A stretch of DNA of 64,000 nucleotides, taken from an uncultured Rhodospirillales bacterium. GTDB lineage: Bacteria > Pseudomonadota > Alphaproteobacteria > Rhodospirillales > UBA2165. The notes under the pieces are model-generated. The model was not told the DNA's origin and made no database searches. It worked only from the letters and a program-made list of their open reading frames with translations. Position 1 is the stretch's first letter. Each line of letters starts with the position of its first letter. The position numbers and the translations under genes were made by a program. Below, one piece after another: positions 1 to 64,000 of this stretch. The DNA lies in NCBI GenBank assembly GCA_905614355.1, contig CAJQSN010000010.1:8868-72867 (forward strand). Direction: 5' to 3'.

Positions 1-1425
1 AACAGAAACTTTAACGGCTTCGACACCGCGACCAATCCAACCGTTTTTCCGACCAAGTTGAACGTTCAACGCGCCATATATGAAGATCTTTTCGGTCTAG
101 ATAAAGATGGCAAGCTCATCCCAAAGCTTGGAACATCGCTGAAAATCTCATCTGACCAAAAGACCTTCACAGTGACTTTGCGAAAGGGCGTTAAGTTTTC
201 TAATGACGAGCCGTTTACCGCTCGGGCGTTCGCCGATCACTTCAAGCGCGCGATGAAGGCGACCATGGTCAATTTCATCAAAGGCCAGATCGGGCCGGTC
301 CAAGATGTTGTGGCGATTGATGATCATACGGTTGAATTTCGGATGTCGCGTCCGCATGCGGGCTTTAAGGCCGCTATTACCGGACCGTTTCAGTTTTTCT
401 GGGTCAATGCGCCAGAGCATGCCAAAAGCATGGGGCCGTTTGTGGCAAAACTGCCGGTTGGTACGGGTCCATATATGCTGGATGGTTGGGACCAAGGGGT
501 CAAACTGACACTGGTACGTAATCCCAACTACCGCTATCCGGAAAAGCAGTATCTTGATAAAATCGTCATGCCATTGATTGGACGCGAAGAGGCGCGACTC
601 AATGCGCTGAAAGCCGGCAATCTTGATCTCTACATTACAAACTCAGGTAAAATAGCAAAGCTCGCCGAGAAAGACCCAAGTATCGACGTTTTTGGTCAGA
701 TTGATCAAGGCTCCGGCATCGTCGCTTTTGATATCTCTAAACCGCCCTTAAACGATATCCGTGTCCGCAAGGCCTTGGCCCATGCGGTCGACCGAAAAGT
801 CGAGGTGCAGGCTGCCCTCGGCGGCGTTGGCGGCATTTTGGCGACAGATTGGTTTGGCCCTAAATCCAAATGGTATTGCGGCGGCAAAACCAACTACCCC
901 GAATACAATCCTAAAAAGGCAAAAGCGCTGCTGAAAGATTACGGCAAGCCGGTGAAGTTCAAACTTGCCGTGTTGACGTTTCCCGTCTTCCTTACAGGCG
1001 CGCAAGTCTATCAGTCGTTTTGGAAACGCGCGGGCATCAACGTTGAAATCGATCCCCGCCCGCCAGGACCTTCATGGGTCCTACCCTTATTGCGCGGTGG
1101 TTTTCAGTCGTTCTTCTTAGGCATCGGAGGTGCGCTCGATCCTGGCTTTCAGGCGCAGAACCTGCATTCCAAAAGCGGCGGTAATTTCTTTAAGTTCGGC
1201 CATCCTGAAGTCGATAAAGCGCTTGAAGCGACTTATCCAGCGTTCAAAGATGAGGCTAAACGCAAAGCAGCTTTCTGCCATTACGTGACAACCGTGATCA
1301 AGCATCAGCCGTTTTTGCTACGGTATCACAATACTTTTTATTCGGTCTCCAAAAAATATGTGAAAGGTCCGAAAATGCCGGTCTTTAAAATGAGCAATCT
1401 CCAGGAAATGTGGCTCGACAAATGA
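1..1425 (+). CDS. ABC transporter substrate-binding protein, family 5 (peptide/nickel/opine type), 5' end cut by window edge
   Basis: Frame 1 is open from nt 1, so the track start at 58 is an internal TTG. Clear paralogue of the complete gene at 3024-4550 (shared YEDLF, PVGTGPYML, LNDxRVRKALAHAVxR, KWxCGGKTxYPExNPxKAK). Confidence 0.8.
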   Translation, partial: NRNFNGFDTATNPTVFPTKLNVQRAIYEDLFGLDKDGKLIPKLGTSLKISSDQKTFTVTLRKGVKFSNDEPFTARAFADHFKRAMKATMVNFIKGQIGPVQDVVAIDDHTVEFRMSRPHAGFKAAITGPFQFFWVNAPEHAKSMGPFVAKLPVGTGPYMLDGWDQGVKLTLVRNPNYRYPEKQYLDKIVMPLIGREEARLNALKAGNLDLYITNSGKIAKLAEKDPSIDVFGQIDQGSGIVAFDISKPPLNDIRVRKALAHAVDRKVEVQAALGGVGGILATDWFGPKSKWYCGGKTNYPEYNPKKAKALLKDYGKPVKFKLAVLTFPVFLTGAQVYQSFWKRAGINVEIDPRPPGPSWVLPLLRGGFQSFFLGIGGALDPGFQAQNLHSKSGGNFFKFGHPEVDKALEATYPAFKDEAKRKAAFCHYVTTVIKHQPFLLRYHNTFYSVSKKYVKGPKMPVFKMSNLQEMWLDK

Positions 1426-2426
1426 AGCCTCTCATAGAACTCCCCTTTCTCTCTCACGGTCATGCGACGCTGAAAGATGTCGAGGAATCTGTGCGCTTCT
1501 ATCGCGATTTTTTTGGCTTGGATGTCGTCAAAACCAGCCCGCGCACGTTGGTTGCGCGGCTCGGCAGTAACACCGCAATCGTGGGCGTTACTCTTGGTGA
1601 AAAAGGCTTGGCGAAAGCTGATCGCCCGTGGCTCGAAAATTCACATTTCGGTTTTGATTTTGAGACAGCCGATGACGTCAAAGAGGCTCGCGAGTTATCC
1701 TTAGAACACCGAGAAAATTTTAACATTCAAAATGTTGGAGAATTGGTCGAAGATGAGGAAGGTTTTTCGTTCATGCTTTTCGATCAAGATGGAAACTACT
1801 GGCAAATGCTGGAAAATCAGGCAGGCGGGTATTCACGCTATTTCAAAAAGGACTGTGACACCCTTCACGCTCTTGCGTCTTTTTCAGATTCAGAGGGTGA
1901 CAATCGGGCGTCCGTTCTCAAGCCACATCTAATGTCGCATATGACTTGCGAAGTGATTGATATGGATAAATCTCAGGCCTTCTATGAAGAGATGTTCGGT
2001 CTCGAATGTGTCCGGCTCGACCCCAAACGTATGCTCGGCCGTCTAAATAGTGTCGCTATCATCGATTTTATTGAAACAGATACGGAAATTCGTGATCACA
2101 AAATGCACAATCATATTGGTTTTGATGTTGCCGGTCCTGAGATTGTTGATACGGCACGCGAAATCATTATCGATAATCAAGAAAGATTTGACTTTGAAGT
2201 CATCCACAAAACCAGTGGCAGCCACGGCAGCTATGGCTTCACATTTTCCGATCTTGATAACAATGCCTGGCAGATCGAAGACTACCCTCGCGGCGGCTAT
2301 TATTGGATGTTTGAACAGGGCGGGGATTTAGAAAATAAGTTTCAACCGAATGTCAGTGGTGTAGATGACTGGCACGAGTTGATTGACCCTGAGACTTATG
2401 AATATATCGGAGAGGCGAATAGCTGA
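1422..2426 (+). CDS. VOC (glyoxalase/bleomycin-resistance/extradiol dioxygenase) superfamily protein, tandem modules
   Basis: Two repeated VOC-like N-terminal strands (LKDVEESVRFYRDFFGLDVV; VIDMDKSQAFYEEMFGLECV). The ATG at 1422 overlaps the upstream stop as ATGA; the track's GTG at 1410 is an alternative start. Confidence 0.6.
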   Translation: MKPLIELPFLSHGHATLKDVEESVRFYRDFFGLDVVKTSPRTLVARLGSNTAIVGVTLGEKGLAKADRPWLENSHFGFDFETADDVKEARELSLEHRENFNIQNVGELVEDEEGFSFMLFDQDGNYWQMLENQAGGYSRYFKKDCDTLHALASFSDSEGDNRASVLKPHLMSHMTCEVIDMDKSQAFYEEMFGLECVRLDPKRMLGRLNSVAIIDFIETDTEIRDHKMHNHIGFDVAGPEIVDTAREIIIDNQERFDFEVIHKTSGSHGSYGFTFSDLDNNAWQIEDYPRGGYYWMFEQGGDLENKFQPNVSGVDDWHELIDPETYEYIGEANS

Positions 2427-2986
2427 TGAGAAAATTATCCCTAGTGCTGGCGATTGTGGCTGCTTTGGTGATAGGGCTCCTTGCGCCTGGATCATTTGCC
2501 GACGCGTTAACGCCGCATCAAATCATGATCCACTTCCAGGTCAAAATGGAGAAAGGATTCACCAGGCAAGACCTTGCCGGCTTTAGCAATATCGCTCAGC
2601 GATTGGATTTGGACGGTAATGGGCAACTGAATCTCGATGAATATGCCAAGAACACTCATTTCCACGGCAACTCTAGAGGTACTCAGGGATTTTTCGGCGC
2701 TGCCGATATGAACGGAGACGGTCAAATGTCGTTAAATGAATACGCTTGGCAACGGATTATCACGGACGAAGCACGCAAGATCTATTCAGCTATGGATTTA
2801 GATCACGATCGCCATGTGTCGCAAAAAGAGTTTCTTCAAAACAAAATTATCCGTTCCAAATCAATCGCCGAACAAATATTCAAGAAGTTCGATACCGATG
2901 GGAATGCTGAACTCAGTTTGCCTGAGTATCTCCGAAAATGGAGCAGATGGGCGCGAAGCGGACGAAAATTTGGTTCTTTGTATTAG
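2426..2986 (+). CDS. secreted EF-hand calcium-binding protein (4 loops)
   Basis: Signal-peptide-like N-terminus (MRKLSLVLAIVAALVIGLLAPGSFADA). Four canonical 12-residue EF loops: DLDGNGQLNLDE, DMNGDGQMSLNE, DLDHDRHVSQKE, DTDGNAELSLPE. Confidence 0.75.
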   Translation: MRKLSLVLAIVAALVIGLLAPGSFADALTPHQIMIHFQVKMEKGFTRQDLAGFSNIAQRLDLDGNGQLNLDEYAKNTHFHGNSRGTQGFFGAADMNGDGQMSLNEYAWQRIITDEARKIYSAMDLDHDRHVSQKEFLQNKIIRSKSIAEQIFKKFDTDGNAELSLPEYLRKWSRWARSGRKFGSLY

Positions 2987-3023
2987 AAAAAAACATTTGT
3001 CACACTTGATAGGGAGAGAACGT

Positions 3024-4550
3024 ATGAAAGAATATTTTAAACTCGCAATTTTTGGAGCAGCTAGCGCATTGCTCGCCTCCAATCCATCCGCCGCACAAAC
3101 TAAAGGCGGCACGTTAACAGTTGGCATGGATCGTCCGATGACGGGTTTTGATTCTTCGATGAACCCAAGGCCGGAATATAACAGGCGCAATGCCATGCTG
3201 CCGGTCTATGAAGATTTATTCAGCAGCGGCCGGGACGGTAAACCAATGCCGGTATTGGGTGCCTCCGTGGCAAGCTCACCGGATCAAAAGACTTGGACGG
3301 TTACCTTGAAAAAGGGCATAAAATTTTCTAACGGCGAGCCGTTAAATGCGGCGGCCTATGTTGCTCATTTTAAGCACTATCAATTGAGTAAGGCTTGGGG
3401 TTTCCTACGCGGCATGGTTGGTCCGATCAAAACCGTTATTGCGAAGGGTAGCCATACTGTCGAATTTCAGATGTTGCGCCCATTTCCGGCATTTGCGGCC
3501 ATTCTCTCTAATCCGGTTTATCCCATGTGGGCCAACGCGCCGCAGCATTCGGCGAAAGTTGGTAAAGAACTGAACCGCCAGCCCGTCGGCACAGGTCCGT
3601 ACATGTTGTCCAATTGGACGCCGGGCGTTTCTATTACATATGTTAAAAATCCGCATTACCGCAATCCTGGCAAACAGCATCTCGACAAGATCGTCTTTAA
3701 AGTGATCAAAGGAGAATTGCCGCGCCTGAACTCGGTTAAAAGTGGCGCCGTAGATGTCATGCTGACACGTGATGGTAAGACAACTAATCAGGCCAAACAG
3801 GACCCCAATCTCCAGGTCTTGACCGAATTGGTTGGCGGCACGACCACCATCGAGTTTAACACCAGCCGACCGCCGCTCAATGATGTGCGTGTGCGCAAAG
3901 CACTGGCGCATGCGGTCAATCGCCGCGCTGATCTCAAAGCCTCCAATGATGGCTTCGGCCTTCCATCAACCGATTGGTTTGGTCCCGGCTCCAAATGGCA
4001 TTGCGGCGGCAAGACCGACTATCCCGAATTTAACCCGAGAAAAGCCAAGGGCCTCTTGATGGCCTATGGTAAGCCGGTGAAATTCAAAATGGTCACTATG
4101 CCGATTAAAAATTTCATCGTCGGTGCCAAGCTTCACCAAACATTTTGGAAGCGCATGGGAGTTGAAGTTGAGCTTAAAGTCGTGCCACCGGGACCGGCCT
4201 ATTTCCGCGCAATACGATCCGGTCGATTTGATGCCTGGATGGTCGGCATTTCTGAAGCGGTCGATCCGGGTCTTCAAGGCCAAGCGTTTTTCTCCAAAAA
4301 TCGAGGTAACAGCACCAAATCCAACTTCCCCGAGGTTGATGCAGCTTTGCAAAAGGCATGGCGCAGCTTTAAAGACGAAGCGAGCCGAAAAGCAGCCTAT
4401 TGCGGCTATGTCAGTGCGGTCGTCAAGCAGCAGCCGATCTTGTTCCGGGCGCATAACAATTTTGCGATTATTGCCGGCAAAAAAGTGAGGGGCTTAAAAA
4501 AATCCAACCTAACGATGACACGCTTGCAAGATGCGTGGTTGGCTAAGTAG
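3024..4550 (+). CDS. ABC transporter substrate-binding protein, family 5 (peptide/nickel/opine type)
   Basis: The track ORF starts at 2814 but overlaps the EF-hand gene. The ATG at 3024 follows AGGGAGAG and gives a signal peptide (MKEYFKLAIFGAASALLASNPSAAQ). Family-5 SBP motifs as in 1-1425. Confidence 0.85.
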   Translation: MKEYFKLAIFGAASALLASNPSAAQTKGGTLTVGMDRPMTGFDSSMNPRPEYNRRNAMLPVYEDLFSSGRDGKPMPVLGASVASSPDQKTWTVTLKKGIKFSNGEPLNAAAYVAHFKHYQLSKAWGFLRGMVGPIKTVIAKGSHTVEFQMLRPFPAFAAILSNPVYPMWANAPQHSAKVGKELNRQPVGTGPYMLSNWTPGVSITYVKNPHYRNPGKQHLDKIVFKVIKGELPRLNSVKSGAVDVMLTRDGKTTNQAKQDPNLQVLTELVGGTTTIEFNTSRPPLNDVRVRKALAHAVNRRADLKASNDGFGLPSTDWFGPGSKWHCGGKTDYPEFNPRKAKGLLMAYGKPVKFKMVTMPIKNFIVGAKLHQTFWKRMGVEVELKVVPPGPAYFRAIRSGRFDAWMVGISEAVDPGLQGQAFFSKNRGNSTKSNFPEVDAALQKAWRSFKDEASRKAAYCGYVSAVVKQQPILFRAHNNFAIIAGKKVRGLKKSNLTMTRLQDAWLAK

Positions 4551-4567
4551 GGCTAAAAGCGCATCAG

Positions 4568-5524
4568 ATGTATATTTATATTCGCCGCAAACTTATACAT
4601 CTAATCCCGATTACCTTCGCGGTAACAGCGCTGAGTTTCTTCTTCATTGACTTGTTGCCAGGAGATGTTGCCGATGCCATCGCTGGCGTTGGCACAGACA
4701 ATGCTGTCGTTGATGATAAGGCTGTCCAGGCAATCCGGGAAGATCTCGGTCTGGATCGCCCCATTGTCATTCGATATTTCTCCTGGCTTGGAAACGCTTT
4801 TCAGGGTGAGCTTGGCAAATCCTACCAGACTGGTCAATTGGTCTCGGACGCCATTGGTCTTAGATTGCCCGTCACTCTCCAACTTCTGCTTATGGCCCAA
4901 TTCTTGGCAGTCTTATTCGCCATTCCCGCCGGCATTTTGGCAGCCTATCGAGCCGGCAAGGTGACGGATAGGTTTGTGACAACGTTGACGTTTGCCTTTC
5001 TCGCAGCACCGAGTTTTATCATTGCGATAGTTTTGGCATTTCTTTTTGCCGTCATTCTCAATTGGTTTCCCGCAACCGGATACGTACCATTCTCAGAAAA
5101 CTCGATTGAAAACCTTCGATCCTTCACTTTGCCTGCTCTGGCATTAGCGTTGATCGAGTGGCCGATCCTCAGTCGTGTCTTGCGCAATGATCTGATTGAA
5201 ACGTTGCAAGAAAATTTCATTTCGCTGGCAAAAGCCAAGGGCCTGAGTGATATCTACATACTTCTGCGGCATGCTTTGAGACCATCTTCCTTTACGTTGA
5301 TCACCATTGTCGGCATTCAGCTTGGCAATCTCATCAGCGGGGCCGTGATCGTCGAAAGCATCTTTGCTCTACCGGGTATTGGCACGCTTCTCGTGTCTTC
5401 AATCCACGCCCGTGAGATTTTGATGGTACAGGGGATTATTGCTGTCCTGGCGGTCGCTTACGTGACGATCAATCTAGCTGTCGATATTCTTTACGGGGCG
5501 CTTGATCCGAGGATACGGCAATGA
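4568..5524 (+). CDS. ABC transporter permease (DppB/OppB type)
   Basis: Multi-TM BPD-type permease with the family-typical N-terminus (YIxRKLIHLIPITFAVTALSFFFIDLLPGD) and C-terminus (YGALDPRIRQ). 4-nt overlap with the next gene. Confidence 0.85.
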   Translation: MYIYIRRKLIHLIPITFAVTALSFFFIDLLPGDVADAIAGVGTDNAVVDDKAVQAIREDLGLDRPIVIRYFSWLGNAFQGELGKSYQTGQLVSDAIGLRLPVTLQLLLMAQFLAVLFAIPAGILAAYRAGKVTDRFVTTLTFAFLAAPSFIIAIVLAFLFAVILNWFPATGYVPFSENSIENLRSFTLPALALALIEWPILSRVLRNDLIETLQENFISLAKAKGLSDIYILLRHALRPSSFTLITIVGIQLGNLISGAVIVESIFALPGIGTLLVSSIHAREILMVQGIIAVLAVAYVTINLAVDILYGALDPRIRQ

Positions 5525-6381
5525 CGATGGTTCCAGCGCAACCTGCACCCACTATTGCCTCGCGGGAGAGTTTAAATTTCGCATTTTGGCTCCCTGTATT
5601 CTGGATGGGAATATTGCTTTTCACGGTTGCGTTTGCGGACGCCCTTCCCTTTGTAAGAGATCCAACCGAAAGTGATTTCACGGCCCTTAAGGCGCGGCCA
5701 AGTCTGGAATTTTGGTTGGGAACAGATGTGCTGGGCCGGGATATTTTTGCTCGCGTTATTCATGGCGCGCGCATTTCCCTAACCGTCGGCTTTTTCGCGC
5801 CTGTTTTCGGCATGATCATTGGCCTCTTTTTCGGTATGATCGCTGGCTATTTTCGAGGCAAGTTTGAATCTGTCATCGTTGGTATCGTTGACGTTATTTT
5901 GGCCTTCCCCAATATTGTCCTCGCCATGTGCATTTTATTTTTTGCCGGTGCGACGATGATCAATCTAATTATTGTACTTTCGGTGACATCGATCCCCGCC
6001 AACACACGCATCGCCCGGGTCTCCACTTTGGTCTATGCAGAGCGTGAGTTCGTGCTTGCGGCACGCTCACAAGGGGCATCTGATTTCCGAATTTTATGGA
6101 TTGAGTTATTGCCGAATATCGTGTTGCCGCAATTAGCTTATATTCTATCCTTTATGTCGATTGTCATCATGATTGAAGGATCGCTCGCCTTTTTGGGTGT
6201 CGGAATTCCACCGCCGACGCCGACTTTGGGCAGCATGATTGCGCAGGGCTTCCCCGATATAAACACAGACCCACATATAACATTTTTGCCAGCACTGTTC
6301 TTATTTCTGACGGTGCTGTCGCTTAATTTGATTGGAGATCATCTCCGTAATAAAGTTACCGTTCGCCAGAGCGCTCTCTAA
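5521..6381 (+). CDS. ABC transporter permease (DppC/OppC type)
   Basis: WLGTDxLGRDIFARVIHGARISL motif typical of DppC/OppC permeases; multi-TM. Confidence 0.85.
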   Translation: MTMVPAQPAPTIASRESLNFAFWLPVFWMGILLFTVAFADALPFVRDPTESDFTALKARPSLEFWLGTDVLGRDIFARVIHGARISLTVGFFAPVFGMIIGLFFGMIAGYFRGKFESVIVGIVDVILAFPNIVLAMCILFFAGATMINLIIVLSVTSIPANTRIARVSTLVYAEREFVLAARSQGASDFRILWIELLPNIVLPQLAYILSFMSIVIMIEGSLAFLGVGIPPPTPTLGSMIAQGFPDINTDPHITFLPALFLFLTVLSLNLIGDHLRNKVTVRQSAL

Positions 6382-6398
6382 AATTAAAAGGAAAAACC

Positions 6399-6818
6399 AT
6401 GGACGCCGTAGAAAAATTAATTGTCAAAGATGAATGCCGAGCCCTGTCGCTCAGCTATGGAAGATACCAGGATGAGCGGCGCTATGAAAGCTTGCCGGAA
6501 TTAATGACGCCGGATGCCACCTATACCCGTCTCGGCGAAGAATTATCGATCGCTGATTTCATTACCTGGGTTGGCACCATGCCACCCAATAAAACACGTC
6601 ATTTTGTCACTGATATCGATTTTAGGGAGGTGACGGAGAGTTCAGCGAAAGGGATTTCCTATTATACGCTCTATCTTTATGGCGGAGAAGATGAGACGCC
6701 CTATCCGCTAGAGGGGCCGTTCGTTGTTGGCGAATATCACGAAGAGTTCGCCAAAACCGCTGCTGGGTGGAAAATTAAATCCCGTGCAGCCCACATCATT
6801 TTCCGCAAGCCACAATAG
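6399..6818 (+). CDS. SnoaL-like / NTF2-fold protein
   Basis: 139-aa soluble protein. Size and pattern (cone-shaped alpha+beta fold signature, C-terminal WKIKSR strand) resemble SnoaL/NTF2-like proteins. An AAAGGAAAAACC RBS precedes the ATG. Confidence 0.45.
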   Translation: MDAVEKLIVKDECRALSLSYGRYQDERRYESLPELMTPDATYTRLGEELSIADFITWVGTMPPNKTRHFVTDIDFREVTESSAKGISYYTLYLYGGEDETPYPLEGPFVVGEYHEEFAKTAAGWKIKSRAAHIIFRKPQ

Positions 6819-6827
6819 GGGGGCGTA

Positions 6828-7769
6828 ATGAGTATCTCGTTTAATGTTCAGGGAATAGATGCCGTTACCTTTGGCGTTACAAGCCGCACCACGGCAGCGA
6901 AGTTTCTTGATCACTGGGGTTTGAAGAGGTTAAAATCCGGCAAATATGGTGCTAATTATATTTGTGCTGATGGCACCGAAGTAAATTTCCGTGATCACAA
7001 AAGCAAGACCTTGCCAAAAGCCATTCAGTCAGGATCCACCGTCCGCGAAGTAATTTGGGGAGTTGAGAAAAAAAGTGAGCTGAAAGCCATTGCCGAGGAG
7101 TTTTTAAAAGACCGTCCCGTCAAAGTCTTAAAAGATGGCACTCTTCGCTTGGTCGATGATATGGGACTAGGCATCGGTTTTCGCGTGTCGCAGCGCAAAG
7201 AGTTAAAACCTAAACCTTTGACGTATAACAGACCAGGCGATGATGTCCGAATTGATACGCCGGCAACATTTTACGAGCGCGCCGAGCCGCAAACCATCAG
7301 CCACATCGTTTTTGGGGTGCCGGACTATCGGATTATAGAAAAGTTTTACGGCCGTATCGGATTTCTCGCGACAGACCGCTATCCGGGCCGAGGCGTTTTT
7401 CTGCGGGCTGCTAAGCGGGGTAATCACCATAATCTGTTTGCTATGAATATTGATGCAAAGAAGCCGGTGTTTAATCATCTCGCTTTTAAAGTACGTGATA
7501 TCCATGAGGTCATCGGCGGCGGCCAGTTTCTCAACAAGCAGGGCTGGAAAACCGCTGTCGGTCCAGGCCGGCATTATATTTCCTCGGCCTGCTTTTGGTA
7601 CGTACAAAGTCCGTTTGGTGGCGCTTTGGAATACTGCGCGGATGAAGATATTATGACAGAGAAATGGAAAACTCGAGAATTCGAAGTCGGCCCTGGCATA
7701 TTTTCAGAATGGACGTTTAACGCAGATGCTGACTTCAAAGCGCCAACTGCATCTAGTAAAGAGAAATAA
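6828..7769 (+). CDS. VOC-fold protein (extradiol dioxygenase/glyoxalase-like)
   Basis: Two-module ~310-aa protein. The second module (ISHIVFGVPDYRIIEKFYGRIGF ... FNHLAFKVRDIHEV) resembles the metal-binding strands of VOC enzymes. Confidence 0.5.
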   Translation: MSISFNVQGIDAVTFGVTSRTTAAKFLDHWGLKRLKSGKYGANYICADGTEVNFRDHKSKTLPKAIQSGSTVREVIWGVEKKSELKAIAEEFLKDRPVKVLKDGTLRLVDDMGLGIGFRVSQRKELKPKPLTYNRPGDDVRIDTPATFYERAEPQTISHIVFGVPDYRIIEKFYGRIGFLATDRYPGRGVFLRAAKRGNHHNLFAMNIDAKKPVFNHLAFKVRDIHEVIGGGQFLNKQGWKTAVGPGRHYISSACFWYVQSPFGGALEYCADEDIMTEKWKTREFEVGPGIFSEWTFNADADFKAPTASSKEK

Positions 7770-7874
7770 GGAGTTGGAATGGGTGAAGACAAAGTAAAAA
7801 TATTCGACGTTATCATTGAGGCCAAGGGATAAGCCGTCGGCAAAATGCGCAATGAAGTGACGGTAACTTTAGGC

Positions 7875-7988
7875 AATGAAGGCGCGTCTCAGGTTCCATT
7901 GAGGAATGCTAAGTGCCCAGAAACTAGACCAAATTACAGGGAAAAAGACTGAGTAACCCAATGGCAAGGGTACCTGGCGGAGAGGGTG
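7875..7988. repeat. 114-bp direct repeat copy 1 (att-like): last 14 nt of tRNA-Ser plus 100 bp of tRNA-downstream sequence
   Basis: Hand alignment with 27913-28026 at a constant offset of 20038 nt gives 8 mismatches and no indels. It ends with tggcggagagggtg, the reverse complement of the tRNA 3' end CACCCTCTCCGCCA. Confidence 0.8.
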
Positions 7989-8177
7989 TCCTCCAACTAA
8001 CCTAATTTATTTTTATATATTAATGGGTTATAATTAATTATTTACCTTACCCATGTCTGTACCCACGTTAATAATCGTGCTTAAATCAGCGCTCCCTAAG
8101 ATTTCAGTAGATCTAGTAGCTACAATATCCAAAGTAAAATCTAACCAATTGCATCAATTACGCCCGTCTCAATTCTC

Positions 8178-8289
8178 CCTTTAAACTACAAAGAGACGCC
8201 GCTTTTACCGAGTGGCGCCAACTTTGTGCGGCATAATAGAGACACTTTCATCGCATTCAGAGACTAGTTAGCATTCGTCTGACAACACT
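8178..8289 (+). mobile_element. IS6-family right-end remnant (degenerate transposase 3' codons + degenerate IRR)
   Basis: Reads ...NYK..EWRQLCAA* followed by gagactagttagcattcgtctgacaacact. This is the reverse complement of the IRR GGTGCTGTCAGACxAATGCGAACTCGTCTC with 4 mismatches. The left limit is approximate. Confidence 0.6.
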
Positions 8290-8313
8290 AATGTGACAAT
8301 GCCAGACCCGATC

Positions 8314-9024
8314 TTAGCCTGAAACTCCGATCAGGCCTTCGAGCTTGACGGCATCATTGCGTAAGATCTCACTATCACCATCATAGGTGACATGACCCCG
8401 GTCCATGACCACGGTGCGGTCGGAAAAATCAAGTGCGACCCGGGTGTTTTGTTCGACCAGGATCATCGACATGCCGCCGCTGTCCCGTAATCGGGCCATG
8501 ACGCGCATCAATTCTTCAACGATCACTGGCGCGAGGCCCTCTGAAGGCTCATCCATCAAAAGGAACCGAGGATTGGTCATCAGCGCGCGGGCGATGGCTA
8601 ACATTTGTTGTTCGCCTCCAGATAATTGATTACCCATATTGCTGCGCCGTTCGATTAGATTGGGAAACAGCTCGAACAAGGTGTCGGCTGTCCATTCGCC
8701 GGGCCGAGCACCAATGTTTAAATTCTCCTCGACCGTAAGCGAGGGAAATATTTCACGCTCCTGTGGCACATAACCAATACCCATAGTAACCCGCTGGAAT
8801 GACGGCGTCGCCGAGATATCGCTGCCTTCCAACTGGATGCTGCCATCATGCAAAGTGGTGTGGCCCATGATGGTCGCCAGGAGGGTTGATTTGCCGACAC
8901 CGTTGCGGCCAATAACGCTGATGCTTTCGCCGGGGGCTAAAGACAGTGACAGCTCATCGAGTACCATGGTTTCGCCGTAACCGGCGGTGACGTTTTTAAC
9001 TTCGAGGGCTGCTGTATCAGTCAT
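8314..9024 (-). CDS. branched-chain amino acid (HAAT family) ABC transporter ATP-binding protein, LivF type
   Basis: Walker A GRNGVGKST, signature LSGGEQQML, Walker B LLMDEPS. The ATG at 9024 is preceded by GAGGG; the track's GTG at 9036 is an alternative start. Confidence 0.85.
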   Translation of the reverse strand: MTDTAALEVKNVTAGYGETMVLDELSLSLAPGESISVIGRNGVGKSTLLATIMGHTTLHDGSIQLEGSDISATPSFQRVTMGIGYVPQEREIFPSLTVEENLNIGARPGEWTADTLFELFPNLIERRSNMGNQLSGGEQQMLAIARALMTNPRFLLMDEPSEGLAPVIVEELMRVMARLRDSGGMSMILVEQNTRVALDFSDRTVVMDRGHVTYDGDSEILRNDAVKLEGLIGVSG

Positions 9025-9772
9025 GGCTGCCCTCACCTAAATAAACCGCCTGGACTTCTTCATTGGCGGCAATGTCATCGGGTGAGCCTTCGGCGAGGAT
9101 GGCACCACGGACCAAAACAGTAATGCGCTCGGCAAAGCGGAATACCACGTCCATATCGTGCTCAATGATGAGAACGGCGATATCCTTGGGCAAGCTATCG
9201 ACGGCATCCAGGATAATATGGCTCTCAGTCGTGGGCACACCAGCTGCCGGCTCGTCGAGCAGCAACACCTTGGGGTCGAGGGCCAGCGCGATGGCAATTT
9301 CAACCAGGCGCTGGCGGCCATAGGGGAGTTCGTGAATTTCCGTCAGCGAATCCTCTTCGAGTTTGAGGATGTTTAAAATCCGCACAGCCTCTTCCATCAC
9401 GGCTGAATCTTTGCCGGCTGGGCGCACCAAACTTGTCGCAACGCCCATGCGTTCGGAAATGGCTAGATAGAGATTTTCGATCACGCTCAGTCCCATGAAC
9501 AACGTATTAATTTGGAACGTTCGGGCGATGCCGTTCTTGACCCGTTGGTACTCGGCCATACCCGTGATATCACCGCCCGCCAGATATACACTGCCGGAAC
9601 TCGGGCTAAGCGCGCCGGTGAGGAGGTTGATCAAAGTCGTCTTGCCAGCGCCGTTCGGACCGATAATGGCGTGCCGTGCCCCGGGTGCTAGGGCAAAATT
9701 GACATTGTCGGTGACGGCAAGGGCACCAAAGTTTTTTGCCAGGTCACGGGTTTCTAGAATCGGCTTGCTCAT
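9017..9772 (-). CDS. HAAT-family ABC transporter ATP-binding protein, LivG type
   Basis: Walker A GPNGAGKTT, LPYGRQRLVEIA signature region, LLLDEPAAG. The ATG at 9772 overlaps the upstream stop as ATGA. Confidence 0.85.
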   Translation of the reverse strand: MSKPILETRDLAKNFGALAVTDNVNFALAPGARHAIIGPNGAGKTTLINLLTGALSPSSGSVYLAGGDITGMAEYQRVKNGIARTFQINTLFMGLSVIENLYLAISERMGVATSLVRPAGKDSAVMEEAVRILNILKLEEDSLTEIHELPYGRQRLVEIAIALALDPKVLLLDEPAAGVPTTESHIILDAVDSLPKDIAVLIIEHDMDVVFRFAERITVLVRGAILAEGSPDDIAANEEVQAVYLGEGSHD

Positions 9773-10788
9773 TGGCTGCGGTCTTTCCATTTTTCACCGA
9801 TATCCTCAAAAATGCCGTAGAGGCCGCGCCTTGCAAATAGCACTGTCAGAATGAGGACGATGCCGATGGTAAGTTGCCAATAAGGCTGGTTGGTACCGAG
9901 AATTTGCTCGGTGAGGCTTTCCAAAATCTTAAATACAGTGGCGCCGATAAATGCGCCATAGAGCCGCCCGGTGCCGCCGAGAATAATCATGATCAAAACG
10001 TCGCCCGAGAGCTCAAATGCATAAACACCGGTGGTGACATTGCCTTGGACCTGAACCCAAAGCGCCCCAGCAATGCCGGCAATGGCCGCTGAAATCACAT
10101 AAACCAAGACTTGGCGCTGATGCACCGGCGTGCCGATGGCGGACATGCGTTTGGTGTTTTCCCGGATACCGATCAGCATCCGTCCGAACGGCGCGTGAAC
10201 GATGGTCCGGATTAACAGGAAGCTAAGGAAAAGCACAACCAGCACATAGATATAGCTACTGGTATACCAAAGCTGGTCTATTTCAATGAGGCCGAATATC
10301 TCGGAATTGGTGAAGTTGATGCCGTCAAAGCCGCCGGTAATTTCATCGAAATCATTGGCGAGCTCTCCCAGCATAATGGTCACGGCCATGGTCAGGACCA
10401 AAAGCGTTAACCCGGCGGTGCGCAGCAGCACCCAGCCTGATAAAAAGCCGAGTACAGCGGCGCCGATGGCGGCCGCGACCAGCCCAATAAGGGGGTCCGG
10501 AATATTATTAGCTGCTAAAAGGGCTGTGATATAAGCCCCGGTGCCAAAAAAAGCGGTATGGCCGAGCGAGATGATTCCGGCATAACCGACGATCAGGTCT
10601 AAGGAAAGGGCAAACAGGATCATCACCAGGATCTGGGTCGCCAGCAATCGGTAGCCCGGCAATAGATAGAAAACAGCGATGGCAATGACCCAGGGGAGGA
10701 CTTCCGCCCAATGAAAGCGATGACGCGTTTGCAGGAACTTAACGGCTTCGGCTGTTGCTGCCGTGTCGGCTCCGGTGATGGCGGTCAT
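9769..10788 (-). CDS. HAAT-family ABC transporter permease, LivM type
   Basis: Multi-TM protein with the GYAGxxSLGHxAFFGxGAY motif typical of LivM. Confidence 0.85.
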   Translation of the reverse strand: MTAITGADTAATAEAVKFLQTRHRFHWAEVLPWVIAIAVFYLLPGYRLLATQILVMILFALSLDLIVGYAGIISLGHTAFFGTGAYITALLAANNIPDPLIGLVAAAIGAAVLGFLSGWVLLRTAGLTLLVLTMAVTIMLGELANDFDEITGGFDGINFTNSEIFGLIEIDQLWYTSSYIYVLVVLFLSFLLIRTIVHAPFGRMLIGIRENTKRMSAIGTPVHQRQVLVYVISAAIAGIAGALWVQVQGNVTTGVYAFELSGDVLIMIILGGTGRLYGAFIGATVFKILESLTEQILGTNQPYWQLTIGIVLILTVLFARRGLYGIFEDIGEKWKDRSQ

Positions 10789-10792
10789 ACTA

Positions 10793-11668
10793 TCACGCCT
10801 TTCCGAAGAGCCCTTGCGGGCGGATCAAAAGGACAAGGATGGTCACCGCGAAGATGACAAAAGCGCCACCTTCCGGAAAATAGAACTTCCCAGCAAAATC
10901 GATAATGCCGAGAATGAGAGCGGCGAAGAATGTACCACGAATATTACCGAGGCCGCCGACAGCAACCACGATGAGAAAGATCACCAGATATTCAAAGGCG
11001 AAGACCGGCTTGATGCCGCCAAGGATTTGGATGCCAAGGCCGCCACCAAGCGCTGCCATGCCGCTGCCGAGGGCAAAGGTCCAGGTGAAGATGCGGCCCG
11101 TATTGATGCCGCAAGACTCGGCCATGCGCCTATTGTCGACCGCGGCCCGAATTTTAGCGCCGATGCTGGTTCGCTCCAAACCGTAGAACAACCCCGCGAC
11201 AATTACGGCGCCGGCGACAATCATAAAGATGCGGTATTTCGGAAAGATATTAAAGCCGAGATTGATACTGCCTTGTAAATATTCCGGCATTAGAATCAAG
11301 TGCGGGTCGGGGCCCCAGATAAATGTCACGCCTGCGATCGATACAAAGACTAGCCCAATCGTCAGCAGCACCTGATCCAATTCCGGGCGGCGATAAAGAT
11401 GGCGATAAAGAAAGCGCTCAAACGGAATGCTGAGGAAGGCAACGACGATAAAAGCTATCAGCAGGGCAACGGCAAAAGGCACATTCATCTGGCTCACCAG
11501 TGTCACGGTCACATAACCGCCCGCCATGGCAAAAGAGCCATGTGCTAGATTGGCAAAGCCCATAAGCCCCATGGTGATCGATAGGCCTACTGATATGATA
11601 AACAATAACATCGCATAGGCTAGGCCGAAAACCAGGACCGTGGAAATTTCATTTAGAAATGAAGACAT
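10793..11668 (-). CDS. HAAT-family ABC transporter permease, LivH type
   Basis: Multi-TM protein with the GLxGFANLAHGSFAMAGGY motif typical of LivH. Confidence 0.85.
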   Translation of the reverse strand: MSSFLNEISTVLVFGLAYAMLLFIISVGLSITMGLMGFANLAHGSFAMAGGYVTVTLVSQMNVPFAVALLIAFIVVAFLSIPFERFLYRHLYRRPELDQVLLTIGLVFVSIAGVTFIWGPDPHLILMPEYLQGSINLGFNIFPKYRIFMIVAGAVIVAGLFYGLERTSIGAKIRAAVDNRRMAESCGINTGRIFTWTFALGSGMAALGGGLGIQILGGIKPVFAFEYLVIFLIVVAVGGLGNIRGTFFAALILGIIDFAGKFYFPEGGAFVIFAVTILVLLIRPQGLFGKA

Positions 11669-11786
11669 GCTTATTTTAAAGTCCGGTAACTTAAAAAGCG
11701 AGATAGATAAAAGATCTCAGGAAGGAACCAGCCGATGATGGTATTTCACACCACCGGCTGATTAATTACCCAAAGCGTCGGTATTA

Positions 11787-13004
11787 CTAGTAAAGCTTTT
11801 TGCCGCATTTGCCGAGCTTGAGCTCCTTACATTTGTCCTTAACGGCCTCAAACTTCTGCTGAATTTCCTGGACCAGCAGGCCACCTTTTTGCCGTACGGT
11901 AGATATATAGACATTTTGCACAATATCACGCGTTTCAGGATCAATAGAGATCGGCCCACGCGGGCTGTTAAATTTCCAGCCTTTTAGCCTCTTCATAGCA
12001 CCGTCCGCGGTAAGCTTGCTACCGTTGGCCGCCTTGATTGCCGCATATACAGCTGCCATACCATCATAGCCGCCGACACCGACAAAGTCAGGAACGGATT
12101 TTGCACCATACTCAGCTTGCCAGGTTTTGACAAAAGCTTGGTTTTCGGCTGATTTCAGGAACATGTTGTAATGGGACGCTGTGACCACGCCAACCGCTGC
12201 TGGGCCCATGGCCTGAAGAAGGCTGCTTTGCGTGATGTCGCCGGGGCCAATAAGTTGGACGCCTGCTTTGCGCATGGCAAGAGCTTGATAGGTCTTGGCA
12301 ACTGCCGCTGCGTGGTTGCCGCCTGGCACGAAGACATACATGCAGTTTGGGTTTTTGCTTTTGGCACGTTGGAAGAAAGGTGTGAAATCTGGCACCTTAG
12401 CTGGGCCACCCATCGGAATTGCATCGATGACCTTACCGCCTGAAGACTCAAAGCCTTTTTTGAAAGCTGCGACGCTATCTTTTCCGGGAGGGTAATTCGT
12501 GTAACCGGAAACGGCTGTTTTGCAGCCCAACTTGCCGGCGGCGTGTTGGCCCATGATGTAGCCCGACTGCCACATGGTGAAGGAGACCCGCACCATATAA
12601 GGCGACATATTAGGAATGAAGGCAGTGCCCGCATTCATGATCACGACCGGCGTTTTGGATTTATTTACCAAAGGGGCAATCGACATTGCGTTTGGCGAAA
12701 AGATCAGCCCGGTGATTAATTCGACTTTTTCGCGGGTGATCAATTCTTGCGCCGCTGCCTTGGCGATGGGGCCGCCCGGACGCTTTGAATCACGCACGAT
12801 CATCTTAACCGTGTGTCCACCAAGCTGGCTTTTATGCAGTTTCATGTAAAGCTTGGCACCGCGCTCCATTTGCTGGCCAAGTTGGGCAGCGCCACCGGAC
12901 ATTGGTCCAATAAAGCCGATTTTATACTCACGAGCGTCCGATTGGACCGCCGAGAGAGCTAGAATACCAGCCGCCGATAAGGCCGGAATGAGATATTTTT
13001 TCAT
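11787..13004 (-). CDS. HAAT-family ABC transporter periplasmic substrate-binding protein (LivK-like, ligand unknown)
   Basis: Signal peptide MKKYLIPALSAAGILALSAVQSDA followed by YKIGFIGPMSGGAAQLG, typical of type-1 periplasmic binding proteins. First gene of the 5-gene minus-strand operon. Confidence 0.8.
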   Translation of the reverse strand: MKKYLIPALSAAGILALSAVQSDAREYKIGFIGPMSGGAAQLGQQMERGAKLYMKLHKSQLGGHTVKMIVRDSKRPGGPIAKAAAQELITREKVELITGLIFSPNAMSIAPLVNKSKTPVVIMNAGTAFIPNMSPYMVRVSFTMWQSGYIMGQHAAGKLGCKTAVSGYTNYPPGKDSVAAFKKGFESSGGKVIDAIPMGGPAKVPDFTPFFQRAKSKNPNCMYVFVPGGNHAAAVAKTYQALAMRKAGVQLIGPGDITQSSLLQAMGPAAVGVVTASHYNMFLKSAENQAFVKTWQAEYGAKSVPDFVGVGGYDGMAAVYAAIKAANGSKLTADGAMKRLKGWKFNSPRGPISIDPETRDIVQNVYISTVRQKGGLLVQEIQQKFEAVKDKCKELKLGKCGKKLY

Positions 13005-13182
13005 TGTTAGTATCCTCCGAGTTGTTTTCTTTGTTTTAAATCATAAAATCTTTTAGTTCGACTACCTATCTGTTTAGTTGATCCTCAACATATTGCAATA
13101 GATTATAGGGCATTGTCCATACGCCATTATCAAGATCAAACTCGTCCATTCGGGCATTTAAGGCTTCGCTCGTTCTAACGAG

Positions 13183-14002
13183 GGTGCTGTCAGACAAATG
13201 CGAACTCGTCTCAGATTAGCGTAAATACGGTGGTTTTATGCAGCACAGAGTTGCTGCCACTCAATAAGAGCAGCTTGACGTTGAACCTTATATGTAACTC
13301 TAGGATTTAAGTGACGTTCCTTGTTGAAGTGATTGAAAACTGAAGCGTGGATTGAGACGAATTTTTGCAAACTTCGCATCCGCCTAAACTTCAACATGGC
13401 GTATTCTCGTCGGCGAAAAGGAAGGTGAGAGTTTTCACAGCGATTGTTAACCCACCGACCCGTTTCTTGAATACCTGCATTTCCGATCATTTTAAGTGCA
13501 GCACGATAAGATGGTAGTTTATCAGTTACGATTGATTTTGGATTGCCATATTTTTTCATGATTTTCTTGAGGAAAACTAGTGCTGATTTTCGGTCTCTGC
13601 GCTTGGATACAAAGGCCTCAAGAACCTCGCCCTCATGATCAACGGCTCGCCACAAATAGTGTGTCTCACCATTGATCTTCACGAAAACCTCATCAAGATG
13701 CCACTTCCAATTTGAGTGATTGGTAATTGGGTGCATACGTTTTTTACGAATTTCGCGTGCGAACATTGGGCCAAATTTATTCCACCAATAGCGAACGGTT
13801 TCATGACAGATGTCGATACCGCGCTCGTGGAGAAGATCTTCTACATTCCGCAGAGAAAGAGGAAATCTGACATACATCATGACGGTGAGGTGAATAATCT
13901 CAGGTGACGTCTTGAAATAACGAAACGGATTGTGATTTTTCATCCTCAAATTCTATGGATTTAGGTGATCGACGTCAAAGTAGGTTTTCCTCTGACAGTG
14001 CC
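13183..14002 (-). mobile_element. intact IS6-family insertion sequence (820 bp)
   Basis: Single transposase ORF flanked by imperfect terminal IRs: GGTGCTGTCAGACAAATGCG (13183, plus strand) and GGCACTGTCAGAGGAAAACC (reverse complement ending at 14002). Same length class as IS26. The 8 bp on either side differ (ctaacgag vs aaacggat), so there is no target-site duplication. Confidence 0.85.
13236..13949 (-). CDS. IS6-family DDE transposase
   Basis: 237 aa. N-terminal HTH region (FKTSPEIIHLTVMMYVRFPLSLRNVEDLLHERGIDICHETVRYWWNKFG). DDE candidates in WHLDEVFVKINGE, IVTDKLPSY and NNRCENSH. Confidence 0.9.
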   Translation of the reverse strand: MRMKNHNPFRYFKTSPEIIHLTVMMYVRFPLSLRNVEDLLHERGIDICHETVRYWWNKFGPMFAREIRKKRMHPITNHSNWKWHLDEVFVKINGETHYLWRAVDHEGEVLEAFVSKRRDRKSALVFLKKIMKKYGNPKSIVTDKLPSYRAALKMIGNAGIQETGRWVNNRCENSHLPFRRREYAMLKFRRMRSLQKFVSIHASVFNHFNKERHLNPRVTYKVQRQAALIEWQQLCAA

Positions 14003-14082
14003 AAACGGATTGTTATTTTTCATCCGAGAAGGTTACGAATTTAGCGCTTAACCGTCAAAACCAATTTTCCTCTGACAGTGCC
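14003..14082 (-). mobile_element. IS6-family left-end fragment (IRL + 7 transposase codons) abutting the intact IS
   Basis: The reverse complement reads GGCACTGTCAGAGGAAAATTGG...ATGAAAAATAACAATCCGTTT (MKNNNPF) and stops exactly at the IRL terminus of the intact copy. Confidence 0.7.
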
Positions 14083-14083
14083 C

Positions 14084-14220
14084 GAACGTCACATAATTGA
14101 TAGAGAAAATTTCAAGTTGCAACGCAATGCCGCACTTGTCGAATAGCAGCAGCTTTGTGCTGCATATATTCCCATTATTCACGATACACAGAGACGAGTT
14201 CGCATTCGTCTGACAGCACC
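14084..14220 (+). mobile_element. IS6-family right-end fragment (degenerate transposase 3' end + IRR), opposite orientation
   Basis: Reads ...ERHIIDRENFKLQRNAALVE*QQLCAA, compared with ERHLNPRVTYKVQRQAALIEWQQLCAA in the intact copy. It ends gagacgagttcgcattcgtctgacagcacc, the reverse complement of the IRR with its terminus at 14220. Confidence 0.7.
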
Positions 14221-14247
14221 TGTTCATGGATTATGGCCCTGCAAAAT

Positions 14248-16026
14248 CTAGGATTGATTCAGAAGGTCGCGCGGCGCAAGAACTGGCATCGATAGAAGTA
14301 TCTGAGCCATCCCTTTTCCCCAAGGATCGTTGCGCAAAGAACCGGCAACGCCGCCGTCCAAGGCTTCCTCGCAGACAAAGTTCATTGCATTGATACCGGG
14401 CAGGTCAAATCGGGTGACCTTTCCTTTAACCAAATGGGATAGATAAGAAGCCACGTTGTCAGCCGTGAGTTGATGCCGCAAATATGGCAAGTAGGCCTCT
14501 TGGCGAGCAATGATTCCAATATTGCAAATGTCTCCCTTATCACCGCTACGGCCATGCGCAAGCTTAATCAGTGGAACCTCTACCGCATCTGGGCCGGGAG
14601 ACGTCTCGGCAAGAGAGTTCGCTAGATCGTCAGCCTCGACTACGTTGTCCCCATAACGAACCAAAATTACAGATTCAACGCCGCCCTGCAACAATGACAA
14701 TCGGACACGATCTTTATTTAACAAGAATGAATAATGTTTGATATCCGGTGATATCTTAGGTCGCCCGGCGAACCCAGTGGTGCCCGGTGCCCAGGAGGTT
14801 GCCGCCGGTGCAATCTCGCGGGAAAATAACTCTAATGCCCGCCGATCGCGATGGGACACGCCGATATGCAATACTACTTCCTTGACTGCCTCTACTGAAG
14901 CATGAGGTCCGAAGCATGCTTCAGATCCTAATACTTCAACGTTAACGCCCCGATAATCGGCATATTCTCTATCCTTGAACACAGCTCGAGTACGAGCAAG
15001 AATAGCCGTCGCCGTCCGGTGAGCCTTAGCAACCGCATCAAATCCAATAATTGACAAACTCGCGACGCTTTTAAACCCGTCCTTATAGGTAACGCTGACT
15101 TTATAGGTATCTGTCGACGGTTTACCCCTGGCACCGGTGACCTCGACTTGGTCCGATTCAACCTGCTGCAGTCGAACTTGAGTGAAGTCACAAACAACGT
15201 CAGGCAATATATAACGGGATGGATCGCCAATCTCATACAATATCTGTTCCGCAATGGCCGCCGTGCTGACCAACCCACCGGTGTTCTCTGATTTGGTGAT
15301 TGTGAAGCTACCATCCTCTCTTGCCTCGACAATAGGATAACCAATATTTTCCCATTCAGGAACCATTTCCCAATCGGTAAACAACCCGCCAGTCGCTTGA
15401 CAACCGCATTCGATGATGTGTCCGGCGAGGCTGCCCTGCGCTAGTTTGTCCAAGTTATTTTCGTCCCAGCCAAACTCATGCATTAGAACTCCAAGCGTAA
15501 CCGCACTGTCTACACAACGCCCCGTGACGACGATATCCGCTCCCTCATCAAGGGCTTGCTTTATTGGAAAGGCACCTAAATAGGCATTAGCGGAGAGAAC
15601 TTCGGCTGGCAGCGAAACACCGCTTTGTATTTCCCGGACGCCCTCTTTTCGTAGCGTCTCAATCATCGGCCGGATATCGTCCCCGATTACAGCTGCAATT
15701 TTCACCGAAATACCCAGTTCGGCAGCCGCTGCTTCAAGGTCGGCGACACAGCCACCAAGATTAACGCCACCGGCATTGGCGATGACTTTTATGCCCGCAC
15801 CGGTAATTTCGGGGAGCGAGGATTTTATGGTCTCAATGAAATCCAATGCATAACCATGGGCGTCATTTTTTAAACGGGCCGAGGACAAAATCGACATTGT
15901 AAGTTCGGCTAGGTAGTCGAAGACCAAATAATTGATCTTACCTTTGCCTACCAGCTGAGGAACCGCAACTGAGCTATCTCCCCAAGATGCGGACGCTCCT
16001 CCAATACGCACTGTTTTCTCTGACAT
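14248..16026 (-). CDS. AtuA-like protein (DUF1446 family, acyclic terpene utilisation)
   Basis: 592 aa. The N-terminus VRIGGASASWGDSSVAVPQLVGKGKINYLVFDYLAELTM matches my recollection of the DUF1446/AtuA signature. Context: acyl-CoA carboxylase cluster. Confidence 0.65.
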   Translation of the reverse strand: MSEKTVRIGGASASWGDSSVAVPQLVGKGKINYLVFDYLAELTMSILSSARLKNDAHGYALDFIETIKSSLPEITGAGIKVIANAGGVNLGGCVADLEAAAAELGISVKIAAVIGDDIRPMIETLRKEGVREIQSGVSLPAEVLSANAYLGAFPIKQALDEGADIVVTGRCVDSAVTLGVLMHEFGWDENNLDKLAQGSLAGHIIECGCQATGGLFTDWEMVPEWENIGYPIVEAREDGSFTITKSENTGGLVSTAAIAEQILYEIGDPSRYILPDVVCDFTQVRLQQVESDQVEVTGARGKPSTDTYKVSVTYKDGFKSVASLSIIGFDAVAKAHRTATAILARTRAVFKDREYADYRGVNVEVLGSEACFGPHASVEAVKEVVLHIGVSHRDRRALELFSREIAPAATSWAPGTTGFAGRPKISPDIKHYSFLLNKDRVRLSLLQGGVESVILVRYGDNVVEADDLANSLAETSPGPDAVEVPLIKLAHGRSGDKGDICNIGIIARQEAYLPYLRHQLTADNVASYLSHLVKGKVTRFDLPGINAMNFVCEEALDGGVAGSLRNDPWGKGMAQILLSMPVLAPRDLLNQS

Positions 16027-16040
16027 CCCAGGCCCCTCGT

Positions 16041-16808
16041 TTATTTGTCGGTCCAGGACGGCGCGCGCTTTTCTCGGAATGCGGCTTGTCCTTCTTTTGC
16101 ATCATCAGTAAGTGCAAACAGAGCAATCTGACTTTCACTAAAGGCCATGGATTCTTCAAACGGCATTGATTCCATCTTTTTCAATGTATAAAGACCGCGG
16201 CGAATAGCCGTCGGAGAAGCCTTCAATAATCGTGAAAGAAATGTTGCCACTTCGCCATCAAGATCGTCGGCCACCGCATTTATAAGGCCGAAACGCAAGG
16301 CGGAATCCGCGTCAATCGAATCACCCAATAAACACATTTCGGATAGGACACGCCGGGGAACCAGATGTTGTAACACACTCATTACCTGAGCAGGGAAAAC
16401 ACCCACCTTAACTTCAGGCAAACCGAAAACAGCATGTTTGGCGGCGATCACCAGATCGCACATGGCCATAAACCCCATGCCCCCCGCCAAACATGTTCCA
16501 TTTATTCGCGCTATCATGGGAACGGTCGATTGCCTTGCCTGACGGAATAACTGCGCGGCTCCTGCATAAGGATTTGAATAATCCACGGAAAAAGGGGTCT
16601 CTGTCTTTAGGTCACCGCCGGCGCAGAACGCTTTTTCGCCAGCGCCGGTCAAAACCACCGCCCGAATGCCGACGTCGGCATTGGCCTCTTCAATCCCCGC
16701 TGAGAGACCGGAGATGACTTCGGCATTTATTGCATTGCGTTGATCAGGGCGATTTATCGTCAATCGCATAACATTATCCTGTATTTCTTGTATAACTTCA
16801 TCGCTCAT
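16041..16808 (-). CDS. enoyl-CoA hydratase/isomerase family protein (AtuE/LiuC type)
   Basis: Crotonase fold: LTINRPDQRNAI, VVLTGAGEKAFCAGGDLK, GTCLAGGMGFMAMCDL. Confidence 0.85.
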   Translation of the reverse strand: MSDEVIQEIQDNVMRLTINRPDQRNAINAEVISGLSAGIEEANADVGIRAVVLTGAGEKAFCAGGDLKTETPFSVDYSNPYAGAAQLFRQARQSTVPMIARINGTCLAGGMGFMAMCDLVIAAKHAVFGLPEVKVGVFPAQVMSVLQHLVPRRVLSEMCLLGDSIDADSALRFGLINAVADDLDGEVATFLSRLLKASPTAIRRGLYTLKKMESMPFEESMAFSESQIALFALTDDAKEGQAAFREKRAPSWTDK

Positions 16809-16846
16809 CGCGTGGTCCTCTCATAGACGGATAACAATATAATTTT

Positions 16847-18823
16847 CTATTTCACGGAAACACCTTCCGTTGCGGGATCGATTTCAACCAATACTTGGTG
16901 TATAGCAACATGCTGTCCGGCTTCGATATGGATGGCCGAAAGCACGCCGCCCATTGGCGCCTGAATGGGAAGCTCCAGCTTCATTGCTTCTAAAGTGAGG
17001 AGCAAATCTCCTTCATCGACGAGATCCCCCTCGCTAACCTTCAAGTCTCCAATGACTCCAGCCATTGGTGCAATTGCTTTTCTATTCGTTACAATATTTT
17101 GCTGCTCCGTTTGCTTGGTGTGTTTCCTGAAGACAAAGTTTGAACCAAACTGGGAAAGGTGAAGCGCGTCTTCACTCCAAATTACGTCGACAGGCTTCTC
17201 AAGTCTGTCGACGCGCAGCCAAGTTCTGTCGCCTTCCGACAAGACAGCTACCTCCACATCGTGTTCGTCACAATGAACGATATAAAAACCACAACTGGTT
17301 TCAGAGATGGTAGCTGTATAATTTTGACCGGCAACATCAAACGAGGTCGGTTCTGCCTTCCATGGGCGGCTGCGCCAACCGTGCATGTTGCCACCCCACA
17401 ACTCGACATCGCGCCGGTGAAACAAAACACTGGCCATAGCAATGTCTCTGGCATCAGGTAGATTAACCGATCTCTCCAACAGCCCGTTATTATCAAGAAA
17501 TGACGTGCTCATGACACCGTCATCAAAGGCAGGCACCGTCAGACATTCAATCAAAAAGGTCCTGTTCGTCTTGATTCCGGAAACGACAAAATTTTCGATG
17601 CCGCGCACAAGACGCCTGCCCGCTTCAGCTCGATCACGTCCATGTCCAACGACTTTAGCGAGCAAAGGATCATAAAATGTTGAAATGACGCTGTCCTTGA
17701 GGAGACCGTGATCAACGCGAATACCGACGTCGGACGGTGGTTGCCAGTCAACAATTTTGCCCGATTGCGGAAGGAAGTTGCTTTCGGGGTCCTCGGCATA
17801 AAGGCGCGCTTCTATGGCGTGGCCGTCGAAGTTTACTTGATCCTGGCTAAGCGGCAAAACTTCTCCGGCAGCCACTCTAAATTGCCATTCCACCAGATCA
17901 ATGCCTGTCACCAACTCGGTTACGGGATGTTCTACCTGCAACCGTGTATTCATTTCCAAAAAATAGAACTCTCCGGAAGGCGCAAGCATGAATTCAATTG
18001 TTCCGGCACCGCTATACTTAATCGCTTTGGCTGCGGTAACTGCAGCTTGGCCCATGCTTTCGCGCAATTTGGAAGATAAGCCAGGAGCGGGCGCTTCCTC
18101 TATAATTTTCTGGTGGCGCCGTTGAATGGAACAATCGCGATCACCCAAATAAATCGCGTTTCCATAGTTGTCGCCGAAGACTTGAACCTCGACATGCCGA
18201 GGCATAACCAGAGCTTTTTCCAGTAGTAAATTGTCATTGCCAAATGCTTTGAGAGCCTCTGACCGTGTCACTCTTATGCTCTCACCCAATTGATCTGGGG
18301 CTTCCACCCACCGCATACCCTTGCCGCCGCCACCGGCTGTCGACTTTAACATAACCGGGTAGCCTATTTTTTCGGCCTCACGCATCAACGTGGCCTCGGT
18401 TTGATCATCCCCGTCATATCCGGGAATGCAGGGGACACCTATGTTCCTTAAGGTTTTTTTGGCCTCAGCCTTGTCAGCCATTGCTCGCATTACTTCGGCA
18501 GAGGGCCCAATGAAAGTTATTCCTTCTGCGGCGCATGCATCAGCAAAGTTGGCGTTCTCGGATAGGAAACCATAGCCGGGATGAATCGCCGTTGCCTCGG
18601 ATAGTTTGGCTGCGGCGATAAGCTTGTCGATATCAAGATAAGATTCCGTTGCGGCCACTGCATTTAGGGGAACGGCAAAATCGGCAGTTCGCACATGCGG
18701 CATTTCACTATCTGGATCGGAATAGACGGCAACGGTACGATATCCCAGCGCTTGCGCAGTGCGCATGATCCGGATCGCTATCTCCCCTCGGTTAGCGACA
18801 AGTATGGTTTTGATTGGCTTCAT
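16847..18823 (-). CDS. acyl-CoA carboxylase alpha subunit (biotin carboxylase + BCCP; AtuF/LiuD type)
   Basis: N-terminus ILVANRGEIAIRIMRTA, ATP-grasp core, C-terminal biotinyl motif LEAMKLE. Confidence 0.9.
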   Translation of the reverse strand: MKPIKTILVANRGEIAIRIMRTAQALGYRTVAVYSDPDSEMPHVRTADFAVPLNAVAATESYLDIDKLIAAAKLSEATAIHPGYGFLSENANFADACAAEGITFIGPSAEVMRAMADKAEAKKTLRNIGVPCIPGYDGDDQTEATLMREAEKIGYPVMLKSTAGGGGKGMRWVEAPDQLGESIRVTRSEALKAFGNDNLLLEKALVMPRHVEVQVFGDNYGNAIYLGDRDCSIQRRHQKIIEEAPAPGLSSKLRESMGQAAVTAAKAIKYSGAGTIEFMLAPSGEFYFLEMNTRLQVEHPVTELVTGIDLVEWQFRVAAGEVLPLSQDQVNFDGHAIEARLYAEDPESNFLPQSGKIVDWQPPSDVGIRVDHGLLKDSVISTFYDPLLAKVVGHGRDRAEAGRRLVRGIENFVVSGIKTNRTFLIECLTVPAFDDGVMSTSFLDNNGLLERSVNLPDARDIAMASVLFHRRDVELWGGNMHGWRSRPWKAEPTSFDVAGQNYTATISETSCGFYIVHCDEHDVEVAVLSEGDRTWLRVDRLEKPVDVIWSEDALHLSQFGSNFVFRKHTKQTEQQNIVTNRKAIAPMAGVIGDLKVSEGDLVDEGDLLLTLEAMKLELPIQAPMGGVLSAIHIEAGQHVAIHQVLVEIDPATEGVSVK

Positions 18824-18824
18824 A

Positions 18825-19973
18825 TTAACCCAACATCCCCAATTTCTTGGAGATAATTTCGAGCATTATTTCATCAGTTCCACCGCCAATGGAAAAAACC
18901 TGGCAATCACGGTGGAAACGCGTTATCGGATTTTCATTCATGAATCCCATGCCGCCGTAATAGTGTAGGCATGCGTCCGCCACGACCCGGGACAGGCGGC
19001 CGGATTTTAATTTTGCCATGGAGGCCAATACAGTGGCATCGTTGCCTTCGCCTTGTTCCATCGCAGCGCGATAGAGCAGTGATCGCAGCATCTCTACCTC
19101 CGTCTGCAGCTCGGCCAGTCGAAACCGCACGACCTGATTATCGATTACACGCCGTCCAAAAGCTTGACGGGAGCTCGTATATTCAATGACATCGGCGATC
19201 GCCTTTTCCATTGGACGAAGTGTAACCGCCGCCGCCACCATGCGCTCTTCTTGAAATTGCTCCATCTGATAGACAAAGCCTTTTCCTTCTTCGCCGATGC
19301 GATTCCGCACCGGCACACGCACACCATCAAAGAAAATCTGCGCCGTATCCGATGACCGCAGGCCAAGTTTGTCCAGTTTGCGCGCAATAGTGACGCCGGG
19401 AGTGTCGAGTGGAAGGCAAATGAGGGATTTGGTTTTGTGCGTTGGTCCTTCGCTCGTATTGACCAACACGCACATCCAGTCGGCTTGAGTACCGTTGGTA
19501 ATCCACATTTTGCCCCCATCGATGACATAGTCATCACCCTCCCTGCGGGCAGTCGTTTTTATCTGGCTGACGTCAGATCCGGCGTTCGGTTCCGAAACTC
19601 CGATGCAGGCGACATAGTCACCACTTATCGACGGGCGCAGGAATTCTTCGCATAATTCTGGAGATCCATGGGCGGCCAACGCTGGCGTCGCCATCGACAC
19701 CTGGACACCAACGGCTATGGTAATGCCGACGCAATCGACCTCACCCAATGCCTCAAAAAATGCCAGTGTGTAACTGAATGGTAACTCAGAGCCGCCATAG
19801 GATTCAGGTTTATCAATACCCAGAAAACCAGCATCTGCGAGTTTCTTAAAAACGTCATGCGCCGGAAAGATTTCTTCCTCTTCCCACTTATCGACGAAAG
19901 GATTGATCTCAGTCGCAATGAGCTTTTCTGTAGATTGTATGATTGCTAAATGTTCCTCGGTATAAAGATTCAT
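18825..19973 (-). CDS. acyl-CoA dehydrogenase (AtuD/LiuA type)
   Basis: ACAD motifs (GVSEPNAGSD, YYGGMGFMNENPITRFHRD, IGGGTDEIM). The ATG at 19973 (MNLYTEEH) overlaps the upstream stop as ATGA. The track start at 20042 would overlap the upstream gene by 73 nt. Confidence 0.9.
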   Translation of the reverse strand: MNLYTEEHLAIIQSTEKLIATEINPFVDKWEEEEIFPAHDVFKKLADAGFLGIDKPESYGGSELPFSYTLAFFEALGEVDCVGITIAVGVQVSMATPALAAHGSPELCEEFLRPSISGDYVACIGVSEPNAGSDVSQIKTTARREGDDYVIDGGKMWITNGTQADWMCVLVNTSEGPTHKTKSLICLPLDTPGVTIARKLDKLGLRSSDTAQIFFDGVRVPVRNRIGEEGKGFVYQMEQFQEERMVAAAVTLRPMEKAIADVIEYTSSRQAFGRRVIDNQVVRFRLAELQTEVEMLRSLLYRAAMEQGEGNDATVLASMAKLKSGRLSRVVADACLHYYGGMGFMNENPITRFHRDCQVFSIGGGTDEIMLEIISKKLGMLG

Positions 19974-21583
19974 AGCCGACCTACTCCAAATGTGTTCGAA
20001 TTGAGAGGTGCGCGATCCTTTTCCAGGCAAGTTGCGAGACAAAAAGCAAGAACCTTGCGCGAATCGCGGGGATCGATAATGCCATCGTCGAACAGGCGCG
20101 CAGATGTGTAAAGTGCCGCAGATTCTCGTTCGAACTGATCAATTAGTTTTTGTTCTGAGGCCTCCAATGCCTTTTTGTCGATGGGCAAACCTTTCCGCGT
20201 GGCTTTTTCTTCAGCTAAGATTGTCATGATTTGGGCAGCCTGTTCTCCCCCCATGGTGGCCACCCGATTGTTCGGCCAGGAAAAAATAAAACGCGGATCA
20301 AACGCTCGCCCACACATGCCATAATTACCGGCGCCGAAACTTGCCCCTATTTGAAGGGTGATTTGCGGTACGGTAGCATTGGAGACCGCCTGGATCATCT
20401 TTGCTCCATGCTTGACGATACCGCGTCGTTCAGCGTCCGTACCCACCATGAAACCAGTAATGTTATGCAAATAGATGATGGGAGTGTTCGCTTGGCACAT
20501 TAATTGGATGAACTGCCCTCCCTTGGCTGCACCCTCAGCAGTGATGGGACCATTGTTGCCTATTACGGCGACAGGAATACCTTCTATCGCACCTTGTCCA
20601 CAGACCGTGGCGGCTCCAATATTAGCTTTGAATTCGTGGAATTCGGAATCATCTAGCAGCCGGGCAAGAACTTCGCGTACGTCATAGGCTTGCCGGAAAT
20701 TTACGGGTACTACGCCTGCAAGTTCATCGTGGGAATAACGTGGTTCGCGAAAATTTCGGTTCGGCAGTCGGCGATCACCCCAGTCGAGGGCGGCAAGTAT
20801 ACGGCGAGCGCAGTCGATTGCTTCTTGGTCATTCTCCACCATATAATCGGAAACGCCGGAGACGGTCGAATGGAGCTCGGCACCCCCCAGTTCTTCGTCG
20901 GTTGCTATTTCTCCCGTCGCTGCTTTTAGCAGTGGCGGCCCTGCCAAAAAAACTTTGGCGCGATTGCGTACCATAATAACGTAGTCAGACAGTCCTGGCA
21001 GGTAGGCGCCGCCAGCGGTCGAAGATCCATGAACCACGCTGATTTGCGGCAATCCGGCGGCGGAAAGCATGGATAGATTCTTGAACAACTCCCCGCCCAG
21101 CGAAAATGACTCGAACTGATAGAGCAGATGTCCGCCTCCGGACTCAATCAAATAGACCACAGGGAGGTTGTTTTCCATCGCAATCTGCTGGGCACGAATC
21201 GTCTTGCGTACGCCTATTGGTACCAATACGCCGCCCTTAATGCCGCTATCATGAGCAATTACAACACAACGGATTCCACTTACGAAACCGAGGCCCGTTA
21301 TAACGCACCCACCATTTACCTGATCGACGCCATCGTCATCAAACATGCCAAGTCCGGCAAGCGTAGACAGCTCCAAAAAAGGGCTACCTGGATCCAGTAA
21401 GTACTGAACTCTTTCCCGCGGAAGAATTTGGCCGCGTTGTTCAAATCGAGGCCGCATTGATGCCGAATTAGCCTGCACCTTCTCCTCTAGGGAGCGAACG
21501 TATTCCAATAGCGCGATCATCTCATCGCGGTTATTCGCATAGAGTTTGTTGCCGGTACTGATTTGAGACGTTAAAATTGTCAA
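19970..21583 (-). CDS. acyl-CoA carboxylase beta subunit (carboxyltransferase; AtuC/LiuB type)
   Basis: 537 aa. RFEQRGQILPRERVQYLLDPGSPFLELSTLAG and two carboxyltransferase halves, as in methylcrotonyl-/geranyl-CoA carboxylase beta subunits. Confidence 0.9.
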   Translation of the reverse strand: MTILTSQISTGNKLYANNRDEMIALLEYVRSLEEKVQANSASMRPRFEQRGQILPRERVQYLLDPGSPFLELSTLAGLGMFDDDGVDQVNGGCVITGLGFVSGIRCVVIAHDSGIKGGVLVPIGVRKTIRAQQIAMENNLPVVYLIESGGGHLLYQFESFSLGGELFKNLSMLSAAGLPQISVVHGSSTAGGAYLPGLSDYVIMVRNRAKVFLAGPPLLKAATGEIATDEELGGAELHSTVSGVSDYMVENDQEAIDCARRILAALDWGDRRLPNRNFREPRYSHDELAGVVPVNFRQAYDVREVLARLLDDSEFHEFKANIGAATVCGQGAIEGIPVAVIGNNGPITAEGAAKGGQFIQLMCQANTPIIYLHNITGFMVGTDAERRGIVKHGAKMIQAVSNATVPQITLQIGASFGAGNYGMCGRAFDPRFIFSWPNNRVATMGGEQAAQIMTILAEEKATRKGLPIDKKALEASEQKLIDQFERESAALYTSARLFDDGIIDPRDSRKVLAFCLATCLEKDRAPLNSNTFGVGRL

Positions 21584-21846
21584 TTCTTGCTGCCCAAAAT
21601 TTAAATGTTTCCGATGACAATCGCCGCATCTTTAGGCCTTGCCATTTAGCATTCAAAGTAAATTAATAAGTTAAATTCAATAGTTAATGAGCTTATTTCA
21701 TCTTTTTTTTAAGATCAAGTATTATTTATTTTCCTGTATTACAGCCAATTTTTATCGGTTGTAGAAAAATGTATTCCAGAATATGGCAATAAGGATTTTT
21801 TAATATAGGTTATTTTTTTACTAACGAATATGGCTCATTATTTTTG

Positions 21847-21876
21847 TTGACTCTCACATGTGGGTAAGCATATAGC
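21847..21876 (+). promoter_or_regulatory. candidate sigma70-type promoter for the SDR-TetR-ligase unit
   Basis: TTGACT (21847-21852), 18-nt spacer, TATAGC (21871-21876), in a 417-bp AT-rich divergent intergenic region. By eye only. Confidence 0.25.
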
Positions 21877-21923
21877 ATTTAGACGATTATTTTTACCAGC
21901 TGATACTTTAAATGCTTAATTTG

Positions 21924-21951
21924 CCGAAATTGAAAGAAATTTAAATTTCGG
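21924..21951. promoter_or_regulatory. nested palindromes, candidate TetR-family operator
   Basis: Perfect 14-bp palindrome GAAATTTAAATTTC (21936-21949) inside the inverted repeat CCGAAATT...AATTTCGG (21924-21931 / 21944-21951), ~65 bp upstream of the SDR start. Confidence 0.3.
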
Positions 21952-22015
21952 AAAATTAGGAAAACTCTGGGTAACAAGGCTAGGCGATATAATAAAATAG
22001 ATGGGAGAAGTGAGA

Positions 22016-22870
22016 ATGGAGAGTGAAATTCTCGAATTTGGAATGGACGACAAAGAACTCGAAAGCCACCCGACAATTTATCGGCCGGATTTTCTTGTTG
22101 GCAAAGTAGCTGTAATTTCAGGCGGCGGAAGCGGTATAGGGCGCGCTGCAGCATGGTTGTTTGCTCGACTTGGCGCTCGGGTCGTCATATGCGGGCGAAA
22201 ATTAGAAAAATTGAAATCCGTTGCGGCCAGCTTGAAAAAAGTGGGGCTCGAAGCACAACCTATCGTTTGCAATATCCGCGATGACGAAAGCATCGAAGCG
22301 ATGTTCTCAAAAGTCGAAAACTTATTTGGTGGTTGCGACATTTTGGTTAATAGTGCGGGCGGCCAGTATCCTCAGCCAGCGATTGACTTCACTATTAAGG
22401 GCTGGAACGCCGTTATTGAAACCAACTTAACGGGTACATGGCTGATGATGCAGACAGCAGCTAGATATTGGCGTAAATCAAGTCGACCCGGTTCAATCGT
22501 CAATATTGTGACAGTTGTTGAAAGAGGTCAGCCGGGTATCGCCCATTCTTGTGCAGCCCGGGCTGGCGTCATCGCCCTTAGCAAAACGGTCGCCATCGAA
22601 TGGGCACCCGATAAAATTCGAGTTAATTGCATTGGACCAGGCCCCATTGATACCGAAGGCCAGCGGGTATACACCGAAGAAACCCGCAACCGATCAGCCA
22701 GGTCTAATCCGATGATGCGTTTCGGTGATTCTTTCGATATCGCTGAAGCAATTATTTTTCTGGCTGCAGAATCCGGAAAATTTATTACGGGGGAAAATCT
22801 AATCATTGATGGTGGCAGTCAGTTATGGGGTGAATTTTGGGTCGGGGAAAAGCCAGAGTATTTTAAGTGA
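22016..22870 (+). CDS. short-chain dehydrogenase/reductase (AtuB/AtuG-like position)
   Basis: Rossmann motif ISGGGSGIGRA, NSAG, and a catalytic-region pattern. The ATG at 22016 is preceded by GGGAGAAG; the track start at 22001 is also possible. Confidence 0.85.
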   Translation: MESEILEFGMDDKELESHPTIYRPDFLVGKVAVISGGGSGIGRAAAWLFARLGARVVICGRKLEKLKSVAASLKKVGLEAQPIVCNIRDDESIEAMFSKVENLFGGCDILVNSAGGQYPQPAIDFTIKGWNAVIETNLTGTWLMMQTAARYWRKSSRPGSIVNIVTVVERGQPGIAHSCAARAGVIALSKTVAIEWAPDKIRVNCIGPGPIDTEGQRVYTEETRNRSARSNPMMRFGDSFDIAEAIIFLAAESGKFITGENLIIDGGSQLWGEFWVGEKPEYFK

Positions 22871-22933
22871 TTTTAGCTGAAAAAAGTTTTCATCTCGGCA
22901 CCCGAGTCTAACATCGTCGCAAGGATAGGAAAT

Positions 22934-23671
22934 ATGAACAAAGCAATAACAACAACTCGGCGTAGGGCAAAGCGTTTATCGCCGGAACAGCGCACGAGTG
23001 ACATTGAAAAAGCCGCCCGTCAGATATTTTCTGAACGTGATTATGACGATGTTTCCATAGCCGAGATCGCTGCAGAAGCCAATGTTGCCGAAGGTACCAT
23101 TTACAAATATTTCGAAAATAAACGAGATCTAATGATAAAGGTGCTTGAACATTGGTACCAATCAATGATTAGCGACTATATTGAGCATGTTGATGCAATC
23201 CAAGGTGCCCAAAACAAGATCCGCTACATTATTTGGCGCCATTTGAAATCATTGAAAGAAAACGCTGATCTGTGTCGTTTATCGTATAGCGGTTTAAAAA
23301 ATACCGCTGAATATTTTGATAGCTCGATCTACGAATACAATCGAGAATATACAAAAGTTTTTGTTGACGCATGCCGCGAAGGAATAGCATCCGGCGAGCT
23401 GCGCCAGGATCTGCCTATTCCGTTACTACGCGACTTAGTGTTTGGCGGAGTTGATCACATTATCGTCGGATTCTTGTTTAACCAAAGGGATTTCGACGTC
23501 AATACCTCCACCGAACAAATCGTAGGTCTTTTGTTCAAGGGTATTGAGACGCGGGCCGATTTAGAGACTAAGAAGGTGGAATCACTTGAACAATTATCGG
23601 ACTTAGCTGAACGATTTCAAAAATTACTCGATCGCGCCGATCAACTTAGTGGCGTCGATTCAGGAAGATAG
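22934..23671 (+). CDS. TetR family transcriptional regulator
   Basis: N-terminal HTH: VSIAEIAAEANVAEGTIYKYFENKRDL. Confidence 0.85.
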   Translation: MNKAITTTRRRAKRLSPEQRTSDIEKAARQIFSERDYDDVSIAEIAAEANVAEGTIYKYFENKRDLMIKVLEHWYQSMISDYIEHVDAIQGAQNKIRYIIWRHLKSLKENADLCRLSYSGLKNTAEYFDSSIYEYNREYTKVFVDACREGIASGELRQDLPIPLLRDLVFGGVDHIIVGFLFNQRDFDVNTSTEQIVGLLFKGIETRADLETKKVESLEQLSDLAERFQKLLDRADQLSGVDSGR

Positions 23672-23712
23672 AAACTTAAACGGTATCTAAATTTATTGCG
23701 AAAGGCATTGTA

Positions 23713-25572
23713 ATGACAGAAATGCGCGATGTTCGGCTTGGGCAACGTGGAGACACAATAGAATATAATGATGATGGATCGATCATTCTCAGTTCACCAG
23801 AATTGCTAAAACCCTATGCACGCAATTACTCGGAACGTCTCAAATACTGGGCCGACGAAAAGCCGGATGCAACTTTTCTGGGCCAGCGCAATCCCGATGA
23901 TGACGGCTGGATGACATTAACCTATGGCGATGCGTACAAATCAATTTTACACATCAGTCAGGGGCTCCTCAATCGGGGCCTCTCTCAGGTGAAACCACTA
24001 ATAATTCTTTCGGGTAACGACTTCGAACATGCTTTGATGGGACTTTCAGCACTGTTTGTGGGGGTGCCATATGCGCCGTTATCGGTGGGCTACTCTCTCT
24101 TGTCCAAGGATTTCGCAAAACTTCGTCATTGTTTTGAATTGATTGATCCAGGTCTAGTTTATGTTTCAGATGGTGCTCTTTTTCAGCGTGCTATTGAATC
24201 AATTGTTCCCAGTGATGTCGAAGTAGTGGTCGGTCGAAATCCCTTGCCTGAACGGAACATGGCAACTTTTGAGCAACTCAAGGCCACAAAGCCGACCGAT
24301 GCAGTCTATGAAGCAGCCGGAGCTGTTACTGGAGACACGGTGGGTCGCCTTCTTTTTACGTCAGGCTCAACGTCGATGCCCAAAGGCACGATAAATACGC
24401 ATAGAGTTCTGTGCGCAAACCAGCAAATGATAGCTCAATCGCTTCCTTTTTTAGTCGATTCGCCACCAATTATGTGTGACTGGCTTCCCTGGAATCATAC
24501 GTTTGGCGGCAACCATATGTTTGGAACTATTTTATACGGCGGCGGATCTATGTTTATCGATAATGGTCTTCCGGTTCCAGGGGGAATTGAGAAATCTGTG
24601 CGCAACCTCTCCGAAGTTAGACCCACTTTTATTGCCAATATACCGAAGGCGCTTGAGTTAATTTTGCCTTTCCTCGAAAAAGAAGAGGGTTTTAGAAACA
24701 ATTTTTTTAGTCGATTAAACGGAATTTTTTATACGGCCGCTAGTTTACCAGAGGCAGTATTTAAGGCTTACCGAAATCTCTCAGAAATAACAATTGGAAA
24801 ACGTATTTTTACGGTATCAGCATTGGGGGCAACTGAAACGGGGCCAGCGGTAACGATTTGCAACTGGGATACGCCGCAACTGGGTGCCATCGGACTTCCC
24901 ATACCCGGAGTCAAAGCCAAATTAATCCCAAATCGAGGAAAGCTGGAAATCAGAGTAAAAAGTCCGTCGATAATTCCTGGATATTGGAAACAACCGGAAA
25001 AGACAGCGGAAGCCTTTGACGAGGATGGATGGTATAAAATGGGTGATGCTGTTTGCTTTATCGATTCTGATAATCCTTCCGAAGGCCTATTGTTTGATGG
25101 CCGGGTTGTTGAGGATTTCAAATTGTCGACAGGCACCTGGGTTAACGTTGCTTTATTAAGGATTTCCGCAACGGATATTTTTGCTTCCTTGATTAGTCAA
25201 GTCTTAGTTTGTGGCCATAGTCGAGATGAGATTGGGCTGGTCGTATTTCCGGATTTTGAATATTGCCGGCAACTTGCAAAACTACCTCAAGAGGCCTCGG
25301 TAAACGAGATTTTGTCAGCAAAAATGATACAAACATCCTTTCAACAACGCCTTGATTTGATATGTGCTCAAGGCACCGGCAGCTCTAACCGTATTGCTCG
25401 AATAATTCTCACTGATAAACCACCTTCCGATATTGAAGTTACCGATAAAAACACACTCAGCACAAATGTTGCGCTGGAATGTCGCGCTGAAGAAATTGAG
25501 CGACTTTATAGTGGCGAAAAATTAGAATTTGTTTTTAACGCTAAGCGCGACATGGTCCGAGAAAGGCAATAA
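23713..25572 (+). CDS. AMP-dependent synthetase/ligase (acyl-CoA synthetase, AtuH-like position)
   Basis: AMP-binding motif LLFTSGSTSMPKG, GATETGP, and WYKMGD in the C-terminal subdomain. Confidence 0.8.
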   Translation: MTEMRDVRLGQRGDTIEYNDDGSIILSSPELLKPYARNYSERLKYWADEKPDATFLGQRNPDDDGWMTLTYGDAYKSILHISQGLLNRGLSQVKPLIILSGNDFEHALMGLSALFVGVPYAPLSVGYSLLSKDFAKLRHCFELIDPGLVYVSDGALFQRAIESIVPSDVEVVVGRNPLPERNMATFEQLKATKPTDAVYEAAGAVTGDTVGRLLFTSGSTSMPKGTINTHRVLCANQQMIAQSLPFLVDSPPIMCDWLPWNHTFGGNHMFGTILYGGGSMFIDNGLPVPGGIEKSVRNLSEVRPTFIANIPKALELILPFLEKEEGFRNNFFSRLNGIFYTAASLPEAVFKAYRNLSEITIGKRIFTVSALGATETGPAVTICNWDTPQLGAIGLPIPGVKAKLIPNRGKLEIRVKSPSIIPGYWKQPEKTAEAFDEDGWYKMGDAVCFIDSDNPSEGLLFDGRVVEDFKLSTGTWVNVALLRISATDIFASLISQVLVCGHSRDEIGLVVFPDFEYCRQLAKLPQEASVNEILSAKMIQTSFQQRLDLICAQGTGSSNRIARIILTDKPPSDIEVTDKNTLSTNVALECRAEEIERLYSGEKLEFVFNAKRDMVRERQ

Positions 25573-25576
25573 AAAA

Positions 25577-25606
25577 GGTGCTGTCAGACAAATGCGAACT
25601 CGTCTC
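25577..25606 (-). mobile_element. solo IS6-family IRR (30 nt)
   Basis: GGTGCTGTCAGACAAATGCGAACTCGTCTC, identical to 13183-13212. It begins 4 nt after the ligase stop codon. Confidence 0.6.
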
Positions 25607-25619
25607 TGTATGGCACGGG

Positions 25620-25818
25620 GGTGCTGTCAGACGAATGCGAACTCGTCTCAGAGTATCATAAATACGGTGGTTTTATGCAGCACAAAGTTGCTGCCACTCA
25701 ACAAGAGCAACGGTTTGAACGACGCCGAAGGCTGAATACCTTTGCACAGATGCGGCAAGAGACCCTGATATGATTGAGTGGGCGCATGGTCGGGCGATAA
25801 AATAGATGGAAAAATAAG
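25620..25818 (-). mobile_element. IS6-family right-end remnant (IRR + degenerate, internally deleted transposase 3' part)
   Basis: GGTGCTGTCAGACGAATGCGAACTCGTCTC is followed by the reverse complement of ...ASV..VVQTVALVEWQQLCAA*. Shorter than the intact copy. Confidence 0.6.
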
Positions 25819-25956
25819 GGCACTGTCAGAGGAAAACCCACTTTGACGTCGATCGACTAAATCCATAGAGTTTGTGGATGAAAAATCCCAATCCCTTCCG
25901 CTATTTTAAAACATCACCGGAGATTATCCGCATTGCCGTTATGATGTATGTCAGGT
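25819..25956 (+). mobile_element. IS6-family left-end fragment (IRL + ~26 transposase codons)
   Basis: GGCACTGTCAGAGGAAAACCC, then ATG at 25878 encoding MKNPNPFRYFKTSPEIIRIAVMMYVR. Similarity to the intact copy stops there. Confidence 0.7.
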
Positions 25957-26065
25957 TGCGACAAATTACTTCTAAGTTCGCCCCCGGTTCGTCCCAAGGA
26001 CCATCTTGAAGAAGTCCCATAAAACCACCTCGTTTTAAATAATTGAATATTTCAGAAAGACTATT

Positions 26066-26473
26066 TTAACGACGTTTATCTAAAGAGTAACTGCCACCAC
26101 CATTCGCAACCAGAACAAGAAATCCACCCACGATCGCGATATTTTTCATGAACATTCCCATTTGTATTTGATTTGAAAAATCAGCATGAAAAAGGATCGC
26201 TGACAAAAGACAAAATCCAGCGAGTAAGAATGCAAATATTCGTGTTTTCCAGCCAACTATAACAGCCATTCCGCCAAATATTTCCAATGCAATAACAATA
26301 GGTAGCAAGTCCCCAGGAACACCCGCTGAATTCATGAAACCTACCGTGTTCTCATAACTACTAATCTTGTTCAAACCAGCCATAAAAAAGATACCCGCAA
26401 TGAAAATACGTCCAATTGGCGCCATCAAACTATTGAATTTTGATACATAAGAAATTGATTCAATATTGGTCAT
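26066..26473 (-). CDS. DoxX family membrane protein
   Basis: 135 aa with 4 predicted TM segments. GRIFIAGIFFMAGLNKI and LEIFGGMAVIVGWKTR are typical of DoxX. Confidence 0.8.
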   Translation of the reverse strand: MTNIESISYVSKFNSLMAPIGRIFIAGIFFMAGLNKISSYENTVGFMNSAGVPGDLLPIVIALEIFGGMAVIVGWKTRIFAFLLAGFCLLSAILFHADFSNQIQMGMFMKNIAIVGGFLVLVANGGGSYSLDKRR

Positions 26474-26520
26474 GTTTATCCAAACCTTTATATATACTTG
26501 TTAAACCCACCTCTGATTTC

Positions 26521-26558
26521 CAGGTACCGTCGTTGAAATCTGCGAACGACGGTACCTG
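26521..26558. other. perfect 14-bp stem / 10-nt loop hairpin between the small ORF and doxX
   Basis: caggtaccgtcgtt (26521-26534) pairs with aacgacggtacctg (26545-26558). A T-rich tail occurs only on the plus strand (tttggtgattattt). Function unclear: attenuator, processing site or REP-like element. Confidence 0.4.
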
Positions 26559-26566
26559 TTTGGTGA

Positions 26567-26698
26567 TTATTTGTTAGACTTTTCTTCTTGGTATTCGATT
26601 TTCTTTTTCTGATAATCTTCCTCACTTAATGCATGCCATCCAACACAATATCCTGAAGGAGAACGTCCACAGCCACACTTAGGTTTATCATCTTTCAT
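26567..26698 (-). CDS. small Cys-containing protein (43 aa), not in the ORF track
   Basis: Hand translation: MKDDKPKCGCGRSPSGYCVGWHALSEEDYQKKKIEYQEEKSNK. Preceded by AAAGGAAAGAGAAAA. Lies upstream of doxX on the same strand and divergent from lysR. Confidence 0.5.
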   Translation of the reverse strand: MKDDKPKCGCGRSPSGYCVGWHALSEEDYQKKKIEYQEEKSNK

Positions 26699-26753
26699 TT
26701 TTCTCTTTCCTTTATTTCAATGAAGAAATAGGTAGTATACTATTAATTTTAAG

Positions 26754-26766
26754 ATGATAATATCAT
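26754..26766. promoter_or_regulatory. candidate LysR box (T-N11-A dyad)
   Basis: ATGATA-A-TATCAT is a perfect 6-1-6 palindrome 38 bp upstream of the LysR start, in the divergent intergenic region. Confidence 0.3.
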
Positions 26767-26803
26767 ATTTAGTTATAATTTATTTAACTACAGGTTATTA
26801 ATC

Positions 26804-27691
26804 ATGATATATGATACTGGCTTTGAGATGATGCTTGAGGTCGCGAAGTATAAAAGTTTTACAAAAGCTGCGCATACCCTTGGTGTATCTGGAGCCGCGG
26901 TAAGTAAGCAGGTCAAGTCCCTAGAACATCGCCTAGGTCTAGTATTATTCCACAGGACTACACGAACAGTGTCGTTGACAGAGGCTGGCAACCAAATTGT
27001 TGAAGCACTCAGCCGCAGCAATGATGAAGTATCTGGTCTTTTAGAAAAACTCGCAGAGAGACAGGAGCGTCCTTCAGGCAAACTGAAAATTAACGCTCCG
27101 ATGGCATTCGGCGAGAGTTTTCTTGTGGGTCCAATTGCTGATTATGCTTGTCTTTACCCAGATGTGATTGTTGATGTTGAATTCAATGATGAACGAGTTC
27201 ATCTAGTTGAAGAAGGTTATGATTTAATTATACGCATAGGTACACTAGAAGACTCGGGTTTGATCGCCAAGCGACTTTGCGATTTTCCAACTCATTTATG
27301 CGCAAGCCCTGCGTTTCTTAAACAACACGGAGTACCACAAAAACCTGGTGATTTGCGCGGAATACCTGCTGTAATATACACAAAATCTTCTACTGGGCCA
27401 TTGTTGGAGTTACGTGATCCTCGCGGTGTCGAATATACAGTACCTCTGACACCTGCAATCTTTACGAACAGTATCGCTATGTTATTAGAGAGCGCTATAA
27501 AAGGTATAGGTTTCGCGCAATTGCCATCTGTTTTTTGCCATAAATATATCGAAGACGGCATACTAAAAACGTTATTACCAAAATATACGTCTATGCCTAA
27601 AAGAGGAATTTATATCATCTATCCAGATCGAAGGTATTTGCCAATGAAAGTCAGATCATTTATTGATCTCGTGGAAAAGCACCTTTCCTAG
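26804..27691 (+). CDS. LysR family transcriptional regulator
   Basis: HTH FTKAAHTLGVSGAAVSKQVKSLEHRLGLVLFHR plus a LysR substrate-binding domain of typical length (295 aa). Confidence 0.85.
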   Translation: MIYDTGFEMMLEVAKYKSFTKAAHTLGVSGAAVSKQVKSLEHRLGLVLFHRTTRTVSLTEAGNQIVEALSRSNDEVSGLLEKLAERQERPSGKLKINAPMAFGESFLVGPIADYACLYPDVIVDVEFNDERVHLVEEGYDLIIRIGTLEDSGLIAKRLCDFPTHLCASPAFLKQHGVPQKPGDLRGIPAVIYTKSSTGPLLELRDPRGVEYTVPLTPAIFTNSIAMLLESAIKGIGFAQLPSVFCHKYIEDGILKTLLPKYTSMPKRGIYIIYPDRRYLPMKVRSFIDLVEKHLS

Positions 27692-27763
27692 AAAATACTT
27701 TAACTTAATATCTAGATATTTTTTCATAAAACTATTCGGTTTGGAACTATTACCGTTAGAGGG

Positions 27764-27834
27764 GGCACTGTCAGAGGAAACCTGATTTAACGCTATCGCT
27801 GCTTTCTCATAACCTTTGTGGATGAAAAATCCCT
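27764..27834 (+). mobile_element. IS6-family left-end fragment (IRL + 4 codons)
   Basis: GGCACTGTCAGAGGAAACC, then ATG AAA AAT CCC at 27822; similarity is then lost. Lies 78 bp from direct-repeat copy 2. Confidence 0.65.
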
Positions 27835-27912
27835 GTTAATCAGGGAAACAGGCCAAAGGGAACTGCCTAAAAACCCTAACTGAGACTATTGAGAAAAAGC
27901 CTGCCATTATCA

Positions 27913-28026
27913 AATGAGGGTGCGTCTCAGGTTCCATTGAGGAATGCTAAGTGCCCGGAAACTAGAACAAAATACAGGGAAAAAGACTGAGCAACCCAAA
28001 GGCAAGGGTAGCTGGCGGAGAGGGTG
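27913..28026. repeat. 114-bp direct repeat copy 2 (att-like), overlapping the tRNA-Ser 3' end
   Basis: See copy 1. Nt 28013-28026 are the genuine tRNA 3' end. Confidence 0.8.
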
Positions 28027-28104
28027 GGATTCGAACCCACGATACATTTGCATGTATACCAGTTTTCGAGACTGGCGCGATCGACCGGGCTCTGCCACCT
28101 CTCC
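28013..28104 (-). tRNA. tRNA-Ser (anticodon CGA)
   Basis: Reverse complement: GGAGAGGTGGCAGAGCCCGGTCGATCGCGCCAGTCTCGAAAACTGGTATACATGCAAATGTATCGTGGGTTCGAATCCCACCCTCTCCGCCA. It has a 7-bp acceptor stem, anticodon stem CCAGT/ACTGG with loop CTCGAAA, a long variable arm (ATACAT/ATGTAT), T arm GTGGG-TTCGAAT-CCCAC and an encoded CCA. The D stem looks weak by eye. Confidence 0.85.
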
Positions 28105-28254
28105 GCTGTCTGATTAATTATTCGGATTCTTCCTCAAAGTCAAAGTAGTCTTTCAAACTAATGCATCAAAGACCCAAGAATAAATCAAGTTCACTATCAA
28201 CTTAACAAAATAAAAAACCTTTTATAATTTAAAATTAAATATTCATGTTAGTCG

Positions 28255-28282
28255 TTGACACTATTTGGCCTTAACTTATCAT
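28255..28282 (+). promoter_or_regulatory. candidate sigma70-type promoter
   Basis: TTGACA (28255-28260), 16-nt spacer, TATCAT (28277-28282), ~70 bp upstream of the 28351 start. Confidence 0.3.
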
Positions 28283-28350
28283 AAATTCACTAATAACTCT
28301 GATAAACGTTGCATTCATTGTTTGGTGAGTAAAAATCGTGAGAAAATAAT

Positions 28351-29433
28351 ATGGTAGAAGAAATTCAAACTGCGGCAGCCAAACTATGGCACGTAGAACT
28401 AGAAACAACGGTTGGCGGATCTGGCGTGAATGCCGTTGATGTGATCGTTGTTGACCTTAAAACAAAAGCCGGCCTTACTGGTCGCGGTTTCAGTTATGTT
28501 TTAGGCTCTACAGGCCGTACCGCCACGATCGCAGCTAGAGAACTAATAGAAAGTTTTATCATAAACAAGCCCCTACCTCATCCCGAGTTACTCGCCAAAG
28601 AAATACGCCAATCATTTAACCGAACTGGCCGAGGACCCAACGTAATTGCTCAAGCAGCTATAGACACCGCCATATGGGACTTGTACGCAAAATCATTAGA
28701 TTGTTCAGTTGGCGTTGCCATGGGAGGGAAGGCTCGTGAAGTCCCGGTTTATGGAAGTGGTGGATTCAATACCATACAAAGCCCCGAAGAAGCTGCTGAA
28801 CAAGCTCAATCCTATTTAGAGCGAGGCGTAAGAGCTGTAAAACCCCGGGTAGCTGGAAGCCTAAAAGATGAAAAAGTAATTGAAGCCGTCAGATATGTCA
28901 TTGAGGGTAAGGCTGACCTGATGCTGGATGCTAATGAAAAATGTGATCAAGCTTCGGCAATAAGACTAATGGAGGTAGCAAATAACAACGGAGTTCTCTT
29001 TGTTGAGGAACCCCTTCCCGCTCAGAATTTATCGGGATACCTTCAAATTTCCAAACGGACATCCTGCGCTATAGCATTAGGAGAACATCTCCAGGGTGTG
29101 AGTGAAGCCTACCCTTTTATGGCCGATGGGATTTGTAATATTATACAACCAGATTTAGCAATGATGGGAGGCCTAACCGAATGTCTGCGTATTGTCCGTT
29201 ATGCGGAGATCATTGGAACTTCGGTTGCCCCTCACTTTTTACCACATATATTCATTCACCTTGCAGCCGTTTCTTCAAATATAACTTGGTTGGAAGATTT
29301 TCCTCTTCTGGAACCTATTTTTGGTAATCCTCAAACCTTTAATTCGAATGGCATAATGACACTTAACGGATTACCCGGCTTGGGTTTAGAATGGGATGAA
29401 GATGCTGAGAGGCAATACAAAGTTGATTTTTAA
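28351..29433 (+). CDS. enolase-superfamily enzyme (mandelate racemase/muconate lactonizing enzyme family)
   Basis: RAVKPRV, LMLDANEKCD, FVEEPLP, LGEH and IIQPDLAMMGG match the spacing of metal ligands and catalytic residues in MR/MLE-family proteins. Confidence 0.8.
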   Translation: MVEEIQTAAAKLWHVELETTVGGSGVNAVDVIVVDLKTKAGLTGRGFSYVLGSTGRTATIAARELIESFIINKPLPHPELLAKEIRQSFNRTGRGPNVIAQAAIDTAIWDLYAKSLDCSVGVAMGGKAREVPVYGSGGFNTIQSPEEAAEQAQSYLERGVRAVKPRVAGSLKDEKVIEAVRYVIEGKADLMLDANEKCDQASAIRLMEVANNNGVLFVEEPLPAQNLSGYLQISKRTSCAIALGEHLQGVSEAYPFMADGICNIIQPDLAMMGGLTECLRIVRYAEIIGTSVAPHFLPHIFIHLAAVSSNITWLEDFPLLEPIFGNPQTFNSNGIMTLNGLPGLGLEWDEDAERQYKVDF

Positions 29434-29485
29434 TTAATAAAACATCACAACAAACCTAAATAAAACTACTTGTGGGGATTGAACC

Positions 29486-30298
29486 TTGTTGCGCCTATAC
29501 GAATATCCAAATTCTGTATGTTGTCAGAAAGTTAATTTAGCATTAGCTGAAACAAACTTAGAATGGGAGCCTGTTACTGTCAATTTAGGTAAAAATGAAC
29601 ATTATAGTTCAGATTACCTAAAACTGAACCCAAAAGCAGTGGTTCCTACTTTAACACATGATGGGTCAACAATAATTGAATCAACTTTAATTTGTGAATA
29701 CTTAGATGAAATTTCTAAAGAAAAAAAACTTACGCCTGATACACCATTAGGACGGACCAAAATGCGAGGCTGGAGTAAAGCCGTTGATGAAGGACTTCAT
29801 GACGGTGTCGCCGATATTAGTTTTTCGGCCATGTTTCGAGAGCGAATGAAACGAATGCCAGAAGACAGGCGTCAACAACGTTTCGAAAATATTGGCGATC
29901 CGAAACGCTACGATAGAGGAAAAACAACTTTCGATTCTGGGGTTGCATCTCCCTTCGTCAAATACGCCGTTTATGCATTCGAAGCTACATTCAAAAATAT
30001 CGAAATAGAACTTAGCGATGGAAAAGACTGGCTTGTCGAAGGGAAATATAGCCTAGCAGATCTCGGCTTAACTCCCTATCTCGCACGCCTGGAATATCTT
30101 AATCTATTAGAAGTTTGGCTTAGCAGTAAAAAGTATACCCAGAGTTGGTGGGAGCGTATAAAAACTAGACCTAGTTTTAAGAAGGCTATTTCGGATCCAC
30201 TGACAAAAGATGAAATTGGAGAAATGGTGGCTTCAGGAAGTAAAATCAGGGATCAGATAACGCTAATTCGAGATGGACTACCAGTCCGAAATTTATAG
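29486..30298 (+). CDS. glutathione S-transferase family protein
   Basis: TTG start after GGGGA. Thioredoxin-like N-domain (LYEYPNSVCCQKVNLALAE ... VVPTLTHDGSTIIESTLICEYL) plus a helical C-domain (YSLADLGLTPYLARL). Confidence 0.75.
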   Translation: MLRLYEYPNSVCCQKVNLALAETNLEWEPVTVNLGKNEHYSSDYLKLNPKAVVPTLTHDGSTIIESTLICEYLDEISKEKKLTPDTPLGRTKMRGWSKAVDEGLHDGVADISFSAMFRERMKRMPEDRRQQRFENIGDPKRYDRGKTTFDSGVASPFVKYAVYAFEATFKNIEIELSDGKDWLVEGKYSLADLGLTPYLARLEYLNLLEVWLSSKKYTQSWWERIKTRPSFKKAISDPLTKDEIGEMVASGSKIRDQITLIRDGLPVRNL

Positions 30299-30605
30299 AC
30301 GCAGAAGCAGTGAATTAATAAAATAAATAGCGCGTAGAATTAGACCAACAGCCGACCTACATAACCCTCACCCTATTTTAACACATCTTAAAATCAAATG
30401 ACCATATCTCGTTTAGATACAAAATGCTGGCGCATAGACTAAATATTCTCAAGGCGCTAATGGATTTATCAAAAACCGTTATGAGGGTTGAATGCACTAT
30501 TGATCGGAGCTTTCGTTTCCTTAAAGCTTATATTTCCAGCAGAACAAAAGTCTGCCAAGAGCGACCACGAAATTTCCTGACAGTCCCGTAGATAGAGGTG
30601 CTAGA

Positions 30606-31664
30606 CTAACCAACACGCCCGGCAATTTCCGCCGAATCTTTTGCATAGCGAAAGGCGCGGAATACCCAGTTCGCATCTTCCCCGGTAAACATCTTACCCA
30701 AATAAGGTGAGATATATTCCCAGACGATCTCACCCCCCGGGGTAACCTCAAATAAACGACCCCAAAGACCTTCGCAAATGAGAGTGTTGCCGGACGAAAG
30801 CCGTTCCTGGCCGCTAATATGATGGGAATAGAAGTGACTAGCCGGATTGCTTTTATAGATCCAGACTTCTTCCTTGGTTTCCGGGTTGATTTCAATAATT
30901 CGAGAGTGCTGATGGCCTTCATAGGTATTCGAGCCGTTGGCAAAGAGGATGATATTGCCGTTGTCGAGCACCTGGCAATCATGCTGGCCGCCCCAACTAA
31001 AATCAGTTTTTTCCCATTTTATCGCTTTGGTTTCCCGATCAATGATTGCAACTGTATTAATGTGGCGCAAGCTAACCATGACATCACCATTGGGCAGCGG
31101 AAAGGTAGCGTTGAGCCAGCAAAATACACGAAGCCCGGTCATCGGATTTATGGGATACTTTTCAATGTCCATACTGTGGGTGGACCACTGCCAAACCGTA
31201 TTACCGTCAGGGTCCACTTCACGAACATAATCATTGTATAATCCATCTTCAGGGAACGAAGAAGGCCGACCGCCAGTCACCAGAGCAGCTCGGTCTTCGG
31301 GCATTTTTTCCCAACCGGCATATAGTGTATTACCATTTTCCAGACGCCTCGCGTCATGATGCTGAAACGGATCGATAAATTCATTAATGACGTTACCATC
31401 CCAATCTACTTCACGCATTAATCCACCCTGAGCGCCACCTGGAAAAGTCACTCCCCCTTCGGATTCGACAGCGTAGAAGAGATTACCGTTAGGCAGTAGC
31501 CGAGCGTAGCCGCCAGGATTACCCGGCAAATCCCACTGATGAACGACATTGCCTGCCATATCAATGAGAAGCGTCTCCTTTCTCCATAATGGTGAAAACA
31601 GAGTAAAGCCATCGGTTGCTTGAGATTTATCGTATAGTGTGACGCCGGTTTGTAAAAGTCTCAT
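30606..31664 (-). CDS. ASST-like (arylsulfotransferase family) beta-propeller protein
   Basis: Repeated blades of the type DxxGNVVxxW...NGN (LIDMAGNVVHQW, LPNGNLFY, VDPDGNTVWQW, LDNGNIILFANG, INPETKEEVWIY, TPGGEIVWEY), as in Arylsulfotran_2-type proteins. Family call from memory only. Confidence 0.5.
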   Translation of the reverse strand: MRLLQTGVTLYDKSQATDGFTLFSPLWRKETLLIDMAGNVVHQWDLPGNPGGYARLLPNGNLFYAVESEGGVTFPGGAQGGLMREVDWDGNVINEFIDPFQHHDARRLENGNTLYAGWEKMPEDRAALVTGGRPSSFPEDGLYNDYVREVDPDGNTVWQWSTHSMDIEKYPINPMTGLRVFCWLNATFPLPNGDVMVSLRHINTVAIIDRETKAIKWEKTDFSWGGQHDCQVLDNGNIILFANGSNTYEGHQHSRIIEINPETKEEVWIYKSNPASHFYSHHISGQERLSSGNTLICEGLWGRLFEVTPGGEIVWEYISPYLGKMFTGEDANWVFRAFRYAKDSAEIAGRVG

Positions 31665-31952
31665 AGTCCTAACCTCGTTTTCCCCAAAATACCAACTGTA
31701 TGAGCAGTTGATGAGGTGGAGACTAAACCATTATTGGCTAGCTTAGCAAAACAATTTTATTGGAATTGGACTACTTGTTGAAACTCCAGCATTAGAGCTA
31801 CTACACCCTTTTAAATATGCTTGATCTGACGGTCTAAGAGACAGATAATATATCTCGAAAAAATAACAGACCCCCGTTCATGCACACGCATCCTATTTTG
31901 AAAGATGCTGTTAGAACCGGCTTTTATTATTTAATTAATTATAGGAGCCGAG

Positions 31953-32699
31953 TTGTTTGAAATACCTACCAATTTACTTTCGTTTGAGCTAACAATTGCG
32001 TTTCTTTGCTTATTCTTTTGCGCGATAGTACAAGGTTATTCAGGGTTTGGTGGTGGATTAATGATAGTACCAATCATGGCGCTTTTATTTGGTCCAGTAA
32101 CAGGAATTGCGCTGGTATCTATTCCTTTTTTCTTTGGGATGCTGTTTCTTATTCCTCGTGCTATAGGTCACGTAAATTGGAGAGAGGTTCTACCCCTGGC
32201 ATCCATAAGCTCCATCGCAATTCTTATAGGACAAATTTTTCTACTATCAGCAGATGCAAGAAATTTAAAAATCGCCATGGGCATTTTTATTATTATTTTT
32301 GCCATCCTGTTTCTTCGGAATTGGAAATATTCTGGAAAAAGAAACTTTATGACAAGAGGGTTGGTTGGAGCTGCTGCAGGCAGTGTAACAGGTGCATTTG
32401 GGATCCCCGGTGGTCCGATAGCGGTAATGTACTATCTCTCTGCTCCAATCGAGCCGAAAGAACAGCGCGCTAATATCGTCTTAACCGGATTCATAAATAC
32501 TATAGTATTCATTATGGGTTTTATTTTTCATGATGTTTATAACCAAGTATCAATAATTGAGAGTGGTAGTTTAGTTCCAGCTTTTATAGTCGGATCTATT
32601 TTAGGCCAATATTTATTTAATGTTGCACCAGCCAAGTGGTTTAATAAAGTCAACTCTGTAATGCTTTTGGTGATCGGTGCAGTTATCACTGTGTTGTAA
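31953..32699 (+). CDS. TauE/SafE (TSUP) family anion exporter/permease
   Basis: TTG start after AGGAG. Multi-TM protein with YSGFGGGLMIVP and FGIPGGPIAV repeats typical of the TSUP/DUF81 family. Confidence 0.75.
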   Translation: MFEIPTNLLSFELTIAFLCLFFCAIVQGYSGFGGGLMIVPIMALLFGPVTGIALVSIPFFFGMLFLIPRAIGHVNWREVLPLASISSIAILIGQIFLLSADARNLKIAMGIFIIIFAILFLRNWKYSGKRNFMTRGLVGAAAGSVTGAFGIPGGPIAVMYYLSAPIEPKEQRANIVLTGFINTIVFIMGFIFHDVYNQVSIIESGSLVPAFIVGSILGQYLFNVAPAKWFNKVNSVMLLVIGAVITVL

Positions 32700-32764
32700 G
32701 GTTTTATCACAAACTTCGATGAAGGAAGTAATTTTCTACATGAAATTTATTTATGGTTTAAGGC

Positions 32765-33250
32765 TTAATCCAATAGTGGGCCGCGACGAGGCTCGCCACC
32801 TGGTAATTGAAAATGGATGTCGTGGGCGTCGGCAATACGAACGACTTCATTAGGATTTGGAACGTTGTGGATCGCCTTGAATAGATCGAACGTTTTGTTG
32901 GTTGGTTCAGCCCAAAAAATTCCTTTTGCCGTTTCCCCAGAATTGTTGAATAAAGAGTGGGTTACATAACGTGGAAAAGCAATAATTTCTCCAGGGACCG
33001 CGTGACGCTCCTCGCCATCCAGTACCATATCTAATTCGCCTTCAGTCAAATACAGAAATTCATCCTGGGTCGAATGAGAATGCGGCGGAATGAACGTCTC
33101 TTCAGGTATAATTCCTTCCCACCAGAACCGCTCCTCATCAAGTTGTTTAGGAATATAAATTTGTCCCATAACGTTCCAGACCATACCACCAATAGGCTTT
33201 GTGTCGTTCAAAATATGATCAATCTCTTTTGCAGTCACAGACATGTTCAA
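32765..33250 (-). CDS. cupin domain protein
   Basis: Cupin motifs PPHSHSTQDEFLYLTEGEL and GEIIAFPRYVTHSLFN. The start overlaps the sulfatase stop by 4 nt. Confidence 0.7.
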   Translation of the reverse strand: MNMSVTAKEIDHILNDTKPIGGMVWNVMGQIYIPKQLDEERFWWEGIIPEETFIPPHSHSTQDEFLYLTEGELDMVLDGEERHAVPGEIIAFPRYVTHSLFNNSGETAKGIFWAEPTNKTFDLFKAIHNVPNPNEVVRIADAHDIHFQLPGGEPRRGPLLD

Positions 33251-34935
33251 CCCCCTTTTTTAAGTTTATTTTGTGCCTTACTCCAAACAGGATTAAAAGT
33301 AGCAAAAATTGGTTTCGGCTTCCAACCTTTGCGTACTTCGGCTAACTCCTCTTTATTAGAGTAGCCAATCAAGATGCCAGCTTCTGCGATGTTTCGCTGC
33401 ACATCGGTATTTTCAAGCATTCCATCTGTTATAGTCACTCGTTGGCGCGGCTTCAATGCCCATTCAAATAATAATCGATCAAGCCTAATTCGCTCCTGCT
33501 CAAATTCTGGATCATCTCCAAGGTCATTGAATTCGTTGGGATCCACCTCAAGATCGAACAGCATTGGTCTGAAGCCATTGGACATAACATACTTATAACG
33601 GCCGTCAAAAACCATACGGAGCCAGCACTCACGGGGAGGCATGTCGAGGTCCATACGAGCGTTCATAAAGGCATAGTCATATTCGCTAATCACGTACGTA
33701 CGCCAGTCATCTGGTTTTTCGTCATGAATTAGTGGTTGAAGTGCGCGACCATCTAGGATGTGGGGCTGAGGATATCCTCCAACAGCCTGCAATATTGTCG
33801 GTACAAGATCGATCGCCTCAATTAACTCATTGGAGGTCGTCCCGCGTGTTTTATCTGCTGCCGGACTTGGATCATACAAGATGAATGGAATTCGCACACT
33901 TGGCTCATGAAATAAGTCTTTCTCTCCCATCCAGTGATCACCGAGATAGTCGCCGTGATCCGAGGTAAAGATAATCATTGTGTTATCCATCTGACCTCGT
34001 TCTTTCAAAAAATTGATCAACCGCCCAATTTCATCGTCAATTTGCTTGATCATACCCATATAAGCCGGCAAAACCGAATTACGCACTTCATCACGGGACA
34101 TGGCCTGAGAAATCTTGAGCTTCTGAAATTCACCGTAGACAGGATGAGGGTTATCTTTTTCACTTTCATCCCGCACTATTGGCAGTGCATCATCTGGACA
34201 GTACATATCCGAATAGGGGGCCGGCGTCATATAAGGCCAATGTGGTTTGATATAGGAAAGATGAAGGCACCACGGCTCCTCGTCCGCCTCAGAGATGAAA
34301 TCCATAGCTCGGCCTGTTATGTAGGCCGTCTCCGAATGCTCTGCAGGAACCCTCGCCGGCAAATGGGCATGCTCGAGGTACCATCCCGAGAGGAGTTCAC
34401 CATCTGGCCCCTCGGCAGAGTTTGCCCAATCCTCCCATGGATTTTCTCCGCCGAAACCTTTTCCCCTAAGATACTGGTTATACTTTGGATTAGGATCGTG
34501 ACTCGAGCTGGGGTGCACGCCGTCATCCCTCTCAAAGGGCTCAAACCCACACTCCGAAGCAAAAACGCCCTCAGGAGATTTTGCTTGGATACCAAGGCGG
34601 GCCATACCCATATAGTCAGCACGCATGTGTGTCTTTCCAACCAGCGCCGTGCGAATACCAAGAGGGCGAAGGTGATCACCTAGCGTTTGCTCTCCGATAC
34701 GTAGAGGCACGAAGTTCCAGCTTGCTCCATGAGAATTAACATAACGGCCGGTATAAAAACTCATACGAGAGGCACCGCATACAGGCGACTGACAATAGGC
34801 GCGATTAAACTGGACGCCACGGGCTGCTATTCCATCAATATGAGGCGTCTTTAGGTTAGGGTGGCCATAGCAGGATAAATAATCCCATCGTAGTTGATCA
34901 CACATAATGAACAAAATATTGGGAGGATTTGCCAT
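33247..34935 (-). CDS. sulfatase family protein (choline-/aryl-sulfatase-like), CxAxR variant
   Basis: PNILFIMCDQLRWD, then the formylglycine motif region SPVCGASRMSFYTGR (Ala in place of the usual Pro), GKTHM, and FTSDHGDYLGDH. Confidence 0.85.
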   Translation of the reverse strand: MANPPNILFIMCDQLRWDYLSCYGHPNLKTPHIDGIAARGVQFNRAYCQSPVCGASRMSFYTGRYVNSHGASWNFVPLRIGEQTLGDHLRPLGIRTALVGKTHMRADYMGMARLGIQAKSPEGVFASECGFEPFERDDGVHPSSSHDPNPKYNQYLRGKGFGGENPWEDWANSAEGPDGELLSGWYLEHAHLPARVPAEHSETAYITGRAMDFISEADEEPWCLHLSYIKPHWPYMTPAPYSDMYCPDDALPIVRDESEKDNPHPVYGEFQKLKISQAMSRDEVRNSVLPAYMGMIKQIDDEIGRLINFLKERGQMDNTMIIFTSDHGDYLGDHWMGEKDLFHEPSVRIPFILYDPSPAADKTRGTTSNELIEAIDLVPTILQAVGGYPQPHILDGRALQPLIHDEKPDDWRTYVISEYDYAFMNARMDLDMPPRECWLRMVFDGRYKYVMSNGFRPMLFDLEVDPNEFNDLGDDPEFEQERIRLDRLLFEWALKPRQRVTITDGMLENTDVQRNIAEAGILIGYSNKEELAEVRKGWKPKPIFATFNPVWSKAQNKLKKGG

Positions 34936-35040
34936 ATTAGATTACCTCAGTCTTATTTTTTTGAGTTTGGTTCAATTTATTTAATTCAGTACTCACCTTA
35001 CCTTGATCAGCCTTCATGGGCGGATAGGAGAACGTATTTC

Positions 35041-35895
35041 TCATAATGAAGCTGGCTTTGCGAGCGAGCCAAATTCCGTTACATGTATTCCTGTTTCAAT
35101 TTTCCGGCGCTTAACGTACGCGCGAAAACCTTCTGCTTGACCATCATTTTCCCAGTTTACAAGTGCTACTTGATAACTCGAATGCAATTTTACCTGGTCA
35201 AACCAACGGGTTAAATTGAGATAGCGGTCTAACGGCCAGTCCATCAAACTCATTCTATGAATATTTGGCATCCAAGCTATATCAGCTAACGACATTTTCT
35301 CACCAGCAATCCATTTTTGATTTTTTAGTATAGTATCTAATTTTGAAAAATAAACATCGGTACGATTTACAGAGTCATCTAATTTCTCTTTTGAAAATAT
35401 ATTTCCTATCTGCCATTCTTTTATAAACGTAACCAAGGTTTGATTGTTATGATTTTTAGAAAAGGCTTCTAATTCTTCTGAAGACATTTTTTTTCGAGGC
35501 CTAAATAGAAACTCATGGGATAAAAGCTTTAAATCCGCCTGGGCTTTATCAGCCAAGATTAGCCAATTACTCATGGTGATCTGATCTTTAGTATCATTTG
35601 GCTGTAAAGAAAATTTAGAATAATTTTCATCTAAATAGGTAATAATGTCGCAAGATTCGATCAATAATACACCATTATCTACGAACGCCGGAACAAGACC
35701 ATAGGGGTGGATAGCTTGATATTCGGGCGTCGCGTGCTCATTTTTTGGTATACTAATGATATGGCTATTCCAATCCAGATTTTTTTCTTCAAGCGTTATA
35801 CGAACTCGTTGAGAACAACTTGACAGTTCGCCATGCCAGAGATGGAGGCCTGCTAGATCTTTGAGTGATTTATCACCCGGTTCAATTAGAGGCAT
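35041..35895 (-). CDS. GST-like protein (thioredoxin-like N-domain + helical C-domain)
   Basis: LWHGELSSCSQRVRITLEEKNL ... GLVPAFVDNGVLLIESCDIITYL, and C-terminal MSLADIAWMPNIHR. Confidence 0.6.
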   Translation of the reverse strand: MPLIEPGDKSLKDLAGLHLWHGELSSCSQRVRITLEEKNLDWNSHIISIPKNEHATPEYQAIHPYGLVPAFVDNGVLLIESCDIITYLDENYSKFSLQPNDTKDQITMSNWLILADKAQADLKLLSHEFLFRPRKKMSSEELEAFSKNHNNQTLVTFIKEWQIGNIFSKEKLDDSVNRTDVYFSKLDTILKNQKWIAGEKMSLADIAWMPNIHRMSLMDWPLDRYLNLTRWFDQVKLHSSYQVALVNWENDGQAEGFRAYVKRRKIETGIHVTEFGSLAKPASL

Positions 35896-36015
35896 ACTCT
35901 ATTCCTTGTGTTTTACTTAATAATTTGAACCCAATTCATGAGGCGATCAATTGCTATATTTTCACTACCTTCGCAGCCGTAGTATAAAAGGAGAGCAAGG
36001 AAACAATTAGAGGAT

Positions 36016-37134
36016 TTAAGCTAAAGCCTCTTTCAAAGCAGCCAAACAGGCACTGTTGTCCTCCTCGGTTCCAACTGTAATACGGATAAGATTTTCATAA
36101 CCGGCATCCGCCCACGCATTAATTTGGATACCCTTCTCAAGCATCAGCTTTACCATCTCGCGGCCATTACCCGATATGGGTGTCGACACAAAATTGGTAA
36201 CAGACGGAAACGGATCAAGACCCAACCCCCTCAATCCTTCAAAGATTTGATTTCGGCCAGCAGCAATCTGAGTTAAAATAAAATCGAGGTAATCAGTATC
36301 GAGGAGGGCTGCTTCGCCAGCATATTGCGCCAAAAGAGGGACGTTGAATACGCAGGTTGTCTTTTGAAGCGCCTGAGCGAGATTTTCATCACTACACAGC
36401 GCGTAGCCAATCCGCATCCCCGCCATTGCGTATGCTTTAGAGAATGTGAATACAGTAATCCAGGGACCTTTTCGGGTTTTTAGAATTTTTAGAACATCAG
36501 GACCACCTGCATGAATGCCAAAGTCATAGTAGGCCTCATCGACACAAAGAAGTACATCCTCCGGCACACCATGAATAACTTTCTTTAATCCAACTTCGTC
36601 CACCAGACGCCCACTTGGATTATTGGGTGTGATTAAAAAAACAATTTTTGTATTTTTATGTATCGCATTCAAAATCCCATCAGTATCAACATGACCGTCG
36701 GGTAAATTCTCAATCTCTGACACGTCAGCCTCGAACGCCGCCACCATCGATTTATAACCCCAGAAGGTAGGAACAGGCAGAACAAGCCCCTGTCCAGGCG
36801 AGAGGGATAGATCGATGGCACCTTTTAAAAGCTCTTCACTGCCATTGCCCCAGACAATACAGTTGTTATCGACACCCGTCCGCTCAGATATAATGTCACT
36901 GAGACGTGGGCATTGAGCATCAGGATATAAATTAACCGAACTTAAATTATCCTGCATTGCCTTAATAACTTTAGGTGATGGCGGATAACAACATTCGTTC
37001 AAGCCCATGGCGCGGATTTTTGATGTGTCTAATCCATTATACCGCAGTGCCCCATTCGTAGGAGGATCAACTTTTTTAGGGGCATCCTGGAGCGCTTTTC
37101 GAATATAGGGAGTTGGATTGTAGACGTTATCCAT
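36016..37134 (-). CDS. class I/II (HisC-like) pyridoxal-phosphate aminotransferase
   Basis: PNNPSGR, DEAYYDF and the PLP-lysine motif TFSKAYAMAGMRIGY are typical of histidinol-phosphate/aromatic aminotransferases. Confidence 0.8.
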   Translation of the reverse strand: MDNVYNPTPYIRKALQDAPKKVDPPTNGALRYNGLDTSKIRAMGLNECCYPPSPKVIKAMQDNLSSVNLYPDAQCPRLSDIISERTGVDNNCIVWGNGSEELLKGAIDLSLSPGQGLVLPVPTFWGYKSMVAAFEADVSEIENLPDGHVDTDGILNAIHKNTKIVFLITPNNPSGRLVDEVGLKKVIHGVPEDVLLCVDEAYYDFGIHAGGPDVLKILKTRKGPWITVFTFSKAYAMAGMRIGYALCSDENLAQALQKTTCVFNVPLLAQYAGEAALLDTDYLDFILTQIAAGRNQIFEGLRGLGLDPFPSVTNFVSTPISGNGREMVKLMLEKGIQINAWADAGYENLIRITVGTEEDNSACLAALKEALA

Positions 37135-37158
37135 TAGTAATTCCTTTTGAAATATTTT

Positions 37159-37905
37159 TTATAAATGGTGTAATACCTGGCCAATAAAATTTTGAGCACG
37201 TTCGGATGTCGGATTATCAAAAAATGCATCCGGCGTATTTTCTTCTATAATCTGACCTTCATCCATAAAAATTACGCGGTCAGCAACCGTTCGGGCAAAC
37301 CCCATTTCGTGCGTTACTACCAGCATGGTCATACCTTCCTGCGCGAGGTCTACCATCACATCAAGAACTTCTTTCACCATTTCAGGATCAAGGGCAGACG
37401 TAACCTCGTCAAACAGCATAATTTTAGGTTTCATACAAAGCGAGCGTGCAATGGCGACGCGCTGTTGTTGGCCACCAGATAATTGACCGGGATATTTTAT
37501 TGCCTGATCCGCGATTTTAACCCGTTCGAGATAGGTCATCGCCACTTCTTCTGCGTCACGTTTGGGTAGACGCCGTACAAGATGCTGGCCAATAATAAGA
37601 TTCTCGAGCACCGTCATATGAGGGAATAAATTAAAACTTTGGAATACCATACCTACTTCTAGACGGATGGAGTCAATATTCTTAACGTCGTCAGTTAACT
37701 CAATATCATCAACGATAATTGTACCTTGCTGATGCTCTTCAAGCCTATTGATACAGCGTATTAACGTTGATTTACCTGAGCCAGACGGTCCACAAATGAC
37801 AATCCGTTCCCCTTTTTTAACCTGCAAGTCTATATTGCGGAGAACGTGAAAATCGCCATACCACTTGTTTACGGTATTAAATGAAATAATCGGCGTTTCA
37901 GACAT
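37159..37905 (-). CDS. aapP: general L-amino acid ABC transporter ATP-binding protein
   Basis: Walker [10 protein letters not shown], signature [15 protein letters not shown], Walker [12 protein letters not shown]. Last gene of the aapJQMP-order operon. Confidence 0.85.
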
Positions 37906-37924
37906 TTTAAATTCCTAGTTAACT

Positions 37925-39034
37925 CTAGTTATCAACATTACTTCTATTCTCAAGCCGTTTCGAATATTTTGACATCCCAAACGTAAAAACAAAATAAATC
38001 ATCGCAGCAAATACGTATCCAGAAGTTGAAATATGTGGAGGGCCAAGCCAATCAGGTGTTTCCAAAGACAAATGAATGATGCCCAAGAAATCGCTAAATC
38101 CAACTAATAAAACTATCGTTGTCTCTTTGAATATACTGATGCAGGTATTCACAAGTGCGGGAATTGAGTTACGAATAGCTTGCGGTAATATTATATAACC
38201 CATCATTTTCCAATAGGAGAGACCAATGGCACGCGATGCTTCAAACTGGCCCTTCGGAATGGATTGTAAGCCACCTCGAAAAACTTCCGCCATATAAGCT
38301 GAGTTAAAGGCAGCAAAAGCAATGAAAGCTCGAACTACAATATCAACCTTACCACCACCTGGCACAAAAAGCGGAAGGAGTGCTACAAACATTACAATAA
38401 CAACGATATGTGGCACGCCGCGCCAGAATTCAATAAATACTGTGCATACTTTGCTATAAATTTTTAAGTCTGACGTTCGCCCTAACATTAAAATTAAGCC
38501 GAGGGGGATAGATCCAAATATACCTGATGTAGCTATAGTAAGCGTTAGCAATAGACCACCAAAATTCTCTGGTGTAATATATTTAAGCCCCCAGAAACCT
38601 CCAATTAGAAATATATAGGCAGCAATTGGAAAGCCGATGAACATAGTCATCCTGATACGCATGGTTGACTTGCCGAAGGACCAGACAAAAGAAGCAATGG
38701 TAATAGCAGCTAAAACGTAGACAACATTTACCCGCCAATATAAGTCATTTGGATAAAGGCCGTAGACAAACAATCGCCAGCGACTTGTAATAAATGCCCA
38801 GCAGGCTCCACTACTATCGGGGCAGGCCTGTGCCGTTTCACCAAACCAAACAGCATTTATCAAACCCCAACTTAAAACAAATGCAACAAACTGATAAATG
38901 ATCCAAAACAGGAGGATGGAAATTACTATATTAAACCAGCTCGAAAATAAGTTCTCTTTCGACCAAGCCAACAATCCAGTAGTCCTTACGGGTGGGGGCT
39001 GTTCTTCATGAAAAATTCTATTTACTGGGTCCAT
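37925..39034 (-). CDS. aapM: general L-amino acid ABC transporter permease
   Basis: 369-aa polar-amino-acid-type permease with a long N-terminal extension, as in AapM. Operon position 3. Confidence 0.75.
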   Translation of the reverse strand: MDPVNRIFHEEQPPPVRTTGLLAWSKENLFSSWFNIVISILLFWIIYQFVAFVLSWGLINAVWFGETAQACPDSSGACWAFITSRWRLFVYGLYPNDLYWRVNVVYVLAAITIASFVWSFGKSTMRIRMTMFIGFPIAAYIFLIGGFWGLKYITPENFGGLLLTLTIATSGIFGSIPLGLILMLGRTSDLKIYSKVCTVFIEFWRGVPHIVVIVMFVALLPLFVPGGGKVDIVVRAFIAFAAFNSAYMAEVFRGGLQSIPKGQFEASRAIGLSYWKMMGYIILPQAIRNSIPALVNTCISIFKETTIVLLVGFSDFLGIIHLSLETPDWLGPPHISTSGYVFAAMIYFVFTFGMSKYSKRLENRSNVDN

Positions 39035-39045
39035 AGCTTTTCTTC

Positions 39046-40209
39046 TTATTTCCCTGGGATCTTCGTATAATAATTATAGATAGCCATCACAGTAGCTATA
39101 AAAAAACTAATTCCTAAGTAACTAACAAGTATAATAGCTTGCAATTCAATAGTTTGGCTAGTCTGGGTAGTCATGGCTCCATTCACAGCCCAGAATAAAT
39201 CCGCGTACCCGATCGCACCTGCAAGAGCTGTTGACTTTGCCAAATTCAAATATTGGTTCGTTAGTGGGGGAATAATCAAACGCATTGCCTGAGGTACAAT
39301 AATTTTCCGATAAGTCTGTATTTGACTTAGACCGATGGAACCAGCGGCTTCTCGCTGACCTTTATCAACGGAAAGTATACCAGCTCGAAGAATTTCTCCT
39401 ATAAATGCAGAGTTATATAAGGTGAGCCCAAATAGCATAGCAACAAATTCTGGCTGCAACGCCATACCGCCTTCAAAATTGAAACGGCCAAATTTTGGAA
39501 TATCCCATGTTACGGGAAAATCTAACAGCCACAAAACAATTAACGGCAAAGCAAAAATCAAACCAATACCGACAGTAAGAGCCGGAAACGGTTCTCCTGT
39601 ATTTGTTTGTCGTCTTGTTGCCCAGAACCAGATCGTAATCGCCAATAAAAAGGCAATAAGGATTGACCAGAAAATAGCATCAGAACCCGCTTCAAAGACA
39701 GGTGTAGGGCTCATAAAACCCTCGATATTTAAATAGGCTACATCAAAAAAATTAACTGATTGCCGTTTATCCGGAAGCATTTTAAGAGCCGCGAAATACC
39801 AAAAAAATAATTGAAGCAAAAGAGGTATATTGCGGAATATTTCAACGTAAACCTCACCAGACTTACGAAGTAGGAAGTTTCCAGATAGCCTGGCCATGGC
39901 AACAAAAAAACCAAAAAACGTAGCAAATAAGCCAGCAATCACCGATAGAATAATAGTATTAGCAAAAGTAACTACGATCGCATCCCAGTTACTCGATGCC
40001 GTAGAATAATCAAATATTGATTGACTAATCGCAAATCCAGCTTCATCCGATAAGAAGCCAAAACCGGTCTTAATACCCAGCCTCTCCAAATTTTCTTTAG
40101 CGGTATTAATTACAAAAAAAATACCAAAGGACAGTGCGAACACTAATCCCCATTGATAAAATAGCGACCGAACACTGCCCTTACGCCAAAAGCTAAACAA
40201 TCCAGTCAT
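39046..40209 (-). CDS. aapQ: general L-amino acid ABC transporter permease
   Basis: 387-aa permease, long-form like AapQ. Operon position 2. Confidence 0.75.
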   Translation of the reverse strand: MTGLFSFWRKGSVRSLFYQWGLVFALSFGIFFVINTAKENLERLGIKTGFGFLSDEAGFAISQSIFDYSTASSNWDAIVVTFANTIILSVIAGLFATFFGFFVAMARLSGNFLLRKSGEVYVEIFRNIPLLLQLFFWYFAALKMLPDKRQSVNFFDVAYLNIEGFMSPTPVFEAGSDAIFWSILIAFLLAITIWFWATRRQTNTGEPFPALTVGIGLIFALPLIVLWLLDFPVTWDIPKFGRFNFEGGMALQPEFVAMLFGLTLYNSAFIGEILRAGILSVDKGQREAAGSIGLSQIQTYRKIIVPQAMRLIIPPLTNQYLNLAKSTALAGAIGYADLFWAVNGAMTTQTSQTIELQAIILVSYLGISFFIATVMAIYNYYTKIPGK

Positions 40210-40264
40210 CAGGACAAAACTTCCATTAGTTTTCCATCAGTCTCATGAATATGAAATAAAAAGA

Positions 40265-40307
40265 CTTAGAGCCCTAAACCCTATGTACTAAGGTCCAGGG
40301 CTCCAAG
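40265..40307 (-). promoter_or_regulatory. intercistronic stem-loop between aapJ and aapQ
   Basis: cttagagccct (40265-40275) pairs with agggctccaag (40297-40307): an 11-bp stem with one mismatch. This is the usual position for SBP-mRNA stabilising hairpins. Confidence 0.35.
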
Positions 40308-40343
40308 AAACTGCCTATGGATATTTTCGTTTTAGCAAAAGGC

Positions 40344-41381
40344 CTAACGGAAAGGTGGCGAAATTAATAGCCCACCTTTAGTGTGGAGTGTATTTTTCCC
40401 ACGAGGCATTCCGAGACCATCCTTACCTAGATTTCGCTCCCAGATCTCACCATAGTTACCGACTGCTTTAATCGCGTTATAAGCCCAATCTTTTCCGAGG
40501 CCGATTTTATTACCAAACTTGCCAGTTTTACCTAACATGCGCTGAACAAATGGATTTTTTGAATTATCCCGCATGTCATCGATGTTTTTAGATGTAATTC
40601 CATGCTCTTCAGCGGCGATCAAAGCGTTCAGAGTCCAAACAACAATGTCTTTCCAAACTTGATCTCCATGCGGAACCATAGGAGAAATTGGCTCATTCGA
40701 AATTGTTTCAGGTAAGATCATATGCTCTGAAGGATTAGTCATCGAAGTTCGGCGAGCACCAAGACCAAATTTGTCCGTTGTGAATACGTCACAACGACCG
40801 GCATTATAAGCCTTCTGGGATTCGCCCATACTGCCAAAAGTAACCGCTTTGTATTTCATGCCGTTAGCGGCAGCAAAGTCGGCAACGTTTCCTTCGGTCG
40901 TAGCCCCTGATGAAAAACAAAAAGTAGCCCCATCAAGCTGTTTCCCACTGGTCACGCCAAGTTTCTTACGGACCATGAAACCCTGTCCATCAAAAACCAT
41001 GACACGCGTAAAGTCTAGACCTGTTCCAACATCTCTGCCAAAAGTCCAGGTAAAACGGTGTGTAACAACGTCAACACTGCCCGCTTTCATTGCATTAAAG
41101 GCAACAGGCAAACTCATCTTTGTGGTTTTTATCTTCTTTGCATCACCAAGAACTGCGGCACCAATCGCATGGCAAAGATCTATATCAAAGCCAACCATCT
41201 TACCTTCTTTGTTTATAAATCCATAGCCCGGCAAACCTGGAACAACACCGCAATGAAGAACACCAGCTTTTTTAACATCCGCTAACCGATCGGCCTTTGC
41301 CACAGTCGCCATTATACCTAGCGAAGCAATTGCAGCTGACATTACGGTCAAGCGTCCAATTTTAGAATTAAGAAATTTCAT
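40344..41381 (-). CDS. aapJ: general L-amino acid ABC transporter substrate-binding protein
   Basis: Aligns by eye along its whole length with Rhizobium AapJ as I recall it (GFDxDxC, YDGQGFMVRK, AGRCDVxTTD, NPxEHxILPExISKEP, NALIxAEExGIT, GNYGEIxERN, GGLxxxPPxR). Confidence 0.8.
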   Translation of the reverse strand: MKFLNSKIGRLTVMSAAIASLGIMATVAKADRLADVKKAGVLHCGVVPGLPGYGFINKEGKMVGFDIDLCHAIGAAVLGDAKKIKTTKMSLPVAFNAMKAGSVDVVTHRFTWTFGRDVGTGLDFTRVMVFDGQGFMVRKKLGVTSGKQLDGATFCFSSGATTEGNVADFAAANGMKYKAVTFGSMGESQKAYNAGRCDVFTTDKFGLGARRTSMTNPSEHMILPETISNEPISPMVPHGDQVWKDIVVWTLNALIAAEEHGITSKNIDDMRDNSKNPFVQRMLGKTGKFGNKIGLGKDWAYNAIKAVGNYGEIWERNLGKDGLGMPRGKNTLHTKGGLLISPPFR

Positions 41382-41509
41382 TTAATATCTCCCAGTGGAA
41401 TTGTGTAAATTTTTAAACAGTAGAATCTTAGCTGACATTACAATAATTTGACAATGAACTTATTACAAGTATTCTTTTGTTGTAAATACGCGTAACTGCA
41501 TTACATTTA

Positions 41510-42025
41510 TTGAACGCGAAAAAAAGCGGGCCCATGCTACAAAACGAAACGACGCCTTACATATCCGAGGATAAAGTGACAACGCAAATTCGTGCAATTT
41601 GGGTGCGTAATTTTTCTTGCATAAAGGAAACATTGCGTCAATTTAACCTCACGCCAGTGCAGTGGCGGGTCCTGGCAAATTTGCAGGAATTTAATGAACA
41701 GAACGTCTACTCCCTTGCAGAGCGAAGTTACACGAACCGCGCGAACCTCAGCCGTGATGTAGCAACTCTAGAAAAATTAGGCTTAGTCAAACGCAGCAGA
41801 GAAACTCGAGATCAACGTAATGTTCTAGTGACACTAACTAAAGCCGGTAGGGTTAAATTTAATCAAGTTAGACCCGCGGTTGAGCAGGAAACAAATTTCG
41901 TCCTTGAGGGCCTTTCACTCTTGGAAATTGAAACTCTGATGAAGTTATTAATTAAAGTAAAACATAACTCCTACCGTCAACACCCCATAATTCGAAATAC
42001 TAATAAGGAAAAATCTAATGCTTGA
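41510..42025 (+). CDS. MarR family transcriptional regulator
   Basis: Winged-HTH region LTPVQWRVLANLQEFNEQNVYSLAERSYTNRANLSRDVATLEKLGLVKR. The ATG at 41534 is an alternative start. Confidence 0.8.
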   Translation: MNAKKSGPMLQNETTPYISEDKVTTQIRAIWVRNFSCIKETLRQFNLTPVQWRVLANLQEFNEQNVYSLAERSYTNRANLSRDVATLEKLGLVKRSRETRDQRNVLVTLTKAGRVKFNQVRPAVEQETNFVLEGLSLLEIETLMKLLIKVKHNSYRQHPIIRNTNKEKSNA

Positions 42026-43712
42026 TTTGGCAAAAAAAACTGGTGGACAGATTATCGTCGACCATTTGATAAATAATGGTATTGACCGGGTATTTTCGGT
42101 GCCGGGCGAGAGTTTTTTAGGCGTTATGGATGCCTTATACGATCGAGCAAATGAAGTGCAATTTGTAAACTGCAGACAAGAAGGCGGCGCCGCATTTATG
42201 GCTGCTACCCTCGGTAAATTAACGGGAAAACCAGGCGTTTGTTTTGTCACTCGCGGACCCGGTGCAACAAATGCAAGCATTGGCGTGCATGTTGCCAAAC
42301 AAGATTCTGTGCCAATGATTCTATTTGTGGGACAAGTTTCGGTATCGTCGACCCATCGGGAAGCTTTTCAAGAAATAGATATCCCCGCGATGTTCACGCC
42401 TCTCGCCAAATGGGCCGTACAAATTGATGATGTAGAACGACTTCCCGAGTTACTCACTCGAGCAATAAAGATTGCAACTTCAGGAAGACCCGGTCCGGTC
42501 GTCATAGGAATACCAGAAGACATGCAGATGCAATTGGCTAATGCACCTGAAGTAGTCCCTAACGTTCCGATAATTTCCAGCCCTTCCTCTGCTCAAATCA
42601 AGCAATTAGGTGTGTTGATTAGTGGATCACAGCAACCCGTAATTATGTTAGGAGCTTCAACTTGGAATTCAAAGGCCTGCGATCAAGTTGCAGAATTTGC
42701 CAAACAGCACGATATACCGGTTGTTGCGGGATTTAGATGCCAAGATAAAATTAATAACGATCACCCCAATTATATTGGGTGTATAGGCCCTGGAACACCA
42801 CCTCATATAACCAACCTGATAAATGACTCTGATTTATTTATATGCCTTGGAGTCGAACTAAGTGAGATTGTTACTCAAGGATTCTCGCAATTTACCTTTC
42901 CAAGGATGAAGCAAACGTTGGTTCACGTGCATCCAGAGGAGGATGAACTGGGGCGGATTTATCAACCTGAACTCGCAATCCAATCTACTATGGCAGAGTT
43001 TGCAGCTTCGATAATGGATAAAAATTTCAAAGCAAGTACAAAAAAGACAGCAAACACCCAAGAGCTACGAGCACAGTTTGAAAAATTCGTTACGCCTTCA
43101 AACTGTCCTGGAGATGTTCACATAGGAGAAATCCTTAGCTGGTTAGACAAGCGACTACCTAACGACGCAATCGTATCATGTGGCGCTGGTAATTACACCC
43201 ACTGGGTATTACGGTTTATTCAACATCGCCGTTTTGGAACCCAATTAGCTCCTCTTGGCGCGGTCATGGGTTATAGTGTACCGGCGGCAATCGCAGCTTC
43301 AATAGAATTTCCTGACCGCATATCTATCGCTTTTGCCGGGGATGGATGCTTTTTGATGAATTCCCAGGAAATAGCAACAGCAAAAATGTACGGCGCCAGC
43401 CCAATAATTATAATCATCAACAATGGGATTTATGGTGCCATTCGAATGCACCAGGAACGGGAATTTCCAACCCGCTCCATCGGTACTGACCTGGTAAACC
43501 CAGACTTTGTCGCCTATGCCAAATCCTTTGGTGCGAATGCCTATCAAATTACAAAAACAGAAGATTTTGAACAGGCATTCGAGACGGCTATTAAAAATCA
43601 GGGCCCGAGTATAATTGAACTTGTTGTTTCAGAAGAGGCTATATCACCCGCCTTCACTCTTAGCGAATTGATAGAAAAATCAGTACAGAAAAAGAATAAG
43701 GAAAACATATAA
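42018..43712 (+). CDS. thiamine-diphosphate-dependent enzyme (acetolactate synthase large-subunit-like family)
   Basis: N-terminal PYR domain (GIDRVFSVPGESFLGVMDAL ... GPGATNASIG) and the ThDP motif GDGCFLMNSQEIATA...NNG. No small regulatory subunit is adjacent. Confidence 0.85.
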   Translation: MLDLAKKTGGQIIVDHLINNGIDRVFSVPGESFLGVMDALYDRANEVQFVNCRQEGGAAFMAATLGKLTGKPGVCFVTRGPGATNASIGVHVAKQDSVPMILFVGQVSVSSTHREAFQEIDIPAMFTPLAKWAVQIDDVERLPELLTRAIKIATSGRPGPVVIGIPEDMQMQLANAPEVVPNVPIISSPSSAQIKQLGVLISGSQQPVIMLGASTWNSKACDQVAEFAKQHDIPVVAGFRCQDKINNDHPNYIGCIGPGTPPHITNLINDSDLFICLGVELSEIVTQGFSQFTFPRMKQTLVHVHPEEDELGRIYQPELAIQSTMAEFAASIMDKNFKASTKKTANTQELRAQFEKFVTPSNCPGDVHIGEILSWLDKRLPNDAIVSCGAGNYTHWVLRFIQHRRFGTQLAPLGAVMGYSVPAAIAASIEFPDRISIAFAGDGCFLMNSQEIATAKMYGASPIIIIINNGIYGAIRMHQEREFPTRSIGTDLVNPDFVAYAKSFGANAYQITKTEDFEQAFETAIKNQGPSIIELVVSEEAISPAFTLSELIEKSVQKKNKENI

Positions 43713-44834
43713 ATGCCTGACAGAATTGTCGACCCAAAGCTGCTTCTCAGATCTGAAGTTGCCGATATGATACCCATTAAAGTGGGAGCAAAATATAATG
43801 CATTTTCTGAAGTTAAAAGTAGATTGAATATTGAACCTTTGAGAATGGGAGCTAATGAAAACCCATATGGCCCAAGCCCTCTCGTCGTTCAGGCAATCCA
43901 GAAAAAAATTACAGAAGTGCACCGCTACCCTGACAATACGTGTTACGAGCTCTCAAAAAAAATGGCTGCTTTCCATGGCGTAGAACCTGGTAGATTAATG
44001 TTTGATTGTGGTTCAGAATCTATAATGGCGAAGCTGATAAATTATTGTATAAAACCAGGTGACAAAATCTTAAGCTTCTCACCGAGTTTTCCATTCATAA
44101 ATATAATAGGACAGGCAGCGGGAGCGGACCTTATTAGTCTTGCCCACGAAGATGATCTTAGTTTTTCAGTAGAAAAATTCTGCGAAGCTTTAGCTAATGG
44201 CGTTCGTTACGTTTATTTATGTATGCCCAACAACCCCACGGGCACATATTTTTTGGGACCAGAATTAGAAAAAATTATTGCCGCAGCTCACCCTGAAACA
44301 CTCTTTATACTCGATGAAGCATATGTCGAATTTGCGGTGAACAAATCAGATTACCCGGACGCCATAAAAATCCTAGAGGCGGCCCAACAACCCTATATTT
44401 CTCTTCGCACGATGTCTAAAGCATATGCCCTTGCCGGAATGCGAATAGGCTACGCTATTACCTATTGCGAGGAATTTACAGCGTTACTTAAACCAGGTCC
44501 CGTTTTTAACGTCGGTCTGTTAACGCTTGAAGCTGCGATGGCAGCACTAGAAGATACAGATCATCTCGAAAGGTACATTAATATAGTGTCCAGTGAACGT
44601 ACCCGTATTGAAAAAGAATTAAAATCCAAGAATATCCAATTTTTTAACTCAGCGGGTAATTTTGTTTGCTTATCGCTACCTACGTTAGAACAAGCTCAGG
44701 TGATTGAAACTAAAATGCAGAGTGTGGGAATATTTGTTAAGAGCCAGAAAGGACGCAATAACGAGGGCGTCGTTCGGATTACCATAGGCAGACCAGAAGA
44801 CAATGATAAAGTTTTAGACAATTTGACACTTTAA
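43713..44834 (+). CDS. class I/II (HisC-like) pyridoxal-phosphate aminotransferase
   Basis: ANENPYGPSP, PNNPTGT, DEAYVEF and the PLP-lysine motif TMSKAYALAGMRIGY. The start abuts the upstream stop (TAA ATG). Confidence 0.8.
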   Translation: MPDRIVDPKLLLRSEVADMIPIKVGAKYNAFSEVKSRLNIEPLRMGANENPYGPSPLVVQAIQKKITEVHRYPDNTCYELSKKMAAFHGVEPGRLMFDCGSESIMAKLINYCIKPGDKILSFSPSFPFINIIGQAAGADLISLAHEDDLSFSVEKFCEALANGVRYVYLCMPNNPTGTYFLGPELEKIIAAAHPETLFILDEAYVEFAVNKSDYPDAIKILEAAQQPYISLRTMSKAYALAGMRIGYAITYCEEFTALLKPGPVFNVGLLTLEAAMAALEDTDHLERYINIVSSERTRIEKELKSKNIQFFNSAGNFVCLSLPTLEQAQVIETKMQSVGIFVKSQKGRNNEGVVRITIGRPEDNDKVLDNLTL

Positions 44835-44924
44835 TTGAGATAAATAGTCTTATAATTACTTAATCTAATCTATATCAAAGAGAAAGTAGCGTAATTTAAT
44901 TTTTATATGGGGCTAACTTAAGGT

Positions 44925-46514
44925 ATGAAAAAACCAAATATTTTACTCTTTATTACTGACCAACAACGTGCCGACCACGTCGGCTGCTACGGTAATAAAA
45001 TAGTCAAAACACCAAACATTGATGCTATCGCAGCCAAAGGGACGCGTTTCGATAAATTTTATGTCAATAATCCGATCTGTAGCCCCAACAGAGCAAGTCT
45101 GATGACCGGTCGCATGCCGTCGTCTCATGGGCTCCGTTATAACGGTGCACCTCTTGCGTTAACTGCACGAACATTCGTAGAAAGTCTGGCAGAAAGTGGC
45201 TATCAAACAGCGTTAATTGGTAAATCCCATTTGCAGAATATGAATGGCGGCGCCCCCGAATGGTTGCCATCAGAAGATGATTTTGCAGTTGATAAAAATG
45301 GTTTTCCACGCGAAGCTACACGGCATAATTTTGATACCCCAGATTATAAAAATGAAAATTCTCAAGCCTGGGAAGACGATCCAAATCATAAGATCAATCT
45401 ACCTTTCTACGGTTTCGACCATGCCGAAATCTGTACGAGGCATGCCGACAGAACCGGCGGATCTTATCTACGCTGGATCGAAGAGAAATATCCAGATTAT
45501 AAGTCTCTCCGTGGTCGCGAAAATGCCTTACCCGATAATCGTATTTCAACACCACAGGCATGGAGAACGGCCGTACCTGAAGAGCTTTACTCGACGGCAT
45601 ATGTAGGTACGCGCACGATAGATTATATAGAAAATCATGCCGCACAGCATAAAGAGAGCCCATTTTTCATCCAGTGTTCCTTTCCAGACCCTCACCATCC
45701 CTTCACACCGCCCGGTAAATATTGGGATATGTATGATCCAGCATCTATCCCCCTACCCGAATGGTTTAATGAGGGCATGTCTCCTATAACCCAACATTTA
45801 CGATCAGAATTAGAAAACGGTACAGCAATCCGTGAAAGTCAAATGCCCTACGCTGTTACACGCAAGGAAGCCCAAGAGGCCATTGCACTTACCTACGGTA
45901 TGATTTCTATGGTTGATGATTATATTGGTGAAGTTTTAGCGACCTTGGACCGGCTCAAGTTGACGGATGATACATTGATTATTTTTACGTCCGACCACGG
46001 CGATTATATGGGTGACCACGGTCTCATGTTAAAAGGACCCATCCACCTACATGGTATGTTAAGGGTCCCATTTATCTGGAGTGATCCGCATCTTGCAACA
46101 CCAGACATAATCCAATCGCTCGCCTCAACCATTGATATTGCTCCCACCGTTCTCGATCGTGCGGGTATAAAACCGTATTATGGCATTCAAGGTTTATCGC
46201 TGACGGGCGCCCTTGATGGATCTGGCAATTACCGGCGAGAAGCAACTCTAATCGAAGATGATCGAGAACGCGTATATTTAGGACTTAAAGAACCTCAAAG
46301 GGTTCGGACGATGATCACAGAACAGTACCGCCTTACTAAGTATCAGCCACTAGAAATCAACGAACTATATGACTTAGTAAACGATCCTGCTGAATCAACA
46401 AATTTATGGAATGAGCCCAAGAGCGAGGCAATCCGCGCTCAACTGACAAACCAAATGCTAGAACTCATTATTAAACATCAAGATAAAACCCCTTTAAGTA
46501 ATGGAGACGCATAA
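44925..46514 (+). CDS. sulfatase family protein (Cys-type, canonical CxPxR)
   Basis: PNILLFITDQQRAD, formylglycine motif CSPNRASLMTGR, GKSHL, FTSDHGDYMGDHG. Confidence 0.85.
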   Translation: MKKPNILLFITDQQRADHVGCYGNKIVKTPNIDAIAAKGTRFDKFYVNNPICSPNRASLMTGRMPSSHGLRYNGAPLALTARTFVESLAESGYQTALIGKSHLQNMNGGAPEWLPSEDDFAVDKNGFPREATRHNFDTPDYKNENSQAWEDDPNHKINLPFYGFDHAEICTRHADRTGGSYLRWIEEKYPDYKSLRGRENALPDNRISTPQAWRTAVPEELYSTAYVGTRTIDYIENHAAQHKESPFFIQCSFPDPHHPFTPPGKYWDMYDPASIPLPEWFNEGMSPITQHLRSELENGTAIRESQMPYAVTRKEAQEAIALTYGMISMVDDYIGEVLATLDRLKLTDDTLIIFTSDHGDYMGDHGLMLKGPIHLHGMLRVPFIWSDPHLATPDIIQSLASTIDIAPTVLDRAGIKPYYGIQGLSLTGALDGSGNYRREATLIEDDRERVYLGLKEPQRVRTMITEQYRLTKYQPLEINELYDLVNDPAESTNLWNEPKSEAIRAQLTNQMLELIIKHQDKTPLSNGDA

Positions 46515-46626
46515 CACAACTGTGCAATATTGGAACTAAAGTAAAAAATATCTATCAGAAATTAAACGTTCTCATATTTTTATCAAAAGCTAGTAGCAGA
46601 ATTATTTGAAACTAAAAGGAATAACG

Positions 46627-47259
46627 ATGTCTGATCTTGTATTTGAAGGAAAGCCTTATTCTCACGAATTTGGGAAATTTGAAATTCGTCGCTGGTATGC
46701 GCAAAGCCAAGATATACTAACCAATGAAACATGGAAGACATCTGGCCTTGAGTACCCACAGCGTAAAGTTATAGTAGGTGCCGTTGTCAAAAACCCATTT
46801 TCTGGTCAGTTTGAGAGTGATCTATCTTCCATTTTTAACAATACAGCTGACCTCGGCCATGAATTTGGCCGTCGTATTGTCGAAAATCTAGGCGGCCGAG
46901 ATGCAGAAAGTTATGGTAAAGCCTGTCTCGTTGGACTTAATGGTGAATATGAACATGGTAATGCATTCCTTACGACCACCTTCGCCAATCCAGTTCGAGC
47001 AGCAATCGGTGACGCTAAATCATGGATACCGTCGACCGGAAAACGCGGTGTCCCTGGCACATCGATCGATATTCCCCTCGCACACAAGGAAGCTCTATAC
47101 GTTCGATCACACTACGACTCAATTACAGCGACATTCGATGACGCACCTGCGCCAGATGAAATTGTTATTCTATTTGCTGTTGCTACCCAAGGCCGCATTC
47201 AAGCGAGATTAGGTGGTCTCACCGCCGATGAGATAACAGGTAAAGACGGACTAGTTTAA
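46627..47259 (+). CDS. 'amino acid synthesis' family protein (DUF1185-like)
   Basis: The ATG at 46627 follows AAAGGA. ~210-aa soluble protein. RKVIVGAVVKNPFSGQFESDLS and GKACLVGLNGEYEHG match my recollection of this family. No search was run. Confidence 0.5.
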   Translation: MSDLVFEGKPYSHEFGKFEIRRWYAQSQDILTNETWKTSGLEYPQRKVIVGAVVKNPFSGQFESDLSSIFNNTADLGHEFGRRIVENLGGRDAESYGKACLVGLNGEYEHGNAFLTTTFANPVRAAIGDAKSWIPSTGKRGVPGTSIDIPLAHKEALYVRSHYDSITATFDDAPAPDEIVILFAVATQGRIQARLGGLTADEITGKDGLV

Positions 47260-48165
47260 ATGTCAGATAATATTCCGAACTCTCGTATTCTGAGTCGCGA
47301 GAGGGTTGTCCTTTCTGGCAAATTAAAAATAAATATAGTTGAGTGGGGGCAAGCTACTGCCCACACTATCATTATGCTACACGGTTTAAGAGCCTACGCA
47401 CAGACTTGGGATCGCGTTGCCCAGGTTTTAGCTAAGAAATACCACGTTATGGCTCTCGATCAGCGTGGCCGTGGAAAGAGCGACTGGGGTTCATCTACGG
47501 ATTATTTCACACCAAATTATGTTGAGGACTTAAAGAACGTAATTGATGGACTAGGCCTAAATAAATTTACTCTGCTGGGTCACTCGATGGGAGGCGCAAC
47601 AGCACTTGTATTTTCTCAAATGTACCCAGGATATCTTGATGGCCTGGTAGTTGAGGACATAGGCCCTGGCTCTTCGGCAGCATCAAACGGAGCGGATCGC
47701 ATAAAAAAAGAATTGAATAATACACCGCGACTATTTAGATCTCGCGCAAAAGCAAAACTATTTTGGCAGGAGGCACGCCCAGGGGCTCCCGATGAAGCTA
47801 TTGAGCAAAGGTTGAAATATATGATGGTCGAAGACAAAGACGGTACGATGAAATGGCGCTACGACCTAGAGGGTATTTCTGAAGCTCGTTTGGATCCCGA
47901 TATTTTAAAGATCCCGGATCTTTGGCCACCAGTCCTCAATCTAAATATACCTACACTAGTACTTCGTGGTGAAAATTCAGATTTCCTGTCTCAGAAGGTA
48001 TTATCCGAGATGGCACAACAAAATTCACATATCAAAACTTTCGAAATCTCAAACGCCTCTCATTACATTCATGACGATAATTTTTCAGAGTTCATGACAC
48101 GGCTTGAACCATTTTTGGCAGAACTTTATCAAATACAACTATCAAGAAAGGATAATGTCAAATGA
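47260..48165 (+). CDS. alpha/beta hydrolase
   Basis: Nucleophile elbow GHSMGG, HGLRAY oxyanion region, C-terminal SHYIHDD. The start immediately follows the upstream stop. Confidence 0.8.
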   Translation: MSDNIPNSRILSRERVVLSGKLKINIVEWGQATAHTIIMLHGLRAYAQTWDRVAQVLAKKYHVMALDQRGRGKSDWGSSTDYFTPNYVEDLKNVIDGLGLNKFTLLGHSMGGATALVFSQMYPGYLDGLVVEDIGPGSSAASNGADRIKKELNNTPRLFRSRAKAKLFWQEARPGAPDEAIEQRLKYMMVEDKDGTMKWRYDLEGISEARLDPDILKIPDLWPPVLNLNIPTLVLRGENSDFLSQKVLSEMAQQNSHIKTFEISNASHYIHDDNFSEFMTRLEPFLAELYQIQLSRKDNVK

Positions 48166-49715
48166 ATGGAGCTCAGGTATTAATGTCAACCGCCAGCGCT
48201 TCTGGCATTGATGTGTGTTTTTCAAATCCCGGTACTACTGAGCTAGCAATGATAGAAGCGCTAGATAAAAATAAAACCATTCGTCCCGTTTTATCACTTT
48301 TTGAGGGCGTTTGCAGCGGTGCCGCGGATGGGTTTGGTCGCATGCTCGGTCGACCAGCTATGACACTCCTTCACCTTGGACCTGGTTTTGCCAATTCCAT
48401 AGCAAATTTACACAATGCACGCCGCGCTCACTCACCCATTTTAAATATCATTGGCGATCATGCGACGTGGCACGTTGAATACGACCCACCTTTAGCTAGC
48501 GATATTACCTCCCTGGCAAGGCCAGTATCTGATTGGTTTAACTATGCTTCCAGTCCCGACGACTGTAGAATAAAAATAAATGAGGCTTTGGAAGTTTGTA
48601 TAACAGCACCCGGAAAAATTTCGACACTCGTTATCCCCACTGACGTCCAGGAAGCAAAAGCGGGAACGCCAGGCAAAATATCCTCTAATAACTTTCAACT
48701 TAATTCGTATTTTAACGAAAACAAAGTAGAACAACTGGCCAAGCGCCTATCAGATAACGACGGTAAAGTTATAATTTTACTAGGGACAAACGCGCTCACC
48801 GAATTAGGACAGAATGCAGCACATAAAATTTCCGTAACATTGAATGCTAAAATTTATGCAGAGACCTTTCCAGCTCGTTGGGACAGAGGTGCCCATATTT
48901 CGGTGCCTGAGCGGTTCCCTTATTTCCCAGAGGTTGGTTATGACGTGTTAAAAAATGCTAAAATAATTATTCTTGTTGGAGCACGTGCACCAATAGCCTA
49001 TTTTGGGGTTACTGGAGTGCCGAGCCAGTTGTTTCCCGAAAACTCTATTTATGAACTTGCGTCAGCAGCTGAAGATGGAGAAGGCGCAATTGTATCACTA
49101 GCGGAGGCAATTGGCGCAGCTAGTGTGCAAACTTCCTCTGACTGGGACCCTCCCAGTCAACCCAATCTAAAACGACCGCTTGATGTAAAATCGTGCGGTG
49201 AGATGGTCGCTTATTTACTGCCGGAAAACTCAATTGCTGTGGTCGAAGGTGCTACCTCGACACCACCATTTTATACAGCGTCTCCTGCGGGAGCTAGCCA
49301 TACACTTATTACCAACACCGGAGGCGCTATTGGTCAGGGAATGCCGGTTGCAACCGGTGCCGCCATCGCATGTCCAGAACGCCAGGTTATCAATCTTCAG
49401 GCAGATGGGTCTGGCGCTTATACTGTACAAGCCTTATGGACGCAGGCACGTGAACAGTTAAACGTTGTCACTATTCTTTGTTCTAATCGTAAGTATGGGA
49501 TATTGCGCGTTGAATTTGAGCGAGCTGGAATTGATCCTACTGCTCGGATAACAGATCAAATGACTAGTCTTGATAATCCACCTTTAAATTGGGTAGCAAT
49601 TGCAAATGGATTTGGAGTAGCCGCATGCAAAGTCAATACTCTTGAAGAATTACAAACCAGCCTTATTCGAGCGATCGCCGAACCAGGCCCGTATCTGATC
49701 GAAGTGCCCATGTAA
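48162..49715 (+). CDS. thiamine-diphosphate-dependent enzyme (acetolactate synthase large-subunit-like family)
   Basis: GIDVCFSNPGTTELAMIEAL ... GPGFANSIANL, and C-terminal ThDP region QADGSGAYTVQALWT...SNRKY. ATGA overlap with the hydrolase gene. Confidence 0.8.
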   Translation: MNGAQVLMSTASASGIDVCFSNPGTTELAMIEALDKNKTIRPVLSLFEGVCSGAADGFGRMLGRPAMTLLHLGPGFANSIANLHNARRAHSPILNIIGDHATWHVEYDPPLASDITSLARPVSDWFNYASSPDDCRIKINEALEVCITAPGKISTLVIPTDVQEAKAGTPGKISSNNFQLNSYFNENKVEQLAKRLSDNDGKVIILLGTNALTELGQNAAHKISVTLNAKIYAETFPARWDRGAHISVPERFPYFPEVGYDVLKNAKIIILVGARAPIAYFGVTGVPSQLFPENSIYELASAAEDGEGAIVSLAEAIGAASVQTSSDWDPPSQPNLKRPLDVKSCGEMVAYLLPENSIAVVEGATSTPPFYTASPAGASHTLITNTGGAIGQGMPVATGAAIACPERQVINLQADGSGAYTVQALWTQAREQLNVVTILCSNRKYGILRVEFERAGIDPTARITDQMTSLDNPPLNWVAIANGFGVAACKVNTLEELQTSLIRAIAEPGPYLIEVPM

Positions 49716-49802
49716 AACTGCGTGTTTAGGGTTCCTTATCTATCTTCCTATCGTTTTTACTAATTTTAAAATAAACTATATCAGCCTAACATTAAGGCAT
49801 AG

Positions 49803-49838
49803 ACTTCATTTATACTAGTATGTTAGTATAAATGAAGT
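49803..49838. promoter_or_regulatory. perfect 15-bp inverted repeat, candidate operator (GntR-type) upstream of the HpaB-family gene
   Basis: ACTTCATTTATACTA (49803-49817), 6-nt spacer gtatgt, TAGTATAAATGAAGT (49824-49838). It ends 28 bp before the ATG at 49867. Confidence 0.4.
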
Positions 49839-49866
49839 TCTTATTGATTAAAGTAGTGGGAAAATA

Positions 49867-51327
49867 ATGGCTATACGTACGGGTAAAGAATACCAGCAAG
49901 GTTTAGGCAGAAAACCGCGTGACGTTTGGATCAATGGTGAACATATAACAAATGTTTTAGAGCACCCTATTTTTGCAGCTTCCATCAAGGAAATTGCAAA
50001 ATTATACGATCTACAACACGATCCAAAATATCATGATACTATGACTTTCGAAAGTCCTTCTACAGGTGATCCTGTTGCAACAGGATTTTTACCACCACGA
50101 TCTGCTGCTGATATCCAAAAGCGGTCAGATACATTTAAAATTATCGCAAATGCAACATTTGGGATGATGGGGCGCACCCAGGATTACTTGTCTACAATGC
50201 TCATGAGTTTTGCGGAATCACCACATCTTTTTGAAAAATGCGGCCCCGAATATACAAAGAGATTAACTAATTATTTCGAATATGTTCGCGAGAATGATCT
50301 ATTTCTTACACATGCATTAATTCCGCCGCAATCAGACAGAACAAAAGCTTCCTCAAAACAAGAGGAGGAATTTCTGCATATGGGGGTAGCTGAAGAAACA
50401 ACTGAAGGAGTTATTATCCGAGGAGCACGCATGTTAGCCACCCTTGCCCCTGTTGCAGATGAACTCTTGGTATATAGCTTGCCAGGACTAAAACCTGAAG
50501 ACGTAAAGCATTCAATCATGTTTTCAATTCCAGTTGATAGTCAGGGCCTTAAGATTATTTGCCGTCGTCCCTACTCTACTGGACAACATAATGTTTTTGA
50601 TCATCCTTTAGCTGCTCGATATGAAGAATCAGATGCTGTAATAGTTTTTGACAATGTATTAGTACCTTGGGAACGCGTATTTATTTACAATGATGTCGAT
50701 GCATCCAATGACCTTTATACAAAAAGCTTTGTGCGGCAGCATGCAGCTCACCAAACCGCTGTGCGGGGGGTAGCAAAAATATCCTTAGCCGTAGGTACGG
50801 CTATTCATCTAGCGCGCTCCATTAAAATAGATCAATTTTTAGGAGTACAAGAAAAACTCGGAAGATGTATTAGCGCCCTTGAAATGATAAAAGGATGCCT
50901 ACTGGCAGCCGAAACAAATATCGTTACGAATGAAAAAGGTCAGGTCTATTGTGCGCTTGAACCTCTTTTAGCTATTCGTAATTTTATGCCACGGGCGTAT
51001 CCCGAAGTTATAGATATACTCCGAGAGCTTGGAGCTGGCGGACTCACGATGAATCCCTCAAAAGATGATATTGATTCTGCAAAAATTGGGCCAGATATTC
51101 TTAAATATTATGTTGGCGCAGGGGATATGACGGCCCCTGACCGAATATCACTTTTTAATTTGGCGTGGGATCTTACGGGAGATGCATTCGGAATGCGTCA
51201 ATTACAATACGAGCGGTATTATTCAGGCGATCCGATGAGAAACCTTGCAAATACATATTTAGGATATAACGGAGACGACTGTCTAAATTTGGTTGAAGAT
51301 GCACTTAAAGGTGCCAGAGATGACTAA
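49867..51327 (+). CDS. 4-hydroxyphenylacetate 3-monooxygenase oxygenase-component family protein (HpaB family)
   Basis: 486 aa. N-terminus RTGKEYQQGLGRKPRDVWINGEHITNVLEHPIF and GMMGRTQDY resemble HpaB-type two-component flavin monooxygenases. Substrate not inferable. Confidence 0.75.
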   Translation: MAIRTGKEYQQGLGRKPRDVWINGEHITNVLEHPIFAASIKEIAKLYDLQHDPKYHDTMTFESPSTGDPVATGFLPPRSAADIQKRSDTFKIIANATFGMMGRTQDYLSTMLMSFAESPHLFEKCGPEYTKRLTNYFEYVRENDLFLTHALIPPQSDRTKASSKQEEEFLHMGVAEETTEGVIIRGARMLATLAPVADELLVYSLPGLKPEDVKHSIMFSIPVDSQGLKIICRRPYSTGQHNVFDHPLAARYEESDAVIVFDNVLVPWERVFIYNDVDASNDLYTKSFVRQHAAHQTAVRGVAKISLAVGTAIHLARSIKIDQFLGVQEKLGRCISALEMIKGCLLAAETNIVTNEKGQVYCALEPLLAIRNFMPRAYPEVIDILRELGAGGLTMNPSKDDIDSAKIGPDILKYYVGAGDMTAPDRISLFNLAWDLTGDAFGMRQLQYERYYSGDPMRNLANTYLGYNGDDCLNLVEDALKGARDD

Positions 51328-51389
51328 CGCTCCGTAAATAAACTAGAAAATTTACCTAATTAAATAGACTAATAAGAAAGTGAAGATTA

Positions 51390-52031
51390 TTGAACCGTAG
51401 TGGCATAGCTTTGGAAGCAATTCGCACTAGGATATTTTCGGGTAATTTGCGACCAGGGGATAATATATCAATTCCTAATCTGGTCAAAGAGTTGGGTATT
51501 AGTCGCCAACCCCTCAATGAGGCATTAAAACAACTAGAAGCAATGAAAATCGTCGAGATAATCCCGCAAGTTGGATCTATTGTCATTACACCAAAGAAAG
51601 ACGATGTTATAAATTTTCTTTATATTTTTTCAGCAATCGAGGCAGCAATCTTTGCGCGAGTAGCGGAGACTGCGCAGCTGCCAGAACTTAAAAAATTAGG
51701 TCAGCTCATTGCTGATGACTATAAAAAATGCACCAAAGCAGAAACAGATGACGAAAAATCTGAAATTTATCGACGTCACAATAGAAATTTTCACACGGGA
51801 GTTCATGCTGCTGCAGGATCTTCAGTCATGACAGATATTTCCTATCCACTCTGGGATAGAATGGATTTTTACATCACAGTAGCTATAGGGGCACATTCAT
51901 TCGTGCCAAGATTGCCTGATGCCTTCAACGAACATGCAGAAATCCTGTCAGCGATGCACACTAAGGACATTGGTAAAGTACGGCAGCTAACTGAACGGCA
52001 TGTGCAATCTTTTATTAAAGAAATTTCTTAA
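51390..52031 (+). CDS. GntR family transcriptional regulator (FadR/FCD type)
   Basis: TTG start. wHTH IPNLVKELGISRQPLNEALKQLEAMKIVEIIPQVGSIV plus a helical C-terminal domain. Confidence 0.8.
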   Translation: MNRSGIALEAIRTRIFSGNLRPGDNISIPNLVKELGISRQPLNEALKQLEAMKIVEIIPQVGSIVITPKKDDVINFLYIFSAIEAAIFARVAETAQLPELKKLGQLIADDYKKCTKAETDDEKSEIYRRHNRNFHTGVHAAAGSSVMTDISYPLWDRMDFYITVAIGAHSFVPRLPDAFNEHAEILSAMHTKDIGKVRQLTERHVQSFIKEIS

Positions 52032-52158
52032 CTTCCAAATAGAAAAAGTTACCGTTCATAACTTAAAAATTATTTAATCAAGATTTAACATGGTTTTAAC
52101 TAAATATGATTTGCAAATATAAGTTATCACGGTAGCTTTAATAAAAAGGGGAACTAGC

Positions 52159-52956
52159 ATGCACGTAGATCTGACAGGATGCACAGCATTAATAACCGGC
52201 GGTAGTATGGGCATTGGTCGGTCACTAGCAGAGACTATGGCGCAAGAGGGGGTAAACGTAGCAATCTGTGCTCGCAATCAAATCAAACTCGACGAAAGTG
52301 CAGCAGAAATAAACTCAAAAGGTTACAGTGGGCGCGTTATTGCTATACCTATTGATACGACTGATTGGTCATCAGTAAAATCTGGTGTTGATAAAATAAT
52401 ATCAGAATTTGGATGTTTAGATATACTGATTAATGGAGCTGCAGCACCGGGAGGCCTTGTCAGAAATGAAATTGATCTAGCTGACGACACAGCACTCTTA
52501 AAGGATTTAGATACGAAAGTTATTGGTTATTTCAGAATGGTGAAAGCCTGCATTCCATATATGAGAGAGCGTAAGTTTGGACGCATTATAAATATAGGGG
52601 GAATGACAGGCCGCGGCACCATGGCCCTAAGTGGTATGCGAAATGCCGCACTTAGTCACTTTACCAAGACACTTTCTGATATCGCGGGCCCAAATGGGAT
52701 TACTGTTAATATTATTCACCCCGGCGTGGTCGAAACCCCGCACATTCATGAACTCTATGAGATTCGGGCCAAGAAAGAAAACAGAACACCAGAAGAGATA
52801 GAACAAGAATATATTGATAGAACACCAATTAAGCGCTTGGTGAAGACAGAAGATATTAATTCTCTAATTATATTTCTAAGTTCACCCCTAGCCGGAGGTA
52901 TAACTGGAGAGTCCATAGGCTTAGATGGCGGAATTTCGCGCTATATTTCGCTCTAA
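52159..52956 (+). CDS. short-chain dehydrogenase/reductase
   Basis: TGGSMGIGRS, NGAA, and C-terminal ITGESIGLDGG. Confidence 0.85.
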   Translation: MHVDLTGCTALITGGSMGIGRSLAETMAQEGVNVAICARNQIKLDESAAEINSKGYSGRVIAIPIDTTDWSSVKSGVDKIISEFGCLDILINGAAAPGGLVRNEIDLADDTALLKDLDTKVIGYFRMVKACIPYMRERKFGRIINIGGMTGRGTMALSGMRNAALSHFTKTLSDIAGPNGITVNIIHPGVVETPHIHELYEIRAKKENRTPEEIEQEYIDRTPIKRLVKTEDINSLIIFLSSPLAGGITGESIGLDGGISRYISL

Positions 52957-52999
52957 AAATATATTTTATCCTGAGGAATAAAAAAAAGGGGACTTTAAT

Positions 53000-54001
53000 A
53001 TGACTGCTAACCAAACACTGCTGGTGGCCACATGTGGACAAGGTATTCTTAGAACTACAGATAAAGGAAAAACCTGGACCCGGCTACCAATCTTTCAGGA
53101 TATCGAATATGACGATATTGTTCGGACACTGGACATTCATCCAACAGAACCGGCCACGATCTTTGCGGGGTTCCAATATGGCGTTGCAAAATCTATAGAT
53201 GCTGGCCAGACATGGCATCGTCTATCATCATTTTTAGATAACTACGCTGTTTGGAAACTTGTAGTTGATCCACAAAATCCAGATAATATTTATGTGGGTA
53301 CAGGTGCGCCCACGCGAGCAATTGCGGCAAGATCAACTGACGGCGGGAGAACTTTCGAACGATTATCTCTTTCATTTCCGGAACATTGTGCGGGTGTCTC
53401 CAAACCTCGCCTTTTAGCGATGGCTATAGACCCAGAAGAAACAAATAATATATGGGCTGGAGTGGAGGAAGGCGGATTATATCATAGTGCAGATAGAGGA
53501 GTGAACTGGCGGCGTATTGATACGGAAATTAAGGGGCCGCAAATCATAAACAGTGATATTCACGATATTGTAGTCGTCCCGGGATCACCTAAACGTATTG
53601 TCGTATCAACCGTTATAGCAGTGCATATTTCAGAGGATAATGGTGAAACCTGGAATAGTATAATTGCAAAAGAACAATTTGGTTACCGATACTCGAGGAA
53701 CGTCGCAACAATAAAAGATGGGACAAGCACCTTACTACACGCTGTTTCAGATAGTACTCCTGGGACAATTGGCTTAGTTCATCGTTCAACAGATGGCGGT
53801 AAAAACTGGAAACCTGTCGATCTAGACGCTAAACCTAAATCCTGTCCTTGGGCGTTTGGTCTTAACCCAGAGGACCCTAAACATGTGCTTATGGGCACCA
53901 AATTCGGAGAGTTATATGAAAGTAAAGACGCTGGGCAGAGCTTTAAAAAACACTGGCGTGAATTTAGTGAAATCTGTGATTTAGCTTGGGTTCCTGTTTA
54001 A
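53000..54001 (+). CDS. Asp-box (BNR) repeat beta-propeller protein
   Basis: Seven Asp-box-like motifs: TDKGKTW, DAGQTW, TDGGRTF, DRGVNW, DNGETW, TDGGKNW, DAGQSF. No signal peptide is evident. Confidence 0.6.
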   Translation: MTANQTLLVATCGQGILRTTDKGKTWTRLPIFQDIEYDDIVRTLDIHPTEPATIFAGFQYGVAKSIDAGQTWHRLSSFLDNYAVWKLVVDPQNPDNIYVGTGAPTRAIAARSTDGGRTFERLSLSFPEHCAGVSKPRLLAMAIDPEETNNIWAGVEEGGLYHSADRGVNWRRIDTEIKGPQIINSDIHDIVVVPGSPKRIVVSTVIAVHISEDNGETWNSIIAKEQFGYRYSRNVATIKDGTSTLLHAVSDSTPGTIGLVHRSTDGGKNWKPVDLDAKPKSCPWAFGLNPEDPKHVLMGTKFGELYESKDAGQSFKKHWREFSEICDLAWVPV

Positions 54002-54083
54002 ACATTTGTTTAGTGATAATTAGTGTAATTAAAAATAAAAAGTATAGATTTTGATAAAATAACGATCTGGAAAGGATAATATT

Positions 54084-54563
54084 ATGGCTGATACAAACAT
54101 AAATACACCGCCAAATATTCGTGGCCTTGCTCATATCGCATTAGTAGTGACTAACCCTGAAAAATCAGCGGATTGGTATGAGGATGTATTGGGCTTAAAA
54201 TGCGTGGTCCGTTCTGCAACTGGGTGTTTCATGTCGTTCGAAGGAAGACATCACGATATAGCTCTAATTAAAGCGCGGGCAGAACATGTACCCTGGTCCG
54301 TTGGCCTTCATCATGTTTCCATGCAAATCGAGGGCGGCACCAAAGAAATTAAACGGCTTCATTCGCGTTTAATAAGTAAAGGGGTACAAATTGACCGGGT
54401 TGTTGATCATTCCGTTGGTTGGGGCCTCTACTTCTATGATCCGGATGGCAATCGACTTGAGTTCTTCTACGAGCGCCCTAACTTAAGTCTTGAAGATGGA
54501 CAAAAAATATTCCGCGAAGCCGAAGCCCCGTCAAAGTCCATTGATATTTCTGAATTAGAATAA
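54084..54563 (+). CDS. VOC family protein (glyoxalase/extradiol dioxygenase-like)
   Basis: LAHIALVVTNPEKSADWYEDVLGL, HHDIALI, LHHVSMQI, YFYDPDGNRLEFF. Confidence 0.7.
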   Translation: MADTNINTPPNIRGLAHIALVVTNPEKSADWYEDVLGLKCVVRSATGCFMSFEGRHHDIALIKARAEHVPWSVGLHHVSMQIEGGTKEIKRLHSRLISKGVQIDRVVDHSVGWGLYFYDPDGNRLEFFYERPNLSLEDGQKIFREAEAPSKSIDISELE

Positions 54564-54578
54564 ATATTAGAATATATT

Positions 54579-55346
54579 ATGGTTTTTGAACTAATATTTC
54601 TTTTCCTAGCTGGGTTCTGCGGCGGCACACTTAACTCTATTGCAGGAGGCGGAACCTTCATCACATTCCCTGCTCTTTTATATGTCGGCATACCGCCTAT
54701 TATCGCAAACGCTACGAATACATTTGCATCATGCTCCGGCTATATCAGCGGCACTTTTGCATTTCGCGAAGATCTGAAATCGCATAAGAGCGAATTACCT
54801 AAATTTATAATTTTAAGTTTTTTAGGTGGTATTTTGGGAGCCTGGTTATTACTCCAAACACCCGAACAAATTTTTAGCGAAACAATTCCTTGGTTAATGT
54901 TAATCGCCACGTTTGTTTTTATTTATGGTACAAAAATAAATGAGAGACTTGGGCAGTTAGCTAATAAAAATAAACATATTTCTACTGTTGGGAAGATTGC
55001 GACCCCACTTTTGCTATTGCTGGTATGTTTTTATGGGGGATTCTTCAATGCTGGGCTGGGTATTATTTGTTTAAGTTATTTGGCACTTTGCGGTTACACA
55101 AATATCAATGCCATGAACGGCTTAAAACTTTTAATTTCATCTTGTGTATCAATAGTTGCTATTGGATTGTTTGCCTTTAATGATGCCATTGCCTGGAACC
55201 AAGGCACCGCTGTTCTTCTTGGTACCGTTACCGGAGGCTATCTCGCGGCTAGAATTTCACGTTATCTTCCTCAAATCTATATTCGAAACTTTGTCATTTT
55301 AATCGGTATTTGTGTCACATTATACTTCTTTTATGACTTTTATTGA
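54579..55346 (+). CDS. TauE/SafE (TSUP) family anion exporter/permease
   Basis: Multi-TM protein with AGFCGGTLNSIAGGGTFITFPAL and the repeat half GGFFNAGLGI. Confidence 0.75.
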   Translation: MVFELIFLFLAGFCGGTLNSIAGGGTFITFPALLYVGIPPIIANATNTFASCSGYISGTFAFREDLKSHKSELPKFIILSFLGGILGAWLLLQTPEQIFSETIPWLMLIATFVFIYGTKINERLGQLANKNKHISTVGKIATPLLLLLVCFYGGFFNAGLGIICLSYLALCGYTNINAMNGLKLLISSCVSIVAIGLFAFNDAIAWNQGTAVLLGTVTGGYLAARISRYLPQIYIRNFVILIGICVTLYFFYDFY

Positions 55347-55443
55347 ACAGGAAGCTAACAAATGGCGGTTTTCTTGAGTTTTTCTTTTCAGCTGTTATAC
55401 TATGTAAAATTCAGATAAATCACTCATTAGGAAGGATCGAATA

Positions 55444-56496
55444 TTGTCGAAACCCACTCAAAATTTTTTAATTATAGCTATTGGATTTTTTTTACTACTC
55501 GTTGTAGGCAATTGGTACTCTACCAATGACGACCTAACCAGTAAAAAAAGTGTGTCTGCCAAATGTGGAAAAGTAACAATAGCAGAAATGAACTGGGCAT
55601 CAGCCCAATTGATGGCACATGTCGATAAAATCATTCTCGAGACCGGATTTGGCTGCAAAGCAGAAATTGTAGCTGGCGACACCATGCCAACGTTTACCTC
55701 TATGAACGAAAAGGGACGCCCTGATATTGCGCCTGAGCTATGGATTAACGCGGTAAAGGTTCCCCTAAAGAAAGCTAAAGGGGAAGGACGCCTTCACGCC
55801 GTTAATTCTGGTCCGATTTCTGGATTAGGTGAAGGCTGGTGGATCCCGCCCTATACAGCAAAAAAGTACCCAGAACTCAAAACCGTTGGAGATATACTAA
55901 AACGCCCCGATCTTTTTCCTTATGCAGAGGATAAAACCAAGGGCGCGTTTCTGGGATGTCCTGCTGGTTGGGGATGTCAATTAGCAAATGCAAATCTTTT
56001 CCGTGCATTTAATATGAAGAAAAAGGGTTGGGTTTTAGTTAATCCGGGCTCCGCAGCGGGGCTGGATGGCTCAATGGCAAAAGCTCTAGAGCGAAAAAAG
56101 AACTGGTTTGGTTATTATTGGTCGCCAACCGCCCTTATCGGAAAATATAATATGATCAAAGTGCCATTTGGAGTGCCATTTGCTGGCCGCGATAATTGGG
56201 ACAAGTGCATTGCAAAGCCGGAGAAAGATTGTGCAGATCCAAAAAAATCAGCTTGGACCAAATCAGAAGTTGAGACTGTAATTACCAAAAAATTTATGAG
56301 CAAAGGTGGACCCGCAGTCAAATATCTAAAAACCCGAGTATATCCTGGAGCATTAATGAATAGCATGCTGGCATATATGAAAAACAATCAAGCCGACGGT
56401 AAAACCGCAGCTTTAAAATTCCTAAAAGAAAACGAGAACGTCTGGGGGAAATGGGTGTCGCCCGCAGAAGCTAGTAAAATTAAATCAGGTATCTAG
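55444..56496 (+). CDS. glycine betaine/proline betaine-type ABC transporter substrate-binding protein
   Basis: TTG start after AGGAAGGA. N-terminal membrane anchor, then an OpuAC/ProX-like pattern (VTIAEMNWASAQL, GWWIPPY, YYWSPT). Confidence 0.7.
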   Translation: MSKPTQNFLIIAIGFFLLLVVGNWYSTNDDLTSKKSVSAKCGKVTIAEMNWASAQLMAHVDKIILETGFGCKAEIVAGDTMPTFTSMNEKGRPDIAPELWINAVKVPLKKAKGEGRLHAVNSGPISGLGEGWWIPPYTAKKYPELKTVGDILKRPDLFPYAEDKTKGAFLGCPAGWGCQLANANLFRAFNMKKKGWVLVNPGSAAGLDGSMAKALERKKNWFGYYWSPTALIGKYNMIKVPFGVPFAGRDNWDKCIAKPEKDCADPKKSAWTKSEVETVITKKFMSKGGPAVKYLKTRVYPGALMNSMLAYMKNNQADGKTAALKFLKENENVWGKWVSPAEASKIKSGI

Positions 56497-56572
56497 TTTC
56501 TATAAGCTAGATAATAACCATTTAAGGTCATTATTTTTTTAATAGATCAACGTCAGTGGGCCAAAGGTTGTA

Positions 56573-57463
56573 ATGGATAATTTATATACATTTCCATCTA
56601 TGGATCCACAGGCGTTGCGAGATCTCAAAAAAAGTATCGATTCAAGTTTTCTGGAATTCTCACGTAGTTATGGCGAAGCAATCGAGATTTTTTTCGAGCC
56701 ACTTCTGCTCACTCTAGTGTGGCTTGAAAAATTGCTGATAGAATCGCCGTGGCCAATAACGATACTCGTTCTTACTGGTTTAGCTTGGATAACGTCCAGA
56801 AGTTGGCTTGCAACTTTATTCTCCGCCACAGCTTTCTTAATTATTGGATATCTTGGAATGTGGCCCGACACAATGGCAACACTTGCTATTATTTCGGTAG
56901 CTACACTTCTGTGTATAGTATTTGGCATACCCGTAGGAATTTGGATATCACATTCTCAGCGAGCTAAATTTGTCATAACCCCAATACTTGATGTTATGCA
57001 AACAATACCGAGTTTCGTATACCTTATTCCCGTCGTTATGCTGCTTGGTATTGGAAAAGTTCCAGGTCTTATCGCTGTAGGTATTTACGCAACTCCTCCT
57101 ATTATTCGACTGACAAATTTAGGCATCGAATCGGTAAGTAATGACGTTTTAGAGGCTGCAGATGCTATGGGTGCAAGTCGTCTGCAAAAACTATTAGATG
57201 TTCAACTACCCCTGGCTTTACCAAGTATTTTTGCCGGTGTTAACCAAACTATAATGATGTCTTTATCAATGGTGGTAATAGCTTCAATGATTGGCGTCAA
57301 AGGTCTCGGCCTGCCTGTTCTTCGAGCTATTTCAAATCAATATTTAGCATTAGGTCTTATGAATGGCCTCGCTATAGTAGCTCTAGCGATAATCTTTGAC
57401 CGTATCGCTCAATTATACGGTAAACGACTACAAAGTTATAAAGAAACAATACAAAATGAGTAA
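56573..57463 (+). CDS. glycine betaine-type ABC transporter permease (ProW/OpuAB type)
   Basis: Multi-TM protein with MQTIPSFVYLIPVVMLLGIGKVPGLIA and the EAA-like loop LEAADAMGASRLQKL. Confidence 0.85.
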   Translation: MDNLYTFPSMDPQALRDLKKSIDSSFLEFSRSYGEAIEIFFEPLLLTLVWLEKLLIESPWPITILVLTGLAWITSRSWLATLFSATAFLIIGYLGMWPDTMATLAIISVATLLCIVFGIPVGIWISHSQRAKFVITPILDVMQTIPSFVYLIPVVMLLGIGKVPGLIAVGIYATPPIIRLTNLGIESVSNDVLEAADAMGASRLQKLLDVQLPLALPSIFAGVNQTIMMSLSMVVIASMIGVKGLGLPVLRAISNQYLALGLMNGLAIVALAIIFDRIAQLYGKRLQSYKETIQNE

Positions 57464-58481
57464 TATTAAAATTTCTGTAAAAAATCTTTATAAGATATTT
57501 GGTGATAACCCCAGTGAAATGATTGAACATCTAGAGGCCGGTTATACAAAAGAATCCTTATTAAAAGAATTCGGGCATGTTTTAGGTCTTAGAAAAATTA
57601 ATATGGATATATTACAGTCAGATACACAGGTTATTATGGGTCTGTCCGGATCAGGAAAGTCAACTTTAGTCAGACATTTTAATAGATTAATAACGCCTAC
57701 AACAGGTGATATCATTATCGACGATGAAAATATTATTAAGAAAACTGATTTGGAAATTCGTAATATGCGTCGCCATAAAATCTCTATGGTTTTCCAAAAT
57801 TTTGCTTTATTCCCCCATCGAACAGTTTCTCAAAATATAGCATATGGTCTTATTACACAGGGTCTAGAACAGGGTAAAATTAATTCAAAGATCGATAAGT
57901 GGATTGATAAGGTCGGTTTAAATGGATTTGAAGACCACTACCCCTCCCAACTCTCAGGAGGAATGCAACAAAGAGTTGGCTTGGCTAGGGCCTTGGCTAC
58001 TGATGGCGAAATAATTCTTATGGACGAACCGTTCTCAGCGTTAGACCCACTGATCCGAGAAGAAATGCAAGAGGTCCTTTTAAAGTTACAAAAAGATATA
58101 CAAAAAACTATTATATTCATAACGCATGATCTAGATGAAGCGCTAAAGCTTGGCGATTCAATCGCAATTCTTAACAACGGAGAGATTGTCCAAAAAGGAT
58201 CACCTCAAAATATCATACTACGGCCAATTAATAATTACGTTGCCAAATTCACTAAGAATATCAACCGTAGTCGCGTAATCCAGGTATCATCGATTATGGA
58301 TGATGATCTAAAAGTTAATGGTCCAACAATAGACGGAAATATGCTGATTGAAAATGCACTTGAGGTTTTATCAGAAAAAGGTTCATTAACGGGAATTGTC
58401 ACTCATAATTCCAAACCAATAGGTTCAGTTAATTTGTATAAATTGATTAAAGTGATTAATCAGCCTGCGCTTATAAAGTAG
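57456..58481 (+). CDS. glycine betaine-type ABC transporter ATP-binding protein with C-terminal CBS-like region (ProV/OpuAA type)
   Basis: The ATG at 57456 (MSNIKISVKNLYKIFG) overlaps the permease stop. The track start at 57396 lies inside the permease gene. Motifs [33 protein letters not shown]. Confidence 0.85.
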   Translation: MSNIKISVKNLYKIFGDNPSEMIEHLEAGYTKESLLKEFGHVLGLRKINMDILQSDTQVIMGLSGSGKSTLVRHFNRLITPTTGDIIIDDENIIKKTDLEIRNMRRHKISMVFQNFALFPHRTVSQNIAYGLITQGLEQGKINSKIDKWIDKVGLNGFEDHYPSQLSGGMQQRVGLARALATDGEIILMDEPFSALDPLIREEMQEVLLKLQKDIQKTIIFITHDLDEALKLGDSIAILNNGEIVQKGSPQNIILRPINNYVAKFTKNINRSRVIQVSSIMDDDLKVNGPTIDGNMLIENALEVLSEKGSLTGIVTHNSKPIGSVNLYKLIKVINQPALIK

Positions 58482-58647
58482 CGGGGTAGCCTTAAGTAGT
58501 CCAAATTTTATTCATTAACACTGATTCACTTTTAATAAACTAGACAGATGTTTGGTTATCACCTCCATGCTCCTCGATGTTCCAATAATGAGCTAACTCT
58601 GCATATTTTGAACATGGCAGGGAGCATTCCAGCATCAACTCCTATAA

Positions 58648-59967
58648 CTAGAATTCCCTTCTTTCTATCTTAGTTGCAATCAAAGGCCGGCGCATTGATT
58701 CTGGCGGTACCCCAGATTTGAGCGCGGACATCACACCTGCTGCCTCCCAATAATTTTCAACTTGATAAAATTGGCCCGGTGCCCAGGGAAGCTTATCCAA
58801 ATTATTTTTCATCACATTATTATTCTCACGCACAGCTATAACAGGTATCCCTTGTTTTAGCGCTGCCAGCGTGGGCAGACCTAAACATTTATCCGGAATA
58901 ACAAGGCAAGAAATATCCGCTGCCGCAACTAAACCCCTCTCACTCATTACCTCTAGATCTGTTATAATTCGGGGACTACGATGTAAACCTTTTAACATAC
59001 ACTGAACAAATGTCAGAGAAACGGCTTCTGCGGCTAACCGTGGTTCAACAAGCCCAAGATCAAAGTCTGCAACTTTTTGATTTTCTAGCATCGGTGAATG
59101 GGCAGTTGGAATCCCAAATATTAAGGAAACGGCGTGCGTCAGCATTGCTTCTACGCCGCCCCAAGGATTAGGCATTAAACCATTACGGTGGAAATAATCT
59201 TCGTGATATTGATCATCAACATCGATGACAGAGGCGATTGCTACTGCATCAAAAGTTCCTTTATTTTCTTCTATAACAGCTCGAATGCGTTCAAACCCAA
59301 AAATTTTTCCAGCTGCTCTCCCTGATTTTACAAAGTCAGCGACCATTTTGAGAGGAGGAGCAAGCTTCACAACCTTCACGCAATCAAATCCATAAGTTGC
59401 GCGCGCCGCACTTACCGCATTGATAGTATCATTTGAAAACATTTCGATCTCATGATCATCAATAATTACGAGCACCCGGTTTTTGCGTACTGGCTGCAAC
59501 GCCGCAGTACCCATTAAAACATTCGTAATAGTGCTCCCCTCAACGTAAAGTGCGTTTTCGGGTATTTCATTGATATCAGATGCATTTACAACATTTGGAT
59601 GAGTAATCAATAGATCCGATACTTCTGCCAAGACCTGTGCAACAGGTGTCGCATCGCCGGCATGACCCCCTATCTCAGCACCAATTCCAGTCGGGACAAG
59701 GAAAACAGCATTAAAAGAATCCATCCTCTCAATCCTACGGGGAATAAATTTAAAGATTGAGTTGGTTTTCTCAAATAGATCCTTATCAACGCCACTTAGC
59801 GTAGCAAAATCACATTGGTATTCAAGCTCGCTCATGTCTGTAATGGCAAAACGAACTGGTATTTCATCGCGATTTAAATTTGACTGAACGACTTCCTGGA
59901 AGTGACTAAATATATCTTTATCATTGGGCAATTTTGAAATTGCGATTTGTTTTTCTATGAGATCCAT
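58648..59967 (-). CDS. DUF3326-like protein with N-terminal extension (function unknown)
   Basis: The motif FLVPTGIGAEIGGHAGDATPVAQVLA...ITHPNVVNASD is recognised from memory as DUF3326-like. The ATG at 59967 leaves a 10-nt gap after the upstream stop. The track start at 60018 would overlap that gene by 41 nt. Confidence 0.5.
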   Translation of the reverse strand: MDLIEKQIAISKLPNDKDIFSHFQEVVQSNLNRDEIPVRFAITDMSELEYQCDFATLSGVDKDLFEKTNSIFKFIPRRIERMDSFNAVFLVPTGIGAEIGGHAGDATPVAQVLAEVSDLLITHPNVVNASDINEIPENALYVEGSTITNVLMGTAALQPVRKNRVLVIIDDHEIEMFSNDTINAVSAARATYGFDCVKVVKLAPPLKMVADFVKSGRAAGKIFGFERIRAVIEENKGTFDAVAIASVIDVDDQYHEDYFHRNGLMPNPWGGVEAMLTHAVSLIFGIPTAHSPMLENQKVADFDLGLVEPRLAAEAVSLTFVQCMLKGLHRSPRIITDLEVMSERGLVAAADISCLVIPDKCLGLPTLAALKQGIPVIAVRENNNVMKNNLDKLPWAPGQFYQVENYWEAAGVMSALKSGVPPESMRRPLIATKIERREF

Positions 59968-59977
59968 TGGTAACCGT

Positions 59978-60394
59978 TTATACTCTATTAAAAAACCGTG
60001 CGGAATGATCTCTAGCACGAAACCATTCTACAGAAAAGTTTTCCGCAACCTTGGGGTCGTACGCTTTACAGGAGAAAATATTTATATATACAGCCTCTAA
60101 TTGATCGAGAGCATGAATCACAATTGAACTCGTTAAAATAAACTGTACCGCCGATGTGCCCTGAGTATGTGGTGATGTCTGCCGCTCCTCTTCAGGGACA
60201 TTAACATCATCCCAAAAAAACAACTCTTCTCGCTGCATATCAATCAGATCACAAAGCTGTTCAAAATATTGCTGTATGCTTTCCCGAGTAAATTTTGAGG
60301 CATCACAACCGTGAAGATCCAGAATTAGCTCAACACCGTATTTATCGTCTAGAGTACCGACTGCCTTATTAGCTTTATCATCGCCGCTGATCAT
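59978..60394 (-). CDS. S-adenosylmethionine decarboxylase (SpeD/AdoMetDC class 1) fold homologue, divergent
   Basis: By-eye alignment to B. subtilis SpeD: GVELILDLHGCD ~ GRHVISELWGCD, and GTSAVQFILTSSIVIHALDQLEAVYINIFSCK ~ [32 protein letters not shown]. Confidence 0.55.
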   Translation of the reverse strand: MISGDDKANKAVGTLDDKYGVELILDLHGCDASKFTRESIQQYFEQLCDLIDMQREELFFWDDVNVPEEERQTSPHTQGTSAVQFILTSSIVIHALDQLEAVYINIFSCKAYDPKVAENFSVEWFRARDHSARFFNRV

Positions 60395-60552
60395 ATTGGC
60401 ATATTTACATGCGCATAGCAGTAAAAACTCATTATTTATTCCTTATTATAGCGATTTATAAAAATTAACCCTATTAACACAAACATTATATTTCTTACCA
60501 AGTCTTAAATTAACAACAAATAGCTAGGAAAAATAGACTTGGGTTTACGGCA

Positions 60553-61719
60553 CTAGTCTAATATCACATGTGGGATAAATTTTGCGTCTTTACCCGTAAC
60601 CAAATTATTATCTTCACGAATACACAGTCCAACGGGCTTACTTGCGACCATCCAGCAACCAATTAACGGATATTTACCCTCAAAATCCGGAAGGGGCTCA
60701 AAACCCTGAAAAATATGAGGTTTATCCGCATATGGACCATCCGTCTGAAGCAAAGTCACATTATTCTGCACTATCTCAATATTTGCACCTTGCCTTGATA
60801 ACTGGGGTTTCCGGACGTAATTACCAGTATCAATGAGAGCTCTAGATTCAGGATCATCTTCAAAAAAAGCTGGTAACAAATTAGGATGCCCCTCAAACAT
60901 ACCCCACAATAAAGGGAGGAGCCCTTTATTAGAAAGAATAGATTTCCATGGTGGTTCGAAAAATTGCACACCACTAGTTGGTATATGGCTCGCGTAATCC
61001 TCTCCCATGAGCCATTCCCAGGGATAAAGCTTAACTAAACTTGTTATAATCCGATTATCTAGATCAATGAACCGTCCTTGCTCATCAATACCTATATCTT
61101 CCATTTTTAAAAAGCATGTTTCTAGCATAGCCTCGTTCGCACATTCCTCAATATAGTCAAGGGTCCCTTTATCATCTTCAATATCTGCATTACATGCAAA
61201 ATGGGTCAACGTCTCTAAACCGATAACTGAGAAGGCGGCCACAATACTCTCGTGCACATCGTTTAACTGATCGCAACCTTCTGAAACTAAGCCTTTATCC
61301 AACGCATGCTCCAGCCACTCCCACTGAAATACTGCGGATTCATAAAGCGTCGTTGGGGTATCGGCGTTATATTCCAGTAATTTTGCTGGCCCATTACCGT
61401 TATAGGAAAAATCCATCCTACCCAGAAGATTTTTCTCATTATTACGCCAACTGTCGGCGATATAATCCCAAAATTCGTCTGGAATACCTAAACGTTGTAA
61501 CACCGATTCTGTATTAATAGCCCGGTCGACGACCTGTAAACACAGGTCTTCAATTTCTTCAGCAGGGCCCTCTATATCCTCTTTTATCTGGCGCTGAGTG
61601 AATTGGTAACAGGCACTCTCGTCCCAACCAGTGATACCCTCACCAGCTATATATTCCAGGCCATGGTCATTTGCTGCAAGTTCTAAGTTTGCTCGTACAG
61701 TTACGGGAATGCGCTGCAT
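60553..61719 (-). CDS. yjfC: glutathionylspermidine-synthase-family ATP-grasp ligase (YgiC/YjfC type), substrates unknown
   Basis: End-to-end by-eye match to E. coli YgiC/YjfC: LLEYNADTPTTLYESAVFQWEWL, LYPWEW, EPPWKSILSNKGLLPLLWGMFEGHPNLLPAFF, VRKPQLSRQGANIEIV, IGCWMVASKPVGLCIRED. The ATG at 61719 is preferred over the TTG at 61731. Confidence 0.85.
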   Translation of the reverse strand: MQRIPVTVRANLELAANDHGLEYIAGEGITGWDESACYQFTQRQIKEDIEGPAEEIEDLCLQVVDRAINTESVLQRLGIPDEFWDYIADSWRNNEKNLLGRMDFSYNGNGPAKLLEYNADTPTTLYESAVFQWEWLEHALDKGLVSEGCDQLNDVHESIVAAFSVIGLETLTHFACNADIEDDKGTLDYIEECANEAMLETCFLKMEDIGIDEQGRFIDLDNRIITSLVKLYPWEWLMGEDYASHIPTSGVQFFEPPWKSILSNKGLLPLLWGMFEGHPNLLPAFFEDDPESRALIDTGNYVRKPQLSRQGANIEIVQNNVTLLQTDGPYADKPHIFQGFEPLPDFEGKYPLIGCWMVASKPVGLCIREDNNLVTGKDAKFIPHVILD

Positions 61720-61753
61720 TGGGTATTCCAAGTGAGAGAGAAAATACGTCTAA

Positions 61754-62311
61754 TTATGTGGCAGCAGACCCAAATCTACCTCCCGAAGAGCCAAAGCCAC
61801 CACGTGACATAGTACTTTTCTTAAATGAGGGCCGGCTCGTAGCAGATTTAGCAACACTCGTTCGACCAGTGGTAGAGCCCACATTCCGGTTATCAGCAGT
61901 TCGAAAGGCACTGGGGTTTTTTGACGATCTATATAGTGGTTGTGACATCATGGAACTACGCCCACCAAGCATTGATCCCATCATATAACCCATCATCATC
62001 GGCATAAATACAGACCCACCACTTGACGTTTGATAAGGGGCTGTCTCGCATTTTTCGTCACCAAAATCTGCCTGACAATCAGCTTTAGTAGCATATTTTG
62101 GGGCTACTGAGGCGTGTTGGCCGCGTGCCTCTTTGAAACTCGCCTCACACTGGCTGGAACGCATCATAGGATCATTTTTGCACTGTTCCACATCCTTGAA
62201 CACAGATGCATCTACTTTTGGTTCATCACAAGCTGTCAGAGCGATTAAACTTACGCCGACCATCAAAGAAATAGCAATAGAGCTTCGAGACTTAGTCATA
62301 ACTTCTCCCAT
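61754..62311 (-). CDS. yjfM: DUF1190 (YgiB/YjfM) family lipoprotein
   Basis: Lipobox LIALTAC. APKYATKADCQADFGDEKCE and FMPMMMGYMMGSMLGG match E. coli YgiB ([36 protein letters not shown]). Gly/Ser-rich tail. Confidence 0.8.
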   Translation of the reverse strand: MGEVMTKSRSSIAISLMVGVSLIALTACDEPKVDASVFKDVEQCKNDPMMRSSQCEASFKEARGQHASVAPKYATKADCQADFGDEKCETAPYQTSSGGSVFMPMMMGYMMGSMLGGRSSMMSQPLYRSSKNPSAFRTADNRNVGSTTGRTSVAKSATSRPSFKKSTMSRGGFGSSGGRFGSAAT

Positions 62312-62366
62312 CGAAGTGAAATACTTTAAGCATAACGTTATTAAATAAAACGTACACGATTTTTGA

Positions 62367-62777
62367 TCAGTTGGTCATAGATGCTGCATTTAATAAGCCG
62401 CCCGCTAATGAAGCAACACCAAGCCACAAACCACTCGCCATTTCACCCTTTTCTATTCTCTCGGAAATTTTGGGTATGGGGAGGCAAACAAGGTAAAAAA
62501 TTATGATCTGAACAACCACAGCAATTACACCCCAAATAGCACACTCAATTAACGAGACCGAATTAGCTATTGCACTACTCAACGGCAAGCAAAATCCAAT
62601 CAAACTACCGCCAAAAGCTAATGATGCAGCCAGATTATTTTCGCGGATTAATTTAATTTCGGGGTGCGGCGTTACCCAAATATAAACAACCACATAAAAA
62701 AGGGTTAGGACTACTGCAGTTACCATGTACGCTAAAAACCACGGCAGATCATTGAGTGGAGCACTGACTATATCCAT
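62367..62777 (-). CDS. yjfL: DUF350 (YjfL) family inner-membrane protein
   Basis: 136 aa with 4 predicted TM segments. Same position relative to the DUF1190/ATP-grasp genes as yjfL in the E. coli yjfLMC arrangement. Confidence 0.7.
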   Translation of the reverse strand: MDIVSAPLNDLPWFLAYMVTAVVLTLFYVVVYIWVTPHPEIKLIRENNLAASLAFGGSLIGFCLPLSSAIANSVSLIECAIWGVIAVVVQIIIFYLVCLPIPKISERIEKGEMASGLWLGVASLAGGLLNAASMTN

Positions 62778-62939
62778 AAGATCTTAACTCCTTATGTAAA
62801 ACTATTTATAGCTGAAATTAATATCATAATATGCAACCAACCTAAAGCCTATTTCTGAATAACGACGCTCATTTTCGCGCCTTAACTTTTCATACCCTAC
62901 TCATCATTAGCATTTATTTGATATTACATCACGCGGAAA

Positions 62940-63446
62940 TCAAGGCGTTCCTAAATAGTCCCTTTTACCTATCTCCACACCATTATGTCGCAACATATTA
63001 TAGGTAGTTGTTACATGAAAATAAACGTTAGGTATCGCATGGCCTAATAAAAATTGCATACCTTTATAATGTGTCTCTTTATCACGTCGTTTTGTTACGA
63101 TTGGTTTGTCTTCAGTACCGTCTATCTGTTCGGGTGTGAACCCCTCAATGAAGGTTATTGATACAGCAATCCGTTGCTTTAGCTCTTTAATACTTCGTTC
63201 ACTGTCATCGTGAGACGGAATTTCAACACCGGCTAAGCGGGCCACTACACCTTGCGCTGTGTCACACGCGATTTGAACTTGCCGAACCATGCTAAACATG
63301 TCGGGGAACAGACGAAAATCAATAATACATGCGGCATCAATTTTCTTTGCCTCTATGTGCTCTTGCGTTTTATCCAAGATCTTATCCAAGTTTTTTAGTA
63401 TATTAATTAAACGCGGGACGCTTGCCTGGTACATTGAAATTGTCAT
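62940..63446 (-). CDS. DUF1993 family protein
   Basis: 168 aa. The N-terminus MYQASVPRLINILKNLDKILDK and helical-bundle pattern match DUF1993, from memory only. Confidence 0.55.
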   Translation of the reverse strand: MTISMYQASVPRLINILKNLDKILDKTQEHIEAKKIDAACIIDFRLFPDMFSMVRQVQIACDTAQGVVARLAGVEIPSHDDSERSIKELKQRIAVSITFIEGFTPEQIDGTEDKPIVTKRRDKETHYKGMQFLLGHAIPNVYFHVTTTYNMLRHNGVEIGKRDYLGTP

Positions 63447-63688
63447 TGAAATTTTCCATTATTATTTGAGAAATTGTGATTGGAATATACCTGCATGCCT
63501 AGTCTTGCCAAGCCAAATTTTCTATAGACCCCTTAAATACTAATCTAGAACCCTATCAAATCTGTCTTTATTTATCGGGACTTGCCACGGTTGGTGCTTT
63601 AAATTTTTCATCGGCATTGAAGATCCATTCAAGGAAGATGAATGAATATATTAGAAACCCCGCCTACACGAAAATGTTTTGAACCGGG

Positions 63689-63847
63689 ATGGTTGGGAGA
63701 GGGGCGGATAGAGCAGTCCAGCTTGTTGGTGGGGCGGGTTATATTGCATAATATCAAATTGAGCGGCACTATCGTAATGTGAGAATTTTCCGTATCTGTG
63801 AAGGTCCTGCAGAGATTCAGCAGTTAATTATAGCCCGTGAAATGTAA
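63689..63847 (+). pseudogene. acyl-CoA dehydrogenase C-terminal remnant
   Basis: Hand translation: MVGRGADRAVQLVGGAGYIA*YQIERHYRNVRIFRICEGPAEIQQLIIAREM*. This is the ACAD C-terminal signature (QxxGGxGY..ERxYRD..I..I.EGT.EIQ..IIAR) with an in-frame TAA at 63749. Further stops lie upstream and no N-terminal part is present. Confidence 0.55.
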
Positions 63848-64000
63848 AAAAATAAAACCAACTAGATAGGTTTTTGGCCTAAAAAATTATTAAGCACAGA
63901 AGACCAACAAATATCTTTATTTATTGTGTACCTATAAATTGGTCATATGTATCATCGAGATGGCATTTGGCATCGTAATCCTCTCCATCACAGCAATACG

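Follow-up and report, generated by a model that had tools for sequence, protein, structure and literature searches.

Genomic islands in tRNA genes and tandem arrays at tDNA hotspots have been catalogued by Islander/TIGER (PMC4383910), and integration modules in which DUF2924 accompanies a large serine recombinase (LSR) are known in Wolbachia WO-type prophages (PMC10299305, PMC11342252). The locus described here lies at a tRNA-Ser(CGA) gene in a window of 64,000 nt (the whole stretch of DNA analysed). It is probably a decayed pile-up of islands, formed by serial integrations at this gene and later frozen and rebuilt by IS6-family elements.

Repeat pair at the tRNA-Ser(CGA) gene

An intact tRNA-Ser(CGA) gene, the integration target, occupies 28013–28104 on the reverse strand (ARAGORN; Rfam RF00005, 50.7 bits). 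Two 114-bp direct repeats, at 7875–7988 and 27913–28026, align without gaps at a constant offset of 20038 nt with 106/114 identity (MAFFT). Self-BLAST returns the pair with E = 1.6e-42, and the repeat search recovers it as family D2; neither found a third copy in the window. Both copies terminate in TGGCGGAGAGGGTG, which on the opposite strand reads as the final 14 nt of tRNA-Ser. The tRNA gene is continued from the right copy only, and the similarity between the copies stops at 7988/7989. All eight mismatches fall within the 100 non-tRNA nt; the 14 nt belonging to the tRNA match throughout, and the longest perfect block is 35 nt. The dimensions of the repeats and the position of the tRNA 3′ end in both of them had been reported in an earlier sequence-only reading and were reproduced here, the latter with ARAGORN and Rfam.

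The 100 nt outside the tRNA are the conserved end of a mobile-element family encoding an LSR and a DUF2924 partner. This end lies between the LSR gene and a tRNA-Ser gene with one of four anticodons (CGA, TGA, GCT, GGA) in ten related contigs. Contigs L001, L002, L005, L007 and L009, whose flanking MR_MLE protein is identical to that of the window, carry the tRNA, the same 190 nt and a 558-aa Resolvase+Recombinase protein (the LSR) in this order, with DUF2924 upstream of the LSR. The LSR with its spacer abuts tRNA-Ser(TGA) in L046, tRNA-Ser(GCT) in L058 (LSR 90% identical) and tRNA-Ser(GGA) in L059 (LSR 74% identical); in L049 and L047 the LSR and the 190-nt end are joined to an IS6 end with no tRNA. 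The neighbours of the module differ strongly among L001, L058 and L059, and the far end (attR) of the element could be located in neither L059 nor L001. The spacer contains eight TTCCCTG heptamers, which LSRs are not known to require. The LSR is the presumed enzyme targeting the tRNA. The 100-nt end is absent from the type B strains (L003, L004, L006 and L010), which have the identical flanking gene.

A pattern of 29 specified bases derived from the repeat gave no matches in 185,579 species genomes or in IMG/VR and four in metagenomes. Three of the four lie beside an LSR gene; the fourth is L048, a contig that begins exactly at the 190-nt boundary, so that any linkage to an LSR gene falls outside it. 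Across these collections the repeat is not a dispersed one, as against the generic dispersed element considered in the sequence-only reading.

The left copy (7875–7988, reverse strand) comprises 100 nt from an older LSR/DUF2924 element (its recombinase-proximal end) and the displaced 14-nt 3′ end of tRNA-Ser (7975–7988). It carries six private substitutions scattered across the 100 non-tRNA nt and is 85–93% identical to all other close family members (the divergent L059 end, at 67%, excluded), including 90–93% to the LSR-element ends of L001, L002, L005, L009, L048 and L058. Homology to the LSR element ends at 7875 and does not extend into the LSR gene; to the left of this point, neither an LSR coding remnant (tblastn) nor an IS scar was found. 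The shortening of this older element to 114 nt is left without explanation by the pile-up model. The right copy belongs to a longer relic (27823–28026, reverse strand), consisting of 190 nt of terminal sequence from a younger, second LSR/DUF2924 element and the 14 nt that complete the tRNA. From 27823 onward this relic is collinear with L001, L002, L005, L007 and L009 at 96–98% identity, and the right copy itself is 95.6% identical over 114 nt to type A ends from sibling strains, where the element retains its LSR.

Judged by these alignments, the two copies are separate relics, the ends of two related LSR elements. The direct repeat would then most likely reflect homology between these ends rather than the duplication made by a single integration. 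The view of the 20 kb as an old tRNA-targeted island stands as regards the targeted site and the loss of recombination genes, but not as regards one att duplication, the 100 nt being LSR-element DNA. Nothing encoded in the window can excise the 20 kb site-specifically today; a deletion across the repeat through RecA could conceivably occur, though rarely, given perfect identity over blocks of up to 35 nt.

Integrase remnants, IS6 elements and cargo

Directly inside the left copy, the segment 7989–8146 (forward strand) is a putative vestige of the P arm, on the integrase side, of a tyrosine-integrase island of the L048 type. Its first 20 nt (7989–8008, TCCTCCAACTAACCTAATTT) match TCCTACTAACTACCTATTTT in L048 and also resemble the TCCTAC... 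arm preceding related integrases in L062–L066; past these 20 nt no similarity to L048 was found, and the integrase gene expected from near 8150 is gone. In L048, the 190 nt and 14 nt are followed by TCCTACTAACTACC..., two tandem copies of TGTAGGTAA and a 408-aa P4-type integrase. In L066, a 14-nt tRNA-Ser(GGA)-type 3′ end is followed by TCCTACTAATC, TTTGTGGGTAAGTTTGTGGGTAA and an integrase (71% identical), and TCCTCCAACTAACC occupies the corresponding position in the window. By this resemblance the left junction is probably the attR of a tyrosine-integrase island. The outside flanks of the L048-type integrase differ widely in L062–L066, and in L062–L065 they contain no tRNA fragment; therefore, the target rule of this integrase family is not absolute.

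A relic of 81 nt from the P′ (tRNA-proximal) side of the same island type lies at 25738–25818, where it is cut by an IS6 end. It is 90–100% identical to L003 (146–220), L004 (1–54) and L010 (105–185), and its counterpart in sibling strains is located 158 nt downstream of tRNA-Ser. L003, L004 and L010 share the two tandem copies of TGTAGGTAA with the integrase-side arm of L048; in the type B contigs this tandem lies 55–85 nt downstream of tRNA-Ser(CGA).

The sequence-only reading had noted no integrase between the repeats, which holds for intact genes. However, a fragment of a P4-type tyrosine integrase gene (26 codons, 78 nt, TLVRTSEALNARMDEFDLDNGVWTMP), cut by an IS6 element, is present at 13108–13185 on the reverse strand. 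It shares 93.6% nucleotide and 88% amino acid identity with the integrase adjoining tRNA-Ser(cga) in the MAG L011, the nearest genome, and only 43% with the L048-type integrase. The fragment evidently represents a third type of integrative element at the locus. The relatives in L048, L066 and L011 have the Arm-DNA-bind_3, Phage_int_M and Phage_integrase architecture.

One complete IS6-family copy and seven fragments were found between the repeats. The complete element (b) occupies 13183–14002 (reverse strand), with the transposase at 13236–13949 (Pfam DDE_Tnp_IS240, E = 3e-43) and the ends GGTGCTGTCAGAC and GGCACTGTCAGAGG. Its distant matches are annotated as IS6 family transposases on Sulfitobacter, Ruegeria and Mesorhizobium plasmids, the nearest annotated relatives of the window IS6 being only ~67% identical. 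Fragment (a) at 8147–8290 (forward strand) retains the last ~144 nt, including the right inverted repeat (IRR), and encodes transposase residues 206–238 (self-BLAST, tblastn). Next to the complete copy, fragments (c) and (g) are nested at 14003–14220 (repeat family D4; self-BLAST, tblastn): (c), at 14003–14083, is a left inverted repeat (IRL) end, and (g), at 14084–14220, is an IRR end facing the atu cluster. Two further IRR-end fragments, (h) at 25573–25609 and (d) at 25620–25729, lie on the reverse strand within 25573–25729 (repeat family D3), and two IRL-end fragments on the forward strand: (f) at 25818–25963, with transposase residues 1–29, and (e) at 27763–27833, truncated where it meets the LSR-element end. 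IS6 debris at both inner edges had been recognised earlier, at 8178–8289 and 27764–27834; self-BLAST gives the slightly wider extents of (a) and (e).

All cargo modules are IS6-bounded, in keeping with the earlier suggestion that IS6 activity remodelled the interior, and modules of the same kind recur in other samples (L050, L067). By Pfam, the first (8314–13004, reverse strand) encodes an ABC transporter of the Liv type (branched-chain amino acid family), comprising two ATPases, two permeases and one periplasmic binding protein, at a GC-content of 0.525 and GC3 of 0.57–0.64. The second (14248–25572) is an atu/liu-like acyclic-terpene or leucine catabolism cluster encoding AtuA, enoyl-CoA hydratase, biotin carboxylase alpha subunit, acyl-CoA dehydrogenase and carboxyltransferase beta subunit, with a divergent set of SDR, TetR regulator and acyl-CoA synthetase genes. 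It is flanked by inward-facing IRR ends in a composite-transposon-like manner; in L067 its right end is 99.6% identical and is followed by a longer IS6 copy. The third (26066–27691) comprises DoxX (26066–26473, reverse strand) and a LysR regulator (26804–27691, forward strand) with IS6 ends on both sides, and is 99.8% identical and IS6-flanked in L050.

The left flank (1–7874, forward strand) encodes, by Pfam, Opp/Dpp-type ABC components (two SBP_bac_5 proteins and two permeases), glyoxalase-fold proteins, an EF-hand protein and a SnoaL-like protein; for two of its proteins no exact copy was found in public assemblies. Its GC-content is 0.486 against ~0.42 for 28105–64000, and its tetranucleotide distance to the latter region, 0.303, exceeds the maximum of 0.105 reached by 8-kb chunks of that region. 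The compositional break on the right coincides with the tRNA, and there is none at 7875. DNA of foreign composition thus continues to the window edge, and the accessory region as a whole reaches beyond the repeats. The proposal of a larger array continuing to the left comes close to the truth, these 7.9 kb being as foreign as the interior. Other strains carry other elements at the tRNA, and none was found with 28027 joined directly to the sequence left of 7875, the empty site that had been suggested as a check.

Proposed history and alternative explanations

Each piece of the locus has identified homologues, and from these we infer that at least three elements were inserted serially at the tRNA, each displacing the earlier ones. 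The 20-kb interval would be a single compartment of this pile-up. No single contig with the full array was seen, and the order of the elements E1, E2 and E3 is a reconstruction. Each integrating element would bring its own copy of the tRNA 3′ end and displace the previous one together with the downstream DNA. An LSR/DUF2924 element (E1) would have integrated first, its end becoming the tRNA-downstream sequence. An L048-type island with a P4-type tyrosine integrase (E2) would have followed, with the crossover within the last 14 nt of the tRNA, leaving the E1 end, the 14 nt and the E2 integrase-side arm at 7875–8008 and the other E2 arm beside the tRNA. Integration of a second LSR element (E3) would account for the 190-nt end now at 27823–28012, and an L011-type tyrosine-integrase island may also have been there at some stage. 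IS6 insertions, nested insertions and adjacent deletions would finally have removed all recombinase genes, leaving the 78-nt integrase scrap and the 114-nt and 190-nt LSR-element ends, and added the IS6-bounded Liv transporter, atu cluster and DoxX-LysR cargo.

It is also conceivable, though unlikely, that the locus is a tandem array of one composite island with a P4-type tyrosine integrase at one end and an LSR module at the other. On this reading, its attP would be the L048 sequence, and the left copy an attP-like junction between tandem units, the left one running past the window edge. In L048 the integrase arm does follow the LSR-element end immediately, foreign DNA is likewise present left of 7875, and the integrase adjoins the junction as expected near attP, next to which integrases are usually located. 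However, the 190-nt end lacks the TGTAGGTAA arm-type tandem present on the L048 integrase side and in type B; type B therefore provides the more coherent partner arm. Moreover, the LSR module (L001, L058, L059) and the L048-type integrase (L062–L066) each occur with quite different neighbours, and the LSR-element homology halts at 7875 instead of entering the LSR gene.

A classical single integration into native chromosome, with a 114-bp attP/attB identity block, the repeats as attL and attR and an integrase lost later, would fit direct repeats that contain the tRNA 3′ end and flank DNA of atypical composition. This model is largely refuted and very improbable: the 100 nt outside the tRNA are element DNA, linked to LSRs at four different tRNA-Ser genes and missing in type B strains despite the identical flanking gene; of the eight mismatches, which all lie outside the tRNA, six are unique to the left copy; the sequences at the two inner edges come from different types of element; and the foreign composition persists left of 7875. 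IS6 elements generate duplications and deletions, and IS6 fragments lie ~160 nt and ~80 nt inward of the two copies, as might follow from a segmental duplication of the tRNA-downstream region by IS6 replicative transposition or unequal crossing-over, with no site-specific integration. Such an origin is likewise very improbable, as neither copy is abutted by an IS end, the duplicated stretch stops precisely at the 14-nt tRNA crossover, and L048 independently has the same junction and the same next 20 nt. The copies also differ by 7%, against strain-level variation of 0.3–2% at the locus, and are not specially close within the 114-nt family.

Comparison with known systems

The locus resembles the tRNA islands of Islander/TIGER in the intact tRNA at one end, the displaced 3′ fragment further out in direct orientation, the foreign composition, the occupancy varying by strain and the outward push of older elements by successive integrations. 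Unlike these, the window has no intact integrase, its long repeat is probably homology between related element ends and not an att core, and its array mixes relics of three recombinase types. Sibling strains share with WO-type modules the gene order of DUF2924 followed by Resolvase+Recombinase, and have ParB-methyltransferase and DUF5681 phage-like genes beside the LSR module, whereas in the window no gene is left, only non-coding ends of 114 and 190 nt. The LSR family here is associated with tRNA-Ser gene 3′ ends, its predicted target; LSRs more often target protein-coding genes. L048, L066 and L011 are similar to P4-type tyrosine integrase islands in having arm-type motifs in tandem and in crossing over within the final 14 nt of the tRNA, but the window retains only 20 nt of one arm and 81 nt near the other, and its integrase scrap belongs to a different subfamily.

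The IS6 copies correspond to pseudo-compound transposons of the IS6/IS26 family (an 820-bp IS with a single DDE_Tnp_IS240 transposase and 14-nt GG... terminal repeats). As in IS26-type remodelling, they are nested and truncated, and the cargo is bounded by IS ends; target-site duplications are unreadable in the window because the flanking copies are truncated. Unlike IS26-type composites, the atu module has inverted, not direct, flanking copies. The locus is a worn-out genomic-island hotspot, an ordinary structure of a known kind rather than a new kind of element.

The repeat pair, the tRNA-Ser target and the extent of foreign DNA

The 114-bp direct repeat proposed by the sequence-only reading was recovered by alignment and by self-BLAST (E = 1.6e-42). 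The left copy (7875–7988) and the right copy (27913–28026) align without gaps and are identical at 106 of 114 positions. As had been claimed, both copies finish in TGGCGGAGAGGGTG, which is complementary to the final 14 nt of the tRNA, and only the right copy runs into the tRNA gene. ARAGORN and Rfam both detect this gene as an intact tRNA-Ser(cga) at 28013–28104 on the minus strand, so that an intact tRNA stands at one boundary, as the tRNA-island test expects. The displaced 14-nt tRNA 3′ fragment at 7975–7988 is in direct orientation and identical to 28013–28026, as in Islander-type islands. All eight mismatches between the copies fall in the 100 nt outside the tRNA. The longest mismatch-free block within the repeat is 35 nt, which makes only a rare homologous deletion of the 20 kb plausible, and nothing encoded in the window could excise this DNA site-specifically. 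Within the 64-kb window, no copy of the repeat beyond the two was found, the Rfam scan returned nothing apart from the tRNA, and the tRNA was the sole match to E. coli genomes (75%), which speaks against an enterobacterial host. No empty tRNA-Ser site was found among the short contigs of relatives; there, the same tRNA is occupied by a large serine recombinase (LSR) element, by the arm of a tyrosine island or by an integrase.

The genes to the right of the tRNA (28105–64000) are metabolic, without mobility functions, and their GC-content is about 0.42, compared with 0.38–0.53 in the modules to the left and 0.486 in the left flank (1–7874). The tetranucleotide distance between 1–7874 and 28105–64000 is 0.303, while the maximum for 8-kb chunks of the latter region is 0.105. 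This contrast places the right compositional boundary at the tRNA and shows no boundary at 7875, so that foreign DNA reaches the window edge. The claim that the repeats bound the island is therefore not sustained: the left flank is as atypical as the interior, native chromosome does not begin outside the left copy, and the left boundary of the accessory region is outside the window.

According to Pfam, the DNA left of the left copy (58–7769) encodes Opp/Dpp-type ABC components, glyoxalase-fold proteins, an EF-hand protein and a SnoaL-like protein. The interior comprises a Liv-type ABC transporter (8314–13004), an atu/liu-like cluster (14248–25572; AtuA, enoyl-CoA hydratase, biotin carboxylase, acyl-CoA dehydrogenase, carboxyltransferase, SDR, TetR and acyl-CoA synthetase) and, after it, DoxX and a LysR regulator. 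The domain content of 14248–25572, including both the alpha and the beta subunit of an acyl-CoA carboxylase, is that of an atu (acyclic terpene utilisation) gene cluster, with terpene or leucine as the predicted substrate. Exact-protein look-ups with the left-flank proteins at 6828–7769 and 6399–6818 and with LivF (8314–9036) found no identical protein on record.

The left flank also contains paralogous SBP_bac_5 genes, seen as direct repeats (831–963 vs. 3956–4088 and 144–215 vs. 3272–3343, 74–76% identical) that represent a diverged gene duplication and no mobile repeat. The gene for the EF-hand calcium-binding protein (186 aa, 2426–2986) belongs to a cluster of Opp-type ABC and dioxygenase genes and runs into the long ORF predicted for the following binding-protein gene (2814–4550), the real start of which is probably further downstream. 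On the other side of the tRNA, the genes for MR_MLE and GST are direct neighbours in the window (29433/29486) and about 9.5 kb apart (3309–12831) in L011, the nearest genome found. This gap is a second variable spot immediately right of the tRNA.

LSR/DUF2924 elements and the right copy

Many marine metagenome contigs, of two types, encode an MR_MLE protein identical to that of the window (28351–29433). In type A (L001, L002, L005, L007 and L009), the 190 nt downstream of the tRNA are common with 27823–28012 of the window (96–98% identical), and beyond them lies a gene for a 558-aa LSR (Resolvase and Recombinase domains) preceded by genes for DUF2924, ParB-N6-methyltransferase and DUF5681. Type B contigs (L003, L004, L006 and L010) diverge from the window directly after the tRNA 3′ end. 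A pattern derived from the repeat had no matches in 185,579 species genomes or in IMG/VR, which contradicts the generic dispersed element that the earlier reading had considered as a counter-case. Four metagenome matches were obtained, three of them with an LSR gene homologous to that of L001; the fourth, contig L048, starts at the 190-nt end, hence its LSR link is out of view. LSR relatives are numerous in marine Alphaproteobacteria, and the LSR gene with a spacer of about 350 nt adjoins tRNA-Ser with the anticodon TGA in L046, GCT in L058 (LSR 90% identical) and GGA in L059 (LSR 74% identical). The occurrence of LSR-linked ends beside tRNA-Ser genes identifies the 100 nt as the end of a mobile element, and not as native chromosome or a dispersed repeat.

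The right copy is such an end, 95.6% identical over 114 nt to the type A ends of sibling strains, from which an IS6 end has severed the body of the element at 27833. The conserved non-coding end that separates the LSR gene from tRNA-Ser is present in the window at 27823–28012 and again at 7875–7974. No coding remnants of the LSR (~550 aa) or DUF2924 were found in the window by tblastn (LSR E of at least 2.9); the LSR is present in ten related loci. Given its association with four tRNA-Ser isoacceptor genes, the LSR may catalyse integration at tRNA-Ser (attP × attB). No far-end direct repeat of the element was found in L059, L001 or L002, which leaves its other boundary undefined. A serine recombinase is not expected to leave a long direct repeat at the far side, and L059 is consistent with this. 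In IMG/VR, the LSR and the L048 integrase have relatives of about 50% identity, on contigs without a tRNA or att-site information.

The tRNA-Ser sites other than CGA are located at L046:1242–1331 (TGA), L058:2694–2781 (GCT) and L059:12029–12118 (GGA), and the tRNA 3′ end in each element variant matches the target of that variant. These associations suggest that the LSR family is specialised on tRNA-Ser. Two further variants (L047:1965–1975 and L049:5417–5427) finish in ...GCTGGCGG, followed directly by TGCTGTCAGAC. At this junction, an IS6 right inverted repeat (IRR) is fused to the first 4–6 nt of the tRNA 3′ end, with the tRNA absent beyond, either through a recurrent IS6 rearrangement at the att core or as an assembly effect.

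From the LSR stop codon to the tRNA-Ser 3′ end, the spacer of about 350 nt features eight TTCCCTG/CAGGGAA heptamers (L001:7529–7838; L059:11681–11857); in L059, the LSR of which is only 74% identical, seven of them are at matching positions. The window has heptamers at 7937, 27841 and 27975, with one within each repeat copy. Large serine recombinases are not known to depend on arrays of this kind, and a tRNA target would be rare among serine integrases; a direct statement on it was not found in the literature on tRNA-targeting serine integrases. The heptamers could be binding sites for DUF2924 or ParB-like proteins. According to published descriptions, DUF2924 is part of a family of DNA-binding domains and lies next to the recombinases of WO prophages (PMC10299305, PMC11342252). 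The LSR/DUF2924 system might represent an undescribed class of serine integrases, specialised on tRNA-Ser 3′ ends of any anticodon and, unlike known large serine integrases, dependent on an array of heptamer accessory sites perhaps bound by DUF2924, with relic ends as landing pads; we regard this as a tentative proposal, unlikely as it stands. If it is true, relic ends at a tRNA would recruit further elements and make the hotspot self-reinforcing. The LSR family itself, located outside the window and tied to tRNA-Ser with a repeat-rich end, could serve integrase prospecting.

A probable tyrosine-integrase island at the left copy

The left copy is 85–93% identical over 114 nt to the other close family members and 67% identical to the divergent L059 end, and carries six private substitutions. 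These comparisons mark the copies as separate relics, of which the left appears older and in decay. The LSR-element homology ends at 7875, and no LSR coding remnant was found further left.

The 20 nt after the 14-nt tRNA fragment of the left copy, TCCTCCAACTAACCTAATTT, match L048. In this contig the 190 nt and 14 nt are followed by TCCTACTAACTACCTATTTT, then by two tandem copies of TGTAGGTAA and a gene for a 408-aa P4-type tyrosine integrase directed away from the junction. Similarly, in the NCBI assembly L066 (integrase 71% identical), a tRNA-Ser(GGA)-type 14-nt 3′ end is followed by TCCTACTAATC, tandem TTTGTGGGTAAGTTTGTGGGTAA and the integrase. The junction of a 14-nt tRNA-Ser 3′ end with a TCCTAC...-type arm is shared by window positions 7975–8008, L048 positions 189–222 and L066. 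The arm-type tandem of TGTAGGTAA, expected about 130–150 nt from the core, has no match at ≤1 mismatch in window positions 7700–8300, and a loose GTAGATCTAGTAGCTA tandem is seen by eye near 8107–8123. The integrase with Arm-DNA-bind_3, Phage_int_M and Phage_integrase domains is absent from the window and present in L048 and L061–L066. Type B contigs carry the TGTAGGTAA tandem 55–85 nt downstream of tRNA-Ser(CGA), as would be expected of the other arm of the same attP after integration, and 81 nt of type B sequence are kept in the window at 25738–25818, where an IS6 end cuts at 25818. The L048-like junction and the type B partner arm together point to the left-copy junction as the attR of a tyrosine-integrase island, which on the best reading of the sequences would have integrated into a tRNA-Ser already carrying an older LSR-element end downstream.

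Integrases 92% identical to that of L048 are encoded in three other related loci (L062:100–140, L063:430–480 and L065:215–250), where the TCCTAC... arm is kept and the outside flanks, without a tRNA 3′ fragment, have only GGGGTG in common; such loci may reflect secondary sites of integration or junctions of another type. The type B contig L010 (50–105) contains a piece resembling the 3′ half of tRNA-Thr(UGU), about 230 nt downstream of tRNA-Ser and without an ARAGORN call, which may be another integration scar.

The absence of an integrase between the repeats, noted in the first reading, holds for intact genes (Pfam on all major ORFs; tblastn with the LSR and the two tyrosine integrases as queries), so that the island lacks the integrase gene expected under the Islander definition, but a fragment of 26 codons is present. 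This P4-type integrase fragment, TLVRTSEALNARMDEFDLDNGVWTMP (13108–13185, minus strand), shows 93.6% nucleotide and 88% amino acid identity to the integrase of L011, a Rhodospirillales MAG (MR_MLE 83% identical) in which the gene is immediately downstream of tRNA-Ser(cga). The fragment, a trace of a third type of element, borders directly on the IRR of the complete IS6 copy. Its assignment to the L048-type island was rejected, with 43% identity compared with 88% to the L011 type.

IS6 remodelling and the proposed origin of the locus

The window contains one complete IS6 copy and seven fragments. The complete copy (b; 13183–14002, 820 bp) encodes a single transposase of 237 aa (PF13610 DDE_Tnp_IS240, E = 3e-43) and has the size of about 0.8 kb and the short terminal inverted repeats starting with GG (GGTGCTGTCAGAC / GGCACTGTCAGAGG) that mark the family. 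The fragments are located at 8147–8290 (a), 14003–14083 (c), 14084–14220 (g), 25573–25609 (h), 25620–25729 (d), 25818–25963 (f) and 27763–27833 (e); (a) and (e) bear out the IS6 debris reported earlier at both inner edges. The IS is only distantly related (~67% identical) to IS6-family elements annotated on plasmids of Sulfitobacter, Ruegeria and Mesorhizobium. The 8-nt flanks of the complete copy, TCTAACGAG (13175–13182) and AAACGGAT (14003–14010), do not form an 8-bp target-site duplication, and its position between an integrase fragment and an IS fragment makes rearrangement likely, which suggests that the copy arrived or was rearranged through recombination and not by simple insertion. In the nested cluster at 13183–14220, the complete copy sits 80 nt into the left inverted repeat (IRL) end of a second copy, and this second copy adjoins the truncated IRR end of another, oppositely oriented one. 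That a single IS had been divided by the att region into (e) and (a) was considered and dropped, as no simple path to this arrangement was found.

The cargo modules are framed by IS6 ends. The Liv module is between inverted IRR ends, the DoxX-LysR module between two IRL ends, and the atu cluster between inward-facing IRR ends, with flanks resembling a composite transposon. IS6-flanked versions of the DoxX-LysR module (99.8% identical, in L050) and of the right atu end (99.6%, in L067) are also present in other samples.

The individual pieces and their homologues are directly observed, and from them we infer serial site-specific integration at one tRNA-Ser, where every newcomer would restore the tRNA 3′ end and push the earlier end outward. 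An LSR element probably came first, followed by an L048-type island and then a second LSR element, with an L011-type island present at some stage; IS6 insertions and deletions would afterwards have removed all recombinase genes and installed the cargo. The repeat, as homology between two related element ends, would then lie mostly outside the tRNA and be only 93% identical. A classical single-event integration, the origin first proposed for the repeats, is very improbable: the 100 nt are an LSR-element end linked to tRNA-Ser of several anticodons, the copies are independent relics with the left junction belonging to a tyrosine-integrase island, and foreign composition persists left of 7875 with no break.

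A tandem array of one composite island carrying both recombinases would place both systems in one element and is unlikely, since the arm-type motif is common to the integrase arm and type B and not to the LSR end, and the LSR and tyrosine-integrase modules are also found apart. Least probable of all is a segmental duplication mediated by IS6, with which the 7% divergence between the copies is hard to reconcile and to which the independent occurrence of the same junction in L048 is also opposed.

Read as serial integration, the window is a worked example of a tRNA hotspot that first gathers foreign DNA and later makes it immobile. Three recombinase systems would have shared one 14-nt target in tRNA-Ser before IS6 erased them and, in this marine alphaproteobacterium, fixed useful cargo in the form of a transporter and a cluster for terpene or leucine catabolism. 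A caution for annotation is that long "att-like" repeats at a tRNA can represent homology between the ends of successive related elements and need not mark island limits. The locus differs from a strict Islander-type tRNA island in two defining features, the integrase gene and the delimitation of foreign DNA by the repeats. It is a degenerate tRNA-linked island array remodelled by IS6, and both kinds of structure are already known.
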